From: Naegleria gruberi | Lineage: Eukaryota | Assembly: GCA_000004985.1 (NCBI GenBank) | Contig: GG738896.1 | Strand: one strand, 5' to 3' | Length of the DNA stretch: 64,000 nucleotides | Part shown: in pieces, positions 1 to 64,000 of the stretch | How the letters are laid out: each line of letters opens with the position of its first letter | How positions within the stretch are numbered: position 1 is the stretch's first letter | Translations under genes and position numbers: made by a program | Notes under the pieces: generated by a model | Database searches by the model: none | What the model was told of the DNA's origin: nothing | What the model saw: only the letters and a program-made list of their open reading frames with translations

Positions 1-17
1 GATCACTTCCATTCTTT

Positions 18-491
18 TTGATTTTCACTAAAAAGTTGGTCATGGAGGAAAAGCTCAAATTATACGATTTGACCTACGTCCCATTCAAAACAGAACTTCC
101 ACAGGATTTAAAAGTTGAATTGAAACTGAATGAAGAAAATAAGAAGGATTTATTGGTTAACATTTTGAAAATGAAAAATAGTCAAATTGATAATCTCACA
201 CCTAGAGAAATTCAATTGATTGATAGATTTTCATCTGATACACGTTATTCACCATCTCAATTATTGAAAATCATTGGAGGTGATAAGACTATTGAAAGCT
301 CCTCAACTGTGAAACATTCCGAATTTGTAAATAAGAATATTGAATTCTTTAAGGAACAATTTTTCAATGTGATTCAAGATCCAGAAAGAAAGGAACAAGT
401 TATTCGTGATCATCAAATTATTGATGTTAAAGATTTTGATCATACCATCCAATCCATGCATTCCATTTTCAAAAGTATTTCAAATCACTAA
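18..491 (+). CDS. hypothetical protein; N-terminus may be truncated by the window edge
   Basis: 157-aa ORF ending in TAA. Coding-like composition but no recognisable motifs. Confidence 0.3.
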   Translation: MIFTKKLVMEEKLKLYDLTYVPFKTELPQDLKVELKLNEENKKDLLVNILKMKNSQIDNLTPREIQLIDRFSSDTRYSPSQLLKIIGGDKTIESSSTVKHSEFVNKNIEFFKEQFFNVIQDPERKEQVIRDHQIIDVKDFDHTIQSMHSIFKSISNH

Positions 492-1002
492 TTTATTGAG
501 ATTCATTTATCACTCAAATATTTACCAAATACAAGTGCAAATAATATAATAGAGGATATATAAATCACAACTATATATCTCAATATTAGTAGAATTGAAA
601 AGAAGGTTGTTTTATCCAATAATAAAACTTGTTCATGTAAAATATTTAAATTTAATCCCCAAATAATTAAATCAAAACAAGAATTTAATATTAATACAAA
701 AATTAGATAGATATTCATTTTACGACACGATTTACTCATCATCATTGATCCGAATATAAAAGAAGCGAGTATTAAATAGTAGGAAATTAAAAAGGTTGTC
801 TCTACATCATTTGTAAAATGTATCCAATTTACTTGATGTAATATTTGATCCTTGATTGCAATCCTCAAACTTTTAAAAAATACAAGAATGGTATCATTGT
901 ACAGTGATGACATTTTTTTTAAATATATAATTAAATTTAAATTCATTACAAAATAATATTAATTATTAATATTGTTGATATTTAAAAAGAATTTAAAAAA
1001 AA

Positions 1003-1353
1003 ATGCGTAAATTCCTTCCGAACCTCAAAGTTGATAGTCCATTCAAGAAGAAGGCTACACAAGTACCAGCCCGAAGTACAGACAGCCTTGATGATGATGA
1101 TGATAGATCGGAACGTTCCAATCGATCCAACCGATCAACAGTTTCAACTCCAAAGAAATTGGTTGATAGTTCTCCATTAGTTGGTTCTGAGAAATCATCT
1201 AGTCTTCCATTTACATCAGTTTCTGAGGTAAAACGATCGATACAACAGGAAAAGGATTTGTATGTCTTTATATTAGCAGATAACTTATTAATTATATTAA
1301 AGATTAATTGTTTTGGGATATGGAGTGGAATATATAACTCCTACAAAGACTAG
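1003..1353 (+). CDS. hypothetical Ser/Asp-rich protein; possibly the 5' exon(s) of one gene with 1542..2009
   Basis: ORF starts with ATG. A candidate GTAAAA donor sits after codon GAG at 1227. Downstream segments are coding-like in other frames. Confidence 0.25.
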   Translation: MRKFLPNLKVDSPFKKKATQVPARSTDSLDDDDDRSERSNRSNRSTVSTPKKLVDSSPLVGSEKSSSLPFTSVSEVKRSIQQEKDLYVFILADNLLIILKINCFGIWSGIYNSYKD

Positions 1354-1541
1354 TTTGGAGGCTTTGTTGGAATTTGGAAAGGATCCAGGTCTTGAATATA
1401 AGGATAGAGTTAAAATTATATTAATTGATGAGGAAGTTAATGTATGTTAATGAAATTTGTGAATTGGAATTAATATTTGGAATTTAATAGAGAAAATTTT
1501 GTAATGAGAATAATCTGGTTGTTGGAACACCAATTTTACAA

Positions 1542-2009
1542 ATGTATTACAATTCAAAGAATATTAAATTTAGATTTGAAGATAGTGTAGGAAAATCAAT
1601 GGGTGAAACATCGTCACAAAAGGGATCTAAAAAAACAATTGATGAGGACAATGAATCAAGACCTAGAAATGTATATATTGGACAACTTCACTATTCAATT
1701 ATTCATACACTTGTTGTTTTAACATTTGAAGCAATTAGTGATGCAGAGGAAGAGGAGGCCGAAGAAATTATTGTAGAGGTAGATATGGCCATTTTGAGAG
1801 GAGAAAAAGAATTGGATGCTGAAGCAGATGATAAATTTGATTCATCTGTAAGTGATGAAACTGACAGTGGAGAAGAAACAGAGGAAGAAGATAGTGACTC
1901 TGAAAGTGTAAAATTAGCAAATAGTGCATCAAATGCTAAATCATTAGATCAAGATGATGAAGATGGTGATTTTGACGACGAAATGTCGAGAGCAACAAAT
2001 GTAAAGTAA
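1542..2009 (+). CDS. hypothetical protein with long acidic (E/D-rich) tail; possibly a nucleoplasmin-like chaperone
   Basis: 155-aa ORF. A hydrophobic beta-like core (NVYIGQLHYSIIHTLVVLTFEAI) is followed by poly-E/D tracts. The exon linkage to 1003..1353 is unresolved. Confidence 0.25.
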   Translation: MYYNSKNIKFRFEDSVGKSMGETSSQKGSKKTIDEDNESRPRNVYIGQLHYSIIHTLVVLTFEAISDAEEEEAEEIIVEVDMAILRGEKELDAEADDKFDSSVSDETDSGEETEEEDSDSESVKLANSASNAKSLDQDDEDGDFDDEMSRATNVK

Positions 2010-2179
2010 ATCTCGTAATTTATTTGAACAACAACTTGTTGCCTTTCTTTTCATTGAATACTAAATAGTTAAACAGTGAAGAGAAATGATCTGGTACTGG
2101 GGCAATGACAACCATATTTTCACCCCTGTTATTAAGTAGAATAGTTTGTTTAAAATGTAAATGAACTATTTCATAAAAC

Positions 2180-3457
2180 TTACTTTGAATTAAGATATGG
2201 AAGCTTCATAGCTCTGTGATGTAAATGAAGTCTCTTTAAGCTCTTATCTGGAACTACGTGTGTCAAACTTTCTGGCACACCTTCACCATACTTGTAATCA
2301 CCTAAAATTGGAGCTCCCAAAGCACTAGCACAATGAACTCTAAGTTGATGTTTTCTTCCTGTCACTGGATAGAGAGCTACCCAAGCCAATTTATCAGTCA
2401 TGTGGTCGATGGTCTTGTATTCAGATACAGAGATTTTTGACGAGTCTGTCTTATTATCCACAGGAACTACTTTTTCTACTCCATTTGCATCTTTTTGAAT
2501 GTCGATTACCATCTTAATTCTTCCAGTAGTTGGTGTTGGAACGCCAACAGTGACAGCCCAATAACACTTCTTAAGTGGAACAGTTGATTCCTGTAACCAT
2601 TGTTGCATTCTTATGGCACCAGCTCTATTTCTAGCAACAATCAACACACCAGTTGTATCTCTATCCAATCTGTGAACAAGTTTTGGTCGCACATTGAATC
2701 CGTCCAATCCAGTCAGTGCATCCAAAAGTGCATCGATGTGGAATGTTTGATTACTTCCTCCCTGAACACAAATACCATATGGCTTGTTAAGTGCAATAAT
2801 TTCATCATTCTTGAAGAGGATCCAACTTCTAATTTCCTCAATTTGTTCCTGTGTTAATTCGAGTTTCATTTTACCTCCATTCTTACTATAAATTGGATTT
2901 CCCAAAGTTTCTGATGAGATGGTATCCATTTCATCATCTCTGTCTATTTTATCAGTTTCTCTTTGTGCCTTATTGAACTGTTCTCTTTTTCCTGTTATAT
3001 GCTCGTCAATTTCCTGTCTCTTTTCACTATCAATGAAATCTTTTGGAATTTTAATAATGTCTCCCTTAAAAACTCGTTCATTATTTTCCTTAACAGCAAT
3101 TCCATTCTTGAAAAGTTGCTTCTTTCTCGTAATTTTCTGTATCAGACCAAAATTAATGGCAAGAGTTTTTGTTAGGAATTTATCCAATCTCATATCATCG
3201 TGTTCCTGTGAAACTGTTAATGTGACATATTTCTTTTTTAAGGAGCTAGAATTGACCTCGTTTTTGGAAGTAGATTTATCTTGATTGGATTCAACAATTG
3301 GCATAGAAGAGGCCTGGTGATCAGGTTTCACACTTGTTGTTGGAGTATTTTCAAGTAATGTTGAATCTTCTTGTTGTTTATCATTTCCTATTTTACAATT
3401 CAAATAAATTTCATCAAATGAACAAAAAGTTTGTAATTTATATGCCGATAATATCAA
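2180..3457 (-). CDS. RluA-family pseudouridine synthase (RPUSD-like)
   Basis: 425-aa ORF with the catalytic motif KLVHRLDRDTTGVLIVARN (HRLD..TSG signature). The C-terminal region is conserved (HQLRVHCASALGAPILGDYKYG). Confidence 0.75.
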   Translation of the reverse strand: MILSAYKLQTFCSFDEIYLNCKIGNDKQQEDSTLLENTPTTSVKPDHQASSMPIVESNQDKSTSKNEVNSSSLKKKYVTLTVSQEHDDMRLDKFLTKTLAINFGLIQKITRKKQLFKNGIAVKENNERVFKGDIIKIPKDFIDSEKRQEIDEHITGKREQFNKAQRETDKIDRDDEMDTISSETLGNPIYSKNGGKMKLELTQEQIEEIRSWILFKNDEIIALNKPYGICVQGGSNQTFHIDALLDALTGLDGFNVRPKLVHRLDRDTTGVLIVARNRAGAIRMQQWLQESTVPLKKCYWAVTVGVPTPTTGRIKMVIDIQKDANGVEKVVPVDNKTDSSKISVSEYKTIDHMTDKLAWVALYPVTGRKHQLRVHCASALGAPILGDYKYGEGVPESLTHVVPDKSLKRLHLHHRAMKLPYLNSK

Positions 3458-3505
3458 AAATTAAGTAACAAACCATAAGAAATGGTTAGTTAAGGAAGAA
3501 TATGA

Positions 3506-3895
3506 TTACACACCCTTTCCGAATGGTTTTCCTCTAGTAGCAGCTTCCTTCTTTTGTTCTTCAAAAAGTTGTTGGTCATATTCATCTTGGAACAATGGAG
3601 CTTCATTTCCCCACTGTTGCATCATTTCATCTCCAAAATCTTCACTCAAATCAGTTTCAGCCTCGGATTGAAGATATTCCCACAAGAATTGACGAAGTAA
3701 ATCTTCATATTGTCTAGAATCCATCCCCGATGCAAATTGTTGAATATCCTTATTATTATTATTCATTTGCGTAACATTTTGAGAGAAACATCTAATGATG
3801 GAATATTGTTGTTGGTTTGCTGCTGATGAAGCAACTTTTGAAATCAAAGGCTTTGAGAGTTTGGAAATGTTTTTGAGCATTTTTTTTATTTTCAA
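3506..3895 (-). CDS. hypothetical small acidic protein
   Basis: 129-aa ORF with no recognisable domain. Confidence 0.25.
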   Translation of the reverse strand: MKIKKMLKNISKLSKPLISKVASSAANQQQYSIIRCFSQNVTQMNNNNKDIQQFASGMDSRQYEDLLRQFLWEYLQSEAETDLSEDFGDEMMQQWGNEAPLFQDEYDQQLFEEQKKEAATRGKPFGKGV

Positions 3896-4078
3896 TTTTT
3901 TGAAAAATTTAAAATTGATTGAATTTAAAAATTTAAATTGTTTGAAGTTAATTATTGAGAGAGCTTGTTAATGGTGGTGAGTGAGAATGAGCTTTTCAAA
4001 AATGGAATACAAGATAATGGATAGCAGAAAATTGTGTTTATTCTTTCAAAACTCCACATTCAATCATAAATTCTAATA

Positions 4079-5129
4079 GAGGTTAAAATTATTGAAATGA
4101 GAAAGAGTACTTACTCTTAATGTGGTTGGTGAGTTCTCGTAATCCGAGGACTTCTCTCAGATCATTGTGTCCAGCATTCTTGATCCATAAGGCTGGATAT
4201 GGATTTTTAACATGTTTGTGAATATAAATGCCATGGTCAACTCTGTAAAATGTTGATAAATATTTTTGTAAACAATTTGATGATAACTTACGGAACTAAC
4301 TCATCATTTTCACCATGAATAATAAAAACAGGAGCTTCAATAGCACCAATTCTCATATAACTTGGGAAAATATCAACCAATCTTCCTGCAAATACATTTG
4401 TAACAGTTCTTACAATACTTTCGAATGGACTTTCTAAAATTACACCAGAAACTCTACGATGATGAGCTGCCAAATAGATGCTAGCTGCAGTTCCCATCGA
4501 TGTACCATATAGAATAACATTTTCAGGTGAAACTTTCAAAGAATTCACAACATAATCAAAAGCAGTCAATGCACATTCATAAACACCTTCTTCACTTGGT
4601 TCTTCAACATTTGACAAGACTCCATATCCAAAATACTTTACAATTCAATCAATTATTATGAATAATAGCTAACGTACTTCATAATGAACAATATTGACAT
4701 TCAATTTATCTCTCAAAATTGTTAGATAATCATAACTCATTCCAATATCCATTCCATTTCCTAAATTTTACAAGAATTTTTCTTCAAACCATGCGAAATT
4801 TCACTTAAATTACGTACCATGACTATAGAGAATGGTTGTTTTTACACTTTCAGTCTTTGCTTTAAAATAATACAGTGCCACTTCCTTTCCAGTTTTAATT
4901 CCTATTAATAATTATGATGATGATGACAATATAAATTGATTAATGATAAACGATGATAATTAACGATAATTGATGAATACGATGATGATGAAGGAAATAT
5001 AACATGATGAGGAATGTGATGAAATTTTTAATATTTACCTGGAGTGTAGATGACAGGATGTGGTTTTTCGGTTGTGTAGGATGCTGGTTTAGGAGGTTGA
5101 AAAGTTAATGAAGAAACAACTGAACCCAT
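4079..5129 (-). CDS. alpha/beta-hydrolase ABHD17-like (putative depalmitoylase); multi-exon, at least 5 exons
   Basis: Exon 1 is 5039..5129 (MGSVVSSLTFQPP...) and ends at a GTAAAT donor. Internal exons encode YSHGNGMDIG, the nucleophile elbow GTSMGT, IIHGENDELVP and AGHND. Together these give a Ser-Asp-His triad in ABHD17 order. The 3' end is approximate. Confidence 0.6.
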
Positions 5130-5325
5130 CCTCTCTCTCAATTATTATAATTTTTTTATGTCACTGATCAAGAAATGTAGTGACGGGTAATGATTTTAGT
5201 TAGTTCATTTGTTGTTCAGTAGAAAATTTCACTTTTTTACTATGGAACTATTCATACAAAAGTTCAACAAATGAAATGTTTGGTATTTAATATTTAAATA
5301 TATTTAATAATTGTAAAATAATTAT

Positions 5326-5949
5326 TTGATGAATGGAAAAATGAAAAAATTACAATCATTGAAAGCACCCACTTGTTCATTCAACAAGACTAAAAATTGC
5401 CTACACTCAAAATTTATCTTCAATTCCAAGATTAATCAAAGTTTTGAATTTTCCATCCCGAAGAATTTTAATCAAATTTTAAATTTTCATCAAACAAGCC
5501 TTCGTCAATTTTCTCATCATTCAATTAATTATATTAATAATAATAACAATACAAAGGAAGAAAGAACGATGGAAGAATTATTAAAAACATTTACCAATGG
5601 AATTATTTCGAAAAAGCAATTGAAAGAATTAATTGAATCGTCATCACCATCTTCTGTAAAATATTTTCTATTTGATGTTAGAAGTGAACAGGAAGCTAAT
5701 GGAATATTTCATCCAATATTACCAACTGCTGTAAATATTCCGATTTATCATTTGGAACCAATTTTTGAAATGGATGATGAGGATTTTAAGAGTCAACTCG
5801 GAATTGAAAAACCAAAATCTGATGATTTAATTATTGTCTATTGTGAGCATGGTATTAGAAGTGCAATGGCACAACAAGTATTAATAGAAGAGTATGGATA
5901 TTCAAATGTTATTAATTATAGAGGATCTGCTCATGATTGGTACTCTTAA
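5326..5949 (+). CDS. rhodanese-domain protein (sulfurtransferase-like) with a presequence-like N-terminus
   Basis: 207-aa ORF. Active-site loop CEHGIRS (Cx2GxR) within the rhodanese fold pattern FLFDVRSEQE...IIVYC. Confidence 0.65.
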   Translation: MMNGKMKKLQSLKAPTCSFNKTKNCLHSKFIFNSKINQSFEFSIPKNFNQILNFHQTSLRQFSHHSINYINNNNNTKEERTMEELLKTFTNGIISKKQLKELIESSSPSSVKYFLFDVRSEQEANGIFHPILPTAVNIPIYHLEPIFEMDDEDFKSQLGIEKPKSDDLIIVYCEHGIRSAMAQQVLIEEYGYSNVINYRGSAHDWYS

Positions 5950-6212
5950 ATCATATTGTTTTTTGAATGAATAGTGAAATAATTAATTCATTAATCAATC
6001 GAATTTACATTTTGAAACAAAGTCCCCAATAGGAAGCAATATTCATATTTTGTTCTTTCAGATAGGTACCAAACGAACCAATCAATAGTTTTGATCATTG
6101 TAACTTATGAATTTTCAATAAATAACATTGTAAATTTGCTCTCAGTCCCCACCAGGTTTTAAGCTTGCAGCCACGCAACATTGTAATTTCCGTTTAAAAA
6201 AAATACAACAAA

Positions 6213-6711
6213 ATGTCCTCTGAAAGAAGTACGTATAATTCTATGATAAAATATATTAAACTTTGAAAAAGCTTTCATTGCTTTGAAGCCTGATGCCGTC
6301 CAACGTGGTTTGATTGGTCCAATCATTACCAGATTCGAACAAAAGGGATTCAAGTTGGTTGCTATGAAGCTCATCACTCCAACTGCTGAATTGGCCTCTA
6401 AGCATTACGCTGAACATGATGGTAAGCCATTCTTTGCTGGTTTGGTTGAATTCTTGACTTCTGGTCCAGTCTGTGCTATGGTCTGGGAAGGTCAAGGTGT
6501 CATTGCTGCTGCTAGAAAGCTCATCGGTGTTACCAAGCCATTGGAATCTGCTCCAGGTACTATCAGAGGTGACTTTGCTATCAACGTTGGTAGAAACATT
6601 ATCCACGGTTCTGACAGCACTACCTCCGCTGAAGCTGAAATTGCTTTGTGGTTCAAGCCTGAAGAAATCTCCAACTGGACTCCAGTTGCTAACAAATGGA
6701 TTTACGAATAA
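6213..6711 (+). CDS. NDK: nucleoside diphosphate kinase; join(6213..6228,6272..6711)
   Basis: Exon 1 (ATGTCCTCTGAAAGAA) ends at a GTACGT donor at 6229. The intron ends in AG at 6271. The spliced product is [38 protein letters not shown]..., matching the NDK N-terminus. The full NDK fold includes the active-site His region NIIHGSD. Confidence 0.9.
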
Positions 6712-6746
6712 ATAGTTAGTTACTACTCTAACCTTTAATAGCAAAC

Positions 6747-8087
6747 ATGTTCAATAATATTGTATTAATATTAAGAATAATTAAAAAATATTTTAAATTG
6801 TATTCGGAATTGAAAAACAATGAAGGTTACCTCCCTCTCGATGATCAGGTACCACAACTCCTATTAGAAATTAAATTAGAGGGGTTCCATTTCCCCTCTC
6901 TATTTGTGTTGTTTTGCCAACAGGTAAAAACGATCAAAACAAATTACAGATATTATTATTTAAAAAAAATGTGTGAGTATTCCGATGATCGACTCGTAGA
7001 TATTATCAATCTTGAAATTAAATTACAAAAGGAATGGTATAGTGATACGATAGAGGGTGATATTCGTTTAGAAATTAAAGAAAATTGTAATCAAGTTATT
7101 CGTATTAAAGATATTACTCTCTTTTTGCAGGGATTAGAAAAATTAGAGTATCAAGTGGAGGGTCCGAACCGATCTTTGGCTTGGAAATCTGATGAAAAAA
7201 AGGTACTACAAAGTGAGGTACCGATCGCTGGAGATGGGAAATTAACAAAAGGTCCTCATGTTTATTCTTTTTCAGAAAGATTACCAACCGATATTCCTGG
7301 ATCATTCTTTGAGGAAACCACTTATCTGGGAAAACAGATCAAGGCTCAGATATCTTACTTTGCATCATGTGTTGTTGAACTAAGGGTGGGAAATGAAAAA
7401 GAGTCTCAACATGTTACAATTCACAAACAATTTGAAATTTTTGAAAAATTAGGTGATAGAATGGCTAACAATTTGTTTGCAAGCAGAAATAATCAATCAT
7501 GTGGATTATTGTGGAAAATATCATCGAGAAGAAATATTTACTGTCGAAGAGACAAATGCCAATTTTATTCAGAAGTATTGAACGAAGGCATCTCTTCTGT
7601 ATCATTTATTACTGTCAGATTGCTGCAGATTTTAAAGCTTAACATGGAGAAACAAAATACATCAGAGAATATTATGTTAGAGGTCTATAAAAAGACCTTT
7701 AATGGTATCCTGCCAAAATGTAAAGATTTGAGAAATATCACATTTGATTTACATCCAGATCTTGTTGATTATTTCCTCTATCCACAAACAACTTATGGAA
7801 GTCTTATCAGAGTAGAGTACATGCTCCAATTTTCACTAGATAATTTGATTGAGATCAATATTCCAATAGAGGTTTTATTCAAGCAAGACATTCCAGTAAG
7901 ACCTTTATCTAGAAACACAATATCATTGACTGATCATGAAAAGTCCAATAGAAGAAAATCAAAGAGCTACTACGGAGAGCTTGAAGATTATGAGGAATCT
8001 GTCGTGTTAAATGATCCAAAAGATCAAGATAATTATCACGAAGTAATTTCATTAGAGAAAAATACTGGCTGTTGTACTATTCAATAG
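6747..8087 (+). CDS. arrestin-domain-like protein (tentative)
   Basis: 446-aa ORF. The central region (GDGKLTKGPHVYSFSERLPTDIPGSFFEETTYLGKQIKAQISYFAS) resembles the arrestin N-domain signature. The true start may be the internal Met at about 6966. Confidence 0.35.
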   Translation: MFNNIVLILRIIKKYFKLYSELKNNEGYLPLDDQVPQLLLEIKLEGFHFPSLFVLFCQQVKTIKTNYRYYYLKKMCEYSDDRLVDIINLEIKLQKEWYSDTIEGDIRLEIKENCNQVIRIKDITLFLQGLEKLEYQVEGPNRSLAWKSDEKKVLQSEVPIAGDGKLTKGPHVYSFSERLPTDIPGSFFEETTYLGKQIKAQISYFASCVVELRVGNEKESQHVTIHKQFEIFEKLGDRMANNLFASRNNQSCGLLWKISSRRNIYCRRDKCQFYSEVLNEGISSVSFITVRLLQILKLNMEKQNTSENIMLEVYKKTFNGILPKCKDLRNITFDLHPDLVDYFLYPQTTYGSLIRVEYMLQFSLDNLIEINIPIEVLFKQDIPVRPLSRNTISLTDHEKSNRRKSKSYYGELEDYEESVVLNDPKDQDNYHEVISLEKNTGCCTIQ

Positions 8088-8237
8088 AGAGATTTTATGA
8101 TTTCTAAACATGTCATCTTCTAACTCTAATTATTTCTCTTTTCTTTGTTTTGCTATCCACACTATCTACAAGCAACTGTTTTCTTGACCTGAAAAGATAT
8201 AGGGTAATCTTCTACACTATCTTTTTTTGAACAAGAA

Positions 8238-8310
8238 GCCGACATAGCTCAGTTGGGAGAGCGTAAGACTGAAGATCTTAAGGTCCCTGGTTCGATCCCT
8301 GGTGTCGGCA
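8238..8310 (+). tRNA. tRNA-Phe (anticodon GAA)
   Basis: 73-nt cloverleaf GCCGACATAGCTCAGTTGGGAGAGCGTAAGACTGAAGATCTTAAGGTCCCTGGTTCGATCCCTGGTGTCGGCA. The 7-bp acceptor stem is GCCGACA/TGTCGGC, with a GAA anticodon loop and a TTCGATC T-loop. No encoded CCA. Confidence 0.9.
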
Positions 8311-8637
8311 AATTTTTACAATTCGAGATTTATTTGATAATAGAGAGCAACTTGATTGTTTTTGAATTTGTAGAAACCTAAAGAATTTTTGTCAATTTTC
8401 AAATTTCTTTTTTGCATAATCATAGTTTTGTTGTCTCAATTCGGTAGATATTTCCTCTACCAAATAATCAGGGATTGAATAGCAGTGATAGGATCTGAAT
8501 GTGGATGATCCACCAGTATATTGTGTGGAACAGGTTTAGTCGAGTTTCATTTTTTACCATAGTTGATAAGTTTCTTGATAAAGTTGACAATAGGAGCTGT
8601 TGATGAAGCTTTGATTATGCTTCTAGTAATTGGAGGT

Positions 8638-10248
8638 TTACCAATAGTTATTACAGCTACAAATTCCATTCTTAAAATGATGAAATCTCTTGGCATCCCT
8701 GACAATAATTTCGCAATCCATCACTTTAGAAATAAATGCTGTTGCTGAATGACAATCATTGCAAACCCTCAGGTTTGTGGTTAATAATATTTTCTTGCGA
8801 TCCTTATTCAACACAAAAGCATGAGCAATTGCTGTTTTTTCTGAATGCCTTAACAGGGCTTTAACTCTTTCGTCTTTAGTCTTAAACTCTGTATTTGGTA
8901 CCCATCTTACATCTGGCACATAACCTGCTTTGATGATTTTTCTGAAAATTTCATCTCTCATTTGCTCAACCTCATTGAATCTGTCAAAATTATCATTGCC
9001 AGATACAAATTTGTAGGTTATTCCATTTTCTTCGTGATACACAATGCCGGGCATTACCTGAATACCCTTTTCTTTCATTAGCTCTCTAATTTTATTTGCC
9101 TTTTCAACAAGTCCATAGTTCATGTAAATATGTGATAATAAATAGGCAGAAGGTTCCAATTCATCGATGGATATCATTATTTTGAATACTCTTTCTCCTA
9201 GCTCTAGGTTATTGAATTTTCTACAACCACACATTAAAGTATTCCAAAGTATATAACTATCATCATGATCAATTACACTTTCTGCCTGTTCTAACAGTCC
9301 TTTTCGTGCCAATGCATCTACCATAGCACATTTATTATGTATGGATGGATGCTTAATTGAGGAAAATACTGAATATACATGCTCTACCATTCCAGAATGA
9401 GAAAGAGCATTCAGCAGAATTGTGAAAGTTTTTTCTGTAGGTTCAATATTCTTTTCTATGAATGAAATGTAAAAATTGAATGCTTCAGATCCCTCACCAT
9501 GATGTGCGAAAACAGAAAGGATGTTATTGCATGTTTCAATTGAAAGAGCTTTTTCATATTTCAACAATTCATCAAAAATCTGTTTGGATGCTTCTAACTC
9601 TCCAATTTTTGAAAAATAAAGAGCTATCGAAGATTGTATTATTTCATTATTGTACAACCCATTATCTTGAATGTGTTTTATCACTCGGTTACCACTGTCG
9701 GTTGATACAAATCTAGAACATGCTTGTAACAAAACAAGATATGTTACAATATTGGGTTGAAAATTTTGCTTCAGCATTTCGTTAAAAACTGTAAAAGCTT
9801 CATTAGCATCACCTATCTCAATAAAAGCCTGTATCAAAGCAGTACAGGTTCCGACATTAACTAGACCTGCCTCACAAAACTCATCGTATAAATCAACTGC
9901 CACATATGGTTTACCACACTTTGTGTAAAAGTTCATGATGGATGTTGCGAGCTCAGTAGTAATATTCTCAATAACATCTGGAATCATTCGGTGAATTTCT
10001 ACTCCTTCCTCATATAATCTATTATCTGCACATCCTTTCAGTAAAATTGTAAATTTAATGTCATTTGGTGATATGTTGTTTCCTTGCATTGTTGTAAAGG
10101 TTTGAATAGCTGTTGAAATGTTTCCAGCGCTAATATATGCTTGGAGTAAACAATTCCATGAACCAATATCTACTCCTCCTGTCTTTTTCAGTTTTTCAAA
10201 CTCCTCCATCGCGAGTTCAGGATGGCCACATTTTGTGTAAAATGACAT
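8638..10248 (-). CDS. PLS-class pentatricopeptide-repeat protein with C-terminal E/DYW cytidine-deaminase-like domain (organellar RNA-editing factor type)
   Basis: 536-aa ORF with degenerate 35-aa helical repeats and FYTKCG-type motifs. The C-terminus (HSEKTAIAHAFVLN...NLRVCNDCHSATAFISKVMDCEIIVRDAKRFHHFKNGICSCNNYW) matches DYW-domain HxE / CxxCH / terminal DYW-like signatures. The ORF begins inside a repeat, so the 5' end is probably spliced to the upstream ORF. Confidence 0.85.
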   Translation of the reverse strand: MSFYTKCGHPELAMEEFEKLKKTGGVDIGSWNCLLQAYISAGNISTAIQTFTTMQGNNISPNDIKFTILLKGCADNRLYEEGVEIHRMIPDVIENITTELATSIMNFYTKCGKPYVAVDLYDEFCEAGLVNVGTCTALIQAFIEIGDANEAFTVFNEMLKQNFQPNIVTYLVLLQACSRFVSTDSGNRVIKHIQDNGLYNNEIIQSSIALYFSKIGELEASKQIFDELLKYEKALSIETCNNILSVFAHHGEGSEAFNFYISFIEKNIEPTEKTFTILLNALSHSGMVEHVYSVFSSIKHPSIHNKCAMVDALARKGLLEQAESVIDHDDSYILWNTLMCGCRKFNNLELGERVFKIMISIDELEPSAYLLSHIYMNYGLVEKANKIRELMKEKGIQVMPGIVYHEENGITYKFVSGNDNFDRFNEVEQMRDEIFRKIIKAGYVPDVRWVPNTEFKTKDERVKALLRHSEKTAIAHAFVLNKDRKKILLTTNLRVCNDCHSATAFISKVMDCEIIVRDAKRFHHFKNGICSCNNYW

Positions 10249-10418
10249 AACAGTATTATGTTAGTTAGTACTAATATTCAGTAGCAGTTTTTGAGCTTGG
10301 TTATGTATCCTTTTACCCTCATCAAATAGTCTGTGGTGTGTGCAAGAAGTTAATAAAATGGATTCATCGATACTATATCTTGGAACTGTGTAATCCAAGC
10401 ACATTTAAGTAGAAAAAA

Positions 10419-11537
10419 CTACAAAAAGGCCCTTATGGTTTTAAGCGAAATGGAAAAAAGAACTGGCTTACCACCTGACAGTACTACATACGGTTTATTA
10501 CTTGGAGCTCTTGGAGAAAACAACTTATACTTATATGGAATAGAGCTTGTTAAATGTATTCCTTTATTGAATATTCCACAATCTGGTTTGATCCCAGTCT
10601 CTATCATTTCATATAAACTCTCTATAGCTTTCTTCATATTATTCATTTCTATAAAAGATTGAATTAAACATGTCCAAGAAATTACATCCATTTTTCCATG
10701 TTTTTGTAATTTCATGCACTCCTCATTCGCCAAAGAGTGGTTTCCACATTTGGAAAAGAATGAAATTAGACTTGAAGACAGTTGCAAACTCTCAACTTTT
10801 GATTTCTGGATTATTTCGTATAACTTCATTCCTACACAAACATTATTGCATCTAGTTGCTTCTTTTAGAATGGGAATGTAAACTCCAAAATTAGGTTCAA
10901 TTCCATTTTGTTGCATTTTGAGTATAGCACTAATTGTTTCATTTAATTGACCGTTCTTGATCATACTCGAAATCAGAGATATAAACGAATAGACTGTACA
11001 TTGTCCTTTCTCAATTAAAATATCAACAACTAGTTCACATGATGAGGTATCTCCAATTTTGGAGTAATACTGTAAAATTGCATTGTAAGTAAAGTAGTTT
11101 GGAGCAGCCAAATTCTTGTTTACAATTCTTTCGAATAACCTTACTCCTTGTTTTTCATAATTTGGATGACTAAGTAAATGTTGAATGGCAAAATTCCAAG
11201 ACTTTTCTTTAAGTTTTAGTTCATCATCTTGGTTTAGGCAATCAAACAAGTTTGACAAATCAAGTAAACACTCTTCTAGCTCCTTTTTTTGATTTCCCGA
11301 CACTTTGCACTTGTGAGTCATTGCCAAACATATTTCTATCATGTTGGTTGGTAATAAGTCTTTCTGTTGTTTTGATTTTCGGTAGATTGTAAATAAATTA
11401 TCAAACGAAGCCCCATAGCCCACTAATTCTCGGAAGGTGCTGCTGTTGGTAGTGGTAGAATAATATTTCTTTCCTAAATTCTCAAGAAAGGCTTTCATAG
11501 ATGTGCAAGTCTTCCCTTTGAAAAGTTGTGATATCAT
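10419..11537 (-). CDS. PPR-repeat protein; probably the 5' exon of the DYW-PPR gene at 8638..10248
   Basis: 372-aa ORF with tandem PPR-like motifs (VISWTCLIQSFIEMNNMKKAIESLYEMIETGIKPDCGIF; YFTYNAILQYYSKIGD). Same strand and phase-compatible, with a 170-bp gap to the DYW ORF. The C-terminal 40 aa look like read-through. Confidence 0.55.
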   Translation of the reverse strand: MISQLFKGKTCTSMKAFLENLGKKYYSTTTNSSTFRELVGYGASFDNLFTIYRKSKQQKDLLPTNMIEICLAMTHKCKVSGNQKKELEECLLDLSNLFDCLNQDDELKLKEKSWNFAIQHLLSHPNYEKQGVRLFERIVNKNLAAPNYFTYNAILQYYSKIGDTSSCELVVDILIEKGQCTVYSFISLISSMIKNGQLNETISAILKMQQNGIEPNFGVYIPILKEATRCNNVCVGMKLYEIIQKSKVESLQLSSSLISFFSKCGNHSLANEECMKLQKHGKMDVISWTCLIQSFIEMNNMKKAIESLYEMIETGIKPDCGIFNKGIHLTSSIPYKYKLFSPRAPSNKPYVVLSGGKPVLFSISLKTIRAFL

Positions 11538-11844
11538 TTTTTTATAATATTCTTGTATACTAAGAATTAATAAGCTGAAATGATTTTAAGATTTACTTTT
11601 ATTAACTTTTTAAGTAGGGTTATAAGAGAGTATTATAAGAGATCGATCTATTCATAACAATAGAAGCCAATCCCTCTTTGGTCCTTTCCATTAACTTTCT
11701 GGTTATTTCTAAAAACAAGAAATGCTTTATGTTTCTTAATAAAAGGTTCGGAATGATGCAACTAGTACACTGGTTGGAAACATTTACATCTACATCACTT
11801 CATTCCGATATTCGATTCGACACTTCATATCATCATGATTCCGA

Positions 11845-11870
11845 TCCAGAATCAGCAAATTCCGAAATGC
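11845..11870. promoter_or_regulatory. heat-shock-element-like inverted GAA/TTC units upstream of HSP90
   Basis: CCAGAATCAGCAAATTCCGAAATGC contains a GAA...TTCcGAA arrangement about 120 bp upstream of the HSP90 ATG. Weak signal. Confidence 0.2.
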
Positions 11871-11987
11871 TTTTAAAAATGCTACAACACACCCATTTCC
11901 TACCCAAAATCCAATTAAAAAAAATTTCAAACATTCTCTGTACATACACACTCTCAGCTGTTCGCTTAGTAAATAACATACGTAAAA

Positions 11988-14111
11988 ATGGCCCAAGTTG
12001 AAACTTACAAATTCCAAGCCGAAATCAATCAATTGATGAGCTTGATTATTAATACATTCTACAGCAATAAGGAAGTCTTTTTGAGAGAGTTGATTTCCAA
12101 TGCTTCAGATGCTTTGGATAAGATTCGTTATATGAGTTTGACTGAACCTTCAGTTTTGGATACTGAAAAGGAATTGTGCATTCATTTAATTCCTGATAAG
12201 GTAAACAAGACATTGACAATTAGAGATACAGGTTGTGGTATGGCCAAGCACGATTTAATTAATTGCTTGGGAACTGTTGCAAGATCTGGAACTAAACAAT
12301 TTATGGAAATGCTTCAAGCTGGTGCTGATGTTTCCTTAATTGGTCAATTTGGTGTTGGTTTCTATTCTGCTTACCTTGTTGCTGATCGAGTTGTTGTCAC
12401 AACTAAACACAATGATGATGAACAATACATTTGGGAATCATCTGCTGGTGGCAGTTTTACAATTACTTTGGATGAAAGTGGTGAAAAATTGTCACGTGGA
12501 ACCAAGATTGTTCTTCACATGAAAGACGATCAATTAGAATATTTGGAAGAAAGAAAGTTGAAGGATTTGGTAAAGAAGCACTCTGAATTTATTGGTTATC
12601 CAATCTCTTTACAAGTTGAAAAGACTGAAGAGAAGGAAGTTGATGAAGATGACTCCATGTCAGATGATGAAAAGAAGGACGAAGACAAGAAGGAAGATGG
12701 TCCAAAGATTGAAGAAGTCAAGGAAGTAGATGACAAGAAAAAGAAGAAGGTTAAAGAAGTCAAGAAAGAGCTCGAATTGTTGAATAAGAACAAGCCATTG
12801 TGGACTCGTGATCCAAAGACTGTCACTAAGGAAGAATATTCCAGTTTCTACAAGGCATTGACAAATGATTGGGAAGAACATTTGGCTGTCAAGCACTTTT
12901 CAGTTGAAGGCAACTTTGAATTCAAGAGTTTGTTGTTCACACCCAAGAGAGCTCCATTCGATCTATTCGAACCAAAGAAGAAACTCAACAATATCAAACT
13001 CTATGTTAGAAAGGTCTTTATTATGGATAATTGTGAAGAGTTGATTCCAGAATATTTGAATTTTGTGAAGGGTATTGTTGACTCTGAAGATTTGCCATTG
13101 AATATTTCCCGTGAACACTTGCAACAAAACAAGATTATGAAAGTTATTAGAAAGAATTTAGTCAAGAAGTGTATTGAAATGTTCACTGAACTTGCTGAGA
13201 ATAAGGAAGATTTCAAGACTTTCTATGAAGCATTTGGAAAGAATTTGAAATTGGGTATTCATGAAGATTCTCAAAATAGACAAAAGTTGGCCGAGTTATT
13301 GAGATTCCACTCCTCTCAAACTAAAGGTGAAGATTGGACCAGCCTCAAGGAATATATTGAACGTATGAAGGAAGGTCAAGAATTTATCTATTACATTACT
13401 GGTGAAAGCAGAAAGGCAGTTGCTAGCTCACCATTCATTGAAAAGTGCACCAAGAAGGGAGTTGAAGTCTTGTACATGACTGATCCAATTGATGAATACA
13501 TGGTTCAACAATTGAAAGAATTCGAAGGCAAGAAATTAGTGTGTGTAACAAAGGAAGGATTGAAATTGCCAGAAACTGAAGAAGAAAAGAAGAAGAAGGA
13601 AGAATTGAAGGCCTCATTCGAAGCATTGTGCAAGTTGATGAAGGATATTTTGGGAGATAGAGTTGAAAAGGTTGTTGTTTCTGATAGACTTGGTGATTCT
13701 CCATGTTGTTTGGTTACTGGTGAATATGGTTGGAGTGCAAATATGGAAAGAATCATGAAAGCTCAAGCTTTGAAGGACAATTCTATGGCCTCCTACATGG
13801 TTTCAAAGAAAACAATGGAAATTAATCCAGAAAATTCTATTGTCAATGAATTGAGAAAGAAGGCTGAAGCTAATAAGGCTGACAAGACTGTCAGAGATTT
13901 GGTTTGGTTGTTATTCGAAACTGCCTTATTGACTTCTGGTTTCAGTATGGAAGAACCTCATACTTATGCTTCCAGAATTCACAGAATGATCAAACTTGGT
14001 TTGAGTATTGATGAAGAAGATCTTGCCTCTGAAAAGACTGAAACAACAAGCCAAGAAAATAAGGTTGAAGAAAGTCCAGCTGCTGAATCCTTAATGGAAG
14101 ATGTTGATTAA
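11988..14111 (+). CDS. HSP90: cytosolic heat-shock protein 90
   Basis: 707-aa intronless ORF. N-terminal ATPase signature ([22 protein letters not shown]), a charged K/E linker, and a C-terminal MEDVD. Confidence 0.95.
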
Positions 14112-14121
14112 AATAAATAAT

Positions 14122-16464
14122 TTATCTCTTTTCCTTTACAAAGAATCTCAATAAGAGACCAGCTAAAACAATAAAGAAAACAGCAAAGCTTGCAGTGAAA
14201 ATGATATCCGCATAGAATCTTTCGTGGTCCATTCCCAATTCTTTCAGGAAAAAGTCACCATCACCTGGGAAGCTTGGGAAACCTTTTGGATCAATAACGA
14301 TTGGGAATCCGTGCAATTCATTGATGAGAAGGGCTTCATAGGCATAACTAAAGTATGAAAAGTATTTAATCCATGAGAGGTAGACTGGAAGTGAATCAGT
14401 ATTCAACAAGAATCCAGCAAACAACATATTTCCAAGAATTAACAAAATTGAAATCAAGTTAGCAGAAGCAACACTATTAGCAATTGTACCAATACAAATA
14501 CAGAGAGCTCCACTTGCTAAATTGAATAAAATTAAAATGAAAATAAACCAAAAGAAGTGTGAAGTGATTTCTCTCAAACCAATCATCCACTAATAATATT
14601 TTAGATAATTATTTCTATTGTCAAATAATCAATATTGAAAAATACTTACATAAGCAATAGATCCCATAATAATTGGTGGAATGACACGGAGTGGAATTAA
14701 ATCAAAGAAAGTCTTTGAGAAAAAGTATGAAATTGAAAGATAGTATCCATTTGCTCTTTCTCTCACATAAATTGTACGTTCTGTAATAAATAATTCCAAG
14801 CTAGACATGGCAGCAAAGTTCAACAAAGCACACATGAAGAAAATACTACCCATTCTGTTTTGACAAGCTTGGATATTGTTACTTTGCTGGAAGTAAATGG
14901 CACCAAGTAAAAGACCCATGATAATAGCACTCAAATAGTGAGCTGGCATAAGGTAGAAATTTCTGTAAAAGTTACGGAATGATCTCTTAGATAAAATGTA
15001 AAGTTGCGTATAGAACGAGGTGGCATACTCTTGAACCTTCTTGGTGTAAATATTATCTTCTGTCTTTACCAAGAGATTTTGTGATTCTTGATTTTCAGAT
15101 CCATAACCAGATTGTTTGAAAATTGGTTGTTGGTAAGATAAAGATTGATTATTTTGATTAATAGAAGTTCCTTGAGTCTCATTTTCTGACATTTCTGACA
15201 TGACATCTAATAAAAAGTCAGCAGGATTGTATTGAGATGGACAGTCATGACCAAGTTTTGACAAATAATCCAATGATCCTTCAGCACTTCCACTATAGAA
15301 TATTTTACCATCCTTCATTAAGAGTAAATTATCAAATTGTTGGAAAATATTAGAACGAGGTTGATGGATAGAGAATACAATAGTTCTGTTATGTTTAGTG
15401 GCCAGGTCGCAAATAGTCTTGATGGTTGAGACTGCGTGATATGAATCCAATCCCTTAAAAAGTTTGTCATTCATTAATAAAAGTAAAATTACTAACACTT
15501 GTAGGTTCATCCAAGAAGAGAATTTGTGGTGCAATGACTAATTCACAAGCAATACTGACACGACGTTTTTCGCCTCCAGAAATACCTTAAAAAGTTTGTT
15601 ATTCATGAAATAAAAGTAAAATTACTTACCTCTTGTCATGGCATCACCAATCTTTCTATCACGAATATGTGAAATTCCAAGCTCTTCCATAACAGACTCA
15701 ACACGTCTCTTCTTTTCCGTATATGGGACAGTATCAGGTAAACGAAGCTCCGCACTAAACATGATTGATTCAAAAACTGTCAAGGTACCCATTAAATGAT
15801 CATCTGATTGAGATACATAACCAGCAACTCTCTTATATTGGTTATAGTCAATTGGTTTGTTATTAACCAATAATTCTCCAAAAACATCTCCAGATTTAGA
15901 TCTACCAGCAATAATATCCAATAATGATGTTTTACCAGCTCCAGAAGGACCCATAATAGCAGTAACAGTTCCCGGTTTAAAGGTGTGACTCAATCCATGA
16001 AGAAGTGTAATTCTATTCTTGCTCTTGAGATGGAGAGCCCTTTCTCTTTCCTCCTCCTTTTCTTCCTTTGCAATATCTTCCTCATTGACTCCACTAACTT
16101 CCTGGAGAGAATTGATTTTCTTAGCAGTAGTTCTGATAATATAGGTCAAGTTACGAATTTCCAACTTGGCTCCAAATTCATTATTTCCTGTCTTCATCAT
16201 ATCCTCATATTCATGTTTAACCTTTCTAGTTTGAAGTTTAGAATAAATAATACTGAAAATTAATACAATCATGATAGCAACAAAAATTACTGAACCAACA
16301 GCTCCAGCAACAATTTTAGGTAAATCATTTTGTTTTGGTGGTTGAGGTGCAGGAACGTATACATCAACACACTCAGCAGCATGATCACAAGTTGATTGAA
16401 TAACACCAGGGAAGTTTTCATGTTGAACTATTAGAAAAATATTAACAGGTAAATATTTTAACAT
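14122..16464 (-). CDS. ABCG (White-type) half-transporter core, NBD-TMD; at least 4 exons in this span
   Basis: Walker [15 protein letters not shown] signature [13 protein letters not shown] lies in the 15497..15585 exon. Walker B/D-loop FLDEPTSGLDS. C-terminal 6-TM ABCG-type domain. Introns: 15586..15629, 15454..15496 and about 14587..14646 (GTAAGT...TATTAG). Confidence 0.75.
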
Positions 16465-17372
16465 TGGAATTGAAACTTACTTGAACAAGACTTGGTTTCG
16501 TTATTACACTGTACATTTGCATAACCAGTCATGTGTTCTAATATATACAATACAAACTGGTTATAACATTTTGGAGAAATCATTGAACATGCACAGCCAG
16601 TAGTATATCCACATTTGTATAATACTTCTCCTTTTTCTGGAATTGATAAGACACAATCGTGGAATGTACAATAAAAAGTTTCAGCAAGAGAAGTATCAGA
16701 CTTGTCAAATGATCTGAAATAACAATTTCCACCAGCTGTCTTATTTTCCATTCCATTACAGTCAATTGTGAAATAATTTCCCATGAGAGGTATCATTCTT
16801 TCCGAAGTAACTTCACAACTATAAACCTTTTCTTTCTGTGGAATGTATGATTTATCACAAAAAGCAGCCGAATTGTTCAATCGTTGTTGACAAACGTAAT
16901 CATTACTACACATTCTACAATCCAATCCTTCCCATCCAGGTTGACAAGAACAAACTGGAGATTTATCGTCATCACTACTCGTACTAAATAAATTTCTTCT
17001 TGTGTTCGAATCATCATAAACTTTATCTGTCAATGATTTTCCATTTACACAGTCAATCAAAGAACAATTTCTAATTCCCATGGATAAATCATTCTTGAAA
17101 CCAGGCAAACAAACACATGTTGTATTATCTGTCGAACAATATCCAGCATTCATACATCTCGCATCACTATCACAAATTGTCCAATCGTATTGTTGTTGTC
17201 CAACAATTAGACTACCACTACTCATCATTATGATCACTAGGAAAATAAATAATACTAAACCACTACCACCGAATTTGAATGAATTATTGTTTGGGTTCTT
17301 CCGAATCCTATGTAGACCATGAGAGATCCCACCATTGGAAGAAGATAATGGGTTGGATAGCGATATCTGCAT
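16458..17372 (-). CDS. signal peptide plus EGF-like Cys-rich ectodomain; probable 5' exon of the ABCG gene
   Basis: 304-aa ORF with an N-terminal hydrophobic signal (LVLFIFLVIIMMSSGSLIVG) and EGF-like C-x-C patterns (CVCLPGF, CSCQPGWEGLDCRMC). A GTAAGT donor after TCAA at about 16470 and a TAATAG acceptor at about 16420 join in phase to ...[35 protein letters not shown]. Confidence 0.5.
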   Translation of the reverse strand: MQISLSNPLSSSNGGISHGLHRIRKNPNNNSFKFGGSGLVLFIFLVIIMMSSGSLIVGQQQYDWTICDSDARCMNAGYCSTDNTTCVCLPGFKNDLSMGIRNCSLIDCVNGKSLTDKVYDDSNTRRNLFSTSSDDDKSPVCSCQPGWEGLDCRMCSNDYVCQQRLNNSAAFCDKSYIPQKEKVYSCEVTSERMIPLMGNYFTIDCNGMENKTAGGNCYFRSFDKSDTSLAETFYCTFHDCVLSIPEKGEVLYKCGYTTGCACSMISPKCYNQFVLYILEHMTGYANVQCNNETKSCSSKFQFQC

Positions 17373-17656
17373 TTTTTTAATTTTTTTGAAAAGATTTGAA
17401 AAATCCTTTGTTCCTTGTCGAACCGTTTTTATTCTTTTTGCAAAGTTCTAATGGGTAAACAATGTTGATGTATCAAGGAGGTAAGGATTCGATGGTTGGT
17501 TTTTATTAAGGAATTTTTTAAAGGAAATGTTGGAACAGGACACAAAGTGGAATTAAAGTGGAACGGTAAAGAAAATCTCCAGTTGAACCTTCACAAAGAT
17601 ATAAAGTTTACAAAGGTATGATGAAATTTACAATTTTTTTATTAACAGTTTTTTTT

Positions 17657-19057
17657 TTAAAAATTGAAAGAAACATCCGAATAGGATCCATTCATAAGAT
17701 TCTTAAGGAAGTTTTCAACTCTAACATTTGGAATTCTGATAAAGAATGCAGAATCAGAGAATGGTGAAGAACATACTTTCCATCCTTGAGTTGTTAAATA
17801 TTTAAAGTCATCAAAGCATTCCATTCTTTGAATAACTCTGAAGGACTCATCATCTCTGTCGAACCAATTCTCTTCATCTTCACTATCAGCATACTTGCTA
17901 TGCTCAATATGACCTAGGGCACCATAGCTATTAGCTCCAGCTCCATAAACATCTCCATTGTGAGTTGTAAAGTAAGCAACATCTGAACCACATTCTATGG
18001 ATGTAATTAAAACATTCTTCGAGTCGAAATAGGTAATCTTAATTGGTCTACAACTGGTCATATTTTCAGAATCGTCTAAATGTGGAGTTGTTGAAAAATT
18101 GAAATATCCTGTTACGAATACTTCACCTGATGCATTTAAAAACATTGTGAAATTTTCTCCACATTTTACAGAGACAATTTCTTGATCTGTGAATGGTTCT
18201 ATAAGAACAGGTCCAGCATGTAGTTCAGTTGAACCCAATCCTAGTTGACCAAGTAAATTATTACCACATCCATACAATGATCCATCTGTCTTCTTAAAAA
18301 TAGTATGTGAAGATCCGCAATATATATCCTCAATATTATTCATAGTTGGAAGCATTAGTGGCACAGTTATCACATCTTTGGCATTATAGGTTCCTAGTTT
18401 ACCATAATTATTTAATCCTGAAGCAAATACATAATTTGCAGAAGTAATAAAGAATGTACACGATTCACCACAAACAATTTTTCTAATAACTTCACCATTA
18501 TTAATAGTGATCCTTGAAAGTTGATCGTACATTCTCTCCTTAGGTAGACCCAACTCAAAACATTTGTTTGACCCGAGTCCATAAATTTTACCCTTATTTG
18601 TTAATACAAATAAATGCTCACTTCCAAGAGTTATCTTATCTATAAAATCCTCTGAATCTTTCCAAACAAATGGTAACTTGGTTGGAGCAGTTGTTTCAGG
18701 AAATAATTCATCTGGTTGTTGTTTCTTCTTTTTCTTTTTCAAATTTTGAGTTGATCCACAAACAAACAAGTGTTTTCTACTACTTGTCAAGAAAACTGAA
18801 TATCCACGTGTATCATTACTAACACAATAAACGTGTTCTACCTTTTCATAACCCTCTTCTAATCCATTCATTCTCAGTGTTGGATTTAAATATTTTGGAT
18901 AGTATATTGATTGTGCATTTTGATTGCTAAACCCTAATTGATGACAATGATTTCTTCCCATAGAAAGAACCAATGTTTTGGAAAATTCTTTTTTTCTTTG
19001 TTCCGATCGTGTGGTTGCTGTATTACTGGCAGAAGCAGCAGAATGTGTTTGAGACAT
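17657..19057 (-). CDS. RCC1-repeat (regulator of chromosome condensation-like) beta-propeller protein
   Basis: 466-aa ORF with at least 5 RCC1-type blades (GRNHCHQLGF, GSNKCFELGL, GLNNYGKLGT, GNNLLGQLGLG, GANSYGALGH). No signal peptide. Confidence 0.75.
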   Translation of the reverse strand: MSQTHSAASASNTATTRSEQRKKEFSKTLVLSMGRNHCHQLGFSNQNAQSIYYPKYLNPTLRMNGLEEGYEKVEHVYCVSNDTRGYSVFLTSSRKHLFVCGSTQNLKKKKKKQQPDELFPETTAPTKLPFVWKDSEDFIDKITLGSEHLFVLTNKGKIYGLGSNKCFELGLPKERMYDQLSRITINNGEVIRKIVCGESCTFFITSANYVFASGLNNYGKLGTYNAKDVITVPLMLPTMNNIEDIYCGSSHTIFKKTDGSLYGCGNNLLGQLGLGSTELHAGPVLIEPFTDQEIVSVKCGENFTMFLNASGEVFVTGYFNFSTTPHLDDSENMTSCRPIKITYFDSKNVLITSIECGSDVAYFTTHNGDVYGAGANSYGALGHIEHSKYADSEDEENWFDRDDESFRVIQRMECFDDFKYLTTQGWKVCSSPFSDSAFFIRIPNVRVENFLKNLMNGSYSDVSFNF

Positions 19058-19603
19058 TTTTTCAAATCAAGAAGGAAAATCCGAGAAACTGATGCAGATT
19101 AAAAATCGGAATGTACAACTCCACAATCAAATTGAATCTATTTTTATCTATTACTGATAATTATTTTTAGATTTTTAGAAACACAAGGAGGAAACTGTTG
19201 TTTACAACTCCTGTGAAATATCTGATCAAAATTCCATACAGTATTCATTGTAACACCTCGTACATTGAAAGATATGTTAAAATAAATTTAATATTCTTAC
19301 TTTTGAAATAGTGTTTGTTAGTAATGTGTTATCATGTAACTATTTCATTTCTAAAAGGATATGGGTAAATGAAGTTGATGGAACAGCAACAAATCATTTC
19401 AAGTCACTTTACAATTGCCTTTCCCAGACCTTCCGGTTGAAAGATTTTTGGTATTATTATTGCAAAACGATTGGTCAGCAAACCCTTCTTCCAATTTATT
19501 GTGGAGTTTCTACTTTCCGTTTCTTTCTTGCACCTTCTAAATTGAAAGTAATGAAAACTTCAGCACCAACATTGACATTTGTCTTTCTATTAGTAAAAAA
19601 ACC

Positions 19604-19819
19604 ATGTCATCGTTATTTGAGGGCTTTCTCCTCAACAACACAACAAGGAGGAAACTGTTGTCATCAACAACATCTCTTCTCTTCTTCCTACTCTTGTGCA
19701 TTACATTCTTCTTTTCAACAACGTGCCTTGTTGATGGTGAAAGAATAGATTTTTTTCCATCTACTATAGTAAGCTATGGTGACCAATCTTTTTGCTCTTC
19801 CATGTCCAGTAATTCCTAT
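19604..19819 (+). CDS. putative exon 1 (signal-peptide exon) of the giant receptor gene
   Basis: ATG at 19604. Encodes MSSLFEGFLLNNTTRRKLLSSTTSLLFFLLLCITFFFSTTCLVDGE.... Ends at a perfect GTAAGT donor at 19820. A phase-0 acceptor (TATAG at 20010..20014) re-enters the long ORF frame, which is open from 20015. Confidence 0.45.
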
Positions 19820-20014
19820 GTAAGTTTTAAAGAAGGATTTTCTTGTTATTAATCGGACTTTATGGTTTTTCCCTCCAAAATTTATGATTGTCTTGACAAT
19901 GAATTTGAAAAAATGTGTTGATATTAATTTTATTTGGCTTGCTATCATTGGATTTTCTCTGATCATGTGAACAATATGATGATAAATAATAATATTACTT
20001 TCGGAATGGTATAG

Positions 20015-23000
20015 AAATCATTTAAAAATCCAGTTTCATATCCAACACCTGGATGGCAATTATTATATTTCCAAGGATTTAATTGCCCAAAGAATGGAGT
20101 TCCTGAAGGAATTAGTGATCGTAGTTATGGACAATTGCGTGTTGGATATAATCACATTATTGCTTTTCAAGTGAAAAGTAATAATGGAACACAAAAATTA
20201 AATATTGTAGGAAAAGGTGATAATACAGTTGGTCAATTAGCTATTGATAGATATATTTCTGGTGGAGTCAGATATTTTGCCAATATTACATTTGAAATTA
20301 ACTGGGGAGAGATGGTTAGATTAGTACAAATTGAAGATTTAATAACATCAAGAACTATTGCAAATAATCAAGATGTTGCTAAACTTCAAACTTATGATGC
20401 TTGGGATTCTAATCTTTATTTTGATAATATTAAGGGACACTATTTCCCTGATAATATTATTATTCAAGATATTAATACTTGTTATTTAAATACTTTTATA
20501 ATTTTAAAGAATCAAGAAATTTATGGAACTGGTTCAAATATTTACAAAAGTTTAAGTTTATCAAACGAAAATAGCAAAAGTAACTCTCCTATAAGATTAA
20601 CAATTTTGGAAAATTTTTTAAAATCACAAAGTGATTGGATTGATCAACTTTATTGTGGTTATTCATCTGTTTTTATTAAAACAAAAGCTAATAGAATTAT
20701 TGTATTTGGTAGAAATGATGTAAATCAATTAGGTCTTGGATCTGAATTTAGAGCAAATTCAATTACTCCAACAATTCATCCATTTTTAACATATTATTCA
20801 CAAAATATTGCAAATCTTGATACTATTTCATTTGGTTTAAATTTTACTTTAATTTCATTCAAAGATGGTTCAGTTTATTGTGCTGGTTTAAATAATCACC
20901 ATCAATGTGGTCTTGGTATTAATGAATATACAATTTCAAATTTTGTTCAAGTACCAATACCAGAAAAGATTACAAAAATATCAACAACAGCATATGCATC
21001 ATTTTTTGGTATTGAAACTGGTGAAATATTATCTTCAGGATGGAATTTAGGTTTTATTTTAGGACAAAATATTACTGATGAAAATTATGTTTCATCTACT
21101 CCAGTTAAAATTGAAAATTTAATTTCTCCAAATGATTATCAACTTTCAAAAGGTTTTCAATTATTTCATATAACTTATCAAAATGCAACATCAACTATGG
21201 CATGGGGATCAAATCAATTTTATAGTTCTGGTATACTTTATCAGGGTACTGGAACAGCTGCTTATCCAACTATTTTAGCATTGGGCAATGTGGAACGTGC
21301 TGTTTTAGAATCTATTGCAAATCCATCTGAATGTATTTTAGTTGGTGGTCATGCTGCTGCTAATGGTTGTTCCAATAGTTTATTACAAAGAATTAATTTA
21401 AAAACAGGATTTAATACTACATTTGGTGAATTTCGTTCATATTGCAGTAATTTTGGTACTTTTAATTATTCTACAGAAGTTTGTTCATGTGATGAAAAAC
21501 ATTATGGATATTCATGTCATTTAATCAAACCAGAATTTTTAGGAAATTGTAACCAATCAAGTTTAGAAAATTTTGCTATTGCTCCAAATACATGTTATTG
21601 TGGTGGAGAAGGTTTTTATGGAACATCTTGTGAAAATAAGGCACCTCCTAGATCTGTTTACAGTTTTACTAGATCTTTAAATATTCAAAAATTTACTCTA
21701 AAAAATAAGATGTTTGATTTTGGTTATTTAATAAGTGGTCAATCACATACATTTTTAAAATCTCAATTGAATAATAATAGAGTTTATGTATTTGGTAATG
21801 GATTGAATACAAATGATAAATATGGAATTGGTTTGGCTAGTAATAATATGATAAGTGATACTATTCAAATTTCAACATTATTTGAAAGATTATCAAAGAA
21901 ATTAACTTCTTCAATAAGAAATATTTATCCAATGAAAATTCAATCAGTTGCATTATTTAGTAATGGAGATATTTATAAGACTTTAAATAATTCAGATTTT
22001 GAAATTATTGCAAGTAATGTTAAATATTTAACATGTTCAGATATTACATGTTTTTTTATTACTAATGATAAGAATGTTTATGGTATTTTTGATAATCAAT
22101 ATAATCAACTTGGTTTAACTGATTTTGCAACAAGACAAAAAGTTTATGAATCTCAACCTGTTTTAGTATCACTTTTAAATAATAATTATCATAAGGAGAT
22201 TGTTAATATTTATCCTTCAAATTATTTTACATTATTTGTTAATCAATTTGGTAATTTATTTGGTATTGGTAAAAATACAGAATATCAATTAGGTATTGGA
22301 CATAATTTAAATATTGATAAGTTTATTATTCCATTAATAATTGAAAAACCTGTTTCACATGTTATTGTTACAGAATCTATTACATATTTTAAAGAATTAA
22401 ATTCTGTTTGGAAAACAATGGGTAAAGATATTTTAAATATTGCTCCAATTTCTCAATATTTAATTTATCCAACAGTAATAACATCTTTACAAGAACAAGA
22501 AAATATTTATAGAGCTAAAGGTGATATTATTATTACTCAAACAACAACTAAATTTAGACAATTAACACTTAATCAAGACCTTTCATATGGTCAAGAAAAA
22601 ATTATTGATGTTAATATTATGGGAGATGATATTATTTTAGTTACAATTCCAAGTAATTTTAATTCTATACTTTGTTATAATGGTTATTTAGATATTACTG
22701 GTACTTCATGCATTTGTGATAAAGGTTTTAGAGGAATTGATTGTAATTCTTATTTATGTGATAGAGTAACATGTAATTCATGTATTGGACCAAATATATG
22801 TTCTAAAAATCAATCTACAACAACAAATGAATTGAGATTATTCTCAAAAAATTATGGAATGATACAATCAAAGTTTAATGTTAAACATCATACTATTGGT
22901 GATAATTTTGCTATATTTATAGATTATGATGGTGAAACTAAATTTATTGGTGATAATTTTTATGGTGAATTAGGAATGGGTGGTTATTCTTCAATTAGTA

Positions 23001-26000
23001 TTAGTACCTCAAATTTACAACTTTTAACAAATAATATTTTACTTTTACCAATTTATTTAGCTAATGAAAATGTTAAATCAATTACATCTGGCAATAATTT
23101 TATTATTGTTTTAACAGAATCAGGTAATTTATTCTCTGTTGGTGATAATAGATTTGGTCAATTAGGTCAAAATGATACTATTAGTAGATATTTTTTAACT
23201 AAAATAGAAAGTACAATAACTTTTACAAGTGTAACTTGTAATTCTTTTCATTGTATTGCCTTAGGATCAAACAACAAATATTATGGTTGGGGAGATAACA
23301 CATTTGGTCAATTATGTTTAGATTCAACAACTAAAAAGGTTGTTTACACACCTTCACAAATTATATTTGATGTTATTATAGATGTTGTATCTACTTCAAT
23401 TATGTCAATTGGTCAAAACTCTTCAATATTTTATAGTAATAGTGGAGATGTGATTGCTTGTGGTAAAATAACAGTACCATCAAATTATGCTGATAAATCA
23501 GTAAGACAAAGAGTTTTACCAAATTTCAATATTGATTTACAAGCTATGGAACAAATACCAAGAAAATTCTATACCGATTTATGTTTAAAAAATTCTAATG
23601 AAGAATATTACTGTTTAGGTGAAAACAAATTTGGTACTCTAGGTTTTGGTCATGCTTTACCTCTTTATGGAATTTTTTTATCAAAACATTTTGGTGTTGA
23701 TGGAGGATTATTTTTCCATACTCACACTAATAAGATTAATTTCTATTATTCTAAAAACAAAATTTTAAATTATTTTGGTAATGGTGATTTATTGAATGAT
23801 ATCAACAATATGAATCCAGCAAGACAAACAAATGTTTTTCAATCAATTGGTAAATTTAGTTTCATAACATCAAATGAGAAATTTGGTTATATAATTACAA
23901 ATACTAGCAATTGTTTTAATAGAGGATATTTTTCTAATGGAATTTGTACTTGTAATAATATTAAATATTTAGGTGATGAATGTCAAACAAATACTAACAT
24001 TCCACAAGGTACAACTTCTCAATTCCAAATAATTGATACTTTAGGTAATAATTTTAATTTTACTAATAAGTTTGGAAGTATGTCAAAAATTGAAACATTT
24101 GGTAATTTACCATTTGGTTTTAATAATACTAGAAATAATTTAAGAGTTGTTAGTACCTTTAATTTGGCATTAAATCAATCCACTTCTCAACTTGCACTCA
24201 TTTTTGCTATTGATAATTATGCTAATTTAAACGTTGACATTCAATTTCCAAATAGTGGGAAAATTAGTAAACTTCAAACAAGATTGGAGGAAGGATCTGA
24301 TTACATTTATCATACAATTACTACTGATAATATAGATACTAATGCAATTATTCAAGTAACATATACAACAAATAATTCAGTAATTTTAGATAGTGATATG
24401 AAGAACCAATTTCTTAAAGTTTATACAAGAAATGAAAAAAATAATATTATTCCTATTGGATTGAAATCTAGCTCTGAATTATTATCTGAAGTACTTGCAA
24501 GGTTGAATTTCCTTTTTTCTATTAATGGTCCACATACTGCAGAAATTTCCTCTATTGAAGAATTTCCATGTGATCTAGATGGTAATAATAATGTGATAGG
24601 TCTCAGATTAGATGGAAATTTTTTCAATTATACATTTTATCCAATTCTAAAAGATGAATCTTTCCGTACTTTAAAGAACTTTTACAGCTCAAAAATTTCA
24701 TCAATTAGATATCCTATTCATGAAACATTTAATTTTGCAGAAAGTGATATTAGTCTCATTAATTTATCTAATAATAATAATCTTGAACAATCTGCAGGTT
24801 ATTATGATTTATCACCAGTTAAAAGAACAAATATTTTAATTAATGTTTCAAAATCAAAGATTTGTGATATTCCATTTGCTGATTTATTTATTAATCCTTC
24901 TAAATATAATTTTACAAATACTAATATGTATTGTATGAAACCAATTTTTGATAATTCTTGGTGTAAACCATTAAGTTTTAGAGAAAGTACTTTATACTTG
25001 ACTCAATTTTTTGTTTCTACAAAATTAAGTATTCCACTTGCACTTTGTGACTCATGTTCTATTTTAAATTGTTTTGATTTTTTAACTCAAAATACTTCTA
25101 GATTATCCTATTATTTTGTTTACCCAGATAATAATAAGATTATTTCTAATAATTTTAATATATTTGAAACAAGAAAGGATGTAAATGTTGATTTATTATT
25201 CAATGAATTTAATGAAAATAATTTCCTTAATTTTGATTATATTAATATGGGTATTATTTATAAATATGATTCTCCTATTGGAATACAAGAATTAAAAGGA
25301 ACTATCAAATTACAATATTTGAAATATTTACAAAGTTTCAATTTTACACCTATTGTACTTGCTAGAAATAGTGATAATATTGTTACAATTAAAAGTGAAA
25401 ATATGAAAGATTTCATAAAATATAATCAAGTTTATTGTAAAACAAGAATTAGTGAAGAAATAATTACTTTGGATGACAATGATAAATCAACTTCCTATTG
25501 TAATATTAGAACTGGTATTGAATATAATCAAAATATAACAGTTCAATTAATGGCTTACCCTATATCAGGAAATAATCCTTTTAAAATTGGAGAATTTAAT
25601 GTTTATGTTTTAAATATAACACTTATTCCAAATATTATCAATAAGTATTCTACAAAATATCCACAATTAATATTTATTAATTCTGATTTTACAACAGGAA
25701 GCTTTTTATCAAATTCTAAATTAGAATTTATGGAAAATGGTGAAACTGTTTATAAGATTGATCAACTAAAAATTAGTTATTTCAATACTTTATCCATTAC
25801 TGCAGATATTTATAAACAAAATCTTGACATGTATTTAGATAATGTAAATTTAGGATATTTTACTTCTCAAATTGTTTATAAACAAGTCAATTTAGAAAAA
25901 ATTATTCCATCCTTAAGTTTTAATACTGAAGAGATGCCTACAATTTATTTAGATAGAGAAATTTATTCAAATATTCATTCAAATATTCAGTATAGATGTT

Positions 26001-29000
26001 TAGATACTTTAACAAATACTTCATATTCTGCTCAATACTTAAATTCTAGAATAATATGTAATATTAATAATTTACCTACAAATAATGTAAAATTATTAGA
26101 TTTAATTGTTCAAATAAGAATTTATTCATTTAATGATAATGAATGGTTTACATATAGTAGTAATAGTGTTAAGTTTTATCATTTAATTTCTAATATGAAT
26201 ATTTCTTTAGCAGAAGGATCACAAACCTTTTCAAAATGTCATTATTTATCTTCTAGTACAACAGGTTTCACTCCAAGAATTAAATTAAATGAAATTGTTT
26301 TACCTGAAAGTGAAACTTATAGATTTTCAATATGCCATTATAATAGGTTAAATGAAATTGTTACCTATAGATCTAATTATTATAGAGATAATTTATTTGA
26401 AGCATCAGGATTTACTTTATATCTTAAAAGTGGTTATTCTAATATTTATTTATGTGCTGACTCAATGATTGTATCAAAACCAGTTGTAGTTTTTGTTATT
26501 AATCAAACAGATTATGATTCCAAACCAATTTTTGGTTTTATTGGTTCTGATATTTGGTCTGGTTATATTTTCCATCATCAACCACTTTATTCTGATTCTC
26601 TCTTCAATTTAACCTATTCTTGTGCCTTATTTGGTGATGTTCAAAATTATACTGTTTATTCAACAGATTTAATTACAAACAAAATTGATAATTATTATGT
26701 AACAAGATGTATTTTCACTGGTTTAAATAATATTATCAAACAAGAGGCAGGTTTTTATTTTTCATTACTTGCAAAGAGAGGATCAGAAACTGTTCAATTA
26801 CCAGCTACTTTTATTAATTTCATTTATGGACCAAAACCTACAAATTATTCTACTCCATTTATTTCTCATATTCCATATTCTGGTTATATTTCAACAACTT
26901 TATTAACACAAGATCAGGATAGAGATTTATTTGTTTCTAAAAATCAAAATGGATTTTTTAGATTAACTCTCCCAATTGATTGTTTGTTATTTAAAGTTGG
27001 TGGTACTTATCCTATTGCATCTGCACCACTTGATACAACATCATCAACTCTAAAATGTGATTTAACTAAATATACAGTTACAAGCAGTGAACCATTCGAA
27101 ATATCATTAGGTTCACTTGTTACAGAATATTCTTATTTTGTAGAATTTACATCAAGAACTGTACATTTCACATATTTGAATAAGATAGAATTTAACTTTG
27201 AAGGCTATCCAATTTTAGAAACTGGAAAATCTATTCTTCTAAATTATTATACTAACAAACTTCCTCAATACAAACAAACCCAATTGAATGTTACTATGTC
27301 TGCATTAGGACAATACCCCATTATCAAGTCATGTGATTTTGAACTTACAGGATCTTGTATAGTAGATTATAATTTAACAATTCCAATTACTCCAGTTTTA
27401 CAAACTTACATACTTCAATTTTCATTTATTATTAATGAATTTTTATTGAAACAAACATTGAACATTGAAAATACATTGTTCAATAACAGATTTAATGTAA
27501 TGTACTATTCACCATTCCTCTTTGATTTTAAAACTGATTCAAGCATTTACAATTTCAAGTTACAAATTGATAATGGATTAAATCCTGATTTCAATTTTGA
27601 TCTTGATACTGATGGTATTAGAAGAAGCATTTTTTATGGTTTGAATAATGATAGTATAACAGAAGTTACTTGCTCTAGAATTAGTAATTATAGTACTAGT
27701 ATAGCATCTAATTTAGAAACAAGAATTGTATCAACATTTAAAGGAATTACATTTTCTGTTGATAAGAAACCATCAACTATTTACCTTAGAGAACTTTACA
27801 CTACACCAAATATTGTCTCTCAATCAATTCAAAAAACTATTAATATTACTCTTACTACAGATATTGCTATTCAAAAACCTCTAAAGAAGTATTATATTTC
27901 TTTATTAGATAATAAGTATGAATGTAGTATTGAATCAACATCTTTGATTTGTCCTGTTTTAATTACATATATTGGTAATCCTTTCTACAAGGAAGTTCTT
28001 AAAATTTTAGATGGTGATAATGTTGTAACAAGGATTGGTTTACCATTTATCCTATTCAAACCAATTTCTATTCGTGAAGTTAAACCAACACTTCTACTTC
28101 AAGATAATAACTCTGTTAATACTACAGTTTTAATGGAGCAAACAGTTTTTGAAGATTTAGGAACAGAATTTATATTTTCTTGTTCCATCGAAGATGGTAA
28201 CTTCTCAGCTATTGTTGGTGATTCTAACTCTGTTAGATGTAATTTCAATAACTTGAATACTGGAAGAAAGAGTGTAAAAATTTATCTTTCCTCTAATAAT
28301 CAATACAGATCCATCAAGGAATTATTATTAACTGATATTAATCCAGCAAAAGATTTTGAAGTTATTAAGAATCCAACCATAGCTCTTGATAATTCTATTG
28401 AGCAAAAAACTTTATTCTATACTTCTGAAACCTTTTCATTAACAACTCTTAATATTCTAGTTACAAATACTGAATTCACTTTGAATAATATCTTGTATAA
28501 CATTTCTACTGAAATTGGTTTTTATGGAAAAAACAGCTTTGTTGAAAGTACTACTTATTTGGGAAAATTTGATACATCATACAAATTCCAAGTATCATTT
28601 TATGCTTCAAATAACTATGAAGGATTTGTTCCTCTGAGATTAACAAAAGTTTTATCAGGAACTACTAAAGAATCTAGAGCTCTTACTTCTGATGATTACA
28701 TTTTAACAAAGATATCTGATTTGGTTCTAACTTGTGTAACAAAGGTAACTTTATCAAAGAGTGTTCCAGCATTTGGTGTTGAATCTAATTTACCAAGATT
28801 AGTTCAATTATATTCAAACTTTAACTTTTTAAAATTTATTCCTGATTCTAATCTTTTACAAGATGGAAAGGTTAATTTTAAGTGTGTTTATGAATATTTA
28901 CCAAAATCTAATAAGGCAATTAGTAGCACTACTAGAATTTATAATAACGAAGCATTCGAATGTAATATGACAACACCAGATGTTGGTCAAGTTCAAATTG

Positions 29001-32000
29001 ATCTTTATGTTGAAAAAGATGGACATTCATTATCTCTTAATATTAATTCATGGAATTATATTATTTATGATGGTTTATTCTTACAACCTTCTTATGGTTT
29101 GAGAACTATTGAAAATTCAAGACTGGTAAATCCGTTCAAGATTCAAAAATACTCTGATTTGTCTGGTATTAACTTGAATCAATTTACAAAGTTTAATGGT
29201 AAAATTACTGAACCTGATGTTTCCTTTACTTGTGAAAAGGAATTAAGTTCAGATGGTATCTATCCATTATTGAACTGTACTATTCCTGTTTTACCATCTA
29301 CAAATATTATGTCTTTCAAACAGTATGAATTAAGACTTTACACAAATCCAAGTATGCAACTAATTTCAAATTTCTCACTAGGTTGGCTTCCAACAAGTTC
29401 TCTCTATATTAGTAATATTAATCCAAAAATTATTCAAAAATCTACTAGTAAGACTGATATGAAAACAATTTATGTAGATATCTCGGGAGATAGTAATGTT
29501 ATTTCAAGAACCTTACCTGAAGGTAACTTTGCTATTTATACAAGAAGTGCAGGTGTTGCCCTTTTACAATCTGCTAGACCACCTTATGTTGCTCAACCTG
29601 CATCTATTGCTATTCAAACTTCTAATTTTGAAGAAACTGTAACATTACAATATGTGAACTATAACTTACTTACACCTGTTATTGATATTCCAAAACCAGA
29701 CCTTGTCGATTTTATGAAACTCACTGTGAATGATGTTGAATTGAATAGTATTCAATATTCATCCGACAGTATTAAAGGTTCTAAGGCAAGTGGTGCAACT
29801 ATCTTTTTCACTGTAAGCAAGAATACTGCCACACTATTCATGTTAAATAATGGTGGTTATAATGGTTCTATCAAATGTGTTCAAGATCCAATCACTAGTA
29901 ATAGTGCAACATTTGTGTCTGAATCAACTGATACACTCAAGTTCAAATGCGTTTTAGCAAAGACAAGCTCAATTACAAATTCCTTTATTCTTTCTAAAGT
30001 TGAAATTTACTATAATAATCCAATGGCAGAGAATGGAAATATGAAGGTTTCATCTAGTGCTTTAGATTTTATTTGGTTACCTTCTACTTTACCAATAGAA
30101 CAACCTGTACCATTTGCATTTATCTCCAGAGTTGGTTCTTTTGATATTTCACTTTCAGATAAGAAGGTATTTATTTCCTCTGATAATTTTGTTTGTTATT
30201 TGGCTGATTCTACAAGTACCAATGTAGTGAAAATCAAAGCCATTTATAATCCATCAGGAACTCTCACATGTCCATTCAGTTTTAGCTATTCTATATCAAC
30301 AGTATTTAAAATTTCTATTTACTTTAGTAATGGTCCAAGTGATGTTCTTTTAACAACAACAAGAGATGTAACCTTTATCAATGCACCTTTGGAAATTTCA
30401 TACATTGACCCATTCATTACTTATCACTTACCAGCACTTACTGGTAGTACAACAGATATCAATTACAAGGTCAGCAAATTGAGTTTTATTCCTCAAGGTT
30501 TATCTTGTACTTTTAGAGAAGTTACATCAACAATACCAAGTATTGGTCAAGTTAGAAAAATAACACAAGCTCAAATTCAAGACGGTTTATTTGTTTGTCC
30601 TTTCTTGATTGATCAAACATTCTCATCTTATAATTTACTTACCAAATTAGTGATAGATTTAGGAAGTAATCTTTTAGACATTTCTAGCAATGAGCTTGAA
30701 TTGATTCTTTACAAAAAGAAGCTGACATGGAATATCAACTCATATTTGACAGCATCAAATTTGAATACTAGATATGAACTACGTAATTATGAAATTCCAC
30801 ATTCTTCAAGTTATAGTCTTCAACAATCTGTTGTTGCTACTCCTTATTTAAGATCTCAAAAAATACAAAACTTGAAAACAACAACATTAGATTGTATTGG
30901 AGCTGATCCAGCTAGTTGTACATTTGTTGGTATTGAACCAATGGTTAACAAAATACCTTCATACATGACCACTGCTATTGAATTTATCAATGTTGAAAAT
31001 CAAAGAAAATCTTACATTATTGCTAATGACTTGACATTGTTCCTTAAAAAGTCTTCATTCAATGTTTCTCATATTTCTCCATATATTGCAGACTACAGAC
31101 AAAGTCATGCATCTAATCAAAATTTCCTCTTTACCAGTGCTAGTTTAAATGCTGAGGACTTTGATATTACATGTCAATTCGATAACAAAAAGACAAATAT
31201 GACAAGAAATCAATTTTGTGTTGTTAAACCACCAACTTTACCAAATGGATACCCAAAAACTGGTATTCAAAATGTCACTTTAACTTGGAATGGTATTGAT
31301 TTATATTCTAGAAGTTATCCAATAGATTTCATAGAAGCCTATCAAGTTAATAATTTGATAACTTTTTATTCATATAGATCTAATATTACATTGATTGATA
31401 ATCCTTATGTTCCTCTACCTTTCAGTGGAGATTTTTCTGGCTATACTTTTTCAATTGGACTTTTTGAAAAGAATAGATTAATAGGTGAAGCAACTTGTAA
31501 ACAACTATTTGCTAATAATGCCCAATTAGAATGTGTAAAGGGACCTTTTAGTTATTCAACATCTTATCCAGTTACTTCTATTGTGAAATTATTGATTAAC
31601 GCTCAATCTGCTTTCCAGATGAAAGGAGAAATTGTGTTATATTCTGCTCCTACTATTCAAAGTCTCAGTACTAATTATTTCAGAATTAACCAAATTTATA
31701 CTATGGAAGTCTATGGATCTGTATTCTATCAAAAGGATACGCCAACCCTTGAAATATATTCCAATACTACTTTCAATTCATATCCTACCATGGTTGTTGA
31801 TTCCAATACTATTCGCATTCAAAACATTGGCTTCAATGACCTACAAGAAACTCTAAGAAAATCCAGATTGAAATTTAGTTCAGGTGCCTATTTAGATCTA
31901 CCAGATATTTCTATTTATAAAGGAGTGAAAGAAGATTTCTCGTTGCAATCCATCAATTCAGAAGCATATGATAATGGTGTTATTACAGCAACCACAACTA

Positions 32001-35000
32001 GATCCATTAGCATTGATCTTAAGCTCATCTCAAATACTTTCCAAAACAAACCTCAATCATGCTTGGTAAAGTATGAAGATGGTGTTTTGTCCATCGTTCA
32101 AACATGCTCTGTTACCTATGAAAGTGGTAGCGTTACCCCCGTAGTACACATAACAACTCCATTAATGTGGTATTATGACATTGTTTTCCCAAGAATAATC
32201 TCTTACTCATTCTCATTGGATGGAGGTGCTTTTTACTATACCCATGCAAATTTCAAAATTAAGATGGTGGACGATAGTGAGAATTTCATTATTCGAACTA
32301 TTTATGATCAAAATATTGTTACATTTTCCAATGTTCCTTATTCTATTTTATCTGGTGTCTCACTTTCCTTCATCAAAATTGGAACAAATGGTACAAATTT
32401 GCAAGAACTTGTTTTTACAAAATCTTGTAAAGCAAGCTATTGTAATCTTGATTATGGGCATATAATATTTGAAAATTTAAGACCATTTGAATACTTTGAA
32501 TTTGATCGTATTAGAATCAACAAGGGAGCTTCTAGTAAGATCTTTGCAATTTCAAAGAACCTTCTTATTTTCAATCCTAATAATACTTTATCCTCAATTC
32601 CTTCCGTTTCAATTTCACATTCCAAAGTTCAATTAGGAGCTAAAACAAGTGTAACAATAATTCTTCCAGCTAGTTTTAGTAGTGATCTTTCCAAGATTAG
32701 CACTGTTACTGTGATTTTCAAAGCTGATGGTTCTACCAGTACCCCTTCAACCATATCCAAAGGTTGGACCTCAAAATATTCCTTCATTATTGAAATGGAT
32801 TCTCTACCACCGTGGGATTTGCAAATAGCTGCTATTGCTTTCCAAAATATTAATATTAACGTTATTGCCTCTCCAACAATTACTTTAATCCCTTCATTTG
32901 ACTTTTCTATTATTAATCAGTACCAAAAAGCCAAAGCATCTACAAGATCACAAACTAATCTCAGAGTTACATTTAATAGTGCAATTACTACTCAACAAGG
33001 AATAATTCCTTCAATGAAAATTTCTAATTCAAACACTAATTTATTCAAGTCCTACACTACAAATATTCAAATTGATGGAAATACCAGAACAACAAATGCT
33101 GTACAATTTACTGAATTGACAGTGACAGCTCCAGCAGCTTCATCAATTCTTACTGTTGATAAATCCCTGGTTAGATTCCCTACAAAATTTAGTATTGGCT
33201 TTGCATTCCTGGAAAACCAATATGTTATGAAGGAAATCCTTACCTATGATGATTCTATTGCTGATCCTCCAATTATAGTTAGTGTAAATCCACAGGAAGT
33301 TCCTCTAATTGATCAACCAGTTACTTTGGATATCAAAGCTTCTTCAATAGACTCACAGTCAACTCAATGTATCTTTAGGGCTAGCAAGGCATCCAGTGTT
33401 AATAACACAATAATTGTAAATGCCAATTTCATTGATCAGTATTCCATTGGTTGTACATTTGTTCCTTCTCAAATTGTTACCGAATTGGGTATTTCTAGTA
33501 CTTTAGAAATGGACATGACATTGAGATCTAATTTGGATGAAAGCAAAGAAGTTATCAATATTCCAATCTACAGACAACTTAATATTGATTCTTTCACACC
33601 TAAACAAGGTATTACAACAGGTGAATTTGAAACCACATTCATTGGAAGCTTCCCTATTCATCCTAGAGAAGAGTACTTTTTAACTCAGGGAAGAATGAAA
33701 TTCAGAGCCAAGTTCGGTATCAGAGAATCAACTGACTGCTCAAGAATAAGCTCAACAACTGTAAAATGCAAAGGTGTTAGTAACCCTATCTCTGAAGTAG
33801 ATATTTCCCTATCCAGAAATTCTGTTGATTTTGTGAAAGCATCTGAAAAGTTTGTTTATTATGGATGTGGACCTGGATATGAACAATCTAGTTTCAATGA
33901 ACTTTGTAAACCATGTAAGATTGGTTATTCAAAGAACTTTACTGGTGGTCCTTGTGTTGCATGTGATAGAGGTTACTATGCAAGTCAACCAGGTTCTTTA
34001 GAATGCACTAAATGTCCTTCCTTGCAAACTACATTAGATACTGGCTCTACAAGCATTGACTATTGTGGATGTCCTTCACAAACATATTATTATAATATTT
34101 ACAAGAATTCCTGTGTAACATGTCCAAAAGGTGCTGATTGTCCATCATTTAATACTACTTACCCTATTGCCAAGACTGGTTACTGGCATTCAAATGCAAC
34201 TGGTTATAGTCCTTACAATTTCTATGAGTGCATTCCTTCAACTTCTTGTAATGCAGGTTTGTTTGGAAACTGCACCGATGGTTATACTGGTTTCGTTTGT
34301 GGTTTGTGTGAAGATGGTTTTTATAGAAGTTCCAGATCATGTAGTAGATGTTCAAATCTTGCTCCTCTCTATTTGACACTTTTGATAGGTGGTGTAGCTG
34401 TTATTGCATTGATATTCTTCTTCTTTTCATCAATCAAGGTGCATCACATTTCATCATTGAGTATTGCACTCTTCTTCTTCCAAGTGAATAGTATGTGGAC
34501 AAAGTTTGATTTGAACCTTCCAGAAGAAATCTCTGGACTTTTCACTGCAAGTTCTGCAAGTACTTTCAACTTTGATTTTATTCAGTTCCAATGTGTTTTT
34601 CCAATTGGTTTTGTACCTCAATGGATTTTGAAAATGTTAATTCCTGTAATGCTTTTAATCTTATTCGTAGTGTTGTATTTAATGGGCGAATTGAGAAATA
34701 TTATTGCCAAGTTTGCTGGACCTAAAATTCCATGGAAGAAGTGGGATATTACCGATTTGTACAATGAGTTTATCAAGAGACAAGAAATTGAATCAGATCC
34801 AAAGCTCACTAAGATGCAAAAGTTAAAACATTCTCTCACTGGTATAATGTTCTCAGCTAGAACTGCAATCTACAAATCCCAACACAAAATTATTTGGACT
34901 CTCACCACCTATTTACCAAGAAGTGAGATGAAGAAGTTTTTGAATAATTGTATTCACTCATTCATTACTTTCCTTTCATTGGCCTACATGTATATTATTC

Positions 35001-36013
35001 AAACAAGTGCTGATATTTTCTTGTGTAAGGATCAAGCGGATGGTTCAAAGAACTTGGAACAAGCTCCACACATTACTTGTTTTGAAGGTACATGGTGGGT
35101 AATGTTCCCATTCTCAGTAATTTACTTTATCTTGTTTGGATTGGGAGCAGCTGCATTCTTCCTCTACTCTGCTATCAGATATAGAAAAGTCAAACTTACA
35201 GAAGAACATGCTTTCATTCAGAGATTCAAATTCCTATTTGTCAAATTCAAGCCAAGATATTTCTATTATGAAAGTGTTATTACCATTAGAAAGTTGGTCT
35301 TTTCAGTTCTCTACGTCTTTTTAGCTCCACTTCAAGTAATTGCTTTAGGATTTGTTTTGATTTTCCTTTCATTTGTCATTCACTTACAATTAGTTCCATA
35401 TTCAAAGAAGATGCACAACCTCATTGAATATGTAACCCTAGTTGCCACCCTCCTGACATTATTTACTGGTTTAATTTTCTTCTACGATGTTGAATCCTTG
35501 GTCGGTTTATTGTGGATTAGAACTCTTGCGCTTGTATTGACAATAATCATTTTCGTTCTCACTGCAGCTGTTCTCGTATTGGCTGTCTTGTGGGATATCA
35601 GAACTAGAAAGAGAAAAGAAGCCAAAAAGATTAAGGAAAAATTGGAAGAAATTAAAAATTCCATCAGTAATGGAACTACAGACAAGTCTGATGATAAGGT
35701 GAAGGAAACAATTGTCTTTGGTTTGGACATTGATGAATTTGATGATGATCCAGCTGGAGATAGCTCTCTCAATAGCAAACATGAAACCATTAATGATGTC
35801 TTCTCCAATCTATTCTCCCTCGAAAGAAGAAAGAAGAAAACAGACAAGATTAAACAAAAGGGAGCCAAGATCAAGTCAAAGATTACCAACAAGACCAAAT
35901 CAACATCAGAAAAGACAAATGGTGATGATAGTTTCGATTATTCTGATCAAACTCTATCCACCAACACTACCTCTGGTGACACTAAACAAACTTCCTCACA
36001 ACTTTTCCAATAA
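20015..36013 (+). CDS. giant (>5,300 aa) multi-pass membrane receptor: RCC1-like propeller, EGF-like modules, huge N/S/T-rich ectodomain, ephrin-receptor-like Cys-rich module, about 7-8 TM helices and a charged cytoplasmic tail
   Basis: Single uninterrupted reading frame of about 16 kb. The 'M' at 20135 in the ORF track is a TTG, and the frame is open back to 20015. N-terminal RCC1 blades (GRNDVNQLGLG, GWGDNTFGQLC, GDNRFGQLGQ). EGF-like patterns (CSCDEKHYGYSCH, CICDKGFRGIDCNSYLCD). C-terminal CKPCKIGYSKNFTGGPCVACDRGYYASQPGSLECTKCP (ephrin-receptor-like / GCC2_GCC3 pattern) at about 33.9-34.3 kb. Hydrophobic helices follow from about 34.36 to 35.6 kb, then a K/E/S-rich tail. Confidence 0.85.
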   Translation, partial: KSFKNPVSYPTPGWQLLYFQGFNCPKNGVPEGISDRSYGQLRVGYNHIIAFQVKSNNGTQKLNIVGKGDNTVGQLAIDRYISGGVRYFANITFEINWGEMVRLVQIEDLITSRTIANNQDVAKLQTYDAWDSNLYFDNIKGHYFPDNIIIQDINTCYLNTFIILKNQEIYGTGSNIYKSLSLSNENSKSNSPIRLTILENFLKSQSDWIDQLYCGYSSVFIKTKANRIIVFGRNDVNQLGLGSEFRANSITPTIHPFLTYYSQNIANLDTISFGLNFTLISFKDGSVYCAGLNNHHQCGLGINEYTISNFVQVPIPEKITKISTTAYASFFGIETGEILSSGWNLGFILGQNITDENYVSSTPVKIENLISPNDYQLSKGFQLFHITYQNATSTMAWGSNQFYSSGILYQGTGTAAYPTILALGNVERAVLESIANPSECILVGGHAAANGCSNSLLQRINLKTGFNTTFGEFRSYCSNFGTFNYSTEVCSCDEKHYGYSCHLIKPEFLGNCNQSSLENFAIAPNTCYCGGEGFYGTSCENKAPPRSVYSFTRSLNIQKFTLKNKMFDFGYLISGQSHTFLKSQLNNNRVYVFGNGLNTNDKYGIGLASNNMISDTIQISTLFERLSKKLTSSIRNIYPMKIQSVALFSNGDIYKTLNNSDFEIIASNVKYLTCSDITCFFITNDKNVYGIFDNQYNQLGLTDFATRQKVYESQPVLVSLLNNNYHKEIVNIYPSNYFTLFVNQFGNLFGIGKNTEYQLGIGHNLNIDKFIIPLIIEKPVSHVIVTESITYFKELNSVWKTMGKDILNIAPISQYLIYPTVITSLQEQENIYRAKGDIIITQTTTKFRQLTLNQDLSYGQEKIIDVNIMGDDIILVTIPSNFNSILCYNGYLDITGTSCICDKGFRGIDCNSYLCDRVTCNSCIGPNICSKNQSTTTNELRLFSKNYGMIQSKFNVKHHTIGDNFAIFIDYDGETKFIGDNFYGELGMGGYSSISISTSNLQLLTNNILLLPIYLANENVKSITSGNNFIIVLTESGNLFSVGDNRFGQLGQNDTISRYFLTKIESTITFTSVTCNSFHCIALGSNNKYYGWGDNTFGQLCLDSTTKKVVYTPSQIIFDVIIDVVSTSIMSIGQNSSIFYSNSGDVIACGKITVPSNYADKSVRQRVLPNFNIDLQAMEQIPRKFYTDLCLKNSNEEYYCLGENKFGTLGFGHALPLYGIFLSKHFGVDGGLFFHTHTNKINFYYSKNKILNYFGNGDLLNDINNMNPARQTNVFQSIGKFSFITSNEKFGYIITNTSNCFNRGYFSNGICTCNNIKYLGDECQTNTNIPQGTTSQFQIIDTLGNNFNFTNKFGSMSKIETFGNLPFGFNNTRNNLRVVSTFNLALNQSTSQLALIFAIDNYANLNVDIQFPNSGKISKLQTRLEEGSDYIYHTITTDNIDTNAIIQVTYTTNNSVILDSDMKNQFLKVYTRNEKNNIIPIGLKSSSELLSEVLARLNFLFSINGPHTAEISSIEEFPCDLDGNNNVIGLRLDGNFFNYTFYPILKDESFRTLKNFYSSKISSIRYPIHETFNFAESDISLINLSNNNNLEQSAGYYDLSPVKRTNILINVSKSKICDIPFADLFINPSKYNFTNTNMYCMKPIFDNSWCKPLSFRESTLYLTQFFVSTKLSIPLALCDSCSILNCFDFLTQNTSRLSYYFVYPDNNKIISNNFNIFETRKDVNVDLLFNEFNENNFLNFDYINMGIIYKYDSPIGIQELKGTIKLQYLKYLQSFNFTPIVLARNSDNIVTIKSENMKDFIKYNQVYCKTRISEEIITLDDNDKSTSYCNIRTGIEYNQNITVQLMAYPISGNNPFKIGEFNVYVLNITLIPNIINKYSTKYPQLIFINSDFTTGSFLSNSKLEFMENGETVYKIDQLKISYFNTLSITADIYKQNLDMYLDNVNLGYFTSQIVYKQVNLEKIIPSLSFNTEEMPTIYLDREIYSNIHSNIQYRCLDTLTNTSYSAQYLNSRIICNINNLPTNNVKLLDLIVQIRIYSFNDNEWFTYSSNSVKFYHLISNMNISLAEGSQTFSKCHYLSSSTTGFTPRIKLNEIVLPESETYRFSICHYNRLNEIVTYRSNYYRDNLFEASGFTLYLKSGYSNIYLCADSMIVSKPVVVFVINQTDYDSKPIFGFIGSDIWSGYIFHHQPLYSDSLFNLTYSCALFGDVQNYTVYSTDLITNKIDNYYVTRCIFTGLNNIIKQEAGFYFSLLAKRGSETVQLPATFINFIYGPKPTNYSTPFISHIPYSGYISTTLLTQDQDRDLFVSKNQNGFFRLTLPIDCLLFKVGGTYPIASAPLDTTSSTLKCDLTKYTVTSSEPFEISLGSLVTEYSYFVEFTSRTVHFTYLNKIEFNFEGYPILETGKSILLNYYTNKLPQYKQTQLNVTMSALGQYPIIKSCDFELTGSCIVDYNLTIPITPVLQTYILQFSFIINEFLLKQTLNIENTLFNNRFNVMYYSPFLFDFKTDSSIYNFKLQIDNGLNPDFNFDLDTDGIRRSIFYGLNNDSITEVTCSRISNYSTSIASNLETRIVSTFKGITFSVDKKPSTIYLRELYTTPNIVSQSIQKTINITLTTDIAIQKPLKKYYISLLDNKYECSIESTSLICPVLITYIGNPFYKEVLKILDGDNVVTRIGLPFILFKPISIREVKPTLLLQDNNSVNTTVLMEQTVFEDLGTEFIFSCSIEDGNFSAIVGDSNSVRCNFNNLNTGRKSVKIYLSSNNQYRSIKELLLTDINPAKDFEVIKNPTIALDNSIEQKTLFYTSETFSLTTLNILVTNTEFTLNNILYNISTEIGFYGKNSFVESTTYLGKFDTSYKFQVSFYASNNYEGFVPLRLTKVLSGTTKESRALTSDDYILTKISDLVLTCVTKVTLSKSVPAFGVESNLPRLVQLYSNFNFLKFIPDSNLLQDGKVNFKCVYEYLPKSNKAISSTTRIYNNEAFECNMTTPDVGQVQIDLYVEKDGHSLSLNINSWNYIIYDGLFLQPSYGLRTIENSRLVNPFKIQKYSDLSGINLNQFTKFNGKITEPDVSFTCEKELSSDGIYPLLNCTIPVLPSTNIMSFKQYELRLYTNPSMQLISNFSLGWLPTSSLYISNINPKIIQKSTSKTDMKTIYVDISGDSNVISRTLPEGNFAIYTRSAGVALLQSARPPYVAQPASIAIQTSNFEETVTLQYVNYNLLTPVIDIPKPDLVDFMKLTVNDVELNSIQYSSDSIKGSKASGATIFFTVSKNTATLFMLNNGGYNGSIKCVQDPITSNSATFVSESTDTLKFKCVLAKTSSITNSFILSKVEIYYNNPMAENGNMKVSSSALDFIWLPSTLPIEQPVPFAFISRVGSFDISLSDKKVFISSDNFVCYLADSTSTNVVKIKAIYNPSGTLTCPFSFSYSISTVFKISIYFSNGPSDVLLTTTRDVTFINAPLEISYIDPFITYHLPALTGSTTDINYKVSKLSFIPQGLSCTFREVTSTIPSIGQVRKITQAQIQDGLFVCPFLIDQTFSSYNLLTKLVIDLGSNLLDISSNELELILYKKKLTWNINSYLTASNLNTRYELRNYEIPHSSSYSLQQSVVATPYLRSQKIQNLKTTTLDCIGADPASCTFVGIEPMVNKIPSYMTTAIEFINVENQRKSYIIANDLTLFLKKSSFNVSHISPYIADYRQSHASNQNFLFTSASLNAEDFDITCQFDNKKTNMTRNQFCVVKPPTLPNGYPKTGIQNVTLTWNGIDLYSRSYPIDFIEAYQVNNLITFYSYRSNITLIDNPYVPLPFSGDFSGYTFSIGLFEKNRLIGEATCKQLFANNAQLECVKGPFSYSTSYPVTSIVKLLINAQSAFQMKGEIVLYSAPTIQSLSTNYFRINQIYTMEVYGSVFYQKDTPTLEIYSNTTFNSYPTMVVDSNTIRIQNIGFNDLQETLRKSRLKFSSGAYLDLPDISIYKGVKEDFSLQSINSEAYDNGVITATTTRSISIDLKLISNTFQNKPQSCLVKYEDGVLSIVQTCSVTYESGSVTPVVHITTPLMWYYDIVFPRIISYSFSLDGGAFYYTHANFKIKMVDDSENFIIRTIYDQNIVTFSNVPYSILSGVSLSFIKIGTNGTNLQELVFTKSCKASYCNLDYGHIIFENLRPFEYFEFDRIRINKGASSKIFAISKNLLIFNPNNTLSSIPSVSISHSKVQLGAKTSVTIILPASFSSDLSKISTVTVIFKADGSTSTPSTISKGWTSKYSFIIEMDSLPPWDLQIAAIAFQNININVIASPTITLIPSFDFSIINQYQKAKASTRSQTNLRVTFNSAITTQQGIIPSMKISNSNTNLFKSYTTNIQIDGNTRTTNAVQFTELTVTAPAASSILTVDKSLVRFPTKFSIGFAFLENQYVMKEILTYDDSIADPPIIVSVNPQEVPLIDQPVTLDIKASSIDSQSTQCIFRASKASSVNNTIIVNANFIDQYSIGCTFVPSQIVTELGISSTLEMDMTLRSNLDESKEVINIPIYRQLNIDSFTPKQGITTGEFETTFIGSFPIHPREEYFLTQGRMKFRAKFGIRESTDCSRISSTTVKCKGVSNPISEVDISLSRNSVDFVKASEKFVYYGCGPGYEQSSFNELCKPCKIGYSKNFTGGPCVACDRGYYASQPGSLECTKCPSLQTTLDTGSTSIDYCGCPSQTYYYNIYKNSCVTCPKGADCPSFNTTYPIAKTGYWHSNATGYSPYNFYECIPSTSCNAGLFGNCTDGYTGFVCGLCEDGFYRSSRSCSRCSNLAPLYLTLLIGGVAVIALIFFFFSSIKVHHISSLSIALFFFQVNSMWTKFDLNLPEEISGLFTASSASTFNFDFIQFQCVFPIGFVPQWILKMLIPVMLLILFVVLYLMGELRNIIAKFAGPKIPWKKWDITDLYNEFIKRQEIESDPKLTKMQKLKHSLTGIMFSARTAIYKSQHKIIWTLTTYLPRSEMKKFLNNCIHSFITFLSLAYMYIIQTSADIFLCKDQADGSKNLEQAPHITCFEGTWWVMFPFSVIYFILFGLGAAAFFLYSAIRYRKVKLTEEHAFIQRFKFLFVKFKPRYFYYESVITIRKLVFSVLYVFLAPLQVIALGFVLIFLSFVIHLQLVPYSKKMHNLIEYVTLVATLLTLFTGLIFFYDVESLVGLLWIRTLALVLTIIIFVLTAAVLVLAVLWDIRTRKRKEAKKIKEKLEEIKNSISNGTTDKSDDKVKETIVFGLDIDEFDDDPAGDSSLNSKHETINDVFSNLFSLERRKKKTDKIKQKGAKIKSKITNKTKSTSEKTNGDDSFDYSDQTLSTNTTSGDTKQTSSQLFQ

Positions 36014-36091
36014 ATTTAATTTCTTTCTCATCAAACTCTTTTAAATCTTTTTGTAAAGTTCAAATTTAGAGAGATACAGAATTGGAGACCT

Positions 36092-37693
36092 ATGAACTTT
36101 GAAAAAAAAATGTTTGACTTGTTTCGCTCCAAAAAGAAGGATGAACATGAAGAGAAATCCCTCTCCTTTCTCGTAATACCACATGGCAAGATTCATAATG
36201 ACTCATTCAAAATGTTGCCTATTGATATTGTGCTGGAAATTTTGGATTATATTTGTGGGGACGAGCAATTGATGATGAGCTTGACGAATTGTCATGATCA
36301 GGCGTTGAATAAGCAGATTCCTAGGGAGACTCCATTCAGAGAGAGGAAATGGACGCCTCCTGCATGGGATGTCAATTCCGATTTTAATGAATTAAAATTT
36401 GATGAGAAAAAGTTTTTCAAACAATACTTTGGAAAGTTCCCGAATAGAGATTCTAGTTGTCCAAGGCTGCTATTTAGAAAATTAGATTTGGGAGTGGATA
36501 GGTATTCTCCAAAAGAATTGTGTAGACTAATTCAAATTGTAAATTATGGAAATAAGCCAATTGTGATTGAGAAAACTTTAGCTCGTCAAATATTGCAGTG
36601 TATAAGAAGATTTGGACAAGTAAACGAGGATAAAGAAAAGGATATTGAAAAGAAAATGTTTAAATATTTGAGATATGTATTAAGGAATGGTCTGTGTGAG
36701 AGAGTTATTGGATTGGATATTGCTGGTATTGAAACATTTCCTTCTTTAATTAATGAGTTAGTACTAATGTGTCCGAATATAGAACATGTTAATCTTGGTT
36801 CGTATAACCAGAAGGAAAATTACCATGCAAAGCAAATTCTGATGAAAGATGTCAATGAGTCCATGATGATCTTGAAATTGTTAAAATCCTTTAGATGGAC
36901 TGGACATCATTTTGGTGAAGGTTTTATTGATGAGTTATCGAAACATACACCTCTATTGGAGAAGCTGGTTTTAAAATGTGAAACATCTGTTATATGTTGT
37001 CACGAAGCCATCCTAAATTGGAAGAATCTCAAACTAATTGTTTCAAAAATTAGTCCACATATTTATTCAAGAAATAATGGAACAGCAGAAGATCTATACA
37101 AGTTTTTCAAGAATATAAGTCAATTAGACAAGTTGGAAAAACTTGTTTTGAATGAAAACAATATTAAGGAAGGAAATATTCAATCATTACCTCATTCTCT
37201 GACATGTTTAGATTTGAGTAATACCCAGATTCCAGACAACTTTCTTCAAATTGTCGCATCCTTGCCCCAATTAAAGTCTCTGGGATTGAACTGTTATTAT
37301 GGAGGAAGGGATTCTTTGAAGCATCTCGTTGGATTGAAACACACTCTCGAAGAATTACACATAACCCAAAGTAGTAGTTGTGGAGATGAAGGTGTGATGT
37401 ATATTTCGCAAATCGAATCTCTAAAGAGACTATTTCTAATGAACCTAAGCCAAGATCAAATCAATGACACTGGAGGTTATGAGCTAGCCAAATTGAAAAA
37501 TTTGGAAATTGTTGGTCTTGAATATTGTTACATTTCACACAAAACAGTTAACAGTATTGCAGCAAGTTGTCCTAACATTAAGAAAATCCACATTGATGGA
37601 TGCCACAACATTAAGAAACACAAATTATCAAAGCAAGCCTTCTCTTTAATAGATGATGCATCTTATGCTGTTAGAATTTCAGAAGATCTATAA
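36092..37693 (+). CDS. F-box-like / leucine-rich-repeat protein
   Basis: 533-aa ORF with an F-box-like motif (LPIDIVLEILDYICGDEQL) and LRRs (LTCLDLSNTQIPDNFLQIVASLPQLKSLGL, LKNLEIVGLEYCYISH). Confidence 0.55.
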   Translation: MNFEKKMFDLFRSKKKDEHEEKSLSFLVIPHGKIHNDSFKMLPIDIVLEILDYICGDEQLMMSLTNCHDQALNKQIPRETPFRERKWTPPAWDVNSDFNELKFDEKKFFKQYFGKFPNRDSSCPRLLFRKLDLGVDRYSPKELCRLIQIVNYGNKPIVIEKTLARQILQCIRRFGQVNEDKEKDIEKKMFKYLRYVLRNGLCERVIGLDIAGIETFPSLINELVLMCPNIEHVNLGSYNQKENYHAKQILMKDVNESMMILKLLKSFRWTGHHFGEGFIDELSKHTPLLEKLVLKCETSVICCHEAILNWKNLKLIVSKISPHIYSRNNGTAEDLYKFFKNISQLDKLEKLVLNENNIKEGNIQSLPHSLTCLDLSNTQIPDNFLQIVASLPQLKSLGLNCYYGGRDSLKHLVGLKHTLEELHITQSSSCGDEGVMYISQIESLKRLFLMNLSQDQINDTGGYELAKLKNLEIVGLEYCYISHKTVNSIAASCPNIKKIHIDGCHNIKKHKLSKQAFSLIDDASYAVRISEDL

Positions 37694-37784
37694 AATTAAA
37701 CATTGAGAAGACTAACACCTTATTTAATGGATTAAATTACAAGTTTATATACAGTTAGATTTACATGGTTTTCAATTCAGTAAT

Positions 37785-39044
37785 TTAGTGAATCAAATCA
37801 ACAATGACTCTTTGAAGATCACCATTATACTTATTCAACAAAATTAAATTGGAAACTTCATCAACAAATCCCATGTCTCTCAACAATGCGAGCTCAGTTT
37901 GGTAAAGTGTTGGTTGTGGTTGAACAATTGGTTCTTGGACTACAACAACTGGTTCTTCAACAATTGGTTGTTGAATTGGGTTCAATGGATGAGGAACTTG
38001 GTAAACATTCACTGGTTCAGGAACAATAACAGGTTCTTCTACAACAACAGGTTCTTCGACAGGTTCTTCAACAACAACTGGTTGTTCTTCATATAATTGG
38101 TTATCAATAACAGTTTCTTCTTCCTTCTTTTCAGCACCAAAGATATTTCTCAAGAAACAAGCTGATCTAGGTTGTTGTTCAGTGAATGAGTGAGAACCAC
38201 CAAAGTGAGCATTTCTAACAGTTTCAGATGCAAAACAATCTTCACAAAAGTCAAAATCATCACAGTCATCACACTTGAATCTCTTTCCAACAAAAGCATA
38301 CTTTCCACAACCATCACAAGTGACACCAAAGTGTGGGACTTGAACCTTGTCAATATTTTCTCTGACAAAATCATTAACGTTCAATCCATTCTTCAATTGT
38401 TCAACATCAATATCAACTTCAAGAACATTATCACCGTCCATAGTCTTTTTGAACATGAATGGACAATGTGGATGATTTTCTGGAAGAGGATGGTGTCTTG
38501 GTCTTCTAAATGGACAACCACCTTGTCTTCTACCTTTCCAATATGGACATTCACGTTTTTCTTCTTCTGGTTGCCTTGGTTTTTCTTCTTCCTTCTTCAA
38601 CAAGATGACAGCAATTCTAAAAACTGATCTAATAGCACTTGTTCTACTTTCTCTACAAAGTTGAATACCATAAGCAAGTTCTTCATCACTAGAAATATCA
38701 ACCCAGTGATTTTCATCGTCTTGATAACGAATTAAAGCATTTTCGAGAGTTAAACCACACTTTTCAGTCAAATATCTAGTCAAGTCAGCATAATTTGTCA
38801 ATACTCTTTCACCTCTACGAATAGAAGTTGGCTTTAAAGTTTCCAAAGCAGAGAGATCTTCCTTCTTGGTTTCAAACACTAAAACCTTAACGTGAATAGG
38901 CTTTGGTTGTTGTTGTGCTGGTTGGAAAATATTGTGGAGGTTTGGAAGTTGTTGTTGATGTTGTGGCATTGGTACTTGTTGGCCGTTAGTATTATTGTTA
39001 GCAAGGATTGGATGGTAGATTAAATGTGATGATGGAAAGGACAT
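37785..39044 (-). CDS. p62/SQSTM1-NBR1-like selective-autophagy-receptor-type protein (PB1-like, ZZ zinc finger, UBA)
   Basis: ZZ finger CDGCGKYAFVGKRFKCDDCDDFDFCEDCFASETVRNAHFGGSH. C-terminal UBA (LALLRDMGFVDEVSNLILLNKYNGDLQRVIVDL). N-terminal PB1-like beta-grasp (IHVKVLVFETKK...). Pro/Glu/Val-rich spacer. Confidence 0.55.
   Translation of the reverse strand: MSFPSSHLIYHPILANNNTNGQQVPMPQHQQQLPNLHNIFQPAQQQPKPIHVKVLVFETKKEDLSALETLKPTSIRRGERVLTNYADLTRYLTEKCGLTLENALIRYQDDENHWVDISSDEELAYGIQLCRESRTSAIRSVFRIAVILLKKEEEKPRQPEEEKRECPYWKGRRQGGCPFRRPRHHPLPENHPHCPFMFKKTMDGDNVLEVDIDVEQLKNGLNVNDFVRENIDKVQVPHFGVTCDGCGKYAFVGKRFKCDDCDDFDFCEDCFASETVRNAHFGGSHSFTEQQPRSACFLRNIFGAEKKEEETVIDNQLYEEQPVVVEEPVEEPVVVEEPVIVPEPVNVYQVPHPLNPIQQPIVEEPVVVVQEPIVQPQPTLYQTELALLRDMGFVDEVSNLILLNKYNGDLQRVIVDLIH
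37899..38100. repeat. imperfect 12-nt tandem repeats (AACAGGTTCTTC-like) encoding (E)EPVV units of the p62-like protein
   Basis: Repeated ggttcttc(a/g)acaacaa units are visible. They translate on the minus strand to EEPVVVEEPVEEPVVVEEPVIVPEPV. Confidence 0.6.
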
Positions 39045-39292
39045 ATTTTTTCTTTGATGGCAATAGAAGTTCTAACTTGTTGGTTATTTATAGTTTTTTA
39101 AGAGGTTTCTCAGTGGTAACGTGAAGAAGGAATTGAAAATACAAATAACCTTGCAAAACTTCCGAAAACATGTTTCAATGTAATTACAATGTAGTTCATC
39201 CTGGTTACAGAGTTTGCTTGAATGTTGTACAACAAGGAATATTGATCTATTAATGTATTTTCATAAATATAAATAAGATTAAGAGAGTAATA

Positions 39293-41309
39293 TTACTTGG
39301 CTGATCTTTTAAGTTCTTCCTCTTCAATTTCTTTGAGCCATTGATTCATATGCTTTCTATTTCTCAAAAACCAGAAGGTGTACGATAGAGCAGCAATACC
39401 AACACAACATAAACTTCCACAAGCTAGGAAAACAAATCTGGATGGTGTAGAGAAGAAGAGAGCAGAGAAAAAGACAATAAGGTCAGCAATTTTGGTTAAG
39501 GAACCTTCTGTTGAGTTGACAATACCAGAATCTTTCTGATCTACCAATTGTTGCATAATTTGAATTTCCGCAAGGTCAAAGGCATATAAACCCAATCTAC
39601 TCATGATAATTCCAATAAGGAAGAAGTAAACAGCAAAGTAGAATTGCTCAGACCAGAAATTGAAAACAATAAAGCACAAAACTCCTGCCACTAGAGAGAA
39701 GAATTGGAAGTAAAGGGAAACAAGTCCTCCTCTAAAAACGTTAATTCTCATAATCAAGTAAGGTGCTATAAAGGTTGACAAGAGACCAGAGATGGCACTC
39801 AATGCTTGGAAAGTTCCCAAAACAGCAGAGTGAATTTTGTGACTCTTAAGGTAAGAAAGGAGCAATCCACTATGAGTAAGTACAGTAATAAATAAAAAGA
39901 CAAATGCCAAACTTGAGAGAAATACTTTTTGGGTGAGATATGATTTCCATCCCATAAACAGAATCTAATCAAAATGGAAGTAGATTATTATTGTAAAGTT
40001 ATTAATTCTAGTACGTACCTTGAAAACGTTTTGATGTTTCAAATTAACTGTTTCCTCCTTTTGTTCCAAATCAATTTGTTGCATTCCCTCATTGGCTGCC
40101 AATAATTCTCTTTCACGCTCTTCTTTGATTTTCAATTCTTGCTCCAATTTTGTAATGTGAAGTTCTTTCGTATTATTGTAAACATAGCGAATGCAAATAT
40201 ACTCTGGAACAAGAGAAAACACATTCCATAAACAAACTACAATGGCTCCAATCTTGTATCCTGCAAAAGTAAGAATGAGACCAAATAAAACAGGTGATAC
40301 AATGAGTGAAACCATGTCGAGACGTCTCATCATTGAGTTGATTCTTTCTAATGGAAGTTTTTCGCCTCTGGCAACCACCAAGCACCAATCTTTAGTTCTG
40401 GCCACACTTGTAACCATAGAGGATAAGTCACTTAAAGAACCAATAAGAGCACATGAAAAGAAAAGTACCATTGAAAGAACTGTTTCGAATGGCCAAATAA
40501 ATAGAGCATCTGTTTCAGTTTGAGGTTTTGAATCCTCAGATCTCCATCCAAAATATCCAAGTAAGAAAATTAAAAGAGTAGTTAATGCTACAGAGGCATT
40601 TTGTACAATAAGAGCAATTGACATGACCTTAAATCTTGGCATTGTATCAACCATGTAACCCATATGTGGCCCAAGTATTATTCCAATAAGTTTTTGTATA
40701 AATCCCATAAGTGCCATAGGTAATAATGTTTCTGGGAACATGTCACCAAATATTACAGGTAAAGCAAAAGCCCACATTCTATCACCCTTTCGTATTATTT
40801 CACAATTAATAAAATTAATTTCACACTCTTTCACTTACCCAAGATGCCAAAAAGTGACTTGCATAAAAGACATTTAACTTTCTAGATTTAAATTGAAATT
40901 CATCCTTGAAATACTTTTTAATTTTCTCAATGGTTGATTTCGGAGCAGCATCTTGTTCTGCACTCTTTTCAAATTCCAACATTTCATCGAGTTGAGTTTT
41001 TTCCTGTCCATGAACAATGATTTCATCCTCTGTATGTTCTTCCTCTATATCATCATGTAGAGAGAACATTTGAACGTTTTGTGGTTCGTAACTAATTGTC
41101 TCCTCCGTAGGAACAACAGTAACTTGTCGATTGACATCTGTTGTTTGCTGTTCAGCGATTTGATGATCATCAGCATTAACAAAATCAACAACAGCTACTC
41201 GTGGTTCATTATCAATCACCTGTGGATTATCATTCATACTCGAGTAGTCACCATCATCCTCCAAAGCAAAATGTTGCCTTAAGTTTGCTGGCTCTTCTTC
41301 GTTAAACAT
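39293..41309 (-). CDS. FPN: ferroportin (SLC40A1-family iron exporter); complement(join(39293..39964,40019..40788,40841..41309))
   Basis: Spliced product ...SHFLASW|GDRMWAFALPVIFGDMFPETLL...VARGEKLPLERINSMMRRLDMVSLIVSPVLFGLIL...ILFMGWKSYL... matches ferroportin hallmark segments (GDRMW.FA, VVAGE..L..MN..IRRID). Introns 40789..40840 (GTAAGT..AAAG) and 39965..40018 (GTACGT..TTAG). Exon phases are consistent. Confidence 0.85.
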
Positions 41310-41414
41310 TTTTTTCTTCCTTTTAATATTACTAAGCCCCTTCCAAAATACCAGAATATCAGAGCTATAATGTTGCACAAAAGGAATATTCAATACCGTA
41401 TTATTTCTAGGTGA

Positions 41415-44042
41415 ATGATAGTAACAATATATCAATTTCTAATCAAAATTAAATTGAAGAATTGGCATCGAGAAGTAAAACAAGCCTTTAAAAAAATGAG
41501 AAGAGGAATTAACACACTTTCCAAACTTTCTTCGAAGAGTTTGACAAGACAACAATCTTTGATTGCTAGATTTTTGGTGGAGCAATGTAGAATGTTTTCT
41601 TCATCGGGAGTGAAACTCTCAGAAGGTATTACAACAACACCATACCTTCCGAGAGCATCAATTGAAGAGCAATTTTTCAAAGTTTTTGCTAAAAAGAAGG
41701 ATTTGCCTGAAAGTACTGATGATGGAAAGGTTGTTGCACCAGCTGAGAAATTATCTGGAGTTTTGATTTTAGGACCAAAAGGATCTGGAAAGACAACGTT
41801 TTTAAGCAAAACGATTAGAAAAGTTAGAGAACAAGATAGTAATATTTTGGAAAACGATGGTGTACACACCATAGTAATTGATTTGGGAAGTATCAAATCA
41901 TGGATTCAAACATATTCTACAACAAACAAATTCCAAAAAGCATCAAGCATTTATTTAATTAACACTCTTACAAATCAATTGGAAAAAGAATACGAAAGAT
42001 TTAAGAAGAAACATGAAATTATGTTAAAGAATGAAAAAGTTGAACCAAGTACTACTGTCACATCATCAAATCAAGAGCAAAAACCAATAGAAAATGAACT
42101 CACCACCACAGAAGAGGAAGAGCATCACGAGACTGGACTGAAGGCTGTTGTTCAAGTTCTTGAAGCTTGGGTTGAATATTTACAAGAAGTGAGAAATGTT
42201 CAAGAAGAACTCTCAGAAAAGGATATTTCCGTAGCTCTTGCCAAGTTCATGAATTTATTAGCTCAAAATTCCTTCTCAAAGACTGTTATTTTCTGTGATG
42301 ATTACCAAGAAATGTTTGAACATCCACAAACAAATAAGGCCTATTTTACCATGTTCCCATTCATTGAAATTTTGAAACTCCCAGATAATATTGAATTCGT
42401 TTACGCTTGCGAAGAAAAAACAAATCTTTTCAAATATACAAATACATATCGTGGAAAATCGGAAAAGCATAATTTGATTAACTTCGGAAGACTTAGTAAT
42501 GAGGATGTAGACTTATTCTTGGAAAATTATAAGAAAACCAATGAGAATCCTTTATTGGAACATCCAGAAGAAATCAAAAGACTTACCAACAACTTTATCG
42601 GAGACATTGTGCACCTTCTTAATAATTATAGATCATTTGAGGATTACATTAGAGACTCTAAACAAAATTATCAACACAAGTTAGTTAAGTCAATTTTCGA
42701 AGAAAAGCTTGGTAACGTGAGAAAAGTTATAGCTTTCCAAAAGCAAAAGGATCAATTAGAATCAGGAGAATTTGCCAATATCACCATCGAAGACAAACCA
42801 TTTACTATTGGTGATATTACATTTAATAACCAAGAAGAAGTTACCATGTGTATGGATAGCAGTAGACTTAATTTTTACAATAATGCATTCGATTGGTACC
42901 TTTCTAGAAATGATTACTCTGAGAAATACAACTCTTCTCTCATGGAATCAACCTTACTGGATACAAATATTTGGTATAGAATTTCTTCGAAAAATGGAAC
43001 CAAGTACAAGTTCAGAAATTCGATGGCCGAATCTGTTTTCAAGCAAAATTTGGCAAATCACTTGTATGCCACAAAGTTCAACCTTCACTCTACTAGATCA
43101 GAAAGGATAATGTCTTTGTGGTTGGCCAAGACACCTTTCCCAAAGAAGAGAAATGCATTGATTTTGGAACTTCTTGCTCGTCTTTTGGAGGATCAATCCC
43201 AAATTATTGGAAAAGTAGAATATAGAGCTGGTAAGAAGCTAGAAATTTTGAAAGAAAAATTGAAGCAAAGAATCAAGCCAAAGACTGAAATTGATGCATT
43301 GCTTGAACAAGAGCCAAAGTTAGACATGAAGGGTTTGTCTGTTTGTTTGAATCAACCTAGTCCTCTCATTTCATTCTTCGGTAGAGATCTTTCTGACTTC
43401 TCCAAGGGGTCTCTGATATCTATTAAGCCTGGATCACCTCCATTCAATGTAAATATTCATGAGGTTTCTTCAGACAGTCAAGTTGCCGAAGCTCTCAAAT
43501 CCATTTGTGAAAAAGACTTATTGGATGACATTCATATTGTTTATCCAAAGTATAGTTTGTATAATGACATTGATGTTGTCATTGCAACAAAGGGTGAATC
43601 TGGTCTCGATGTATTTACAATAAGAATTGTTGAAGGAAATGGATTTGGTAAGAAACCAGTTGACTTCCAAGATACTTCCAATGTTAAGAATTATATTTCT
43701 GTTGTCAATAGTTTGAAATCAAATAATTTTGAATCTGTGAATCATCATTTTGCTCTCTTTGCTTTGGAAAAGACTCACACCAACGTAAAGAATTACAAAC
43801 TGTACATTCCAGAAGATTTGGCATCATTATTGCCTAAAGTAACAATCTCATATGTGGAAGATTACTTTACAGAAGATACTGAAAGAATTTCGCAATACTC
43901 CGAATATCTTCAACAATTAGAGGAAGAACTCAAACAAGAGGAGAATGATGAATTGAACTTTGGTGATACTAATACTGTTGAAGCAATGATGTCCCAAATG
44001 GGTCACAAGAATTTGCCATGGTACGATAAGGTTGACATGTAA
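41415..44042 (+). CDS. uncharacterised P-loop NTPase with a presequence-like N-terminus
   Basis: 875-aa ORF. Walker A LILGPKGSGKTTFLSKT. The likely true start is Met at about 41497 (MRRGINTLSKLSSKSLTRQQ...). Confidence 0.5.
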   Translation: MIVTIYQFLIKIKLKNWHREVKQAFKKMRRGINTLSKLSSKSLTRQQSLIARFLVEQCRMFSSSGVKLSEGITTTPYLPRASIEEQFFKVFAKKKDLPESTDDGKVVAPAEKLSGVLILGPKGSGKTTFLSKTIRKVREQDSNILENDGVHTIVIDLGSIKSWIQTYSTTNKFQKASSIYLINTLTNQLEKEYERFKKKHEIMLKNEKVEPSTTVTSSNQEQKPIENELTTTEEEEHHETGLKAVVQVLEAWVEYLQEVRNVQEELSEKDISVALAKFMNLLAQNSFSKTVIFCDDYQEMFEHPQTNKAYFTMFPFIEILKLPDNIEFVYACEEKTNLFKYTNTYRGKSEKHNLINFGRLSNEDVDLFLENYKKTNENPLLEHPEEIKRLTNNFIGDIVHLLNNYRSFEDYIRDSKQNYQHKLVKSIFEEKLGNVRKVIAFQKQKDQLESGEFANITIEDKPFTIGDITFNNQEEVTMCMDSSRLNFYNNAFDWYLSRNDYSEKYNSSLMESTLLDTNIWYRISSKNGTKYKFRNSMAESVFKQNLANHLYATKFNLHSTRSERIMSLWLAKTPFPKKRNALILELLARLLEDQSQIIGKVEYRAGKKLEILKEKLKQRIKPKTEIDALLEQEPKLDMKGLSVCLNQPSPLISFFGRDLSDFSKGSLISIKPGSPPFNVNIHEVSSDSQVAEALKSICEKDLLDDIHIVYPKYSLYNDIDVVIATKGESGLDVFTIRIVEGNGFGKKPVDFQDTSNVKNYISVVNSLKSNNFESVNHHFALFALEKTHTNVKNYKLYIPEDLASLLPKVTISYVEDYFTEDTERISQYSEYLQQLEEELKQEENDELNFGDTNTVEAMMSQMGHKNLPWYDKVDM

Positions 44043-44362
44043 TAAAGATTTAGACTTCTAACATTAATCATGATGAATTTTGCCCAAATATTCTTGTGAG
44101 CAAAAATGACAATAGATTGGCTGTAACTGGGCAAGGATAATAATTTTCCCCTTCCTTAATATTATCATTGTAAAATTTATATCAAAACGACGTTCAGCAA
44201 AATTACATTTTCAAATTGGACAATATTCCAATTATAATAAACTCACCAAAATTGTTCTCTACAAACATTTGGCTTGCCAAGGAAAAAACCTCAAAAAAAT
44301 CCTCCCAACTCTCGACTTGGCTTTAATTATCTGTTAACTTGTGTTGTTGTGTGATCATCTAG

Positions 44363-44370
44363 TATATAAG
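44363..44370 (+). promoter_or_regulatory. TATA-like element (TATATAAG) about 55 bp upstream of the glucokinase ATG
   Basis: Sequence agTATATAAGcc seen directly at this position. Confidence 0.3.
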
Positions 44371-44422
44371 CCAATCAAATAGTCTTTAATTCGGAACAAT
44401 AATAACATTGTAATATTATAAT

Positions 44423-45864
44423 TTGAAAATGATTTCATCATCAAGTAGAGGAAGTTTGAGTAGTGTTAGTAGCAATGATACTACACATCAACCATTTGTT
44501 GTGGATGAGGACTTTTTAAAGGATATTGAAAAGCATTATAGTAAATCATTGAAGAGTAAATCTTTCCAATATATTGTTGGTGTTGATGTAGGTGCAACTA
44601 ATACAAGAATTGCCATCCAATTTATTGTTAATGATGAGGATGATGAAGTATTCATGACTAAATTCCCATGTAATACTGCTACCAACTTGGCAGAACATCT
44701 TACATTTTATGGTAAAGCTTTGGTTAAAATTGTTAAACAAGGAAGTGCTGCTGGTACTATTGCTCTTGCAGGTCCAGTTACTGGAGAAAAGGTTAGAATT
44801 ACAAACTACAAGGAAAATGATCAGGAATTTTACTATTCTCAACTCACTGATACTCTCTTCCCTGCTCATAAGAATACCTTGTTGAATGATCTTGAAGCCA
44901 GTTGTTATGGTATTATTAATGTTGGCACCAATAATCGTCTCCATGAATTCTTCTGTCCATATGATAGTGCTAATAATTTTGCAACACCACAAACAGTAAG
45001 ACTTTCCGATACTAGTGAATGTGAGTAGTAGTTTAATCTCAATTATTATTGAATCATTAATTTATTCATTAGATGCTGTTTTGGCTATGGGAACTGGTTT
45101 GGGAACTGGATTGATTGTTGGAGCTTCTGGAGGTAAATTTAATGTTATTCCATTGGAAGCTGGTCACGTTCATGTTGCTACTCCTGGTACTAATTCATGT
45201 GATTTCCACGAAGATCGTGAAAGAATTGAATTCCTTAGTCAAAAGATTTATAGTGGTATTTACCCAATTGAATATGAGGATATTTGTAGTGGAAGAGGTT
45301 TGGAATATTGTTATGAATTTGAAATTAGAAATATTCCCAATGCTCAAAGAAAGAATGCTGCTCAAAGTATGTGTTTATTATTATCAATTTTTGTAATAAT
45401 TTAATTATGAATATTTTTTAAAAGTTGCTGAATCTTACTCAACTGATGTACATTCAAGAGATGCCATGATTACACACTATCGTTACTTGATGCAAGCTGC
45501 TCAAAATATTGCTATTTTGATTCCAACTTGTCGTGGTGTCTTCCTTGCTGGTGACAATCAAGTATACAATGAAGATTTCTTTAAGGAACACATTAATATC
45601 CTCCAAAAGGAACTCTTCATAACTCACCAAAAGAAAAACTGGTTGACAGACTTGAAACCATACAGACAAATGAAGGAATATAACTTTAATGTTAAGGGTT
45701 GTCTTCAAAAGGCTAAGGAACTAGCCCATCTTGATGTTACTCATGTCACTACCAATACCTCTCCAGCTAAGAACAGCTTTAAGGATGCTCTTTCTGTTGT
45801 TATACCAGCTGCCTTCTTCTCTGTACTTTCCTTCTTCACTGCTAAGAATATGTATGAAAAGTAA
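44423..45864 (+). CDS. GLK: bacterial-type glucokinase (Glk family); join(44423..45020,45073..45366,45425..45864)
   Basis: N-terminal ATP-binding motif [15 protein letters not shown] (compare bacterial Glk LVGDIGGTNARFAL), [20 protein letters not shown] and C-terminal GVFLAGDN. Introns with GTGAGT..CATTAG and GTATGT..AAAAG. Total 1332 nt, in frame. Confidence 0.85.
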
Positions 45865-45866
45865 AT

Positions 45867-46373
45867 CTATTTTACACTTTTTTCTGACTCGGATTTCTCA
45901 GCTTCTTGTTCATCTATCGTCTTGATTAGTAAGGACCTATCATGTTCAAAGAGAAGCACCAAAAGCACTGTTCTTCCAAGGCAATACAGAACACCAAGCA
46001 CAAATATCACTAAAAACATAGCAAAAGCCACAAAGAAACCAGTGGATGTAGTAAAAACAAAGGAATCATCAGTCTTGATTATCTTTGCTGCCTTCTCTGT
46101 AACTCTCTGCCAAACATGAAGCACTAGGAAAACTATGGAACCAATCAGAGAAATTAATGATATAAATACAGAAAAGCCAATATGCGCAAAGAAGTTTTTC
46201 CTCTCTCTCTTGATCTTATCCAAAGTATGCTCTTCTTGAATTTCATAATCATCAACTTCCTCAATTTCCACCGGGGCTAAACTACCCTTCCTTCCTCTAT
46301 TTCCAACTTTAATTTCTATTACATCATTTGATGAGTCTTGAGAGGAACGCACCATTGAGATTTTCTTCGTCAT
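45867..46373 (-). CDS. hypothetical 2-TM membrane protein
   Basis: 168-aa ORF with two hydrophobic helices (FSVFISLISLIGSIVFLVL; FFVAFAMFLVIFVLGVLYCL). Confidence 0.3.
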   Translation of the reverse strand: MTKKISMVRSSQDSSNDVIEIKVGNRGRKGSLAPVEIEEVDDYEIQEEHTLDKIKRERKNFFAHIGFSVFISLISLIGSIVFLVLHVWQRVTEKAAKIIKTDDSFVFTTSTGFFVAFAMFLVIFVLGVLYCLGRTVLLVLLFEHDRSLLIKTIDEQEAEKSESEKSVK

Positions 46374-46809
46374 CTTGTTGGTTTAAAAAGTTTATAACAA
46401 AAAGGTGGTTGTATGTTGTCCTTTTTTCTTTATCTTTGAAAAACAACGAACACACAATATTTGACTATTGTTGAGAGAGATACATTAAGTTGGAACAAAA
46501 GGGGGATTTAAGGCTCCAACAAGTGAAAAAAACAATAGATTGTTAATGAGCATCATGGTCCCAATTAAGGTACCAAGCTTATTTATCTGGATAATACCTT
46601 GAACTGAAAAGATTCTTAGTTAGATGCATCAAGAAACAAAGTTTTGAGCGATCAACAACATTGTATGTTACTTGTTTTGGGTATTGTAAAAGCGATTTTC
46701 TTTGGCTGTTTTCTTACGTTATTCTCCTTTAAAACAATATCTTTTATTGATTTATTATTATATTCTAATACAAGATCAAATATTGATAGAAATGTTTCAA
46801 TCCTCCATC

Positions 46810-48768
46810 TCAATTAACTCCTGTTGATTTAAACCCATCTTTATGGTAAAAGATTCCCATTGATTCTACAGTTTCCTTGAGAGAATGGTGACGTCCAGTA
46901 TATCCCACATAAATTTCATTCAAATTATGAAAACTTGACAGAAAGTTCAAAATCTTTGCTTCTGAATATTCGTTAAAATTGTTCGGTTCCAATTTGAGAG
47001 ATTTCAGTTTTGTTAATTTTTCCATCACCCAATACAGACCTATATGTGATATTTTATCTTCATCGATAATTATCAGGTTCCTAAGCTTTCTTCCTAGTGA
47101 GCTATTGGCTAGGAGTTTCAAATCAGAATCTATCAAACCAACTCTTTTCAAAGTGAGAGATTTCAAGTTGATTAAATTAGAGCTTTCAAAAAGATTAGAT
47201 ATTCCTGTACCTTCTTCCGAAGTAATATTATTTTCTATAACCATTTCTTCAAGAGAATTGAGATTTTCACTCAGTGAGATGATATTCAAATCTATAGGTT
47301 TCAATTTACAGTTTAAAAAAGATAGATATTTCAATGATTTAGAATTATTTCCAGAAAATAACACTTCCAATCCTTCTTTTCCCATCTGAATATCGTTCAA
47401 TTCCAAACGTTGAATGTGAACTAGAAAAGAACAATCTTTCAATTCAGAAAAGTCGATCTTTGTAGTTTCTGATTGTAAAACAAGTTTTTTCAATCTGCAA
47501 AACTTTGGGTGAGATAACAGCTTAAAGAAATCATCTTTAACATCACACGCTACGCAGTCTATAGTTTCTAAACCCCTAATTGCTGATGAAAAAGCAATTG
47601 ATTTTAAAAGGTTGGTCTCAAATCTTCCATACAGACCTCTAACGTTACTAAAATTAGAGCTCATGAGATGTTGAGAGCACTCCTCGTTCTCTGATAGGCT
47701 CCTCAAATTCAAGCACAATCTGCTCAGATTTCTAATACTATTACTCATTGAAAGAGCTTTTAACCCATCAGACTTCATAAACATGTTAAGGTAAAAGATA
47801 TTCTGAATATCTTCTAATTCTTCTAAGTATTCTGATTGACTCAACGTAAGTGCAACACTATTCAAGTTATGTGCACAGCAAAAACGTTTCAATTTCCTAA
47901 AACTGGGGCTTTCAATAAAGTGTTTGAACTCGCCAATTTCTAAACTGGTCAAGTTTTTGATATACTTTCCATTACCTAAATGTTTCAAAGCTTCAGAGGA
48001 GAATTTCCCACCATTCTCAAGCAAATTCAAATCAGTTAAATGTTGAAAATTTTCAGAGTTAGCCATCAATTTAATATCCTCATCCCCAGCAGAACCAATG
48101 TCGTCAATGATATGAAGAGTTTCTAACTTGGTAATGAATGCACTTTTACACAATGCTTCCATTCCATCCGAATTGATAACACTTCCCAGCCATATCAATT
48201 TTTTCAGATTGGAAAAGTATTTACATTTGGAAATTTCACACATTAACTGATTTGAAGTATCATCAGCAGAACCACTATATTCCAACTCTAAAGATTTCAC
48301 CTTTTCCATTTCAGGAAATTTAGTAATCTTTAAATAATTCTCATCAAATTTATCTCTTAGGACGAGTGAAATTTCTTGTACATTCTTGAATATTTTGATA
48401 AATGATTGAAGATAATTAATCGAATAGCATGTCACATCAATTTCTTTTACCTTTGAAAAACATTGACAAGTGGCAAATTTATGAACATCTTGCTTGGCAA
48501 AGAGAGAATTAATTTTCACAAATTTAATACTACTGAGGAGGGGAACATGTTCTCTCTCATAAATTTCCCTATCACTAAATATTCTTCTCAAGTTACCACT
48601 TTCTAATTCTATCGGATAGTTTATCAAAGAAATTGCCAAATCACTCACACTTCTCCACTGCTTGCAAACAAGAGAATAACTATTAACAATTTCATGAAAA
48701 TCTGCAAAATTTTGAAGCAAATAACAAAGCAAATCATTGATAATAAAAGGTGGTGAAGATGAAGCCAT
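46810..48768 (-). CDS. F-box-like / LRR protein
   Basis: 652-aa ORF. N-terminal F-box-like motif (FIINDLLCYLLQNFADFHEIVNSYSLVCKQWRSV). Leu-rich repeats throughout. Confidence 0.5.
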   Translation of the reverse strand: MASSSPPFIINDLLCYLLQNFADFHEIVNSYSLVCKQWRSVSDLAISLINYPIELESGNLRRIFSDREIYEREHVPLLSSIKFVKINSLFAKQDVHKFATCQCFSKVKEIDVTCYSINYLQSFIKIFKNVQEISLVLRDKFDENYLKITKFPEMEKVKSLELEYSGSADDTSNQLMCEISKCKYFSNLKKLIWLGSVINSDGMEALCKSAFITKLETLHIIDDIGSAGDEDIKLMANSENFQHLTDLNLLENGGKFSSEALKHLGNGKYIKNLTSLEIGEFKHFIESPSFRKLKRFCCAHNLNSVALTLSQSEYLEELEDIQNIFYLNMFMKSDGLKALSMSNSIRNLSRLCLNLRSLSENEECSQHLMSSNFSNVRGLYGRFETNLLKSIAFSSAIRGLETIDCVACDVKDDFFKLLSHPKFCRLKKLVLQSETTKIDFSELKDCSFLVHIQRLELNDIQMGKEGLEVLFSGNNSKSLKYLSFLNCKLKPIDLNIISLSENLNSLEEMVIENNITSEEGTGISNLFESSNLINLKSLTLKRVGLIDSDLKLLANSSLGRKLRNLIIIDEDKISHIGLYWVMEKLTKLKSLKLEPNNFNEYSEAKILNFLSSFHNLNEIYVGYTGRHHSLKETVESMGIFYHKDGFKSTGVN

Positions 48769-49705
48769 TTTTTTGAGATAAAATCCGATTGACCAGATTT
48801 ACAAAATGACCTGAATGAAGTGAATAATCTGACACTATTCACCGTCATTGAATGGGAATTGTTGTACAACCAGTAATTAACATCACAAAACACTGAGGCT
48901 GTTCGAATGGAAAGAGTTCATCGTTTTCATCATCCAACCTAAAAGATAAGAAATTGAGTCGTAGCGTGGCAACCTATTGAAGACATGTTTCAATTCTTGC
49001 AAAATTGAAAGAATTTCCATATCCAAACTGCTAGCCCAACCTGGCAACATTTATGTTTCGCCACCTTCTGGAGGAGAAGTTAACTATTTAATAACAGTTT
49101 CTCATAAAAGCACTGTAACTGTTTCAGAAATTAAGAAATCTGGTATACAATTTTGTGACCCAAGGAATAACAGCTAACAATTAATAGGTTTTGAAAGATA
49201 GTTGGATCTTGTTTATTTCTACTGTTTCTTGCAGTTTCTATTGGAATGGTAACTTTTGTTGTAAAGAGAAACCAGCAACAGAAATCTCATCAAACATACG
49301 AATTGTAAATAGTAAACAACCAGATTCATTGCTTTTAACACCACTTTACATTTTCATTATCCATCATCCACCTTCTAATTGACAAGAGTTCGAGCGCCTA
49401 ATTTTTTGAATCCATTCCTTACTGTAAATTTGATTTTGGTGATGAGATTATGAAAAGCTTGCTCAACTGTAGTGGCATGAACAGAGAATACTAAAAGATT
49501 ATTCCACAGTTTCGTTCATTTCTATGGAACAAATCTCAAATTCTCAAGAAGGAAGTTTTCATTCAAGCACCGACTGATGAATCAACGACAGGCACACGAT
49601 ACTCCAACGGTTTCTTTGAGTTTTATTAATAAAAAACAAATAGCACCACATTCGCTCTCTGCCATCGAGTAAAACAAATCATCCGTTAAAATATTTACAA
49701 AAAAA

Positions 49706-50469
<764 letters not shown>

Positions 50470-50544
50470 TATAACCACATAATAAGCATTAATCAATGTT
50501 TAGTTTCACTAACTTATATGTAAATAATCAGTAAATTAGAAAGT

Positions 50545-52590
50545 TTATTCCTCATCTATTTCATCATCAAAATAAGGAACATCTAGCCCTAAATGTTGTA
50601 AAAGAACTGAGGTTGGTCCATATTCTGATCCTTGAGCTTGTAAGGATCTGAGAAGATTCTTCATCACATTAGCATCTGTAATTTCCGATCTTTGTTGAGT
50701 GTCACCGAATTGATATAATTCATCATCCATTTTTTGCATTAGGTCTTCCATTTCTGGATCAATTGTTTCTTCGTCTTCCCAATCGTCATCATCATTTTCG
50801 TTATCGTCAATGTCCTCATCTTCGTCTACTTCCTCTTCTATGTTAAACTTTTCTATCAACTCCTCAATAGGATATTTCCCAAATGTTTCCTTAAGAAAAT
50901 TGTCTAAACGAGATTGATCGTTTGGTGCAGTTGATGATGAGGATATGAATGACCAATCATCCTTACTTGTCTTATGTTTTGATTTGGTTTTTACACCTCC
51001 AATATTTGATTCTTCCTCCTCAATAAATGATTTCACTTTATCCATCATATCTTTGGCTTTCTTTTCTATATCTTGTTCTCCTTCTCCACTTTCTGAAAAT
51101 CCCTTCTGAGAGAAATACTTCTCCATCTCTTCATTGGCAGAGTCAAGCCAATCATCAGTGTCAACTATTAACTTTCTCTGTTTGATTTCTTTCATTGACA
51201 AGGTAGAACCTTCCATTAAAGCTTGCTCAATGAAATAACAATTTGCTGTCTTTCCAAACTCATCATAGTATGTTTTTGATTTGGTCACAAGATTATTGAA
51301 CTTATCAGTGCCACTCATTTCCAAACCAAAGTATCCATGATCGTAGAGATGATCCACATAATCTTCAAAGGAATCAAAAATATCGATTGGTTTTTCCGCA
51401 TGATAGTACATTTCCAGTCCACATAATATCTTGAACCCAAGTTCGTATGCTTTTTCTTGTTTGTCTGTTCTCTTATTGCTAGGTCTGTAGATTGAAGCAA
51501 GTTTTGGAACATCATTCACGTCTATTCTACTCGATATTAATTGTACATATTGACATCTATTTACATTGACAGAATAGTATGTGAAATAATCTCTTAGTGA
51601 ACCATTATCTGATGATGGCTCAGTTGGTAAAAATCTCGAAAATGATTTTAGGAATTTCTCAGTGACAGTGTTTTTACGTGTCAAGTAATAAATACACTTG
51701 GATACAATCTGAGGGTGCTTATCGAGAAGTCTAATCACATCTAAAGGAAGGTAACAAGCTATTTTTTGAGAACCAAACTCTACTGCTTCCTTTGGGAATG
51801 AAGAAAGTCGAGTTGAAATGCAATTTTGAATAGAGTCTTCACTTTGACAGTATTTGGATTCTCTGAAAACCATTTCTACTGCCTTGTGGATATTTTGTAT
51901 TGGTTTGCTAATTGGAAATACTTCATAATATGAATAGGAAGGAGTTTCTGGCTGGTCAGGCAGAATATGTAATTTTCCATTATAAATAAAAACTCTATTG
52001 GTTGTCAATTCGGGTTCGTCATTCATCCATTCTGCAATGTAATCAGCTGCTTCAATTAGAAGGAATTCACCATCTTGGTCAGAAATTTGTACCACTACTT
52101 GATCTTTGAAATTCTTAGAGAGCTCAACAAGAAGATAGGTAATGAACCATTCATCAATGTTGGTCTCTGAAAAATTAACTCTTCCACAAATGTATGGATA
52201 AACAGGTTGATTATTTCTGAGAAACATTTCCTCGGTGCAATCTTCTAATTGCTCTGGAGGAGAAACAAATGTAATATTGAACATATCACCTTGCCAAACA
52301 TAATTTTCGGGAATTCTTTCTTTGAGGAAGTTATGAATCTCGCATGATTTCTCAAAGAATAATTCTTCATTAAAATCTTCAATCGTTTTTGTTTCATCCT
52401 TAAATCTTGATGTCAATTCTGGTTGTACAATAAATATTCTATATGATACAAAGTCATGTGTAAAGTTTTCAGAATTTTTCTGGAACAGATTCTTCAATAC
52501 TTGGTCAATTGGTAGATTTGGATCATAGCAAAACGAATCCTTATTATTCTTAGACTTGGTCTTTTTCTTATTTGTTTTAGGTTTTCTCAT
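50545..52590 (-). CDS. ECD: ecdysoneless (ECD) / SGT1-family protein
   Basis: 681-aa ORF. Segment NIDEWFITYLLVELSKNFKDQVVVQISDQDGEFLLIEAADYIAEWMNDEPELTTNRVFIY matches the conserved ECD core (..DEWFIVYVIK..DNDGEFLLIEAADFLPKWL...NRVFF). Acidic D/E tail and a C-terminal GPTSVLLQHLGLDVP-like motif. Confidence 0.8.
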   Translation of the reverse strand: MRKPKTNKKKTKSKNNKDSFCYDPNLPIDQVLKNLFQKNSENFTHDFVSYRIFIVQPELTSRFKDETKTIEDFNEELFFEKSCEIHNFLKERIPENYVWQGDMFNITFVSPPEQLEDCTEEMFLRNNQPVYPYICGRVNFSETNIDEWFITYLLVELSKNFKDQVVVQISDQDGEFLLIEAADYIAEWMNDEPELTTNRVFIYNGKLHILPDQPETPSYSYYEVFPISKPIQNIHKAVEMVFRESKYCQSEDSIQNCISTRLSSFPKEAVEFGSQKIACYLPLDVIRLLDKHPQIVSKCIYYLTRKNTVTEKFLKSFSRFLPTEPSSDNGSLRDYFTYYSVNVNRCQYVQLISSRIDVNDVPKLASIYRPSNKRTDKQEKAYELGFKILCGLEMYYHAEKPIDIFDSFEDYVDHLYDHGYFGLEMSGTDKFNNLVTKSKTYYDEFGKTANCYFIEQALMEGSTLSMKEIKQRKLIVDTDDWLDSANEEMEKYFSQKGFSESGEGEQDIEKKAKDMMDKVKSFIEEEESNIGGVKTKSKHKTSKDDWSFISSSSTAPNDQSRLDNFLKETFGKYPIEELIEKFNIEEEVDEDEDIDDNENDDDDWEDEETIDPEMEDLMQKMDDELYQFGDTQQRSEITDANVMKNLLRSLQAQGSEYGPTSVLLQHLGLDVPYFDDEIDEE

Positions 52591-53181
52591 TTGAATAAGT
52601 TTTTAATAGTTAAAATGTAGAAATAGGTAAAAAGTGACAATAATCTCGAGTATGGAAATATATATTTCAATCTAATAATATCCAATAAAGTTAAAATAGT
52701 ATTTTCTCTATTATTCGTATTGGTTTTAATTTGTTTTTCCAAAGCGTCTTTAAATCTTAAAGTATGATAATCAATTCTATCCTGTTCAAACCAATTCGAA
52801 ACCTTATTTATCTCCTCCAAAGCAGTCTGAGTGGTAACAAATTTACGATAGGTATTATTCTTTCTAAATTCCGAATCAGCACCTGATGATTTAATTAGTG
52901 ATGAGTCGTTTGTAAATTCAATATTGGCCATAAAATCCAATGTAATTAATCCGATGATGATGATTGATTTTAAAACAACAACAGCAACACCAATAAATAG
53001 CCTTTGATGATTTTTTTTGAATTTTTTAAATAAACATTTTTGTTTTTTAATATTGAACATGAACTAATTTCATCTTGAAGGAGATGTTTCGGAATGACAA
53101 TAAATGTTAAATAAACACAAAGGACATTATTTTCTAAATATTAAATTAAATAAATAATTTAAATATTAAAATTAAAAAAAA

Positions 53182-54090
53182 ATGAGCAAAATCGTCAAGA
53201 ATCTAAGTTTGGGAACGATGGTTTTCCTGGTTGGAGGTCTGGGAGCCACTATGTGGATGCAAAACAAGAGATTTGAATCGGAGAGTAAGATGAAAGACCT
53301 TACCTCTCCTCAGCAGATACAAAAAATTTCCGAGTCTCTTTCACCTTCTGATTTTACTAATTATCCAATTGGACAAATAATACCACTTGATGAGGATTCA
53401 AAACTTGTTAGATTTGTACTTTCAAAGCAAGGAGAGCCATTGAGATTAAATTTAAACAAGACAATTTCTAAAGTAAATATTTTGGATCCGAGAAATAATG
53501 ATGAGAATAGCACAAAATATGTACAAGAGTTTTATCCGATTAATGCATGTGATACTGTTGGATTTTTGGATATTTTGGTGAGCAAGAAGGAACAACCAGA
53601 TTTATTTAAATCAAAAACAGGAATGAGTTTTGGAATTCAAGGACCTTTTGAATCGGAATTTCAATATGATAAAAAGGAAAATAAGAGTCCATCAATTACA
53701 TTGGTAGCTCAGGATGTGGAACATGGAATTTCTCCATCTTTTCAATTAATGTCTGAAATTTTGGTCAACTCCCAAGGAAATAAGAGTAATCAACCAAAGA
53801 TTCATCTCTATTATATTGTATCAAAATCAAATTATCTCTTGAGACAAAGTTTGGATGATTTAAAGATTCCATTCCAAGGAAAATTAGAAGTAACCACCAT
53901 CATGAATAAGGGTGATAAGAAACCATGGGAAGCTCTCTCAGAAAATCTTCACAATATCGAAAAACTCAGACAAAACTCCACCTCAGGATGTCCAATCATT
54001 ATCTGTGGAACCAAAGATTTTGAATCCAACATGAAATCCCACCTCTCCAAACATGATATTTCTTCCATTACTCTCCAAAAAGATCAATAA
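53182..54090 (+). CDS. membrane-anchored ferredoxin-reductase-fold protein (cytochrome-b5-reductase-like, with degenerate NAD(P)-binding motifs)
   Basis: 302-aa ORF with an N-terminal TM (MVFLVGGLGATMWM) and a Cb5R-like layout (FYPINACDTVGFLDILV..; ITLVAQDVEHGISP in place of GGTGITP; PIIICGTKDFES resembling LMCGPPPM). Confidence 0.3.
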   Translation: MSKIVKNLSLGTMVFLVGGLGATMWMQNKRFESESKMKDLTSPQQIQKISESLSPSDFTNYPIGQIIPLDEDSKLVRFVLSKQGEPLRLNLNKTISKVNILDPRNNDENSTKYVQEFYPINACDTVGFLDILVSKKEQPDLFKSKTGMSFGIQGPFESEFQYDKKENKSPSITLVAQDVEHGISPSFQLMSEILVNSQGNKSNQPKIHLYYIVSKSNYLLRQSLDDLKIPFQGKLEVTTIMNKGDKKPWEALSENLHNIEKLRQNSTSGCPIIICGTKDFESNMKSHLSKHDISSITLQKDQ

Positions 54091-54324
54091 TCCACAAAAT
54101 TTCAAAATATATATCGAATTACTAGGATAAAATCAAATAAACCAATACAATGAAACTCAGCATTTTGACCCTTTTCAAAACCATTTCAATTCACTTGTAT
54201 TGTCTTCTAAATTAGAACCTGAAATGTCTATTCAAATTTCTTTTTATTTTTGAAAATTAAAAAACAATATCGCATCTTACTCCGAGTGTAATATATTTTC
54301 TATCCATCACAACACAGCAACAAT

Positions 54325-55032
54325 ATGAGTACGATAAGTAACGAGAGTAGTGATGATCTACCAAAATTTGTACTATATGGAAATCGTTTCTATCGTTCGA
54401 TTGGGATTTCTGTGGATGATTTAGATCCCGAAGGAGCTTTATATACCTATTTATTTAGTTTTGAAGAGGATGATGAAAATTCGCATCAACACAATACACT
54501 TGAATCATCAACAACTTCGGATCCATTATTGAATGCTACGGCAAATTCTACAAATGCCAATACAGATGTTACCACATTACGAAATGATGAAGAAAGTGAG
54601 GAGGATGATGTTGATGAAGATATGTCTGCTGGTACGTGGAGAATTAATAATTATTATAAAATTATGAAACACTTTATGATGATGATAATGCGGATTTAAT
54701 TTAATGAATTTATTCGAAAAGGAGGTGGAGCAGAATTAAGTTCTCATCAAACTCCTAATATTATACAACCTCCAAAGAGAGATGGACATGAATTTGATAT
54801 GCTACAATCAATTTATCAAGTTACAGGCCAATTATTAGCAAGTGCTGAAGAGAGAAGAGTAATTATTACCTATGTCTTGTGGTTTATTAATTTATCTTTG
54901 AAAAACGAAGAATCAGAAAGAAAAAAGATTGCCAGCTCAATTAAGAGGACTGAATTGGAACAAAATTTGATTGATATTGGTTTTAAGGAACAATCATCAA
55001 TTTACAAACATGTTAAACATATTTATGAATAA
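54325..55032 (+). CDS. hypothetical acidic protein, probably 2 exons (54325..about 54640, about 54720..55032)
   Basis: GTACGT donor after ...DMSAG. The acceptor ...TCGAAAAG precedes GAGGTGGAG in frame with the downstream ORF. Confidence 0.3.
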
Positions 55033-55187
55033 TTTGTTTAACAATTTTGTGTAATTGATTCTGTAAATATTTCTATTGTATTAGTTCTTGGCAACATTGA
55101 TTCTTTTTTCAATATTGTTCGATTATCAGCCTTGACTGTAGCCCAATGGTTTTTACACCTGTCAACAATCCAAAATTATAATAAAAA

Positions 55188-57698
55188 ATGGTAATTCATC
55201 AACCACAAGACTCCGCTCAGCAGCAACAGCAACAACAAGAATTAAATTTAAAAACCGTCAAAGTACCTATCGAAGTACAAAAACCACTCCTCTCTTCCTC
55301 TATTCTAAACTCTGAAGATTCCAATGATCCACAAACTGTTCTCACTGAACAAATTGTTCAACAATTGATGGACTATAGAGAGGAAGCTATCGCCAAGGGA
55401 TACCTAACTCTGAATATTCCCTTGCCACCAAATTTAAATTCCTCAACTTCTAATTTCACAACCGACTCACAAACTCTGAAACAATTTATGAGTGAGACGA
55501 ATCCTAAAGTTGAGAAATGTAAACCACAACATCAAGATAAACTTCACAATCATGAATTGAAGAGAGTTACTAAACATATACAGGGACAAGTTGAAAAATC
55601 ACTGATTAGTCAGTCGGAAGTTTCAAATCCATTGATGGATAGAGAACAGTGGTTGGCTCGTGCATTGAAGAGAAATCCAACTGCTTTGGCTTTGATGGAA
55701 AGAATGCGTCCTCTCAGTAAACACCCTTCTAATTGTACTGCTCTGACTCAAGTTCCAAGCGTTGGTGGTGGTCTGAGAGCTAGTTCAAGTTTTAGAAAGA
55801 AGGCCTCTTCATCATCTGGAAATTTGACCGATCAAAATTCTCCAAGAATTTCCACAAATTTACAAAGAAATGGAAGTGATCATAATATTGGCGGAAGTGT
55901 GAATATGACTTTATTAAATTCAATGAATGAGAGTGGATCAAGAGATTCTGTTAGTAATTTAATTTCATCCACAACTTCAATTTCTGGTGGAAGTACCACA
56001 AATTTATTGAAATTGATGGATATGGCAGGAAATGCAACTGATAGTGCTGGTGTTTTGAACGAAGAAGGAAAGAAGAGTATTTTGGATTATTCTAGCATTT
56101 TGGGTACTGTTGAAAATAGAGAAGTTCTCTCACGTGAAGCTCTTCTCCAATTGATCTATCAACATTTTGCTCAACGTGGACTTTATAAGACTATTCAAAC
56201 TATGGAAGAAGAAACAGGTATCAGATATAACGGCTTCAGATCAGAAAAGAATGCCAATAAGGATACACTCGTTACTACACTCCTCAGTCTTGGTATTAAA
56301 GATATTGAAAAGCCATACGCAATGCCACAATCAGATTTGGTCGATTTGGAAGCTGATGTAGAGATTCAAACTTCAAGTATTTATCATCACTTTGATGAAG
56401 ATTACGTTGATGACATGAAGAAACCATTGTGGGCTGAAATTAGTCATGCAGAGGAAGATGCAGAATATGTGGATGGTCATGACTTGAGAGGTGCTACATT
56501 GAACAAACTTATTGAAAAATTGACAAGTACAAGTGCTGATGGTAAATTCATTCAGTGCTTCCTTGTCACTTATCGTTCTTTCACAGTTCCTGAAATTTTA
56601 CTTCAAAAGCTTTGTCAAAGATATAGAGTTCCAAAATCTATTCCAGAAAGCGAAAAGGTACAAATTCAATTGAGAACTGGTGTTATTTTCAACAAGTGGA
56701 TTGAAGAATACTTTTCCTTGGATTGGAACGAAAACATGATTCGTGATTTTATTGTTTTCATTGAAGATTTCCTCTTGAAATATAGAAAGTTGGCCAAGAT
56801 GGGTGAAAAACTCAAACAAAAACTCGCTCAAAAATTGGCCTCCAGAAACAGAGAAACTGCCTTGGTTTTCAGTGAACAATCCCAAGCACCTGACGTACCA
56901 AGAAATGTCTTTTCACCAAAGCTTTCCATTTGGGACATTAAGGAAGAAGAATTGGCCAAACAAATTACATTCATGGATCACAACTTGTATCGTAACATTG
57001 AAGCTCACGAATTGTTGAATTGCTCTTGGTCTAAACCAAAACTCAGACATCGTTCCAAGCACGTTTTACTCAGTAGTGAATTTTTCAACAAACTTTCCAA
57101 TTGGTTCTCATGTCAAATTATTACCGAAGATTCATTGAGAGAAAGAAAGGCCAAATTGACCAAACTCATGAAAATTGCTGTAGCCATGTTCAGACTCAAT
57201 AACTTTAATTCATTGATGGCCCTCAACTCTGTCTACTCAAGTTCAGGTGTCTTCCGTTTGAAGTATGCCATAGGTGAAATCGACGAAGGAACCAAGAAGG
57301 ACTTTACTGATGCCATTGCTGTCATGTCCAACGATTCAAGCTCCAAGAGATACCGTACCTACATTAAGCAAGAAGCTAAACCACCTTTGAATATTTATTT
57401 GGGTATTTATTTGACCGATTTGACCATGATTGAAGATGGTAATCCAGATGTGATCAAACATCCAAAGACTCAAAGAAGTTTAATTAACTGGAAGAAGAGA
57501 CAATTGGTTGCCAATACTATTTCTGAAGTTATGCAGTACAAGAATCCACCTTACAATATTCAACAAGTGCACCAAATTCAAGAATTACTCAAGAATACTT
57601 TCGAAAATCATGAAATGGTTGAAGAAAAGAAACTCTTTGAAAAATCACTCATTACCGAACCAAGAAGTGTTCAAAGAAAAGAAGATTTGAAACAATAA
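55188..57698 (+). CDS. Ras guanine-nucleotide exchange factor (RasGEF_N plus CDC25-homology domain) with a LisH motif
   Basis: 836-aa ORF. LisH (EALLQLIYQHFAQRGLYKTIQTMEEETG). RasGEF_N (LNKLIEKLTS...FLVTYRSFTVPEILLQKLCQRY). CDC25 catalytic motifs (ITFMDHNLYRNIEAHELL; NFNSLMALNSVYSS; IYLGIYLTDLTMIEDGNPD). Confidence 0.8.
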   Translation: MVIHQPQDSAQQQQQQQELNLKTVKVPIEVQKPLLSSSILNSEDSNDPQTVLTEQIVQQLMDYREEAIAKGYLTLNIPLPPNLNSSTSNFTTDSQTLKQFMSETNPKVEKCKPQHQDKLHNHELKRVTKHIQGQVEKSLISQSEVSNPLMDREQWLARALKRNPTALALMERMRPLSKHPSNCTALTQVPSVGGGLRASSSFRKKASSSSGNLTDQNSPRISTNLQRNGSDHNIGGSVNMTLLNSMNESGSRDSVSNLISSTTSISGGSTTNLLKLMDMAGNATDSAGVLNEEGKKSILDYSSILGTVENREVLSREALLQLIYQHFAQRGLYKTIQTMEEETGIRYNGFRSEKNANKDTLVTTLLSLGIKDIEKPYAMPQSDLVDLEADVEIQTSSIYHHFDEDYVDDMKKPLWAEISHAEEDAEYVDGHDLRGATLNKLIEKLTSTSADGKFIQCFLVTYRSFTVPEILLQKLCQRYRVPKSIPESEKVQIQLRTGVIFNKWIEEYFSLDWNENMIRDFIVFIEDFLLKYRKLAKMGEKLKQKLAQKLASRNRETALVFSEQSQAPDVPRNVFSPKLSIWDIKEEELAKQITFMDHNLYRNIEAHELLNCSWSKPKLRHRSKHVLLSSEFFNKLSNWFSCQIITEDSLRERKAKLTKLMKIAVAMFRLNNFNSLMALNSVYSSSGVFRLKYAIGEIDEGTKKDFTDAIAVMSNDSSSKRYRTYIKQEAKPPLNIYLGIYLTDLTMIEDGNPDVIKHPKTQRSLINWKKRQLVANTISEVMQYKNPPYNIQQVHQIQELLKNTFENHEMVEEKKLFEKSLITEPRSVQRKEDLKQ

Positions 57699-57836
57699 GG
57701 CTCTGTAACTTATTTTCCAATGAATTGTACCATATAATAAACCTTTAGTTTCGTATTAATCTGTATGTAATATTGAAATGGAAAATTATTTGAAATGCTT
57801 TTAGCAGATTAAGGATAGCAAAAAATTAGTAAAATT

Positions 57837-57909
57837 TATACCCTGTGGGACTCGAACCCACAACCCCCGGCTCCGTAGGCCGATGCTCTTCCAATTGAGC
57901 CAAGGGTAC
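57837..57909 (-). tRNA. tRNA-Arg (anticodon ACG)
   Basis: Minus-strand read GTACCCTTGGCTCAATTGGAAGAGCATCGGCCTACGGAGCCGGGGGTTGTGGGTTCGAGTCCCACAGGGTATA. The acceptor stem has a G1:U72 wobble, the anticodon loop is CTACGGA, and the T-loop is TTCGAGT. No encoded CCA. Confidence 0.8.
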
Positions 57910-58073
57910 TTTCTTTGAAGTGATATCATTATTCTTTTTATCATTTCCCTTTTTTGTACAGCTAAGGTTCAAGTTTAATAATGCAGTATTAATAATTGTG
58001 GGATTTGAACATTATCCTTAGTGCTTTGAGTTATTAATAACCGTACCAAATTGTATTACACCTCGGAAAAAAA

Positions 58074-58946
58074 ATGTCCAAAAACCAATTCGATTTGTTG
58101 GGAGATGATTCGCTAGTTAAAGATTACGAAAAACACAGAATCATTAATGAAAGAAATCAACCACTACTCTTCCGATCACTAAAAGAAAAAGAAAAATCGA
58201 AAAAGCGAACCAAAAGAGCTGAATTTGAACTAATATATGATATTGAGTATTTGTGGTTTATAGTATTGGAGTTTCTTCCTTTGAGAGATTTATTAAGATG
58301 CTCCGTAGTGAATAAATTCACATGTGGATTGATTCATTCCTATAATTGTTATGGAGAAATATTGAAAAGAGATTTCTTTAATAACAATGAAAATGATAAG
58401 AAAGAGATGGGAAAAATTGTAAAGAATATCGATAATACTGGAGTTTTTGCTTACTTGATTCAGGATTTTATTGGAAAAGCCAAGTTAACTCCTCAAAAAT
58501 TACAAACAATTAAGAATACTATTATGCAAGAACCAGACTCTAAAATGAAGAGAATATTTGGAAAGATTTATTTGGCCATTGAGGAGGAGATTGAAAGTGT
58601 ACAAGAAGAGGCAGAGCTATTGAAGCAACATGTTAGAAGCTTCTTGATTGAAAAGCTTTCTAAAAAGAAGACTGAAAATATGAAAACTAAGGTTAAGGAA
58701 TGTGCTCACAACCATTGTGCAATTTCTCAAATCAGTTTACCTCCATTTACATTCAGACTCGAGTGCTTGGATTGTAAAGTGGCTGCAAGTACCAACTTTA
58801 GGCCAGAAAATGTTTTCAGAAAGGAAGTTCGATCAAGACTATGTAGATACCGAGTTCTGGACACATCAACCAAATTTGACAAGTATGTCTTGAATACTAC
58901 TTCACATTCTTTTGAATTTGATCCAGATACTGTGTATAATTGCTAA
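58074..58946 (+). CDS. hypothetical F-box-like protein
   Basis: 290-aa ORF with an F-box-like stretch IEYLWFIVLEFLPLRDLLRCSVVNKF. Confidence 0.3.
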   Translation: MSKNQFDLLGDDSLVKDYEKHRIINERNQPLLFRSLKEKEKSKKRTKRAEFELIYDIEYLWFIVLEFLPLRDLLRCSVVNKFTCGLIHSYNCYGEILKRDFFNNNENDKKEMGKIVKNIDNTGVFAYLIQDFIGKAKLTPQKLQTIKNTIMQEPDSKMKRIFGKIYLAIEEEIESVQEEAELLKQHVRSFLIEKLSKKKTENMKTKVKECAHNHCAISQISLPPFTFRLECLDCKVAASTNFRPENVFRKEVRSRLCRYRVLDTSTKFDKYVLNTTSHSFEFDPDTVYNC

Positions 58947-58995
58947 GATAATGAATGGGATTAAATAATTCAATTTATTTCTTTATAAAACAAAA

Positions 58996-59952
58996 ATGCA
59001 CAAGCAAATACCTTCACCATCCTCAACTTTGATCAAACTTGATAAATTCTCAGATACTGATGATTGGCCAGTACAAGTTTCGGAATGGACTTGTCCAAGT
59101 TGTTCTCATCAAAATCAAAAATCATACAAGTGTTGTGAAAATTGTTCTTTCCAATCATCTCAATTCTTTTTCAATAACAGAGGAGCACACTTTAAATCGG
59201 AGAAGAAGATTGACAAGTTTTATCAAGTTTTTAAAAAGAAAAAGGTTTTCCTACCTGTAGTCCACGTTTGGGATGTTGCTCATGCTCTAAAGAATGCAAA
59301 ATTACTCTACGATCATCACGTAGATGGTCTCTTTCTCATCAATAATAATTGCTCGGCTGACATCTTGATCGATGCTATTAAAAGTGTTAGAAGGGAATTT
59401 CCAGACAAGTGGCTTGGTATTAATATTTTGGGTATTTCTATTAGGGAATTATTTCTGAAGATTGCTGATTTGGATTTTGATGGATTGTGGTTGGATAGTG
59501 CCATGATTACTGAGGAGAGTGAATTCCAGAATATTGCAGAATTCATTCAGGATCAATTGGGGAGTATGAATTTCAAAGGATTGTACTTTGGTGGAATTGC
59601 ATTTAAATATCAGAGGACTGTTATCAAAGATTTGAAAAAAGTAATTGATATTGCTAGCAGCTATGTGGATGTTATTCTCACATCAGGTGAAGCAACTGGA
59701 ATGCAAATTAAGGAGGAAAAACTGAAAAAGTTTACAGAGCTAGTCAAATGTAATCCTTTAGGAATAGCTTCTGGTGTGACGAATAAGAATTTGATCACAT
59801 CAATTAAACATGCAGATGTGTTCATTGTTGGTACATATATTGAGCACTACGTAACAGGAGATATTGTTGAGGAGAAGCTGGAAGAAATGTTAAAACTATT
59901 TCAAATGTACAATGAAATGCTAGAGAAGAGGAAGCAAGATGATATTCAGTAA
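58996..59952 (+). CDS. RanBP2-type zinc finger fused to a BtpA/SgcQ-like TIM-barrel domain (tentative)
   Basis: WTCPSCSHQNQKSYKCCENCSF matches W-x-C-x2-C...N...C-x2-C. The downstream VFLPVVHVWDVAHALKNA...VFIVGTYIE resembles BtpA-family (PF03437) barrels. Confidence 0.4.
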   Translation: MHKQIPSPSSTLIKLDKFSDTDDWPVQVSEWTCPSCSHQNQKSYKCCENCSFQSSQFFFNNRGAHFKSEKKIDKFYQVFKKKKVFLPVVHVWDVAHALKNAKLLYDHHVDGLFLINNNCSADILIDAIKSVRREFPDKWLGINILGISIRELFLKIADLDFDGLWLDSAMITEESEFQNIAEFIQDQLGSMNFKGLYFGGIAFKYQRTVIKDLKKVIDIASSYVDVILTSGEATGMQIKEEKLKKFTELVKCNPLGIASGVTNKNLITSIKHADVFIVGTYIEHYVTGDIVEEKLEEMLKLFQMYNEMLEKRKQDDIQ

Positions 59953-59960
59953 GGAATAAA

Positions 59961-61484
59961 TTAAATCTTTTTTAGTTTGACAGTAAATGAATTATTGGCA
60001 GAGCTGGTAATTGTTCTTATGGAGTGACCTTGTAATTCCTCAGATTCTCCATATTGTGCTACACTCGAGGAAGAAAATTGGAAAATTTGACCACCACTTC
60101 CTTGTGATGAGAGAGGTGTGGGTATTTCTCTTCCTTGATACTCGTTCAATCTTCCAGTTTCATCCTTGAAATCTTTCACTGAGCAAATAAAATCTGGATT
60201 CATCTTGCTTACCGATTCACATACATCCAAAAAACTGTGTGGGAGGATGTATCCGCCACTGACCTCCAGTGAGTAAGGTTTGTTATTGCCATTCTCGTTA
60301 TTTGTTCTTGGGAATAATTTACATTTTTTCAAGGTGGAATTAATGAAAATATGTGGACTGATTATTTGAGGAACATCATAATCTAAAAATCTCAAATGAT
60401 AATTTCCCAAAAAGTCAATTAGTGAGTGAAGATTGCTTCGTCCAATAATAACCAAGTACCTATACTGATTGCTGATTTCCTCTGGTCTGGATGCCAACAT
60501 GACGTTATCTGCCTCAGTTCTCATCTCTGGCTTATTCACAGAATGTTCACTAAATTCAATGTCCTCAGCTTTCAATCTACTAATTAAATCCGAACTTGGC
60601 TGAGAGACGATACACCTTTTGGCTTTTGATGAAAAGGCAGATTCGTTTAAAAAGATGAAGGAACTTTTCTGGCCATAATCTGGAAGGAGGTAAAAGTAAG
60701 GGCATAGACCTTCAATGAAGGATGTGAAAACTGAAATTAATGCCTCACACCAACAATTATACCTCTCATTTAAAAACTCGATATCTAATCTTTGTAAATT
60801 CTTATCAAAAGTCTCATAAACATCTGACAAATTTTCCAAATTTTCTCTGTTATAGTTAGGTAATTCTCTTATTTTGGAATACATAGAGTGAGGTAAAAGA
60901 GATGAAGGATAAATATGATAGAGAAGGCCTTTGAAGAATTCACTTGAGGTTTGCGGTTCTTGATGAATTGGTGAAGGAGTCATTGGACTCTGACTAAAAC
61001 TTTGTGAAAATCTCGTATTCGTTACAACATTACTAGTAGAGTTACCAGTTACAAAACTGGACAATCCCACAACTTTAGAATTTCCACTAATATTATTCGT
61101 CCAAATAAAATTCGCCGATGACTTGAAAGTTATAAATGTTTTCAAAGTATAATCAATAGGAATATTCTTGATCAATTTAACATCCAATTCTCTTTCCTGA
61201 TTGGCAATCTTTTTCTTATTCGCTACTGCTGATGGCTTTCCCAAAAGAGCAAATCCTTGAAAGAGTTTCTTTTTCTGCTCTTCGGAAACTTGTCTCTTGG
61301 TAGCACCCACTCCGAGATTTAATAATTTATTGTCAGCCTCCGTCAGCTTTGGCTTCTTGCTTTCGGTGGTAGATGAGGAATCGGCAGAAGACGAGTGATG
61401 ATCATTTTCAGAAGGGGAGGATCTTTTCATTTTTTTTTGAATTTGTTTTTTATTAAATTTTGGCGCCAAATTTGAGTTATTCAA
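59961..61484 (-). CDS. hypothetical protein (Ser/Thr-rich N-terminus, conserved-looking C-terminal region)
   Basis: 507-aa ORF with no confidently recognised domain. Confidence 0.35.
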   Translation of the reverse strand: MNNSNLAPKFNKKQIQKKMKRSSPSENDHHSSSADSSSTTESKKPKLTEADNKLLNLGVGATKRQVSEEQKKKLFQGFALLGKPSAVANKKKIANQERELDVKLIKNIPIDYTLKTFITFKSSANFIWTNNISGNSKVVGLSSFVTGNSTSNVVTNTRFSQSFSQSPMTPSPIHQEPQTSSEFFKGLLYHIYPSSLLPHSMYSKIRELPNYNRENLENLSDVYETFDKNLQRLDIEFLNERYNCWCEALISVFTSFIEGLCPYFYLLPDYGQKSSFIFLNESAFSSKAKRCIVSQPSSDLISRLKAEDIEFSEHSVNKPEMRTEADNVMLASRPEEISNQYRYLVIIGRSNLHSLIDFLGNYHLRFLDYDVPQIISPHIFINSTLKKCKLFPRTNNENGNNKPYSLEVSGGYILPHSFLDVCESVSKMNPDFICSVKDFKDETGRLNEYQGREIPTPLSSQGSGGQIFQFSSSSVAQYGESEELQGHSIRTITSSANNSFTVKLKKI

Positions 61485-61529
61485 CAGTTATTTGTTAATA
61501 TCTCAAAGTGTTTAAATAGTATTTGACAA

Positions 61530-63866
61530 TTATTGTGTAATTTGGAATACTTCAATTTCTAAAACTCTAAAATTAGCACATCCAGCCAAATATTTCGAAA
61601 TAGACTTTGAACTATAATTGCCCGTATCTGGAAGGTAATACGTGTGTCCAAATTTCGAATAAGAATTGAGATTTTCATTGCAATTATCAGCAATGCAAAA
61701 GTCATTTCCACCTCCAAATATTGGTAAATAAGAAGCTTTTGCAGAAATAGCAAATCTGTGTTGACCTGGCTTGATATTGAACTTGTTAAAAATATATACC
61801 ATTCCATTGCTAGTCACTTTTTGAAATATTTTAAAGATGAAAGCTGAAGTATCAGAGACGTATTCTACACCAGTGTTAGCCCAACTTTGCATTGTGAATC
61901 CTCCAAAAATATGTCCAAAATCTGACTGAATAATTGTAAGAGTAGGTCCCTTATTATCACAAAGTTCATGGAATTTTGATGCCTTGAAACCATCTCTTGA
62001 ACCTCTGTAGAGTAGAGTGGGCTTAATACGAGATTTGGTATGAACATTAATCTCATTGAACATTCTAGAATTTGGAATAATATTTGAGTTGAAAAAAATG
62101 TTCTTGAATTTTTCAGAATTACAATCAAAGGTATCATTATCGGCATTGAAAATGGCTTGTTCGAAATTGGAATTGGCAAAATCACACATTCTCAATTTAC
62201 ATGTGGAAAAGTTGCACTTTTTCAAGTTCGAGTCAAGAAATTTGCACTTGTCGAATAGCAAGTTCTTGAATTGATAATTTTCAAAGTTAATGGAATGGAA
62301 GGAACATTCGGTGAAGGTAATGTCATACAATTGAGATTCGGGAAATACGAATTCTCTATCGAAAGAGCATCTCCAAAATTCCACACATATGATTTCACAA
62401 TTTTCAAATTTGGTTTGGAAGGAACAATCTGAAAATCCAATATTCAACAATTTGCAGTCCTTAAACTTGTTGTTTTTCAAGTTTTCTAAATGACAATTTT
62501 CAAATGTGAAATCTGAAAATATGCATTCAGTAAAGCAATACGCCAAATTTAAATTGGTTTCGAATAGAGATCCAATCTGACTGTGTTTGACTTCTATACC
62601 TTGAATTGTAAGAGAGTTAAGTAAATCAGGGGAAATTTTGGAAAGATTAATTTGACACTTTTTCAATGTACTTCCCTTAATTGTATTCGAAAAATCGAAA
62701 TGTCTCATGTCCATATCAGAAAATGTGCATACATTGAGAGTACATTCTTTGCATTGCAAACTCTTTACACCAGTAAAGAACGATCCATCAAGAGTACAAT
62801 TCACAAACCTGCAACTTTCAATATTATTTGATTGATTGAATTGAAGTTGAACTCGACATGAAATCATTTTAGCACCTGCAAAGTTTGCCTTATCAATCAA
62901 ACAATTCTCAAATCTCACATTTCTAAATGTAGTTTTGGAAAAGTCACAATTAATGAAATCATAATGATAGGAGAATGTAATTAATGCAATTTCCATTCCA
63001 CTGAATTTCATATTTCTAAAGTATTTGGAATTCATGTGATTGTTAAATAATTGACCAAGTGTACTATTGATTGGAATTTTCTTCAATTCCTTCCAATAAT
63101 TCTTCAACTTGAAAACCTTACAAGCAGAAATCAATTGTTGCTTCAAAGTTGGTGATAAATCACTACTTGCAATGATATTGCCAAACTTGAACCATTCCAA
63201 TAGGTGCTTGAATACTGTTGGATCACAATCAACAAAGAAGGAACCATTCTTTTCGGTAAAGATATTGGTTCTTTCACCTTTCAATAATTTGATGAATAGA
63301 TTGGTTTCGTCCTCTCTTTTTGTGGAGGTGAAATATTTCTTATTGGTCATTATTAGTTGACCACCAATATTGAAATATATTGGATCCAGTTCCATTTCGT
63401 CATCATCGTCATCTTCAAACTCATCTTCGGATTGTTCTTCTTCAACTTGTTTCTTTTCTGCCTCCTCAACTGCTTCTTTTTGCTTTCGTTCAATTTCTTC
63501 CAAAATTGTCTTCCTTGTTGAACATTCTTCCAAATGTTCTAGAATTCTCCCTCTAGCTTCTTCTTTATTGCAATAACTACAAACTACCATCAGCTTGTCA
63601 ATGTAGTTTTTAATGTTTTTCGGAGCAGGTTTAGTTTGAAAATTGGCATCATGACATTTAGGACAAGTTGAAAGGGACTTGGCACATGCTAAACAAAACA
63701 TATTTTCACAAATAGTATGGAAAACAGGATCAGACAATGGCAGAGAACAGGAAGAACACAGCCACTCTTCTTCTACCTTCTCCACAAACGAAAAATCGAG
63801 TATTGTCGCATGAGATTGTGGTGTCACCTGCTGCTTCACTGTCAACATTTTTTTTTCAAGGAACAA
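61530..63866 (-). CDS. multidomain protein: RING/TRAF-type zinc fingers, BTB (KCTD-type), pentapeptide repeats, C-terminal TLDc domain
   Basis: N-terminal CSSCSLPLSDPVFHTICENMFCLACAKSLSTCPKCH plus VVCSYCNKEEARGRILEHLEEC (RING plus TRAF-like ZnF). BTB_2 (IYFNIGGQLIMTNKKYF...FFVDCDPTVFKHLLEWFKFG). Pentapeptide-like repeats (CDFSKTTFRNVRFENCLIDKANFAGAKM...). TLDc-like C-terminus (LLYRGSRDGFKASKFHELCDNKGPTLTIIQSDFGHIFGGFT...LPIFGGGNDFCI). Confidence 0.6.
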   Translation of the reverse strand: MFLEKKMLTVKQQVTPQSHATILDFSFVEKVEEEWLCSSCSLPLSDPVFHTICENMFCLACAKSLSTCPKCHDANFQTKPAPKNIKNYIDKLMVVCSYCNKEEARGRILEHLEECSTRKTILEEIERKQKEAVEEAEKKQVEEEQSEDEFEDDDDDEMELDPIYFNIGGQLIMTNKKYFTSTKREDETNLFIKLLKGERTNIFTEKNGSFFVDCDPTVFKHLLEWFKFGNIIASSDLSPTLKQQLISACKVFKLKNYWKELKKIPINSTLGQLFNNHMNSKYFRNMKFSGMEIALITFSYHYDFINCDFSKTTFRNVRFENCLIDKANFAGAKMISCRVQLQFNQSNNIESCRFVNCTLDGSFFTGVKSLQCKECTLNVCTFSDMDMRHFDFSNTIKGSTLKKCQINLSKISPDLLNSLTIQGIEVKHSQIGSLFETNLNLAYCFTECIFSDFTFENCHLENLKNNKFKDCKLLNIGFSDCSFQTKFENCEIICVEFWRCSFDREFVFPESQLYDITFTECSFHSINFENYQFKNLLFDKCKFLDSNLKKCNFSTCKLRMCDFANSNFEQAIFNADNDTFDCNSEKFKNIFFNSNIIPNSRMFNEINVHTKSRIKPTLLYRGSRDGFKASKFHELCDNKGPTLTIIQSDFGHIFGGFTMQSWANTGVEYVSDTSAFIFKIFQKVTSNGMVYIFNKFNIKPGQHRFAISAKASYLPIFGGGNDFCIADNCNENLNSYSKFGHTYYLPDTGNYSSKSISKYLAGCANFRVLEIEVFQITQ

Positions 63867-64000
63867 TTTCCATAAAAGGGTGGTTTGACTGTGATTGATT
63901 ATATTGGTTACGATTCAATAATGGAAGGTTTAACTTTAAATACCATTATTGTAAAATATTGTAAAATATGTTAACAACCGAAATACTCGTACTATTATCC

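What the first reader, a model, noticed from the sequence alone, without database searches (positions are those of the whole stretch)
8638..11537. DYW-type PPR (plant-like organellar C-to-U RNA-editing factor) gene, probably split by one intron into two ORFs
The C-terminus of the 8638..10248 product carries a complete DYW cytidine-deaminase-like signature (HSE..., CNDCH, CSCNNYW). That domain is characteristic of land-plant editing factors and is known from only a few protist lineages, where it has been interpreted as an ancient horizontal transfer. That ORF begins in mid-repeat (MSFYTKCGHP), and the upstream same-strand ORF 10419..11537 consists of further PPR motifs. A single gene of about 900 aa with a roughly 170-nt intron is therefore likely. 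Its presence predicts C-to-U editing in this organism's organelle transcripts.
Basis: partly seen in the sequence, partly recalled or inferred. Interest (0 to 1): 0.6.

Follow-up and report, generated by a model that had tools for sequence, protein, structure and literature searches.

The report
Known Naegleria DYW editing-factor gene, interrupted
This is one of the already published plant-like DYW-type PPR (C-to-U RNA editing factor) genes of the amoeba Naegleria gruberi; its two ORFs were once a single gene of about 897 codons, but what separates them is an inserted backwards PPR fragment plus an in-frame stop codon, not a simple intron.

Summary
The window is Naegleria gruberi nuclear DNA. 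ORF 8638..10248(-) is 100% identical to XP_002672651.1 / NAEGRDRAFT_72252. It has a PLS-type PPR array, an E motif and a full DYW deaminase domain with HSE, CNDCH and CSCNNYW.

N. gruberi DYW-type PPR genes (10-11) were published in 2010, and two mitochondrial C-to-U sites were verified in 2011, so the family and the predicted editing are already known.

The unannotated upstream ORF 10419..11537(-) does belong to the same ancestral gene. Joined to the DYW ORF, it is colinear with a paralogue (NAEGRDRAFT_45423 plus the 822-aa DYW protein P0002), including the N-terminal leader.

The gap is not a 170-nt intron:
- Homology is restored only by removing 206 nt (10363..10568). This piece starts AATAAAGG and ends GATGAA, with no GT-AG, unlike the GTAAGT introns elsewhere in the window.
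- On the opposite strand this piece encodes a PPR P motif plus part of an L motif, which passes Pfam thresholds.
- An in-frame TAA (10261..10263), aligned to Leu in the paralogues, lies 4 codons before the annotated ATG. No GT-AG intron I found removes it without also deleting conserved PPR sequence.

Most likely this is a recently disrupted or 5'-truncated family member. An assembly or allele artefact cannot be excluded. Interest is low.

The parts
10569..11537 (-). N-terminal part of the ancestral gene: 323 codons, comprising a basic, Ser/Thr-rich leader and about 6 PPR motifs, ending ...GIKPDCGIF. It is not annotated in the public N. gruberi protein set.
   Evidence: It is the open part of the 372-codon ORF (chance about 1e-13). 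Pfam PPR_2 scores E 2.9e-16. Its best relative is N. gruberi NAEGRDRAFT_45423 (P0036) at 443 bits, with query residues 50-323 matching protein residues 27-298. No identical or near-identical annotated protein exists.
10363..10568 (+). 206-nt inserted piece (boundaries good to a few nt). It shifts the frame of the minus-strand gene. On the plus strand it encodes FIDTISWNCVIQAHLSRKNYKKALMVLSEMEKRTGLPPDSTTYGLLLGALGENNLYLYGIELVKCIPL, which is a PPR P motif plus most of an L motif in inverted orientation.
   Evidence: tblastn of paralogue P0002 hits the plus strand at 10357..10548 with E 9e-11. The 72-aa peptide passes Pfam gathering scores: PPR_2 47.9 bits against 30, and PPR 30.7 against 25. Removing the piece gives a gap-free alignment to the paralogues. 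Its ends are AATAAAGG...GATGAA. The source is unknown: identity is at most 38% aa to any fetched protein and 54-63% nt to the gene's own units.
10264..10362 (-). 33 in-frame codons (SILLTSCTHHRLFDEGKRIHNQAQKLLLNISTN): the rest of the interrupted L motif and the start of the next S motif.
   Evidence: Frame translation. Aligned to TILLSACANSNMYEEGVKIHELAKQTLKDFTIG of the paralogue.
10261..10263 (-). In-frame TAA stop codon at position 3 of an S motif, opposite Leu in the paralogues (consistent with TTA to TAA). It lies 4 codons upstream of the annotated ATG.
8638..10248 (-). Annotated ORF XP_002672651.1 / NAEGRDRAFT_72252 (536 aa plus stop). It contains a partial S motif, 9 PPR motifs (P-L-S, P-L-S, P2-L2-S2), E1, E2 and a DYW domain.
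   Evidence: 100% identity to the NCBI protein. Pfam. Motif segmentation.
9043..9216 (-). E motif (Pfam PF20431). The PG-box-like PGIVYHEENGITYKFVSG lies at 8998..9051.
8641..8925 (-). DYW cytidine-deaminase-like domain: HSE 8839..8847, CNDCH 8749..8763, and HHFKNGICSC...NYW at the C-terminus 8641..8682.
   Evidence: PF14432 scores 115.9 bits over the full-length profile. Alignments to PDB 9kfx (E 3.7e-47), 7o4e (OTP86 DYW domain, 9e-26) and 7w86 (DYW1, 6e-24). Coordinates.

Best explanation
The locus is NAEGRDRAFT_72252, one of the published Naegleria gruberi DYW-type PLS-class PPR genes.

In this family, intact members are imported into the organelle (mitochondria are the site of editing in N. 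gruberi). The P/L/S repeat array binds one RNA base per repeat just 5' of a target cytidine. The C-terminal zinc-dependent DYW deaminase (HxE, CxxCH) converts that C to U.

The ancestral gene here was a single reading frame of about 897 codons starting at 11537, with no interruption at this position in the paralogue's annotated protein. It had a leader, about 16 PPR motifs, E1, E2 and DYW.

In the assembled sequence this frame is broken by two lesions within about 310 nt:
1. A 206-nt frameshifting insertion in the middle of an L motif. It is itself a PPR P-L fragment in reverse orientation, perhaps filler DNA copied from another PPR gene during break repair (a guess).
2. A TTA-to-TAA nonsense codon 34 codons further on.

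The locus therefore cannot make the full-length factor by ordinary splicing. It is most likely a recently disabled or 5'-truncated copy. The annotated 536-aa model is simply the first ATG after the stop and lacks the leader.

Shown here: domain content, identity, colinearity with the paralogues, the two lesions, and the absence of intron-like ends.

Inferred: the RNA-editing mechanism (from plant homologues and the literature), how recent the damage is, how the insertion arose, and loss of function.
For: - Identity: 100% to the N. gruberi protein.
- Domains: PPR, E and DYW all exceed Pfam cutoffs. The catalytic and zinc residues align to solved DYW domains.
- One ancestral gene: the reconstructed 897-aa product aligns to P0002 over residues 123-897 (42% identity) and to P0036 over the N-terminal part (40%). 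Neither alignment has a gap at the excision junction, and the TAA falls opposite Leu. The start codon region MISQLFKGKTCT resembles MLARKLFGKCTT of P0036 by eye; the MAFFT alignment does not pair these residues. HSP90 lies head to head 450 nt upstream.
- Not an intron:
  - The piece begins AATAAAGG and ends GATGAA.
  - Every in-frame GT..AG pair inside the gap leaves 4-40 extra residues and still leaves the TAA.
  - Intron-like junctions between same-strand ORFs in this window start GTAAGT or GTACGT and are roughly 45-70 nt. One of them is confirmed because its removal restores the ABC signature TRG|ISGGEKRR.
- Inverted fragment:
  - tblastn E 9e-11 on the plus strand only here; the antisense of the other roughly 17 motifs gives no hit.
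  - Pfam PPR_2 scores 47.9 bits.
- Recency: both flanking ORFs are fully open (323 and 536 codons), and the 33 codons between the two lesions still match the paralogue (10 of 33 identical by my count on the alignment).
- Leader: the N-terminus at 11537 has net charge +4 and is rich in Ser/Thr. The annotated N-terminus has 4 Glu in 25 residues and net charge 0.
- Literature: 10-11 DYW genes but only 2 verified editing sites in N. gruberi (PMC4202320). That leaves room for redundant or decaying copies.
Against: - No RNA data could be consulted, so unconventional or long-range splicing cannot be excluded. For example, 10685..10183 (GTAATTTC..AAAAAG) would drop one PLS triplet and give an open 798-aa product.
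- Zero stops in 859 flanking codons could equally mean that both halves are still under selection, that is, still functional.
- The lesions could be assembly or sequencing errors, or be confined to one allele of a polyploid strain. Only one assembly was available.
- The source of the inverted fragment was not found. The repair-filler origin is therefore a guess.
Confidence: 0.7

Rival explanations
1. One reading: one gene of about 900 aa whose two ORFs are joined by removing a single ordinary spliceosomal intron of about 170-200 nt.
For: The two ORFs are on the same strand, colinear with a paralogue, and separated by a short AT-rich gap. Several in-frame GT..AG pairs exist in the gap, for example 10530..10373 (GTATAAGT..ATATAG) and 10579..10386.
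Against: - None of these pairs restores the motif; they leave 4-40 junk residues.
- Their 5' sites are poor compared with the GTAAGT introns of the window.
- The exact homology junction has no GT-AG.
- The TAA at 10261..10263 remains in frame in every case.
- The paralogue protein runs through this point without interruption.
- The gap carries a Pfam-significant PPR fragment on the other strand.
Confidence: 0.06
2. Gene fission into two working genes. The upstream ORF would make a 372-aa PPR protein with the targeting leader. The annotated 536-aa ORF would make a short PLS-E-DYW protein. The two might act separately or together, as plant PPR-E proteins do with trans-acting DYW proteins.
For: Both ORFs are completely open. 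The only nonsense codon lies in the 34-codon stretch between the insertion and the downstream ATG, which has about a 4-8% chance if placed at random over the locus. The 536-aa product keeps 9 PPR motifs, E1, E2 and an intact DYW.
Against: - The downstream Met is an ordinary repeat position (position 8 of an S motif, as in SIMNFYTKCG).
- Its N-terminus is acidic and unlike a presequence.
- No separate promoter region exists.
- The statistic is post hoc and weak.
- The upstream product would end in 49 junk residues.
Confidence: 0.12
3. Artefact or allele-specific lesion. The organism has an intact 897-codon gene, and the inverted 206 nt and the TAA come from misassembly, a chimeric clone, a sequencing error, or one defective haplotype.
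For: Only one public draft assembly underlies the sequence. The paralogous locus is also cut into two mid-repeat models (P0036 ends ...ELSQHNY, P0002 starts MKKHGIYPD...) on one contig, which suggests assembly trouble in PPR repeats. Both flanks are otherwise pristine.
Against: The inverted piece matches no annotated protein closely and no other place in the window, so it is not an obvious misplaced read. Two independent errors within about 310 nt would be needed.
Confidence: 0.12

Closest known systems
Naegleria gruberi DYW-type PPR family (Knoop and Rudinger 2010, FEBS Lett 584:4287; 10-11 genes). Paralogues seen here: NAEGRDRAFT_45423 (P0036), the 822-aa protein P0002, NAEGRDRAFT_32040 (P0047) and the 386-aa P0003.
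   Same: Same organism. The annotated ORF is itself a deposited member-type protein (XP_002672651.1). It shares the PLS repeat style (FYTKCG S motifs, ISW(T/N)CLIQ P motifs), E and DYW, at 47-49% identity to P0002 and P0003. The N-terminal leader is homologous to P0036.
   Different: This copy carries an inverted PPR-fragment insertion and an in-frame stop, so only its 3' 536 codons are annotated. Its terminal tripeptide is NYW rather than DYW, GYW or DFF. I could not read the 2010 paper, so I do not know whether it lists this accession or notes the disruption.
Land-plant PLS-E-DYW organellar C-to-U editing factors, for example Arabidopsis OTP86 (At3g63370; DYW domain structure 7O4E/7O4F), DYW1 (7W86) and the synthetic PPR-DYW (9KFX)
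   Same: Same domain order (P/L/S repeats, E1, E2, DYW). Full-length match to the DYW profile with HxE, CxxCH and the C-terminal H..CxC zinc site aligned. About 30% identity over the whole 536 aa to plant proteins.
   Different: It is a protist nuclear gene, thought to have been acquired by horizontal transfer. S motifs are 34 aa rather than 31. No target site is assigned. Only 2 editing sites are known in the organism, against hundreds in plants.
Acrasis kona DYW-type PPR proteins (Fu et al. 2014, PMC4202320)
   Same: The other heterolobosean with 12 DYW-type genes, 2 verified mitochondrial C-to-U sites, and an excess of factors over sites.
   Different: According to that paper, the Acrasis and Naegleria sets group with different donor-side clades, which suggests independent acquisition. 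I made no direct comparison here.

Membership tests
DYW-type PLS-class PPR protein | Tandem PPR motifs of alternating P, L and S types | tested here: met
   Pfam PPR_2 scores E 7e-47 on the 536-aa ORF and 5.6e-64 on the reconstruction. Manual segmentation gives a contiguous array of L?-S-P-L-S-P-L-S-P-L-S-P-L-S-P2-L2-S2 with 33-36-aa units.
DYW-type PLS-class PPR protein | E (E1/E2) motifs between the repeat array and the deaminase domain, with a PG-box-like junction | tested here: met
   PF20431 E_motif scores 38.7 bits against a cutoff of 27.3. PGIVYHEENGITYKFVSG lies at 8998..9051 and aligns to PGCSWIEVNNKVHEFVAGD of 9kfx.
DYW-type PLS-class PPR protein | Complete DYW deaminase domain with the catalytic HxE and zinc-binding CxxCH, plus the C-terminal H...CxC site | tested here: met
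   PF14432 scores 115.9 bits against 24, covering profile 1-93 of 93. HSE, CNDCH and HHFKNGICSC align to 9kfx and 7o4e.
DYW-type PLS-class PPR protein | C-terminal Asp-Tyr-Trp tripeptide | tested here: inconclusive
   The protein ends NYW. Paralogues end GYW, DYW or DFF, so the tripeptide varies within this family.
DYW-type PLS-class PPR protein | Intact full-length reading frame with an organelle-targeting N-terminus | tested here: not met
   The frame from ATG 11537 is broken by the 206-nt insertion and the TAA at 10261..10263. The annotated start lacks a presequence-like N-terminus. No targeting predictor was available.
DYW-type PLS-class PPR protein | Site-specific C-to-U editing activity on an organellar transcript | not testable with these tools
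   No N. gruberi mtDNA or cDNA is in the tool collections. The literature reports two sites in the organism (Rudinger et al. 2011, cited in PMC4202320) but assigns no factor to them, as far as I could read.
Spliceosomal GT-AG intron (for the gap between the ORFs) | GT...AG ends at the junction that restores the homologous protein sequence | tested here: not met
   The 206-nt piece starts AATAAAGG and ends ATCGATGAA. AT-AC ends do not fit either, by inspection of the sequence.
Spliceosomal GT-AG intron (for the gap between the ORFs) | 5' site and size like other introns of the same genome | tested here: not met
   Intron-like junctions in the window start GTAAGTAT, GTAAGTAA, GTAAGTTT, GTACGT or GTAAGTGA and are roughly 45-70 nt (one confirmed by motif continuity). 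Candidates in the gap start GTGGAATA or GTATAAGT.
Spliceosomal GT-AG intron (for the gap between the ORFs) | Removal yields an open reading frame | tested here: not met
   Every candidate within the gap leaves the TAA at 10261..10263 in frame. Only long excisions that delete conserved PPR motifs avoid it.
Spliceosomal GT-AG intron (for the gap between the ORFs) | Spliced transcripts | not testable with these tools
   No RNA data were available. The protein collection holds no transcript-derived copy of either ORF.

The most novel reading that the evidence does not exclude
The two lesions mark a gene fission rather than a death. Under this reading, the upstream ORF supplies an imported PPR RNA-binding protein and the downstream ORF supplies a short PLS-E-DYW deaminase module. 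The two would act in trans, like plant CRR4 with DYW1 or PPR-E proteins with DYW2. Alternatively, the inverted PPR module would be removed by non-canonical processing. Either case would be a protist example of how split editing factors or new introns arise from repeat-gene rearrangement.
Probability: 0.07. Interest if true: 0.5.

Novelty: already known. Interest (0 to 1): 0.15.

Why it matters
The main claim, a plant-type DYW editing factor in a protist that predicts C-to-U editing, was published for this organism in 2010 and confirmed experimentally in 2011. It adds nothing new.

There are two small gains:
- A correction to the public gene model. The annotated 536-aa protein is the 3' remainder of a gene of about 897 codons, and its unannotated 5' part is still open.
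- The observation that this copy is interrupted by an inverted PPR module and a stop codon. This fits the known surplus of DYW genes (10-11) over editing sites (2) in N. gruberi, and it shows how PPR repeat genes rearrange.

Tried and rejected
- **In-frame GT..AG pairs inside the gap.** None restores the motif and all keep the TAA.
- **GT..AG pairs that skip the TAA.** There are 98 ad hoc in-frame combinations, as expected by chance in AT-rich DNA. The neatest, 10685..10183, drops one PLS triplet. Nothing supports any of them.
- **AT-AC (U12-type) ends at the homology junction.** They do not fit.
- **In-place inversion.** Flipping the 206 nt back does not give a periodic P-L-S array, so the piece is an insertion and not a simple inversion.
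- **Transposon.** Inspection of the ends shows no terminal inverted repeats or target-site duplication, and there is no second copy in the window.
- **Recent self-duplication.** Nucleotide identity to the gene's own units is only 54-63%, and aa identity to any fetched protein is at most 38%.
- **Source gene search.** No protein in the 5.8-billion-cluster collection shares three 5-mers with the fragment.
- **RNA hairpin between the inverted fragment and the neighbouring P motif.** z = -1.5, not significant.
- **Rfam.** Nothing in the region.
- **Orthologue search for the N-terminal part.** Only the N. gruberi paralogue was found, and there are no metagenome loci.
- **Paralogue DNA.** I could not fetch it; the look-up of encoding contigs has no record for P0001 or P0002.
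- **Primary papers.** Knoop and Rudinger 2010, Rudinger et al. 2011 and Schallenberg-Rudinger et al. 2013 are not held. They are cited second-hand through PMC4202320 and PMC5421314.
- **PPR-code target prediction.** The fifth and last residues of each motif are tabulated, but no mitochondrial sequence was available for comparison.
Full report
**1. Observation**

Both ORFs are present at the stated coordinates on the minus strand: 8638..10248 (536 aa) and 10419..11537 (372 aa). The window has 23-36% G+C. At this composition a stop is expected about every 13 codons, so open runs of 372 and 536 codons have chance probabilities of about 1e-13 and 4e-19.

Pfam results for the 536-aa product:
- PPR_2: E 7e-47.
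- E_motif: 38.7 bits against a cutoff of 27.3.
- DYW_deaminase: 115.9 bits against a cutoff of 24, covering the whole profile (1-93 of 93).

They align position for position with the HSE, CxDCH and CSCGDYW motifs of three solved structures: the synthetic PPR-DYW protein 9kfx (E 3.7e-47), the OTP86 DYW domain 7o4e (9e-26) and DYW1 7w86 (6e-24). The upstream ORF carries PPR motifs (PPR_2 E 2.9e-16).

**2. Identity and prior knowledge**

The 536-aa ORF is 100% identical to a deposited Naegleria gruberi protein: EFC39907.1 / XP_002672651.1 / NAEGRDRAFT_72252 / UniProt D2VTC6. Its nearest relatives are N. gruberi paralogues at 47-49% identity, followed by land-plant DYW proteins at about 30%.

According to PMC4202320 (Fu et al. 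2014) and PMC5421314:
- Fu et al. used 11 such sequences as queries.
- Two mitochondrial C-to-U editing sites were verified experimentally (Rudinger et al. 2011).
- The family is interpreted as a horizontal acquisition from early land plants.

I could not open the three primary papers, so I do not know whether this particular accession or its gene structure is discussed there. No held paper mentions the accession.

**3. Are the two ORFs one gene?**

Historically, yes.

tblastn of paralogue P0002 (822 aa) against the window hits the minus strand at 11171..10569 in the frame of the upstream ORF, and at 10362..8641 in the frame of the DYW ORF.

An exhaustive HMMER search with the upstream 323 residues found one specific relative, P0036 (443 bits, 38% identity). 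Query residues 50-323 match protein residues 27-298. P0036 is N. gruberi XP_002682649.1 / NAEGRDRAFT_45423, on the same 1.0-Mb contig as P0002.

If 10363..10568 is removed and the stop is read as X, the product is 897 aa. This product:
- aligns with P0002 over residues 123-897 (42% identity);
- aligns with P0036 over the whole N-terminal part (40% identity; the first 20 residues are not aligned by MAFFT);
- has no gap at the junction: GIKPDCGIF|SILLTSCTHHRLFDEGKRIH against GIYPDSATFTILLSACANSNMYEEGVKIH.

The array then reads as an uninterrupted series of P, L and S motifs followed by P2, L2, S2, E1, E2 and DYW.

The ATG at 11537 is preceded by an in-frame stop. It lies 450 nt from the divergently oriented HSP90 gene. 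It opens a basic, Ser/Thr-rich N-terminus with net charge +4 in 25 residues. The annotated start MSFYTKCGHPELAMEEFE is position 8 of an S motif and has 4 Glu in 25 residues.

The upstream ORF is not in the public protein set.

**4. Is the gap an intron?**

The evidence says no.

(a) The 170 nt between the two ORFs are not the discontinuity. Of them, 99 nt (10264..10362) are in-frame PPR sequence belonging to the interrupted L motif and the next S motif.

(b) The piece whose removal restores homology is 206 nt (10363..10568). It starts AATAAAGG and ends ATCGATGAA, with no GT-AG ends. AT-AC ends do not fit either, by inspection.

(c) All in-frame GT..AG pairs inside the gap have weak 5' sites (GTGGAATA, GTATAAGT) and leave 4-40 non-homologous residues. 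By contrast, intron-like junctions elsewhere in this window begin GTAAGT or GTACGT and are roughly 45-70 nt. One of them is validated because its removal restores the ABC-transporter signature TRG|ISGGEKRR.

(d) An in-frame TAA at 10261..10263 lies 34 codons after the junction and 4 codons before the annotated ATG. It is opposite Leu in both paralogues. Every candidate intron in the gap leaves it in frame. Only long excisions that delete conserved motifs avoid it, and 98 such combinations exist by chance.

(e) The annotated protein of the paralogue runs straight through the corresponding position.

**5. What the 206 nt are**

On the plus strand the piece reads FIDTISWNCVIQAHLSRKNYKKALMVLSEMEKRTGLPPDSTTYGLLLGALGENNLYLYGIELVKCIPL. 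This is a PPR P motif plus most of an L motif, in the opposite orientation to the gene.

This is not a generic antisense effect. P0002 hits the plus strand only here (E 9e-11), and not opposite the other roughly 17 motifs. The peptide passes Pfam's curated cutoffs: PPR_2 47.9 bits against 30, and PPR 30.7 against 25.

Its four best matches among all fetched proteins are N. gruberi PPR proteins, but only at 32-38% identity. Other comparisons also fail to identify a source:
- Nucleotide identity to the gene's own units is 54-63%.
- No protein in the 5.8-billion-cluster collection shares three 5-mers with it.
- There is no second copy in the window.

Flipping it back in place does not give a periodic array, so it is an insertion rather than an in-place inversion. 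By inspection it has no terminal inverted repeats or target-site duplication. I regard filler DNA copied from another PPR gene (unannotated or lost) during break repair as the most plausible origin, but that is inference.

**6. Functional state**

The two lesions lie within about 310 nt, and the other 859 codons are intact. The 33 codons between the lesions still match the paralogue (10 of 33 identical by my count). This pattern fits three readings:
- a recent disruption, which I favour;
- continued selection on one or both halves, that is, gene fission or a 5'-truncated factor;
- an error or a defective allele in the single available assembly.

The position of the stop, in the 34 codons between the insertion and the downstream ATG, has only about a 4-8% chance if placed at random. 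That is weak and post hoc.

The paralogous locus is also split into two mid-repeat models: P0036 ends ...ELSQHNY and P0002 begins MKKHGIYPD. This is a warning that PPR repeat regions of this assembly may be unreliable.

No RNA evidence could be consulted.

**7. Mechanism**

This part is inferred from the family. In an intact member, the leader directs import into the organelle. Each P, L or S motif contacts one base through its fifth and last residues (tabulated). The array positions the E and DYW region over a cytidine a few nucleotides 3' of the bound stretch. The zinc-dependent DYW deaminase (HxE, CxxCH) converts that C to U. No target could be predicted because no N. gruberi mitochondrial sequence is available in the tools.

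**8. Verdict**

The finding is real but already known. The only new details are the unannotated 5' half and its interruption by an inverted PPR module plus a stop codon. Interest is low.

Noticed in passing
10357..10572 (+): A Pfam-significant PPR P-L fragment lies on the strand opposite to the PPR gene, exactly inside the supposed intron. Its source gene is unknown.
   Followed up: yes
outside the window: N. gruberi proteins P0036 (XP_002682649.1, 749 aa) and P0002 (822 aa), both on one 1,001,995-bp contig: The closest paralogue also appears to be cut into two gene models in mid-repeat. P0036 has the leader and PLS array but no DYW and ends ...ELSQHNY. P0002 starts MKKHGIYPD and carries E and DYW. 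This is possibly one gene split by a gap or by collapsed near-identical 104-aa repeats. The DNA could not be fetched.
   Followed up: partly
20135..36013 (+): A single ORF of 5292 codons runs through the most AT-rich part of the window (23-29% G+C at 20-30 kb). It has an RCC1-like beta-propeller (250 bits) near residue 900-1200 and one ephrin-receptor-like repeat near the C-terminus. The rest has no Pfam match.
   Followed up: partly
8238..8310 (+) and 57837..57909 (-): tRNA-Phe(GAA) lies about 330 nt beyond the 3' end of the PPR gene, on the opposite strand, and tRNA-Arg(ACG) lies further along. Both were found by ARAGORN and Rfam.
   Followed up: yes
11988..14111 (+): An apparently uninterrupted cytosolic-type HSP90 ORF (707 aa, ends MEDVD) is arranged head to head with the PPR gene start, 450 nt away. 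This is a likely shared promoter region.
   Followed up: partly
14122..17372 (-): Four consecutive same-strand ORFs look like one ABC-transporter gene. They are interrupted by short GTAAGT...AG introns of roughly 45-70 nt. One intron is confirmed by restoration of the ISGGEKRR signature. I used these as the local intron standard.
   Followed up: partly
6747..8087 (+): A 446-aa ORF with a weak Arrestin_N match (27.3 bits against a cutoff of 24.9) converges on the PPR gene.
   Followed up: no

What the first reader, a model, noticed from the sequence alone, without database searches (positions are those of the whole stretch)
14122..17372. ABCG half-transporter apparently fused to an N-terminal secreted EGF-like cysteine-rich ectodomain
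Upstream of the ABCG NBD-TMD core lies an ORF encoding a signal peptide and about 280 aa of EGF-like Cys-rich sequence. It ends exactly at a GTAAGT donor. That donor splices in phase, through a 53-nt GT..AG intron, into ...[20 protein letters not shown]-(TM helix [20 protein letters not shown])-cytosolic NBD. The resulting topology is coherent: signal peptide, ectodomain, TM0, cytoplasmic NBD, then a 6-TM ABCG TMD. Canonical ABCG proteins start with a cytosolic NBD. An extracellular Cys-rich sensor or adhesion domain on an ABC exporter would be unusual.
Basis: partly seen in the sequence, partly recalled or inferred. Interest (0 to 1): 0.7.

Follow-up and report, generated by a model that had tools for sequence, protein, structure and literature searches.

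The report
Naegleria Adp1-type ABCG transporter gene
The two ORFs really are one spliced Naegleria gruberi gene for an ABC half-transporter with a cysteine-rich outer domain, but this design is the long-known yeast Adp1 type, so it is an ordinary new member and not a new kind of protein.

Summary
On the minus strand, 17372..14122 holds a 5-exon gene of 1016 aa. The 53-nt GTAAGT..AG intron (16480..16428) joins the Cys-rich ORF in phase to TM0, the NBD and a 6-TM ABCG domain. Comparative evidence for the fusion is strong. N. lovaniensis has an unalignable 58-nt intron at the same codon and phase. A metagenomic relative reads through the junction as one ORF with no intron. N. fowleri has a 1031-aa orthologue. 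A profile built without any Naegleria sequence matches the spliced N-terminus as one domain (aa 41-359, E 2e-65).

The claim that the design is unusual does not hold. The ectodomain is homologous to that of fungal Adp1-type ABCGs (profile-profile probability 99.8%, E 4.6e-28). That family is described in the literature as "TMH1-NBD-TMH6" with N-terminal EGF repeats, is present in most fungi, and was first found in yeast in 1991. Exon 1 alone finds 41 relatives, and all ten long ones scanned carry an ABCG core (Acrasis, Clastostelium, metagenomes).

Function is poorly known even in yeast: vacuolar/ER location, and glutathione export when overexpressed. Verdict: a new member of a known kind, of low interest. 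A side observation: introns 2 and 3 are near-identical and specific to N. gruberi.

The parts
14122..17372 (-). Whole CDS of the Adp1-type ABCG gene: 5 exons, 1016 aa, ATG at 17372..17370, stop codon at 14124..14122
   Evidence: Assembled: 3051 nt, divisible by 3, no internal stop. 72% identical over 92% of its length to the N. lovaniensis model P0006.
16481..17372 (-). Exon 1 (892 nt, ends in phase 1): short cytosolic N-terminus, signal peptide or anchor, and most of the ectodomain (aa 1-297 plus 1 nt)
   Evidence: On its own it finds 41 relatives at E<=1e-3 among 1.84 billion representatives.
17202..17258 (-). N-terminal hydrophobic segment LVLFIFLVIIMMSSGSLIV (aa 39-57): signal peptide or uncleaved signal anchor
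   Evidence: Kyte-Doolittle 19-residue window mean 2.76. N. fowleri and L003 orthologues have an equivalent segment closer to their N-terminus.
16482..17201 (-). Ectodomain, exon-1 part (aa 58-297): two EGF-like modules including CSCQPGWEGLDCRMC, then a disulfide-rich beta domain; 24 Cys and 5 N-x-S/T sequons
   Evidence: AF2 model has mean pLDDT 70.5, with the beta-rich part at pLDDT about 80. Homologous to fungal Adp1-type ectodomains.
16428..16480 (-). Intron 1: 53 nt, GTAAGT...TAG, phase 1. It contains the stop codon that ends the first ORF and the ATG (16464) that heads the second ORF
   Evidence: An orthologous intron sits at the same codon and phase in N. lovaniensis (58 nt, GTATGT..TAG, unalignable sequence). 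Absent in relative L003.
16315..16427 (-). Ectodomain, exon-2 membrane-proximal part (aa 298-335): [38 protein letters not shown], with invariant C311 and C317
   Evidence: Conserved from the first residue after the acceptor site in all orthologues. Profiles span the junction.
16243..16314 (-). TM0 (aa 336-359, [24 protein letters not shown]), followed by the K/R-rich stretch [10 protein letters not shown]
   Evidence: Hydropathy 2.98, with positive residues on the NBD side. Present at the same place in all aligned homologues.
15630..16427 (-). Exon 2 (798 nt): end of the ectodomain, TM0, linker, and the NBD through Walker A and the Q-loop
   Evidence: Walker A GPSGAGKT at aa 457.
15497..16002 (-). 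Nucleotide-binding domain (Pfam ABC_tran, aa 440-593; interrupted by intron 2), with Walker A, Q-loop, signature SGGEKRR and Walker B ILFLDEP; the H-loop SIHQP lies just downstream at aa 621
   Evidence: PF00005, E 8.7e-31. Motifs located.
15586..15629 (-). Intron 2 (44 nt, GTAAGT..AAG)
   Evidence: Restores ...MTRG|ISGGEKRR. Absent in N. lovaniensis and L003.
15497..15585 (-). Exon 3 (89 nt): ABC signature through Walker B
15454..15496 (-). Intron 3 (43 nt, GTTAGT..AAG), near-identical to intron 2
   Evidence: Absent in N. lovaniensis and L003.
14650..15453 (-). Exon 4 (804 nt): end of the NBD, linker, first TMD helices
14590..14649 (-). Intron 4 (60 nt, GTAAGT..TAG), between SIAY and WMIGLRE; shared with N. 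lovaniensis and L003
14122..14589 (-). Exon 5 (468 nt including the stop): last TMD helices and C-terminus
14149..15009 (-). ABCG-type transmembrane domain (Pfam ABC2_membrane aa 742-953, last helix aa 990-1008; interrupted by intron 4)
   Evidence: PF01061, E 2.7e-43. Hydropathy peaks.

Best explanation
The region is one protein-coding gene of Naegleria gruberi on the minus strand, with 5 exons and a 1016-aa product. It encodes an Adp1-type member of the ABCG family.

Shown here: the mature mRNA model joins exon 1 to exon 2 across a 53-nt phase-1 intron. The product has, in order: an N-terminal signal peptide or anchor (aa 39-57); an ectodomain of about 280 aa and 26 cysteines (EGF-like modules followed by a disulfide-rich beta domain); a single helix TM0 (aa 336-359); a complete ABC ATPase domain; and a 6-helix ABCG-type membrane domain.

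Inferred from hydropathy, the positive-inside rule, sequons, and the mapped N-glycan on yeast Adp1: the Cys-rich domain faces the lumen or cell exterior, and the NBD faces the cytosol.

Inferred from what is established for ABCG half-transporters generally: two such chains dimerise, and ATP binding and hydrolysis at the NBD dimer drive export of a small or amphipathic substrate from the cytosolic side or inner leaflet to the luminal or extracellular side. The two ectodomains, each tethered by TM0, would sit over the exit of the translocation pathway. There they could act as an acceptor or lid for the substrate, or as a binding, sorting or quality-control module.

The substrate is unknown. The only functional lead in the family is glutathione export by overexpressed yeast Adp1 (Gxa1).
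For: Gene structure:
- The in-phase GTAAGT..TAG intron, and three more introns of the same style, give an uninterrupted 3051-nt CDS.
- N. lovaniensis has an intron at the same codon and phase. It has a different length (58 nt) and unalignable sequence, while the flanking coding sequence is conserved.
- In metagenomic relative L003 the signal peptide, ectodomain, TM0, NBD and TMD form one continuous ORF.
- The N. fowleri orthologue P0286 is 1031 aa with the same layout.
- Invariant cysteines lie on both sides of the junction.

Architecture:
- ABC_tran E 8.7e-31 and ABC2_membrane E 2.7e-43.
- Hydropathy, K/R after TM0, 26 Cys, 5 sequons and all NBD motifs.

Family:
- Exon 1 alone retrieves 41 proteins. 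All 10 long ones scanned have ABC_tran plus ABC2_membrane downstream, including Acrasis kona and a transcript-derived Clastostelium protein.
- hhalign of Naegleria-type against fungal N-termini gives probability 99.8%, E 4.6e-28, over 216 columns.
- The fungal set carries the names 'ATP-dependent permease ADP1' and 'ABC transporter (Adp1)'. It also includes the cluster of RO3G_02429, which Kovalchuk & Driessen list as ABC-G group VII.
- Literature descriptions of Adp1 architecture: PMC2848647, PMC6647914, PMC9426558.
- Yeast Adp1 Asn-165 is N-glycosylated (PMC3433913).
- Glutathione export by Adp1p/Gxa1p (PMC4302092).
Against: - There is no transcript evidence for N. gruberi itself. The splice is inferred from sequence and comparison.
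- S. cerevisiae Adp1p (P25371) was never compared directly, because its sequence was not obtainable and the AlphaFold-DB fold library was offline. The link runs through other fungal family members.
- The core phylogeny only weakly supports a single clade of ectodomain-bearing ABCGs (64/200 bootstraps).
- Pfam EGF models do not reach threshold on this protein.
- The N-terminal hydrophobic segment starts 38 residues in, so cleavage cannot be decided.
Confidence: 0.88

Rival explanations
1. These are two separate genes: a small secreted Cys-rich protein ending at the TAA at 16460..16458, and an independent ABCG half-transporter translated from the Met at 16464.
For: Purely mechanical ORF calling gives exactly this split. 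Prokaryote-style callers on metagenomic contigs of the same organism did the same (P0001 and the 254-aa ORF in L001/L002).
Against: - The residues encoded between Met16464 and the acceptor site ([13 protein letters not shown]) have no counterpart in any orthologue. Conservation begins exactly at the acceptor.
- The intron is missing in L003, which gives one ORF there.
- The intron position and phase are conserved in N. lovaniensis.
- One conserved domain spans the junction.
- All long homologues of exon 1 carry an ABCG core.
Confidence: 0.02
2. The gene is as modelled, but intron 1 is sometimes retained. Retention would give a truncated, soluble, secreted ectodomain (stop six codons into the intron: ...[11 protein letters not shown]) alongside the full-length transporter.
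For: The retained intron has an in-frame stop after 6 codons, so retention would produce a clean secreted product. The intron sits near the ectodomain/TM0 boundary and is kept in two Naegleria species.
Against: - There is no expression data.
- Relative L003 has no intron at this site.
- The truncated product would lack the invariant C311 and C317.
- A premature stop would normally trigger decay of the transcript.
Confidence: 0.07
3. The fusion is a lineage-specific invention of Naegleria, an independent capture of an EGF-like adhesion or sensor domain by an ABCG gene. This is what the first reader suspected.
For: - The first word-indexed search with the N-terminus found nothing outside the locus.
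- Pfam does not recognise the domain above threshold.
- The plant ABCG24-type N-terminal extension is unrelated, so N-terminal extensions have arisen more than once in ABCGs.
Against: - An exhaustive HMMER search with exon 1 finds the same domain on ABCG cores in Acrasis, Clastostelium and many metagenomic eukaryotes.
- It is homologous to the pan-fungal Adp1 ectodomain over its full length.
Confidence: 0.02
4. The locus is a decaying pseudogene or an assembly artefact.
For: No deposited N. gruberi protein model for it was retrieved.
Against: - All five exons are open, and all ATPase motifs are intact.
- It is 98% identical at protein level to an independent metagenomic contig of the same species.
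- It is 72% identical to the orthologue across its full length.
- The word-indexed search is demonstrably lossy, so non-retrieval means little.
Confidence: 0.01

Closest known systems
Saccharomyces cerevisiae Adp1p (YCR011C, P25371; also called Gxa1) and the fungal Adp1 clade (ABC-G group VII of Kovalchuk & Driessen 2010; clade V of Winski et al. 2022)
   Same: - Same order of parts: signal sequence, Cys-rich EGF-containing luminal domain, one TM helix, one NBD, then a 6-TM ABCG domain, in about 1000-1100 aa.
- The ectodomain is homologous over 216 profile columns, including the C-x-C-x2-G-W-x-G-x2-C-x2-C module and the membrane-proximal C-x5-C.
- The core falls on the same side of the ABCG tree in the point estimate.
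   Different: - Only about 25% identity in the ectodomain.
- The fungal proteins have an extra N-terminal C-P-P-C-F-N-C module that Naegleria lacks, and Naegleria has its own low-complexity insert at aa 110-138.
- The organism is a heterolobosean, not a fungus.
- Yeast Adp1 itself was not compared directly.
- Core-clade support is weak.
N. lovaniensis C9374_011775 (XP_044543064) and N. fowleri FDP41_001725 (XP_044564095), both annotated as hypothetical proteins
   Same: They are orthologues: 72% identity over 92% of the length, the same domain order, and shared introns 1 and 4.
   Different: - They lack N. gruberi introns 2 and 3.
- N. lovaniensis has an intron in Walker A instead.
- The N. 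lovaniensis model has a doubtful truncated 5' end.
Canonical ABCG half-transporters (Drosophila White/Brown/Scarlet; human ABCG1, ABCG2, ABCG5/8; plant WBC type)
   Same: The NBD-then-TMD 'reverse' core with ABC2_membrane, about 30-35% identity. The dimeric ATP-driven export mechanism is presumed to be the same.
   Different: Those proteins begin with the cytosolic NBD. They have no signal sequence, no ectodomain and no TM0.
Plant ABCG24/ABCG28-type half-transporters of about 1100 aa with a long Cys-rich N-terminal extension
   Same: The general idea is the same: signal peptide, Cys-rich N-terminal region, a TM helix, then the ABCG core (P0081 and P0086 sequences).
   Different: The N-terminal domain is not homologous (hhalign probability 2%; no HMM hit). 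The cores never group with the Adp1 type (0/200 bootstraps).

Membership tests
Adp1-type ABCG (fungal ABC-G group VII / clade V) | A single NBD followed by one 6-helix ABC2-type membrane domain (reverse ABCG topology) | tested here: met
   PF00005 at aa 440-593 (E 8.7e-31) and PF01061 at aa 742-953 (E 2.7e-43). Walker A, Q-loop, signature, Walker B and H-loop all present.
Adp1-type ABCG (fungal ABC-G group VII / clade V) | One extra transmembrane helix N-terminal to the NBD (TMH1-NBD-TMH6) | tested here: met
   Hydrophobic segment at aa 336-359 (KD 2.98), followed by a K/R-rich stretch and then the NBD. It aligns with the equivalent helix of the homologues. This is a prediction only, not an experiment.
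Adp1-type ABCG (fungal ABC-G group VII / clade V) | A large N-terminal soluble Cys-rich domain with EGF repeats, homologous to that of family members | tested here: met
   - hhalign against a profile of 18 fungal family members: probability 99.8%, E 4.6e-28, 216 columns.
- The fungal set is tied to the family by 'ADP1' names and by RO3G_02429, a group VII member.
Adp1-type ABCG (fungal ABC-G group VII / clade V) | Direct sequence or structure similarity to S. cerevisiae Adp1p itself | not tested
   The P25371 sequence is cut off in the supplement, and the AlphaFold-DB fold library was unavailable.
Adp1-type ABCG (fungal ABC-G group VII / clade V) | The NBD-TMD core groups phylogenetically with Adp1 cores, apart from other ABCGs | tested here: inconclusive
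   NJ tree of 40 cores. One split separates all ectodomain-bearing cores from the rest, but with only 64/200 bootstrap support. Grouping with the ABCG24 type gets 0/200 and with the YOL075C type 1/200.
Adp1-type ABCG (fungal ABC-G group VII / clade V) | The N-terminal domain is luminal or extracellular and N-glycosylated | not testable with these tools
   There are 5 N-x-S/T sequons and 26 Cys in the domain. Yeast Adp1 Asn-165 is glycosylated (PMC3433913).
Canonical ABCG half-transporter (White/WBC type) | The protein starts with the cytosolic NBD, with no preceding TM helix or ectodomain | tested here: not met
   About 440 residues precede the NBD, including a signal segment, a 26-Cys domain and TM0.
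Plant ABCG24/28-type long-N-terminus ABCG | An N-terminal extension homologous to that of ABCG24-like proteins | tested here: not met
   hhalign probability 2%. The plant N-terminal HMM hits no Naegleria-type sequence, and the reverse is also true.
EGF domain (Pfam PF00008 and relatives) | A score above the Pfam gathering threshold | tested here: not met
   EGF scores 13.8 bits against 21.5, and EGF_Teneurin 18.3 against 24.3. Some family members do pass, or carry PF25024: P0126, P0015 and P0217-219. The modules are therefore EGF-like by pattern and homology, not by Pfam score.

The most novel reading that the evidence does not exclude
The Adp1-type design is not a fungal speciality. It is an ancient eukaryotic invention shared by Discoba (Naegleria, Acrasis), Amoebozoa (Clastostelium), Fungi and possibly green algae. 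On this reading its conserved disulfide-rich beta domain is a luminal acceptor or lid that takes the substrate from the ABCG exit. That would be loosely analogous to the periplasmic beta-jellyroll of LptF/G or the extracellular domains of ABCA1. Naegleria would then offer a non-fungal system for solving the 30-year-old question of what Adp1 does.
Probability: 0.2. Interest if true: 0.45.

Novelty: new member of a known kind. Interest (0 to 1): 0.2.

Why it matters
For genome annotation, it shows that this N. gruberi locus is one 1016-aa gene, not two ORFs, and gives exact exon coordinates. ORF-based callers split it, and I could not retrieve a deposited N. gruberi model.

For biology, the gain is modest. 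It places a clear Adp1-type transporter in Heterolobosea, including the pathogen N. fowleri. Together with the Acrasis and Clastostelium hits, this shows that the Adp1 ectodomain-ABCG fusion extends well beyond fungi. The family's function is still essentially unknown, so a wider phylogenetic base, and the sets of 16 to 20 invariant ectodomain columns (nearly all cysteines) recovered in the alignments, could help in designing experiments.

It does not reveal a new type of ABC transporter.

Tried and rejected
- word-indexed homology search with the N-terminal 378 aa found only the locus's own ORF fragment. This was misleading, because the index is lossy: it missed P0006 and P0007, which were found later.
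- a phage DNA search with the neighbouring HSP90 was pointless and returned nothing.
I used exon 1 alone instead.
- phmmer of the ectodomain against PDB sequences gave no hit at E<=10.
- the AlphaFold-DB fold library was unavailable, so the intended direct structural link to yeast Adp1 (P25371) could not be made.
- the Biopython bootstrap timed out, and I redid it with numpy.
- I tried to read the deposited N. gruberi annotation around the locus, but that assembly is not in the gene-position index. Whether the gene is annotated there remains unknown.
- literature searches for EGF-bearing ABCGs in protists or Naegleria returned nothing relevant.
- Homology to the plant ABCG24-type N-terminus was considered and rejected.
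- The Caulerpa protein P0008 matches the ectodomain profiles only marginally (E 3e-4 to 0.03), so I do not count green algae as established.
Full report
**Source and setting.** The window is from Naegleria gruberi. The HSP90 gene at 11988..14111 (+) is identical to XP_002672583/D2VTC7, and the RCC1-repeat gene at 17657..19057 (-) is identical to XP_002672653/D2VTC9. The window is 31.8% G+C. The finding lies between these two genes, on the minus strand.

**Checking the observation.** Mechanical ORF listing gives four consecutive minus-strand ORFs: 17372..16458, 16464..15622, 15534..14629 and 14586..14122. Reading the reverse complement shows four short GT..AG intervals that link them:
- intron 1: 16480..16428, 53 nt, GTAAGT...TAG
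- intron 2: 15629..15586, 44 nt
- intron 3: 15496..15454, 43 nt
- intron 4: 14649..14590, 60 nt

Removing them gives a 3051-nt CDS with no internal stop and a 1016-aa product. At intron 1 the exon ends after the first base of a codon (…TGT TCA A|GTAAGT), and the acceptor gives |TT CAA CAT GAA. The 'Met at 16464' and the stop that closes the first ORF both lie inside the intron.

**Is the splice real?** There are no transcript data, so I used comparison.
1. The N. lovaniensis orthologue (P0006, 980 aa, 72% identity over 92% of the joined protein) maps to its genome in two frames, separated by a gap at the homologous residue. The DNA there reads …TGT GTT G|GTATGT…(58 nt)…TAG|TG AAA CAT GAA…. That is the same codon and the same phase, with a different length and an unalignable intron sequence, while the flanking coding sequence is conserved. 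This is how an orthologous intron behaves.
2. A metagenomic Naegleria-like contig (L003) has no intron there at all. One ORF runs from a signal peptide (…MTLFLSITLVLLFNNFSFVNG) through the ectodomain, TM0 and NBD into the TMD, stopping only at the shared intron 4.
3. N. fowleri has a 1031-aa orthologue with the same layout (P0286).
4. In an alignment of six diverse homologues, the invariant cysteines lie on both sides of the junction: C289 and C296 in exon 1, C311 and C317 in exon 2.
5. A profile HMM built from homologues excluding every Naegleria sequence matches the spliced N. gruberi N-terminus as a single domain, aa 41-359, at E 2.2e-65 (Z set to 1e6).
6. The peptide that the second ORF would encode upstream of the acceptor ([13 protein letters not shown]) has no counterpart in any orthologue.

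The two-gene alternative is effectively excluded.

**Anatomy of the product.** Pfam finds ABC_tran at aa 440-593 (E 8.7e-31), and ABC2_membrane (aa 742-953, E 2.7e-43) plus ABC2_membrane_7, which is the ABCG signature. Walker A (GPSGAGKT, aa 457), the Q-loop, the signature (SGGEKRR), Walker B (ILFLDEP) and the H-loop (SIHQP) are all intact. Hydropathy shows a strong N-terminal segment (aa 39-57), a second one at aa 336-359 (TM0) followed by [10 protein letters not shown], and the TMD helices. Between the first two segments lie about 280 residues with 26 cysteines and 5 N-x-S/T sequons.

The positive-inside rule, the even cysteine count and the sequons all fit an exoplasmic Cys-rich domain and a cytosolic NBD. 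Whether the first hydrophobic segment is cleaved cannot be decided, because it starts 38 residues from the N-terminus. Pfam EGF models score only below threshold on this protein. The modules are EGF-like by pattern (C-x-C-x2-G-W-x-G-x2-C-x2-C) and by homology to members in which EGF models do score.

**What family is it?** An exhaustive HMMER search with exon 1 alone, against 1.84 billion cluster representatives, found 41 proteins at E<=1e-3. About half of them are 800-1200 aa long with the match at their N-terminus. All ten long ones that I scanned carry ABC_tran and ABC2_membrane downstream. Those with names are an Acrasis kona 'ATP-binding cassette, subfamily G protein' and a transcript-derived Clastostelium recurvatum protein; the rest are metagenomic. 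So this domain is found attached to an ABCG core in every long homologue I scanned.

The full-length search also recovered a fungal protein (Dissophora, P0015, 1022 aa) with the same N-terminal motif. Searching with P0015 shows it belongs to a pan-fungal family of proteins about 1000-1100 aa long, covered at 97-100%, ranging from chytrid-grade lineages (Sorochytrium, Paraphysoderma) and Mucoromycota to Pezizomycotina. Members of that family are named 'putative ATP-dependent permease ADP1' and 'ABC transporter (Adp1)'. The cluster of one of them (P0250) contains RO3G_02429, which Kovalchuk & Driessen list as ABC-G group VII, their Adp1 group.

By contrast, the long Cys-rich N-terminus of plant ABCG24-type proteins is unrelated (probability 2%). 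The green-alga protein P0008 matches only marginally.

A neighbour-joining tree of 40 NBD-TMD cores puts all ectodomain-bearing proteins on one side of a single split. Bootstrap support is only 64/200, and groupings with the ABCG24 type or the YOL075C type get 0-1/200. The core phylogeny is therefore compatible with membership but does not prove it.

[quoted passage not shown] They say its function 'has remained enigmatic', and that relatives occur in most fungi, with up to six in a chytrid. Wasi et al. (PMC6647914) give the topology as TMH1-NBD-TMH6 with N-terminal EGF repeats. Winski et al. [quoted passage not shown]

A glycoproteomic study mapped an N-glycan on Adp1 Asn-165 (PMC3433913), which places the N-terminal domain in the secretory lumen. 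A table in PMC8211738 gives vacuolar membranes and ER as the location. A review cites Kiriyama et al. for Adp1p/Gxa1p as a glutathione-export ABC protein when overexpressed (PMC4302092).

**How it most likely works.** Shown: the gene structure, the domain order and the family. Inferred from hydropathy, the positive-inside rule, sequons and the yeast glycosite: an N-out, C-in orientation of TM0. Inferred from established knowledge of ABCG half-transporters (ABCG2, ABCG5/8, ABCG1): the protein works as a dimer, and ATP-driven closure of the NBDs pushes a substrate from the cytosolic side or inner leaflet to the exoplasmic side.

On this picture the two ectodomains, each anchored by TM0 next to the TMD, would lie above the exit. 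They could accept or gate the substrate, or mediate folding control, sorting or partner binding. The substrate is unknown. Glutathione or a conjugate is the only lead, and it comes from overexpression in yeast. I give the identity 'Adp1-type ABCG encoded by one spliced gene' about 0.9. Any specific role for the ectodomain rates well below 0.5.

**Novelty and verdict.** This is a new (N. gruberi) member of a known family. Its N. fowleri and N. lovaniensis orthologues are already in public databases as hypothetical proteins. I could not retrieve a deposited N. gruberi model. However, the word-indexed search is lossy, and the assembly is not in the gene-position index, so I cannot say the gene is unannotated. 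The mildly interesting points are that the Adp1 design clearly extends beyond fungi to Heterolobosea and Amoebozoa, and that the family's function remains open. Interest is low, at about 0.2.

Noticed in passing
window 15586..15629 and 15454..15496 (minus strand): Introns 2 (44 nt) and 3 (43 nt) of this gene are almost identical to each other, with 3 mismatches and 1 gap. They flank an 89-nt exon and occur nowhere else in the 64-kb window. They are absent at the orthologous sites in N. lovaniensis (L004) and in relative L003. This looks like a recent, N. gruberi-specific duplicative intron gain, possibly an introner-like element.
   Followed up: partly
L004 about 7300..7400 (N. lovaniensis) and L003 3125..3165: Intron positions turn over quickly among close relatives. 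N. lovaniensis has an intron inside the Walker A motif (GPSGAGK|SSLLD) that N. gruberi lacks. L003 has an extra intron after LINELH. Only introns 1 and 4 are shared by N. gruberi and N. lovaniensis, and only intron 4 by all three.
   Followed up: partly
window 14109..14124: The HSP90 gene (+) and the ABCG gene (-) converge, with only 10 nt between their stop codons (TAA at 14109..14111; TAA on the minus strand at 14124..14122). Their 3' UTRs must therefore overlap.
   Followed up: no
window 20135..36013 (+): A single uninterrupted ORF of 5292 aa with RCC1-like repeats, EGF-like Cys-rich stretches and a C-terminal multi-pass membrane region. A 5071-aa counterpart (RCC1 and Ephrin_rec_like hits) lies near the ABCG orthologue in N. 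lovaniensis, which suggests partial synteny.
   Followed up: no
L001 2700..4300 and L002 (metagenome ERR1078381): Contigs 98-100% identical to this N. gruberi locus occur in an environmental metagenome. Prokaryote-style gene calling there split the gene at intron 1 into 254-aa and 280-aa 'proteins' (P0001). This shows how eukaryotic genes get fragmented in metagenome protein catalogues.
   Followed up: partly
Supplement of PMC2848647 (SPPG_00865, group VII) and P0081/P0086: A Spizellomyces protein that Kovalchuk & Driessen place in 'group VII' has an N-terminus of the plant ABCG24 kind (…CDPGYYCP…) and not the Adp1 kind. In my tests the ABCG24-type N-terminus is unrelated to the Adp1 ectodomain. 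The published group may therefore mix two different N-terminal extensions.
   Followed up: no
P0117 (N. fowleri, 1047 aa): Naegleria also has a second ABCG with a long N-terminal extension of about 330 aa. It is non-Cys-rich and unrelated, and it ends in a TM helix.
   Followed up: no

Follow-up and report, generated by a model that had tools for sequence, protein, structure and literature searches.

Two very short introns in a single ABCG-type half-transporter gene of Naegleria gruberi are near-identical copies of one another, and we interpret them as paralogous spliceosomal introns. Both were located on the minus strand of the window, i.e., the whole stretch of 64,000 nucleotides (64 kb) of contig GG738896.1 that was analyzed, and they are referred to below as intron A and intron B. 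In all probability they reflect a gain, specific to this lineage, that took place by the copying of one intron sequence. As to how the copy was made, we lean towards same-gene intron duplication (local intron propagation), most likely via RNA-mediated transposition in cis.

The host gene extends over 14122..17372 on the minus strand, with a coding sequence of 3051 nt (1016 aa) that is assembled from the exons 17372-16481, 16427-15630, 15585-15497, 15453-14650 and 14589-14122 and interrupted by four introns. On the 1016-aa product, Pfam places ABC_tran at 440-593 (1e-31) and ABC2_membrane at 742-953 (3e-43), with a Cys-rich N-terminal region and a TM segment upstream of the NBD and the TMD. An NBD located N-terminal to an ABC-2 type membrane domain is the arrangement of an ABCG half-transporter, and the best homologues of the product are ABCG proteins.

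Intron B (15586..15629, minus strand, 44 nt, phase 1) is located at codon G564, directly before the ABC signature ISGGE, and reads GTAAGTAATTTTACTTTTATTTCATGAATAACAAACTTTTTAAG on the minus strand from 15629 to 15586; a putative branch site, AAUAAC, lies approximately 14 nt from its 3' AAG. Intron A (15454..15496, minus strand, 43 nt, phase 0) is located between S593 and G594, that is, between Walker B (DEPTS) and the D-loop (GLD), and reads GTTAGTAATTTTACTTTTATTAATGAATGACAAACTTTTTAAG on the minus strand from 15496 to 15454. Both introns of the original prediction, which had described two near-identical 43/44-nt introns in an ABCG gene, were thus recovered at their minus-strand positions and with the sequences quoted. 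The prediction was also right that they lie close together, but not in the figure of 90 nt, as the intervening exon 3 (15585..15497, minus strand) is 89 nt long. Exon 3 encodes (G) plus 29 residues, forms the sole sequence between the copies, and is single-copy and collinear with the orthologues. The sequences of the other introns of the gene, intron 1 (16428..16480, minus strand, 53 nt, phase 1) and intron 4 (14590..14649, minus strand, 60 nt, phase 0), are unrelated to those of A and B.

For A as well as for B, the interval given is the sole GT..AG choice that restores the reading frame. The predicted junctions after splicing are AGAG/GTATT for B and CAAGT/GGATT for A. The resulting product, in which ...DAMTRG is followed by the 29 residues of exon 3 and then by GLDSYHAV..., is gap-free and collinear with the orthologues. 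The protein collection searched has no exact match to the 1016-aa spliced product, and the public gene model for the ABCG locus, which lies between NAEGRDRAFT_52089 and NAEGRDRAFT_72255, may differ from it. When the ORF that reads through intron A was used in a protein search, just relatives of approximately 50% identity were retrieved, and no close strain. The intronless HSP90 and RCC1-like neighbours of the gene encode proteins identical to N. gruberi NEG-M XP_002672583 and XP_002672653.

Aligned with MAFFT, A and B are identical in 40 of 44 columns (91%), in good agreement with the earlier estimate of about 90% along the full length, and differ by three substitutions and a one-base indel in a T-run. 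The substitutions fall in GTA/TAGT, in the UA/GAC branch motif and in the spacer, positions that are tolerated by the splice signals. In the 64-kb window, searches with either half of the intron, allowing at most 3 mismatches, identified full copies at A and B only. Similarly, an nhmmer profile of the copies found just the two loci (E 2e-11 and 7e-10, with the next match in the window at E=15), and apart from the A-B pair the 64 kb contain no genuine direct repeat.

The likeness ends at the GT and AG boundaries. Beyond these, the 40-nt flanks align at background level, and local alignment of the 30-nt flanks, assessed against random exon pairs of the same gene, gave p=0.62 upstream and p=0.95 downstream, consistent with the claim that the flanking exons are unrelated. 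A segmental duplication is ruled out, as the flanking exons are not duplicated, and so is an intron formed by AGGT tandem duplication, as the intron has no similarity to the neighbouring exons. The sole inverted match within the copies is a near-palindrome, AGTAATTTTACT, present in both. Folding of the two introns gave MFE values of -1.6 and -3.7 kcal/mol (z-scores +0.5 and -0.4), which do not represent a significant fold, so that a structured RNA can be dismissed, and the introns have no match in Rfam at E<=1.

For comparison, we used eight other plausible short introns in the window, recognized by a donor motif, open reading frames on both sides, a stop within the frame and a low GC content. 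Pairwise identity of these introns, both among themselves and with A or B, does not exceed 69%. In addition, 5000 shuffles of the interior of A, with the splice-site ends kept, aligned to B with a mean identity of 60% (sd 4.6, maximum 75%), compared to the 91% observed. The sequence is therefore not shared by the other introns of the window, as had been noted before, and the concern that short introns might resemble each other to this extent through consensus is not borne out by the window's other short introns.

The orthologues compared with N. gruberi comprise N. lovaniensis (P0001, L001), a Naegleria-like ENA metagenome contig (P0002, L002), and two further sequences, L035 (GC 28%, with the same N-terminal region) and L036 (GC 49%). 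At 56% and 53% protein identity, respectively, L035 and L036 are outgroups to all three Naegleria sequences, which are 72.2-75.4% identical to each other (73.0% for gruberi-lovaniensis, 72.2% for gruberi-L002 and 75.4% for lovaniensis-L002). In tblastn and nucleotide alignments, both intron sites are empty in four out of four orthologues, with clean gaps of 44 and 43 nt. The comparison of presence and absence proposed along with the prediction thus finds both introns missing from N. lovaniensis, L002, L035 and L036 alike, and distant orthologues carrying both introns with unrelated sequences, which would have pointed to an older origin, were not encountered. Neither was any copy of the intron sequence in the sequences of the relatives compared.

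Three other intron positions in this gene are each occupied in two of the three Naegleria sequences, so that old introns are detectable as shared, whereas A and B occur in N. gruberi only. The position at aa 297 (intron 1) is common to gruberi and lovaniensis and not found in L002, the position at aa 861 is common to gruberi and L002 (where the intron is 37 nt long) with N. lovaniensis lacking it, and the position at aa 955 is common to lovaniensis and L002. The orthologous intron 1 of gruberi and lovaniensis has no recognizable sequence similarity left, which indicates that the similarity between A and B is far younger than the split of these species. On the orthologous sequences available, A and B are thereby shown to be lineage-specific gains in the N. 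gruberi lineage. This agrees with the recent gain by duplication or transposition that had been put forward, since the introns are absent from four orthologues and, unlike the orthologous intron 1, are still 91% alike.

Sequences from a second strain bear on the age of the introns and on their splicing. The ENA contig L003 (sample ERZ929261, run ERR1078381) is N. gruberi-like and 98.3% identical to window positions 19915..15537. It carries intron B with a single substitution, an A at window position 15607 where NEG-M has a C, and intron A has the same base at the corresponding position. The C of NEG-M is therefore derived, and the ancestral B differed from A by two substitutions and the length of the T-run only. 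L003 stops 49 nt past intron B, and two contigs from the same run, L037 and L038, start 22 nt downstream of A; the reads of this run represent at least two N. gruberi-like haplotypes. Compared to NEG-M, and downstream of both introns, L037 shows 8 synonymous and 0 non-synonymous differences and L038 shows 6 and 1, respectively (14 to 1 when pooled); between the strains and NEG-M there are 2 changes in intron 4.

The ratio of 14:1 shows purifying selection on the reading frame, which depends on the removal of both introns. In-frame stops occur in each of the two, within 2 and 9 codons, and given these stops and the purifying selection both would have to be spliced. We regard this as strong indirect evidence that A and B are both genuinely spliced introns, and the ABCG host gene is, judging from its sequence, functional. 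Silent divergence between the strains is approximately 2.5-3%, compared to approximately 7% between A and B, which suggests that the duplication is older than the strain split by a small factor, with very small counts on either side of this comparison. As A and B have diverged by more than the strains have at silent sites, the L003 strain is predicted to carry intron A too.

Same-gene intron duplication is characterized by near-identity over the whole length of the intron, by flanking exons that are not duplicated, and by the gain of at least one of the two positions. The A/B pair shows identity at 40/44 positions from end to end, its exons are one-to-one collinear with those of the orthologues, and both positions are empty in all four of them. 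In a likely sequence of events, an intron of approximately 44 nt would have been established at one of the two sites after the split from the N. lovaniensis and L002 lineages, and would then have been copied exactly from GT to AG, in the same orientation, to the second site 89 nt off in the same gene; alternatively, both sites may have been given the same source sequence. The copying itself could have started with the spliceosome inserting the excised intron, by reverse splicing, close by in a transcript of its own gene. The reverse-spliced RNA would then have been reverse-transcribed, and a short conversion tract would have moved the new intron into the genomic copy of the gene, such that the source intron was not erased.

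Precise boundaries, the same strand, the same transcript and a distance of 89 nt are what reverse splicing in cis predicts. Any explanation also has to accommodate that the neighbouring introns and the source intron were kept and that no exon sequence was transferred. Intron transposition in cis accounts directly for the precision, the orientation, the shared gene, the distance, the retained introns and the lack of exon transfer, though keeping intron B would require a conversion tract on the 5' side of less than 89 nt, or an unspliced recipient transcript. We infer both the RNA-mediated mechanism and which way the copying went, from B to A or from A to B. An imprecise copy made at the level of DNA within the highly conserved NBD would have been removed by selection, and precise boundaries alone are therefore no proof of an RNA route; as a review notes, an in vivo demonstration of spliceosomal introns being reverse-spliced and then reverse-transcribed has yet to be given. 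In its most specific form, in which the pair would be a nearly pristine record of transposition in cis, with a 44-nt intron that re-entered the transcript of its own gene by reverse splicing at a distance of 89 nt, downstream or upstream, and was recently fixed, the proposal is a tentative one.

A different source for the two copies would be a low-copy mobile intron family (an 'introner-like' element or 'low-copy intron'), with A and B both stemming from an unseen third copy that perhaps hops locally. As both sites are gains, the first intron must have come from somewhere, and in fungi the 302 low-copy introns in unrelated genes outnumber the 82 same-gene duplications (PMC3609843). The public gene model is possibly different or missing, in which case the introns would have been hidden from annotation-based screens. 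We nevertheless consider such a family unlikely, as no third copy exists in the 64 kb, with the profile search included, and NEG-M is listed without an introner family (Gozashti et al., 2022; PMC9860276). Two scans of JGI metagenomes did not yield a related copy either: a pattern combining the two halves of the intron had 0 matches, and the 31 matches to the 20-nt 5' half were all unrelated in the 3' half and are thus ascribed to chance.

The hallmarks of a transposon are also lacking. There are no TIRs and no informative TSD, and the only direct repeat that flanks an intron is the AG/GT consensus, at site B only (the slash marks the junction). A and B (43-44 nt) rank with the shortest introns of the window and, in contrast to fungal ILEs, lack a stable fold. 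Moreover, two independent insertions 89 nt apart among approximately 15,000 genes would be very unlikely without a mechanism acting in cis. An introner family comprises at least four copies in unrelated genes, compared to 2 copies in the 64-kb window, and the term 'introner-like', understood as a multi-copy mobile family, is not supported for a pair with neither a TIR or informative TSD nor a stable fold.

As the main rival, the copy could also have been made locally at the level of DNA, by template switching during replication or by DSB repair with the nearby intron (or its cDNA) as filler, after which only a precisely spliceable product would have survived selection. The distance of 133 nt from start to start fits local template switching, and intron gains through DSB repair have been documented in Daphnia and other taxa, as reviewed. 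Both sites are preceded by the motif ACAAG (ACAAGAG/GT and ACAAGT/GT), which could serve as microhomology or offer the two sites a similar context in the 5' exon. At site A this motif is older than the intron, since L002 has ACAAGT/GG without an intron; the presence of ACAAGT at the empty site A of L002 likewise leads us to reject ACAAG as co-transferred exon sequence. However, ACAAG lies 1-2 nt away from the true junctions, where microhomology amounts to at most 1 nt, and a template switch primed on ACAAG would give a frameshifted exon junction. The match itself is statistically marginal (approximately p=0.015, post hoc), and the alignment of the flanks is not significant. As the exact extent from GT to AG would additionally need chance, followed by selection, we regard a copy at the level of DNA as doubtful.

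It is highly improbable that both introns are old and were either lost in all other lineages or kept alike by functional constraint or gene conversion. Introns are often lost in this gene family, with single-lineage losses at the three other positions, but at least 3-4 independent losses would be needed at each of the two sites, with both outgroups included. Truly orthologous introns keep no similarity at such divergence, gene conversion requires homology that is already present, and there is no fold, Rfam match or conservation across species to supply a constraint. The same findings speak against the 'conserved intronic functional element' that had been suggested for the pair, as the sequence occurs in no orthologue beyond the N. 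gruberi lineage, is not significantly structured and has no counterpart in Rfam. Finally, it can hardly be maintained that the likeness is an artefact of the assembly or follows from the strong splice-site and branch-site consensus and the AT-richness of very short introns: the short introns of Naegleria are AT-rich and often start with GTAAGTA and end with AAG, but identity does not go beyond 69% in other pairs or 75% in shuffles, compared to 91% for A and B, and the copies differ at 4 positions, lie in distinct conserved exon contexts and, in the case of B, are confirmed in an independent assembly (L003).

Most introns have been in place for too long to keep a trace of their source, which leaves the question of how new spliceosomal introns arise largely unanswered. 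A review lists 14 unambiguous events of 'intron transposition', all from two taxa. Several properties make the A/B pair useful in this context: copies that are 91% identical, sites that are empty in four orthologues, an invariant exon context that runs from the ABC signature to Walker B and the D-loop, and the availability of related strains. Together, these make the pair a dated and polarized case of introns propagating locally in a free-living excavate. Discussion of Naegleria usually centres on the ancient intron positions that it retains. In a full-text search of the literature, introners or intron duplication were not linked with Naegleria beyond incidental mentions, and we found no earlier report of this kind for Heterolobosea and no intron gain with an identified source in Discoba. 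The value of the pair lies in its being unusually clean and testable; it does not reveal a new principle. If transposition in cis is indeed the mechanism, polymorphism for intron A among N. gruberi strains would make this mode of intron gain, the least demonstrated of all, tractable in a natural system.

Among the known systems, the pair fits the rare category of same-gene intron duplication and lacks the features by which introners are defined. Introner families have four or more members, as a rule tens to thousands, spread over unrelated genes, for instance in Micromonas, Aureococcus and Dothideomycetes (PMC9860276). They often have TSDs or TIRs or, in fungal ILEs, a stable structure, none of which is found in A and B. 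Similar to introners, the pair reflects the copying of a pre-existing sequence with its own splice signals, and the similarity of the copies marks a recent gain. The screen of Gozashti et al. (2022) subjected annotated introns to all-against-all BLAST and kept families of at least four (PMC9860276), and its Supplementary Table 4 gives ie=0 for Naegleria_gruberi_strain_NEG-M; such a screen is blind to families of two or three. More generally, events like the one described here escape annotation-based introner screens that require a family to have at least four members.

In the Rogers model, with which the work of Hellsten in 2011 is also said to be connected, an intron is reportedly gained when an exon segment that contains AGGT is duplicated in tandem in the genome. 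The A/B pair resembles this model in its local origin within one gene and in that site B is flanked by AG/GT...AG/GT. Unlike introns that derive from a duplicated exon, A and B are AT-rich and non-exonic, and no exon segment is duplicated. In Oikopleura dioica, new short introns have been found to resemble a nearby intron, with the mechanism described as unknown and reverse splicing proposed (Denoeud et al., 2010, as summarized in bioRxiv 10.1101/051292 and PMC4122922). Intron turnover in Oikopleura is genome-wide and many splice sites are non-canonical, in contrast to N. gruberi with so far a single canonical GT-AG pair.

The closest likeness is to the same-gene duplications of fungi, in which one gene carries near-identical introns at two places (van der Burgt, 2012; Collemare et al., 2013; PMC3609843). 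Known cases of same-gene intron duplication number 82 in 11 fungi (PMC3609843), three in C. elegans and a few in Oikopleura. In approximately half of the fungal cases the flanking exons are not duplicated, and the introns are like ordinary introns in length and folding energy (PMC3609843), and their authors read them as possible intron transposition within the same transcript (PMC3609843). The Naegleria introns correspond to these cases in being a near-identical pair in one gene with exons that are not duplicated. In contrast to the fungal cases, they come from a heterolobosean (Discoba), are far shorter (43-44 nt) and less widely spaced (89 nt), and have both of their positions shown to be lineage-specific by four orthologues.

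Apart from introns A and B, the near-identical 43/44-nt pair in the ABCG gene, three intron positions of this gene show patchy presence or absence among the orthologues of N. gruberi, N. lovaniensis (locus L001) and the Naegleria-like metagenome contig L002. The position at aa 297 is common to N. gruberi and N. lovaniensis, that at aa 861 to N. gruberi and L002, and that at aa 955 to N. lovaniensis and L002 (window 14590-14649 and 16428-16480; L001 ~3740-3797 and 5983-6046; L002 2809-2845 and ~3125-3163). Given this mosaic, the gene undergoes brisk intron turnover within Naegleria. Introns at common positions retain no sequence similarity between species.

Around intron A, two independent assemblies of the metagenome run ERR1078381 break on opposite sides of the intron, with the N. 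gruberi-like contig L003 ending at window 15537 and contigs L037 and L038 starting at window 15432. The latter two differ from each other at several sites, and the sample therefore contains at least two N. gruberi-like haplotypes. The intron A interval may be polymorphic in this sample, or difficult to assemble.

Three unrelated JGI metagenome contigs have in common the sequence G|GTAAGTAATTTTACTTTTATT, after which come a run of T and then AG (L007 12195-12234, L019 1483-1523 and L029 6436-6466). These segments resemble introns, 31-33 nt long, from an AT-rich eukaryote. As their match to introns A and B is limited to the 5' 21 nt, the likeness is probably coincidental.

The exact 1016-aa spliced ABCG product (window 14122-17372, minus strand) is absent from a collection of 15 billion proteins, and none of the homologues found is from N. 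gruberi; two NEG-M proteins adjoining the gene are present in the collection. The public gene model may therefore be lacking here, or may differ from the one used. Elsewhere in the window, one open reading frame spans 5292 codons (20135-36013, plus strand) in the most AT-rich part (GC 23-27%, 20 to 28 kb), with a candidate 195-nt intron at 19820-20014; it is apparently the gene of a giant protein.

The half-transporter carries an unusual N-terminal extension (residues 1-~360, window 16250-17372, minus strand), comprising a signal/TM-like segment, ~250 aa of Cys-rich sequence, whose sole match is a weak one to EGF_Teneurin, and another TM helix preceding the NBD. This extension is also present in N. 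lovaniensis, L002 and the more distant outgroup orthologue L035.

Like introns A and B, other candidate short introns of the window (1260-1302, plus; 40787-40838, minus; 45367-45424, plus) end in AAG as opposed to the usual YAG, which points to tolerance of AAG acceptors in N. gruberi.

What the first reader, a model, noticed from the sequence alone, without database searches (positions are those of the whole stretch)
19604..36013. Giant single-exon receptor gene (about 16 kb, >5,300 aa) with an extracellular RCC1 propeller and a C-terminal 7-8-TM module
A 15.9-kb frame with no stop stands out because neighbouring genes carry several short introns. The probable signal-peptide exon 19604..19819 joins it through one 195-nt intron. 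Read end to end, the product is a hybrid receptor architecture. The RCC1-type beta-propeller is normally intracellular, but here it sits at the N-terminus of a secreted ectodomain, followed by EGF-like modules. About 4,000 residues of N/S/T/I-rich sequence follow, dense in N-x-S/T sequons and probably many beta-sandwich domains. An ephrin-receptor-like / GCC2_GCC3-pattern Cys-rich module (CKPCKIGYSKNFTGGPCVACDRGYYASQPGSLECTKCP) then precedes the first of about 7-8 hydrophobic helices. The tail is lysine-rich and cytoplasmic. This combination (adhesion-GPCR-like ectodomain plus heptahelical module built from these parts) is not a described family that I recognise. It is a candidate giant cell-surface sensor or adhesion receptor.
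Basis: partly seen in the sequence, partly recalled or inferred. Interest (0 to 1): 0.85.

Follow-up and report, generated by a model that had tools for sequence, protein, structure and literature searches.

The report
Giant CRMP-type surface receptor of Naegleria
This is a real, intact 16-kb Naegleria gruberi gene for a ~5,400-residue surface protein. Its membrane part is not a GPCR but the nine-helix core of the CRMP proteins that malaria and Toxoplasma parasites need for invasion, so this contact-sensor family reaches far beyond those parasites.

Summary
Window 20015..36013 is one open frame of 5,332 codons, and it joins exon 19604..19819 (signal peptide) through a 195-nt GT..AG intron. The window is Naegleria gruberi NEG-M. 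The gene is already deposited as XP_002672584.1, "ATS1 domain-containing protein", but that model starts 66 codons too late and lacks the signal peptide.

Anatomy:
- three RCC1-like propellers, not one, each followed by an EGF-like knot
- about 3,200 residues of very divergent Ig/IPT-TIG-like beta-sandwich stalk
- an Ephrin_rec_like module and a DUF7630 cysteine knot
- a nine-helix membrane module
- a Lys-rich tail

The membrane module is not heptahelical. The AlphaFold2 model (pLDDT 86) has nine helices and matches no GPCR or other solved fold. It belongs to a family of at least 2,363 protist protein clusters. The family profile aligns end to end with the Toxoplasma/Plasmodium CRMP transmembrane core (hhalign 99.2%, E 2.5e-19). 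The family consensus also passes the Pfam threshold for PF06011, the fungal Flc/Pkd2 "TRP-like" domain.

Best reading: a CRMP-type contact or adhesion sensor outside the Alveolata with a new head architecture. It is a new variant of a known kind and moderately interesting.

The parts
19604..19819 (+). Exon 1: start codon and signal peptide (72 codons; hydrophobic core at residues 17-45)
   Evidence: Open in frame with a KD 2.51 hydrophobic core. The Willaertia and N. lovaniensis orthologues also start with hydrophobic signal sequences ahead of the conserved PTPGW..LY..G..CP motif. The deposited model starts at the internal ATG 19802 and lacks the signal peptide.
19820..20014 (+). Single 195-nt intron, GTAAGT...TAG, phase 0
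   Evidence: Sequence read. The same intron is used by the deposited model XP_002672584.1. The conserved N-terminal motif lies at the very start of exon 2, so an upstream exon is required.
20015..36013 (+). Exon 2: 5,332 codons plus stop
   Evidence: no internal stop, against 328-702 stops in the other frames. It is collinear with the orthologues in Willaertia magna (5,394 aa) and N. lovaniensis.
20132..21364 (+). RCC1-like beta-propeller 1 (ORF aa ~40-450; boundaries approximate)
   Evidence: Pfam WD40_RLD E 2.6e-43, RCC1 E 1.2e-13.
21443..21631 (+). EGF-like cysteine knot 1 (8 Cys, ORF aa 477-539)
   Evidence: Cys positions and a weak EGF_TEN hit.
21692..22654 (+). RCC1-like region 2 (ORF aa ~560-880; only the part 667-776 is detected by Pfam)
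   Evidence: WD40_RLD E 7.9e-15, RCC1 E 4.1e-9. Internal BLAST similarity to region 3.
22673..22801 (+). EGF-like cysteine knot 2 (8 Cys, ORF aa 887-929)
   Evidence: Cys positions and a weak EGF_Teneurin hit.
22862..23884 (+). RCC1-like beta-propeller 3 (ORF aa ~950-1290)
   Evidence: WD40_RLD E 4.7e-34, RCC1_2 E 4.4e-19.
23912..23983 (+). EGF-like cysteine knot 3 (ORF aa 1300-1323)
   Evidence: EGF_TEN E 1.4e-5.
24032..33244 (+). Stalk of ~3,070 residues: probably ~30 very divergent Ig-like (IPT/TIG-like) beta-sandwich units; fast-evolving
   Evidence: No Pfam hit. Cys pairs recur about every 100-120 residues. Matches to a family TIG-type profile are weak but tiled. The AF2 model of the membrane-proximal 926 residues is all-beta but low confidence, pLDDT 42. 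Its 47 Foldseek hits at E<=1e-3 are all tandem Ig/FnIII/IPT ectodomains such as plexins and gp130. Identity to orthologues is only 21-58%. No internal repeat is statistically detectable.
33245..33892 (+). Two membrane-proximal IPT/TIG-type units (ORF aa 4411-4507 and 4513-4626)
   Evidence: Family TIG-type profile gives E 1.1e-3 and 2.1e-16. hhalign gives 95.8% for the last unit. Pfam TIG itself reaches only E 0.68, but the equivalent unit in relatives hits Pfam TIG down to 4.5e-8.
33941..34066 (+). Ephrin_rec_like (GCC2_GCC3-type) Cys-rich module (ORF aa 4643-4684)
   Evidence: PF07699 E 6.8e-10, 39 bits, above the 23.1-bit cut-off.
34223..34351 (+). Juxtamembrane Cys knot of CRMP type (DUF7630-like; ORF aa 4737-4779)
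   Evidence: PF24633 E 3.1e-4, 21.3 bits, below the 27-bit cut-off. The same model hits TgCRMPA at 64.6 bits.
34343..35611 (+). Nine-helix CRMP-type membrane core (ORF aa 4777-5199), N-out / C-in, with conserved extracellular WP loop and a two-Cys beta-hairpin
   Evidence: AF2 pLDDT 86.1, pTM 0.80. Helix map and positive-inside analysis. The exhaustive HMMER scan finds 2,363 relatives. hmmsearch and hhalign link it to the CRMP cores. PF06011 link. This is the best-conserved part of the protein, 61-81% identical.
35612..36010 (+). Lys/Ser/Thr-rich cytoplasmic tail (133 aa) with conserved motif INDVFSNLFSLERRKKK at 35789..35839
   Evidence: Sequence. The motif recurs in N. lovaniensis and three environmental relatives.

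Best explanation
The locus is one intact Naegleria gruberi gene for a protein of about 5,404 residues.

Shown or predicted here:
- A signal peptide sends the N-terminus out of the cell.
- The distal head is made of three RCC1-like beta-propellers, each capped by an EGF-like knot.
- The protein ends in an ephrin-receptor-like module, a DUF7630 cysteine knot, a nine-helix membrane core and a disordered basic cytoplasmic tail.
- The knot plus nine-helix core is homologous to the conserved core of the CRMPs of Apicomplexa and ciliates. It is more distantly related to the fungal Flc/Pkd2 'TRP-like' domain PF06011.

Inferred:
- The head sits on a stalk of roughly 30 divergent Ig/IPT-like beta-sandwich units, which would span on the order of 100 nm if extended.
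- The protein works as a contact or adhesion sensor. The fast-evolving head and stalk bind or are pulled by an external surface such as prey, substrate or another cell.
- The strongly conserved nine-helix core, possibly paired with a paralogous core as in TgCRMPA/B, converts that event into a local response at the membrane. This parallels how CRMPs license rhoptry and mucocyst exocytosis on contact in alveolates.
For: Gene reality:
- The frame is stop-free over 16 kb of 23-35% GC DNA.
- Collinear orthologues exist in Willaertia magna and N. lovaniensis, with conserved synteny.

Topology:
- Signal peptides are present in all three orthologues.
- EGF and Ephrin_rec_like modules flank the propellers.
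- Nine helices with K/R-rich loops and tail on one side.

Family:
- 2,363 cluster representatives have this module at their C-terminus.
- Their heads vary: RCC1+PA14+LRR or Laminin_G_3.
- TIG and Ephrin_rec_like recur next to the membrane.

CRMP homology:
- The family profile matches the TgCRMPA core at 87.1 bits, E 6e-24, over positions 2-382 of 395.
- hhalign against the CRMPA clade gives 99.2%, E 2.5e-19, 364 columns.
- Reversed and column-shuffled controls give <=0.3%.
- DUF7630 is shared.
- Anaeramoeba members carry the same 'G protein-coupled receptor-related' label that PANTHER gives to CRMPs (PMC9670195).

Constraint pattern: the core is 61-81% identical between orthologues, the ectodomain 21-58%.

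CRMP function and nine-helix topology: PMC9670195 and PMC9815656.
Against: - There is no functional, expression or localisation data for this gene.
- The three-sequence CRMPA-clade HMM does not hit the N. gruberi protein directly. The link is through the family profile and intermediates.
- The DUF7630 hit is below Pfam's cut-off.
- Naegleria has no known rhoptry- or trichocyst-like organelle, so the downstream response cannot simply be copied from alveolates.
- The identity of the stalk domains rests on weak profile hits and a low-confidence model.
- The nine-helix count and orientation are predictions, not measurements.
Confidence: 0.62

Rival explanations
1. Receptor-channel reading. The nine-helix core is a divergent Flc/Pkd2-type 'TRP-like' (PF06011) domain that conducts or controls Ca2+. 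Tension or ligand binding on the giant ectodomain gates it, with a logic like polycystin-1/polycystin-2 or fission-yeast Pkd2. This refines the mechanism of the best explanation rather than contradicting it.
For: - The consensus of 86 family cores hits PF06011 at 46.2 bits, E 3.8e-12 (cut-off 28.5). It is the only significant Pfam family.
- 15 of 65 members hit PF06011 at E<=0.01, best 3.6e-10.
- The register is consistent, profile positions ~233-420 onto helices 5-9 and the RFxFL..WE..RK motif.
- UniRef names the N. lovaniensis fragment 'TRP C-terminal domain-containing'.
- S. pombe Pkd2 has the same layout: signal peptide, extracellular domain, ~405-aa nine-helix domain and a disordered tail.
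- Membrane stretch activates its Ca2+ permeability (PMC9727806).
Against: - The N. gruberi protein itself and the TgCRMPA/B cores give no PF06011 hit at E<=1.
- Only the C-terminal half of the profile aligns well.
- The biochemical activity of PF06011 proteins is itself unsettled: flavin carrier, Ca2+ homeostasis or channel (PMC9600462).
- The model does not resemble canonical 6-TM TRP or Kv folds.
- The weak Shaker hit is hydrophobic and low-complexity noise.
Confidence: 0.22
2. Adhesion-GPCR-like heptahelical receptor that signals through G proteins.
For: - The protein has a large modular ectodomain, a multi-pass C-terminus and a cytoplasmic tail.
- PANTHER-derived labels call relatives 'G protein-coupled receptor-related'.
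- The CRMP literature uses the analogy (PMC9670195).
Against: - The confident model has nine helices, not seven.
- The protein has no 7tm, GPS or GAIN Pfam hit. One relative has 7tm_3 at E 0.3 only.
- Foldseek against the PDB puts GPCRs at TM-score 0.12-0.23, probability <=0.14, E>=0.7.
- Sparvoli et al. themselves state that CRMPs are not bona fide GPCRs.
Confidence: 0.04
3. Purely structural adhesin or glycocalyx fibre. The ectodomain is the functional part and the multi-pass region is only an anchor or trafficking device.
For: - The stalk is very long and made of beta-sandwich-like units.
- The heads vary between paralogues.
- The ectodomain evolves fast.
Against: - A single helix would suffice as an anchor.
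- The nine-helix core is the most conserved part, 61-81% identical.
- It keeps invariant extracellular Cys, WP and intramembrane polar motifs across at least 2,363 clusters from several eukaryotic supergroups.
- In Toxoplasma, removing CRMP transmembrane helices abolishes function.
Confidence: 0.09
4. Annotation or assembly artefact: several genes read as one, or a decaying pseudogene.
For: - In N. lovaniensis the orthologue is annotated as two genes (5,071 + 349 aa) separated by frame changes.
- The 5' two-thirds of the N. gruberi gene has an abnormal GC3 of 0.06-0.15.
Against: - There is no stop in 5,332 codons of AT-rich DNA.
- The Willaertia model is a single protein of 5,394 aa.
- The N. 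lovaniensis breaks are two gapless frameshifts inside otherwise collinear coding sequence that is 81% identical there. That is typical of indel errors or very recent lesions.
- Homologues from Mantamonas and Fabomonas come from transcriptomes, at 2,100-4,060 aa.
Confidence: 0.03

Closest known systems
Cysteine Repeat Modular Proteins (CRMPs): Plasmodium CRMP1-4, Toxoplasma CRMPA/CRMPB, Tetrahymena CRMP1/2
   Same: - Giant modular N-out ectodomain.
- Ephrin-receptor-like / EGF-like cysteine repeats.
- DUF7630 juxtamembrane knot.
- Homologous nine-helix core and a cytoplasmic tail.
- Proposed role as a surface contact sensor (PMC9670195, PMC9815656).
   Different: - Lineage: Heterolobosea (Discoba), not Alveolata.
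- The head is three RCC1-like propellers rather than Kringle/MAR/lectin modules.
- The stalk of ~3,200 residues is much longer.
- No rhoptry or mucocyst system is known in Naegleria.
- Heterodimer partner, localisation and function are untested.
- Direct pairwise similarity to apicomplexan cores is marginal. The link relies on profiles.
Fungal Flc / Pkd2 'TRP-like' proteins (Pfam PF06011; S. cerevisiae Flc1-3, S. pombe Pkd2, Trp663, Trp1322)
   Same: - Signal peptide, extracellular domain, ~400-aa nine-helix domain and disordered tail.
- The family consensus passes the PF06011 threshold.
- The shared motif is RFxFL..(Y/F)WE..RK after helix 5.
   Different: - The N. gruberi sequence itself does not reach any PF06011 score.
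- There is no ML-like TRP_N domain.
- The ectodomain is about 30 times larger.
- The activity of PF06011 proteins is itself debated.
Polycystin-1 (PKD1) and fibrocystin (PKHD1)
   Same: These resemble it in how it may work. Each has a very large ectodomain of tandem Ig-like (PKD or IPT/TIG) repeats tethered to a membrane module and is thought to sense contact or force.
   Different: No homology of the membrane part was found. PKD1 has 11 helices with a GAIN/GPS site and a 6-TM TRP-fold end. Fibrocystin has one helix. The model here matches neither fold.
Adhesion GPCRs
   Same: Long adhesive ectodomain plus a multi-pass membrane module. The analogy is used for CRMPs in PMC9670195.
   Different: Nine helices, no GAIN/GPS domain, no 7TM fold match.

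Membership tests
CRMP (cysteine repeat modular proteins) | C-terminal multi-pass core homologous to the CRMP transmembrane core | tested here: met
- hhalign against the CRMPA clade: 99.2%, E 2.5e-19, 364 columns.
- Reversed and shuffled controls: <=0.3%.
- The window sequence alone against TgCRMPB is marginal: 27.3 bits, E 9.5e-6.
- The three-sequence CRMPA HMM does not reach the window protein directly.
CRMP (cysteine repeat modular proteins) | Nine transmembrane helices, N-terminus outside, C-terminal tail cytoplasmic | tested here: met
   This is a prediction only. The AF2 model (pLDDT 86.1) has nine membrane-length helices, and the positive-inside rule gives N-out / C-in. CRMPs have 9 TM helices (PMC9815656).
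CRMP (cysteine repeat modular proteins) | Cysteine-rich EGF-like / ephrin-receptor-like repeats directly before the first helix (Pfam DUF7630 knot) | tested here: met
   Ephrin_rec_like E 6.8e-10 is above the cut-off. DUF7630 E 3.1e-4, 21.3 bits, is below the 27-bit cut-off. DUF7630 hits TgCRMPA at 64.6 bits.
CRMP (cysteine repeat modular proteins) | Forms a heteromeric complex with a second CRMP and controls contact-triggered exocytosis | not testable with these tools
   Giant paralogues with the same core exist in N. gruberi (P0014, 4,488 aa). No interaction or phenotype data are available.
Pfam PF06011 TRP (fungal Flc/Pkd2 'TRP-like') | Protein scores at or above the Pfam gathering threshold (28.5 bits) | tested here: not met
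   No PF06011 hit at E<=1 for the window module. N. lovaniensis fragment: 11.8 bits.
Pfam PF06011 TRP (fungal Flc/Pkd2 'TRP-like') | Family-level (superfamily) relationship to the PF06011 profile | tested here: met
   - Consensus of 86 cores: 46.2 bits, E 3.8e-12.
- 15 of 65 members at E<=0.01, best 3.6e-10.
- P0040 and P0048 score 27.8 and 28.2 bits in the same register.
Pfam PF06011 TRP (fungal Flc/Pkd2 'TRP-like') | N-terminal ML-like lipid-binding domain (TRP_N, PF14558) | tested here: not met
   No such hit in any Pfam scan of the protein.
Pfam PF06011 TRP (fungal Flc/Pkd2 'TRP-like') | Ca2+ permeability or Ca2+-homeostasis function | not testable with these tools
   Known only from papers on fungal proteins (PMC9727806, PMC9600462).
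GPCR / adhesion GPCR | Seven-helix GPCR fold | tested here: not met
GPCR / adhesion GPCR | 7tm Pfam family and GAIN/GPS autoproteolysis domain | tested here: not met
   No 7tm_1/2/3, GPS or GAIN hit at E<=0.1-1.
Canonical TRP / voltage-gated-like channels | 6-TM S1-S6 fold with pore loop | tested here: not met
RCC1-like domain (RLD) beta-propeller | Match to RCC1 repeat / WD40_RLD profiles | tested here: met
   WD40_RLD 283.8 bits, RCC1 114.5 bits, RCC1_2 86.9 bits, in three separate regions.
IPT/TIG Ig-like domains (stalk) | Match to the TIG profile; tandem beta-sandwich units | tested here: inconclusive
   - Pfam TIG reaches E 0.68 only.
- A family-derived TIG-type profile gives 2.1e-16 and 1.1e-3 for the last two units and 0.2-11 for ten more.
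- hhalign gives 95.8% for the last unit and <=13% for the others.
- No self-repeat signal is detectable.
- The low-confidence all-beta model hits only tandem Ig/FnIII/IPT ectodomains.

The most novel reading that the evidence does not exclude
The CRMP nine-helix core, including the essential invasion factors of Toxoplasma and Plasmodium, may be a divergent branch of the Flc/Pkd2 'TRP-like' PF06011 superfamily. Giant-ectodomain versions such as this Naegleria protein would then be ancient, eukaryote-wide receptor-channels, gated by contact or tension and conducting or controlling Ca2+. That would give a direct physical link between touching a surface and Ca2+-triggered secretion or engulfment. 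It would also replace the 'GPCR-like' label now attached to CRMPs. No listed paper (best 10 of 154) in my search of the held library combined 'cysteine repeat modular' with TRP-like, PF06011, Flc1 or polycystin.
Probability: 0.2. Interest if true: 0.85.

Novelty: new variant of a known kind. Interest (0 to 1): 0.55.

Why it matters
CRMPs are described as apicomplexan- or alveolate-specific regulators of host-contact-triggered rhoptry exocytosis, and how they signal is unknown. This locus has four consequences.

- The same membrane core exists in Heterolobosea, and by the family scan in apusomonads, ancyromonads, Mantamonas and Anaeramoeba. It therefore predates the parasites and probably serves general surface sensing in crawling bacterivores.
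- N. gruberi is free-living and culturable, and could serve to study the core.
- The family consensus ties the core to the fungal Flc/Pkd2 domain. That makes a concrete alternative to the GPCR analogy testable: ion flux.
- The locus is a clear case of RCC1-like propellers used outside the cell in a eukaryote. It also corrects the deposited gene model, which lacks its signal peptide.

Tried and rejected
- **Word-indexed protein search.** With the C-terminal module, with a 22-sequence profile and with the stalk, it returned only 1-3 proteins. The exhaustive HMMER scan was needed.
- **Shaker Kv hit.** The profile hit at E 1e-3 was rejected after reading the alignment.
- **Structure of the stalk.** A prediction of 926 stalk residues with a 3-sequence alignment gave pLDDT 42. 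I use it only as weak support.
- **Internal repeats in the stalk.** Tiled BLAST found only RCC1 blades. hhalign self-comparison found nothing at E<0.1.
- **Dense sequons.** Tested and rejected.
- **Accession search.** Searching the papers for the gene's accession numbers found nothing.
- **Second copy in the window.** There is none.
Full report
**1. The observation**

Window 20015..36013 (+) is a single open frame of 5,332 sense codons ending in one stop. The other five frames of the same 16 kb contain 328 to 702 stops. This DNA is 23-35% G+C, so a frame like that cannot arise by chance.

Upstream, ATG 19604 opens 72 codons with a strongly hydrophobic segment (Kyte-Doolittle 2.51, residues 17-45). 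Positions 19820..20014 form a 195-nt GTAAGT...TAG intron that keeps the frame.

**2. Source and existing annotation**

The exhaustive protein scan returned a 100% identical entry. It is Naegleria gruberi NEG-M XP_002672584.1 / EFC39840.1 / UniProt D2VTD0, "ATS1 domain-containing protein", 5,338 aa. So the window is N. gruberi and the gene is already deposited, though uncharacterised. A search of the paper library for its accession numbers found nothing.

The deposited model uses the same intron but starts at the internal ATG 19802 (MSSNSY...), so it lacks the hydrophobic N-terminus. The orthologues in Willaertia magna (KAL9642939.1, 5,394 aa) and N. lovaniensis (C9374_011772) both begin with hydrophobic signal sequences. 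These precede the conserved motif NP..(Y/F)PTPGW..LY..G(F/Y).CP, which lies at the first residues of exon 2.

**3. Evidence that this is one real gene**

The N. lovaniensis locus is syntenic: ZZ/PB1, ATPase and glucokinase genes follow in the same order. Its coding sequence is collinear with the window protein over the ~3,400 residues compared, spliced residues 2001-5379. There the gene is annotated as two proteins (5,071 + 349 aa). Two gapless frame changes sit inside sequence that is 81% identical to N. gruberi, so they are probably indel errors or very recent lesions.

Homologues of 2,100-4,060 aa from Fabomonas and Mantamonas come from transcriptome assemblies, so proteins of this kind are expressed as long transcripts elsewhere.

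**4. Ectodomain**

Pfam finds RCC1-like domain (WD40_RLD) matches in three separate regions:
- ORF residues ~40-450
- ~560-880, of which only 667-776 is detected
- ~950-1290

The total is 283.8 bits, and each region is followed by a short cluster of 4-8 cysteines with weak teneurin-type EGF matches.

Residues ~1340-4410 have no Pfam match at E<=0.1. Cysteines there occur as pairs recurring about every 100-120 residues.

I iterated a profile from the last unit before the cysteine-rich region over the family. This TIG-type profile matches that unit at E 2.1e-16 and the preceding one at 1.1e-3. It then gives ten weak (E 0.2-11), non-overlapping hits of ~100-115 residues further out. The same profile finds many significant tandem units in paralogues, and the equivalent units of relatives hit Pfam TIG down to 4.5e-8.

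Profile-profile comparison gives 95.8% for the last unit only. Self-comparison detects no repeats.

An AlphaFold2 model of the last 926 stalk residues is low confidence (pLDDT 42) but almost purely beta. Its 47 Foldseek hits at E<=1e-3 are all tandem Ig/FnIII/IPT ectodomains, including plexins A1/A2/A4/C1, gp130, leptin receptor and fibronectin.

I therefore treat "about 30 very divergent Ig/IPT-like units" as a reasonable inference, not a demonstration.

N-x-S/T sequons are depleted, not dense: 56 observed against 79 +/- 7.6.

**5. Membrane-proximal modules**

The quoted peptide is an Ephrin_rec_like module (PF07699, E 6.8e-10). Directly before the first helix there is a sub-threshold DUF7630 match (E 3.1e-4).

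**6. The membrane module is not heptahelical**

An AlphaFold2 model built on a 22-sequence alignment is confident (pLDDT 86.1, pTM 0.80). It has nine membrane-length helices.

With the K/R-rich loops and the basic tail placed inside, the topology is N-out / C-in. A conserved extracellular loop carries a WP motif and a Cys. A two-Cys beta-hairpin sits between helices 4 and 5. An amphipathic RFKFLFVKFKP segment follows helix 5.

**7. The family**

HMMER against 1.84 billion cluster representatives finds 2,363 proteins at E<=1e-3, 358 at <=1e-10 and 45 at <=1e-30. In the full-length listed proteins the module lies at the C-terminal end; many shorter hits are fragments.

Named members come from:
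- Naegleria, including a 4,488-aa N. gruberi paralogue
- Willaertia
- Anaeramoeba
- Thecamonas
- Fabomonas
- Mantamonas
- environmental assemblies

Heads differ between members: EGF + RCC1-like + PA14 + LRR in one, and Laminin_G_3 or pentraxin-like in others. Ephrin_rec_like, DUF7630 and TIG recur next to the membrane.

Between orthologues the core is 61-81% identical, while the ectodomain is 21-58% identical. The core is the constrained part.

**8. Identification with CRMPs**

A literature lead pointed to the Cysteine Repeat Modular Proteins. These are giant multi-pass proteins of Apicomplexa and ciliates with ephrin-receptor-like and EGF-like repeats and nine transmembrane helices. They are essential for contact-triggered rhoptry and mucocyst exocytosis (PMC9670195, PMC9815656).

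I took the TgCRMPA/B and PbCRMP1/2 core sequences from S2 Table of PMC9815656 and compared them:
- hhalign of the family against a CRMPA-clade alignment gives 99.2%, E 2.5e-19 and 364 aligned columns.
- Reversed or column-shuffled controls give <=0.3%.
- The N. gruberi sequence alone reaches TgCRMPB at 27.3 bits, E 9.5e-6.
- The three-sequence CRMPA HMM hits 113 of 156 family proteins but not the N. gruberi one. The link to this particular protein is therefore by profile and through intermediates.
- Pfam DUF7630 is the CRMP juxtamembrane knot, scoring 64.6 bits on TgCRMPA.
- The "G protein-coupled receptor-related" label on Anaeramoeba members is the same label that PANTHER gives CRMPs. Sparvoli et al. 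note that CRMPs are nevertheless not bona fide GPCRs.

**9. Link to PF06011**

The only transmembrane Pfam family that recurs in the family is PF06011, "TRP", the fungal Flc/Pkd2 domain.
- 7 of 22 members hit it at E<=1, and 15 of 65 at E<=0.01, best 3.6e-10.
- Two relatives score 27.8 and 28.2 bits against a cut-off of 28.5, always in the same register.
- The consensus of 86 cores scores 46.2 bits, E 3.8e-12.
- The window protein itself and the TgCRMP cores do not hit it.

S. pombe Pkd2 has the same plan: a signal peptide, an extracellular domain, a ~405-aa nine-helix domain by AlphaFold and a disordered tail. Membrane stretch activates its Ca2+ permeability (PMC9727806). The activity of Flc proteins remains debated.

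In my search of the held library, none of the listed papers (best 10 of 154) combined "cysteine repeat modular" with TRP-like, PF06011, Flc1 or polycystin.

**10. Mechanism**

Shown or predicted here:
- It is a real single gene.
- It has a secreted modular ectodomain with three RCC1-like propellers.
- It has a CRMP-type knot and nine-helix core.
- The conservation gradient is strong, with the core most constrained.

Inferred:
- The head and stalk bind or are pulled by an external surface.
- The conserved core, perhaps paired with a paralogous core as predicted for TgCRMPA/B, turns this into a local membrane response.

Whether the signal is conformational, passing through the tail, or ionic as for Pkd2 is open. 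I give the ionic version about 0.2.

**11. Verdict**

The interpretation as a giant surface sensor is reasonable. The heptahelical/GPCR-like reading and the claim of an undescribed family are not supported.

This is a new variant of a known kind: a CRMP-type protein in Heterolobosea with an RCC1-propeller head and an exceptionally long stalk. Interest is moderate. It rises if the CRMP-PF06011 link and a channel function are confirmed.

Noticed in passing
window 20015..36010: Third-codon-position GC rises steadily along the gene. It goes from 0.06-0.07 in the first ~1,200 codons to 0.36-0.37 in the last ~530. The 21 other long ORFs of the window have GC3 of 0.21-0.36. The N. lovaniensis orthologue shows no gradient (0.24-0.36). 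No explanation was tested.
   Followed up: partly
window 17657..19057 (-): The divergently oriented upstream neighbour is a free-standing 466-aa RCC1-like domain protein (WD40_RLD E 8.5e-56). It is only ~24-29% identical to the giant's propellers, so it is not an obvious recent donor.
   Followed up: partly
window 19604..19819 versus the deposited start at 19802: The public N. gruberi model XP_002672584.1 starts at an internal ATG and so lacks the 66-residue N-terminal extension with the signal peptide that the orthologues have.
   Followed up: yes
L001 ~9875-9905 and ~10600 (N. lovaniensis PYSW02000050.1): The orthologue is split into two annotated genes (C9374_011772, 5,071 aa, and C9374_011771, 349 aa). 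Two gapless frame changes inside the highly conserved membrane core cause the split. These are either assembly indels or a very recent disruption.
   Followed up: partly
window 36092..37693 (+): A 533-aa LRR protein ORF lies between the giant gene and the ZZ/PB1 gene. It has no counterpart at the syntenic position in N. lovaniensis: tblastx gives no hit and the intergenic gap there is only ~150 bp.
   Followed up: partly
window 35789..35839: A short conserved motif sits in the otherwise low-complexity cytoplasmic tail: (I/M)N(D/Q/E)(V/I)xSNLFS(L/F)xR+KK. N. lovaniensis and three environmental relatives share it. It may be a sorting or binding motif.
   Followed up: no
window 20150..34550 (ectodomain): N-x-S/T sequons are significantly fewer than the composition predicts (56 against 79 +/- 7.6).
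   Followed up: yes
window 34337..35614 and relatives: Several polar or charged residues inside or at the ends of helices are conserved across the family. They are Q in helix 2, WE...RK at the start of helix 6, H...P(Y/F) after helix 7 and HN..E before helix 8. They are candidates for a functional pathway or a dimer interface.
   Followed up: no

Follow-up and report, generated by a model that had tools for sequence, protein, structure and literature searches.

The closest characterised relative of the gene examined here is the glucokinase of Naegleria fowleri (NfGlck), a monomeric, ATP-dependent and mainly glucose-specific enzyme with Km values of 42.5 µM for glucose and 141.6 µM for ATP (10.1101/469072). 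The N. fowleri genome contains one Glck gene and no hexokinase, leaving Glck as the sole recognisable glucose-phosphorylating enzyme of this amoeba (10.1101/469072). NfGlck shares 25% identity with human glucokinase (10.1101/469072) and has been crystallised at 2.2 Å and screened for inhibitors (10.1101/469072; PMC10644346). The glucokinases of kinetoplastids and diplonemids bear a type 1 peroxisomal targeting signal (PTS1) and are glycosomal (PMC9512073). Solved structures of the enzymes from Acanthamoeba (8DTC), Balamuthia (6VZZ), T. cruzi (2Q2R) and Leishmania (6EDI) show the same eukaryotic Glk subfamily and fold as the Naegleria protein. Further away, E. coli Glk (1Q18/1SZ2; TIGR00749) belongs to the same Pfam family and shares the core fold together with the sugar-binding and catalytic residues, while the eukaryotic hexokinases, including human glucokinase (hexokinase IV), catalyse the same reaction and share the actin-ATPase superfold at long range. 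The "bacterial-like" character of the Glk family in protists has been under discussion since 2001.

The present analysis concerns a 64-kb stretch of Naegleria gruberi DNA, referred to as the window, of which positions 44429-45864 on the plus strand are almost certainly a nuclear gene encoding XP_002672587.1, a group A glucokinase that uses ATP. This two-intron gene is already annotated with the same structure and is not new. Three mechanical open reading frames (ORFs), in different frames, lie at the locus (44423-45028, 45015-45404 and 45466-45864), and the gene model was obtained by brute-force pairing of GT..AG sites across them. Four splice models leave the frame open. The one with introns of 52 and 58 nt, using the consensus-like donors GTGAGT (45021) and GTATGT (45367), was chosen because it is the sole pair matching both the annotated protein and the junctions of the orthologs (SDTSE/Y/AVLAMG and AAQ/I/AESY); the alternative pairs of 58/58, 58/52 and 52/52 nt were discarded. 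The spliced product is 441 aa long and identical over its full length to XP_002672587.1 / EFC39843.1 / D2VTD5_NAEGR, "glucokinase [Naegleria gruberi]". The original prediction had placed the gene at 44423-45864; its end and structure stand, but its start does not, since the TTG at 44423 merely opens the ORF and the ATG lies at 44429. Just past the stop codon, a gene in convergent orientation ends at 45867. The features of the locus are as follows.

44363 to 44370, plus strand: TATATAAG, a TATA-like octamer, 58 nt before the ATG.
44429 to 45864, plus strand: N. gruberi glucokinase gene, from the ATG at 44429 to the end of the TAA at 45864, based on the splice-joined ORFs and identity to the RefSeq protein.
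44429 to 45020, plus strand: exon 1, aa 1-197 and the first base of Tyr198; contains the Ser-rich variable N-terminus, the DxGxTN motif (aa 51-62, 44579-44614) and the catalytic Asn153-Asp154 in LNDLE (44882-44896).
45021 to 45072, plus strand: intron 1, 52 nt, GTGAGT...TTAG, phase 1, splitting the Tyr198 codon; an in-frame stop codon lies at 45026-45028.
45073 to 45366, plus strand: exon 2, with GTGLGTG (aa 204-210, 45090-45110), the glucose-binding E226/H229/H231 in EAGHVH from 45156 (EAGHV being aa 226-230, 45156-45170) and E266 within 45270-45299.
45367 to 45424, plus strand: intron 2, 58 nt, GTATGT...AAAG, phase 1 within the Ile296 codon, with a read-through stop at 45404.
45425 to 45864, plus strand: exon 3, with the GVFLAGD adenosine motif (aa 333-339, 45535-45555), the final helix of the core, a linker of variable sequence (aa 396-416), the C-terminal tail and the stop TAA (45862-45864).
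45787 to 45861, plus strand: hydrophobic C-terminal helix (aa 417-435) and KNMYEK, a candidate tail-anchor transmembrane segment.

The two GT..AG introns of 52 and 58 nt that had been predicted were borne out, as their removal restores the frame and their positions are kept in the orthologs. For this comparison, the matching loci in N. fowleri, N. lovaniensis and Willaertia magna were each searched for the pair of introns whose removal yields the protein as annotated. Together with N. gruberi, the four species share an intron 1 placed after the first base of a common Tyr codon and an intron 2 placed likewise in a common Ile codon. The length of intron 1 varies (52 nt in N. gruberi, 98 nt in N. 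fowleri, 130 nt in N. lovaniensis and 67 nt in Willaertia), and that of intron 2 is 58, 59, 62 and 60 nt in the same order; the intron interiors diverge in sequence among the four species and the flanking exons are highly conserved. The sharing of codon and phase by introns with diverged interiors identifies them as genuine spliceosomal introns predating the Naegleria/Willaertia split. Since in-frame stops lie inside both introns (45028 and 45404), splicing is obligatory, and an unspliced message would yield a truncated protein without GTGLGTG and the later motifs. Both short phase-1 spliceosomal introns would thus need to be removed from the primary transcript before a functional enzyme could be made. 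At the protein level, Supplementary Data 2 of an N. gruberi proteomics study (Horváthová et al. 2021, PMC8134430) records 27 unique peptides for XP_002672587.1 and a sequence coverage of 78.5%. Together, the comparative and proteomic evidence suggests that the splicing of both introns is genuine.

The same comparison bears on how long the gene has been resident in its genome. An upstream neighbour of about 880 aa is also present beside the N. fowleri and N. lovaniensis orthologs, and the G+C content per 2 kb is 23-36% across the window, the 44-46 kb segment (33.4%) being similar to its surroundings. The description of the locus as a long-resident nuclear gene is therefore upheld by intron positions and phases kept in Naegleria and Willaertia, by synteny within Naegleria and by host-like base composition, and the gene was present in vahlkampfiids no later than the common ancestor of Naegleria and Willaertia.

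The TATA-like element fared differently. The string is present at 44363..44370 as described, but a function for it is not borne out, since its copy number is at chance level and it is not conserved. TATATAAG occurs once in the window against 3.65 copies expected from dinucleotide shuffles, and the general pattern TATAWAW is under-represented, with 64 copies against 113 expected. The octamer did not turn up ahead of the orthologs in N. fowleri, N. lovaniensis or Willaertia, whose upstream regions are hardly alignable and contain no conserved block except the start-codon context. The octamer is thus a putative promoter element which may or may not act as one, with nothing in these counts and alignments in its support.

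The membership of the protein in the Glk family PF02685 (group A), and not in the eukaryotic hexokinases, is supported by profiles, structure and active-site residues alike. All four motifs on which the family assignment had been based are present at the expected places, and Glucokinase PF02685 is the single Pfam match (96.3 bits against a cut-off of 22.1, E 2.3e-27, residues 53-338), with no match to the hexokinase domains PF00349 and PF03727 at E up to 1. The ROK family, faintly flagged for some homologs, was set aside, as the Pfam scan of the N. gruberi protein gave no ROK match. The NCBIfam equivalog model for bacterial glk (TIGR00749 / PRK00292) scored 68.4 bits against a cut-off of 225.45, and the remaining bacterial glk models in NCBIfam likewise scored far under their cut-offs, the protein being a member of a divergent Glk subfamily and no close copy of the bacterial enzyme.

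Structural comparisons point in the same direction. A sequence search of solved structures returned N. fowleri Glck (6DA0) as the best match (E 4.8e-237), followed by 8DTC, 6VZZ, the T. cruzi glucokinase chains and 6EDI, with E. coli Glk at 1.8e-3. The AlphaFold2 model of the N. gruberi protein (mean pLDDT 87, pTM 0.83) has the two-domain Glk fold, and Foldseek ranked against it 6DA0, Balamuthia 6VZZ, Acanthamoeba 8DTC, T. cruzi, Leishmania 6EDI, E. coli Glk, ROK kinases and human hexokinases, in that order. The TM-score on the target was 0.94 for 6DA0 and 0.83 for E. coli Glk; human glucokinase and hexokinase 2 appeared at rank 46 and below, with an rmsd of ~14 Å and a TM-score of ~0.48. The amoebozoan and kinetoplastid structures gave TM-scores of 0.73-0.86 on the target with 21-31% identity in the structural alignment and keep the catalytic residues; their crystallised chains are 391-412 aa long, as against 441 aa in N. 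gruberi. E. coli Glk, with about 21-22% identity in the structural alignment, is 321 aa long and has no counterpart to three features of the N. gruberi protein, namely the extension of ~45 aa at the N-terminus, the insertions within the chain and the linker plus tail at the C-terminus. The E. coli residues N99, D100, E157, H160 and E187, glucose-binding or catalytic in that enzyme, align with N153, D154, E226, H229 and E266, and the DxGxTN phosphate loop corresponds to D53-V-G-A-T57-N58. Across 58 aligned sequences, DxGxTN and four of the catalytic or sugar-binding columns are invariant or nearly so, and the E187 column holds Glu in 49 and Asp in nine.

By far the closest of these structures, NfGlck (6DA0; Milanes et al. 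2019) is the ortholog, 81% identical to the N. gruberi protein and, according to which start is taken, 441 or 437 aa long. Four codons upstream, the genes of N. fowleri and N. lovaniensis carry a further ATG in frame (MPER-); N. gruberi has TTG AAA ATG there instead. The two share both intron positions, the upstream neighbour, the active-site residues including His231 and the C-terminal tail, and the crystal structure superposes on the predicted N. gruberi fold with an rmsd of 2.0 Å. They differ in the linker at aa 396-416, which is about 29% identical, and in the length of intron 1 given above. On the strength of this characterised, 81%-identical enzyme, we infer with high confidence that the N. 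gruberi gene encodes a functional glucokinase, whose catalytic activity and kinetics would resemble those of NfGlck. The literature searched contained no report of activity for the N. gruberi enzyme. Judging from N. fowleri, the cell probably relies on this enzyme alone to phosphorylate glucose.

The original prediction read the combination of bacterial-type motifs and eukaryotic introns as pointing to a long-domesticated enzyme of bacterial origin, a candidate ancient horizontal acquisition. Such an acquisition was not demonstrated: prokaryotic matches are distant, and the closer relatives are eukaryotic or sit in a eukaryotic context. A scan of one prokaryotic genome per species (185,579 species), based on the single search motif [VA]D[VI]G[AG]TNTR[VIL] and consequently yielding a bacterial sample skewed to Rhodobacterales, gave best matches of 23-28% identity to the N. 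gruberi glucokinase. In a search of 5.8 billion proteins, N. fowleri (81%) and Willaertia (67%) were followed by relatives at 35-44% identity, comprising many metagenomic sequences, EukProt transcriptome sequences and Pelomyxa. Three of the metagenomic relatives on longer contigs lie next to plainly eukaryotic genes, which encode splicing factor SF1, DNA polymerase lambda with BRCT, F-box, eukaryotic-type MutS, EMP70 and RING proteins. Within the published N. gruberi table, the best outside BLAST match is a protein of the parabasalid Tritrichomonas foetus (PMC8134430).

A neighbor-joining (NJ) tree was built from 58 sequences and 313 columns with Kimura-corrected distances and 200 bootstraps, rooted arbitrarily on E. 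coli and with cyanobacteria, archaea, diplomonads and oomycetes outside its sampling. Contrary to what a recent or lineage-specific transfer from bacteria would lead one to expect, the N. gruberi protein fell within a bacterium-free clan (bootstrap 100) made up of relatives from named eukaryotes, EukProt, eukaryotic-context contigs and other metagenomic sources, with the sampled bacteria outside. Naegleria and Willaertia form a group (bootstrap 100) that is sister (100) to one containing the EukProt sequence P0008 and P0009, which has a eukaryotic context. The bacterial sister group of the eukaryotic clan, consisting of P0075 and a gammaproteobacterial MAG, has a bootstrap of 78 only. The glucokinase is thus a member of an old eukaryotic Glk subfamily that includes Heterolobosea, Amoebozoa and, by solved structures, Kinetoplastida. 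As the tree is a simple NJ tree and the bacterial sampling is skewed, the result sets a limit on the claim of transfer and is not proof of vertical descent.

Three accounts of how a Glk-type gene came to lie in this genome can be weighed on this evidence. A bacterial transfer specifically into the Naegleria or heterolobosean lineage would agree with PF02685 being mostly bacterial, with the use of hexokinase by most eukaryotes (PMC1665464) and with the patchy occurrence of Glk among eukaryotes (PMC8879444). It is nevertheless very improbable, given that prokaryotes reach only 23-28% identity against 35-44% for eukaryotic relatives, several of them on contigs with eukaryotic neighbours; that Naegleria and Willaertia sit deep in the eukaryote-only NJ clan with no bacterium interleaved; that the amoebozoan and kinetoplastid structures are closer than E. 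coli Glk; and that introns, synteny and base composition are host-like. Bacterial contamination, or a pseudogene with false introns, has nothing to recommend it beyond the mostly bacterial make-up of the family, and can practically be dismissed in the face of the uniform 23-36% G+C of the window, the conserved Naegleria neighbours, the intron positions common to four species and the peptide coverage of 78.5% listed in the proteomic data (PMC8134430); annotation identity, shared introns and detected peptides together refute it.

The remaining account extends to the whole eukaryotic Glk subfamily and has it descend from a single bacterium in the distant past, by way of the mitochondrial endosymbiont or of an early transfer that preceded or roughly coincided with the last eukaryotic common ancestor (LECA), with later losses or passage between eukaryotes. 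One well-supported eukaryotic clan beside bacterial sequences would fit such a history, as would the span of the subfamily over Heterolobosea, Amoebozoa and Kinetoplastida and the T. foetus match in the published table, and published work on the glucokinases of oomycetes likewise judged the origin ancient and no longer tractable (PMC8879444). On the other side stand the small alignment and arbitrary root of the NJ tree, the motif-biased bacterial sample and the sister-group support of 78. The chances of an ancient single donor, whatever the direction and timing of transfer, appear about evenly balanced.

The C-terminus of the protein is a separate subject. The tail-anchor-like segment lies outside the claims of the original prediction and is possibly a new observation. 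Residues 417-435 give the highest 18-residue hydropathy of the whole protein (Kyte-Doolittle mean 2.03) and are followed by six residues, and the first 60 aa nowhere exceed 0.48; by hydropathy, the protein thus has the makings of a tail-anchored protein, with one hydrophobic segment close to its C-terminal end and neither signal nor anchor at its N-terminus. Over the four species, identity is 77-84% in the tail, 72-85% in the catalytic core and 23-33% in the preceding linker of 21-26 residues. The AlphaFold2 model shows a disordered linker and then an isolated helix at 415-440, and N. fowleri residues 401-443, covering the equivalent tail, are invisible in the 6DA0 crystal. The published enzymology and inhibitor work that we found used soluble recombinant protein, the tail of which is disordered in its crystal. 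The literature searched yielded neither a report that connects NfGlck to mitochondria nor a description of a glucokinase with a tail anchor.

Fractionation data are available for the native N. gruberi protein. In the supplementary tables of the proteomic study, XP_002672587.1 is placed on Sheet 1, "putative mitochondrial proteome", co-fractionating with mitochondrial markers (PMC8134430). The log2 LFQ values tabulated there along the gradient are 28.4/28.7/29.4 for glucokinase and 30.2/31.6/33.1 for porin, that is, a weaker enrichment towards the densest fraction (PMC8134430); with an enrichment this modest, it is possible that the mitochondrial co-fractionation arises from contamination or from a location on several membranes. 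The published table also gives a MultiLoc entry of 'P89' for the protein (PMC8134430). Peroxisomal targeting was considered in view of this entry and of PTS1 endings in the sister group, and was rejected, the C-terminus -YEK not being a PTS1 and the protein being listed in the mitochondrial and not the peroxisomal cluster of the same data (PMC8134430). Tentatively, and with somewhat less than even confidence, we propose that the Naegleria/Willaertia glucokinase may be tail-anchored, with aa 417-435 tethering this first enzyme of glycolysis to the surface of an organelle, most likely, in view of the co-fractionation, the mitochondrial outer membrane.

Other members of the eukaryotic clan carry appendages of different kinds. 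Many end in a PTS1-like -SKL or -AKL, including P0005, P0009 and P0025 from the sister group of Naegleria, and N-terminal transmembrane-like segments occur in P0006, P0033, P0046, P0049 and P0056 and, by eye, in P0004, P0028 and P0036. Attachment to organelles may have recurred across the eukaryotic Glk subfamily, with C-terminal transmembrane, N-terminal transmembrane-like and PTS1 elements as interchangeable appendages. In mammalian hexokinases I and II, a terminal hydrophobic helix tethers the enzymes to the mitochondrial outer membrane. That anchor is N-terminal and the candidate anchor of N. gruberi C-terminal; the analogy is a functional one, and a tail-anchored Naegleria glucokinase would represent a convergent analogue of the docking of hexokinases I and II on mitochondria.

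Naegleria gruberi is not known to be a pathogen, and its gene matters mainly as the model-organism counterpart of NfGlck in the lethal brain-eating N. fowleri. The suggestion that the enzyme could serve as a drug target is sound in principle but not new, having been published with respect to the ortholog in N. fowleri (10.1101/469072; PMC10644346), and glucokinase is already being pursued as a target in N. fowleri, Acanthamoeba and Balamuthia. The annotation of the gene and the structure, kinetics and inhibitors of its ortholog are all already known. What changes is the view of its history, as the gene offers no evidence for a traceable bacterial transfer and forms part of an old, eukaryote-wide Glk subfamily. 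If the native enzyme proves to be membrane-bound, both the access of inhibitors to it and the organisation of glycolysis in Naegleria and Willaertia amoebae would be affected.

The glucokinase locus is syntenic within Naegleria, since genes of similar size to the N. gruberi upstream neighbour, an intronless 875-aa ORF, occupy the matching position upstream of glucokinase in N. fowleri (889 aa) and N. lovaniensis (899 aa). The Pfam matches of the 875-aa product are weak and P-loop/STAND-NTPase-like (AAA_16, E 9e-5). Elsewhere in the window, the segment 20001-28000 is markedly AT-richer, with a G+C content of 0.23-0.27 compared with ~0.33 in the rest. The features discussed here are:

41415-44042, plus strand, upstream neighbour, intronless ORF of 875 aa
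45787-45861, conserved C-terminal hydrophobic helix and KNMYEK of glucokinase (aa 417-441), also present in the N. fowleri, N. lovaniensis and Willaertia magna orthologs
45862-45864, plus strand, glucokinase stop codon
45867-46373, minus strand, convergent ORF of 168 aa

At the 5' end of the gene, an extra ATG lies in frame, four codons further upstream, in N. fowleri (locus L002:2989-3003) and N. lovaniensis (equivalent position in locus L003), where the sequence reads ATGCCCGAGAGAATG (MPER-MISSS); this ATG is taken as the start by UniProt (441 aa) but not by RefSeq (437/438 aa). N. gruberi has TTGAAAATG at this position (44423-44431), an argument for the downstream ATG being the conserved start. 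At the 3' end, the stops of glucokinase and the convergent ORF are separated by only 2 nt; the two 3' UTRs must overlap if the ORF is a real gene. Its product has a long hydrophobic stretch in the second half and weak Pfam matches. In N. fowleri, a minus-strand gene of 145 aa lies ~265 nt downstream of glucokinase.

In all four species, a fast-evolving linker precedes the conserved helix and KNMYEK, and this C-terminus looks like a tail anchor. N. gruberi glucokinase is included in a published mitochondria-co-fractionating proteome (PMC8134430). Discussion of a tail-anchor-like C-terminus and mitochondrial co-fractionation is apparently absent from the literature examined on the N. fowleri enzyme, NfGlck.

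Targeting appendages vary among the homologs in the eukaryotic Glk clan (P0004-P0074). These include PTS1-like -SKL/-AKL C-termini (P0005, P0009, P0025 and P0067-P0074), transmembrane-like segments at the N-terminus (P0004, P0006, P0028, P0033, P0036, P0046, P0049 and P0056) and a hydrophobic stretch at the C-terminus of P0008. That clan members bear such different predicted appendages suggests that glucokinase association with organelles is recurrent in protists.
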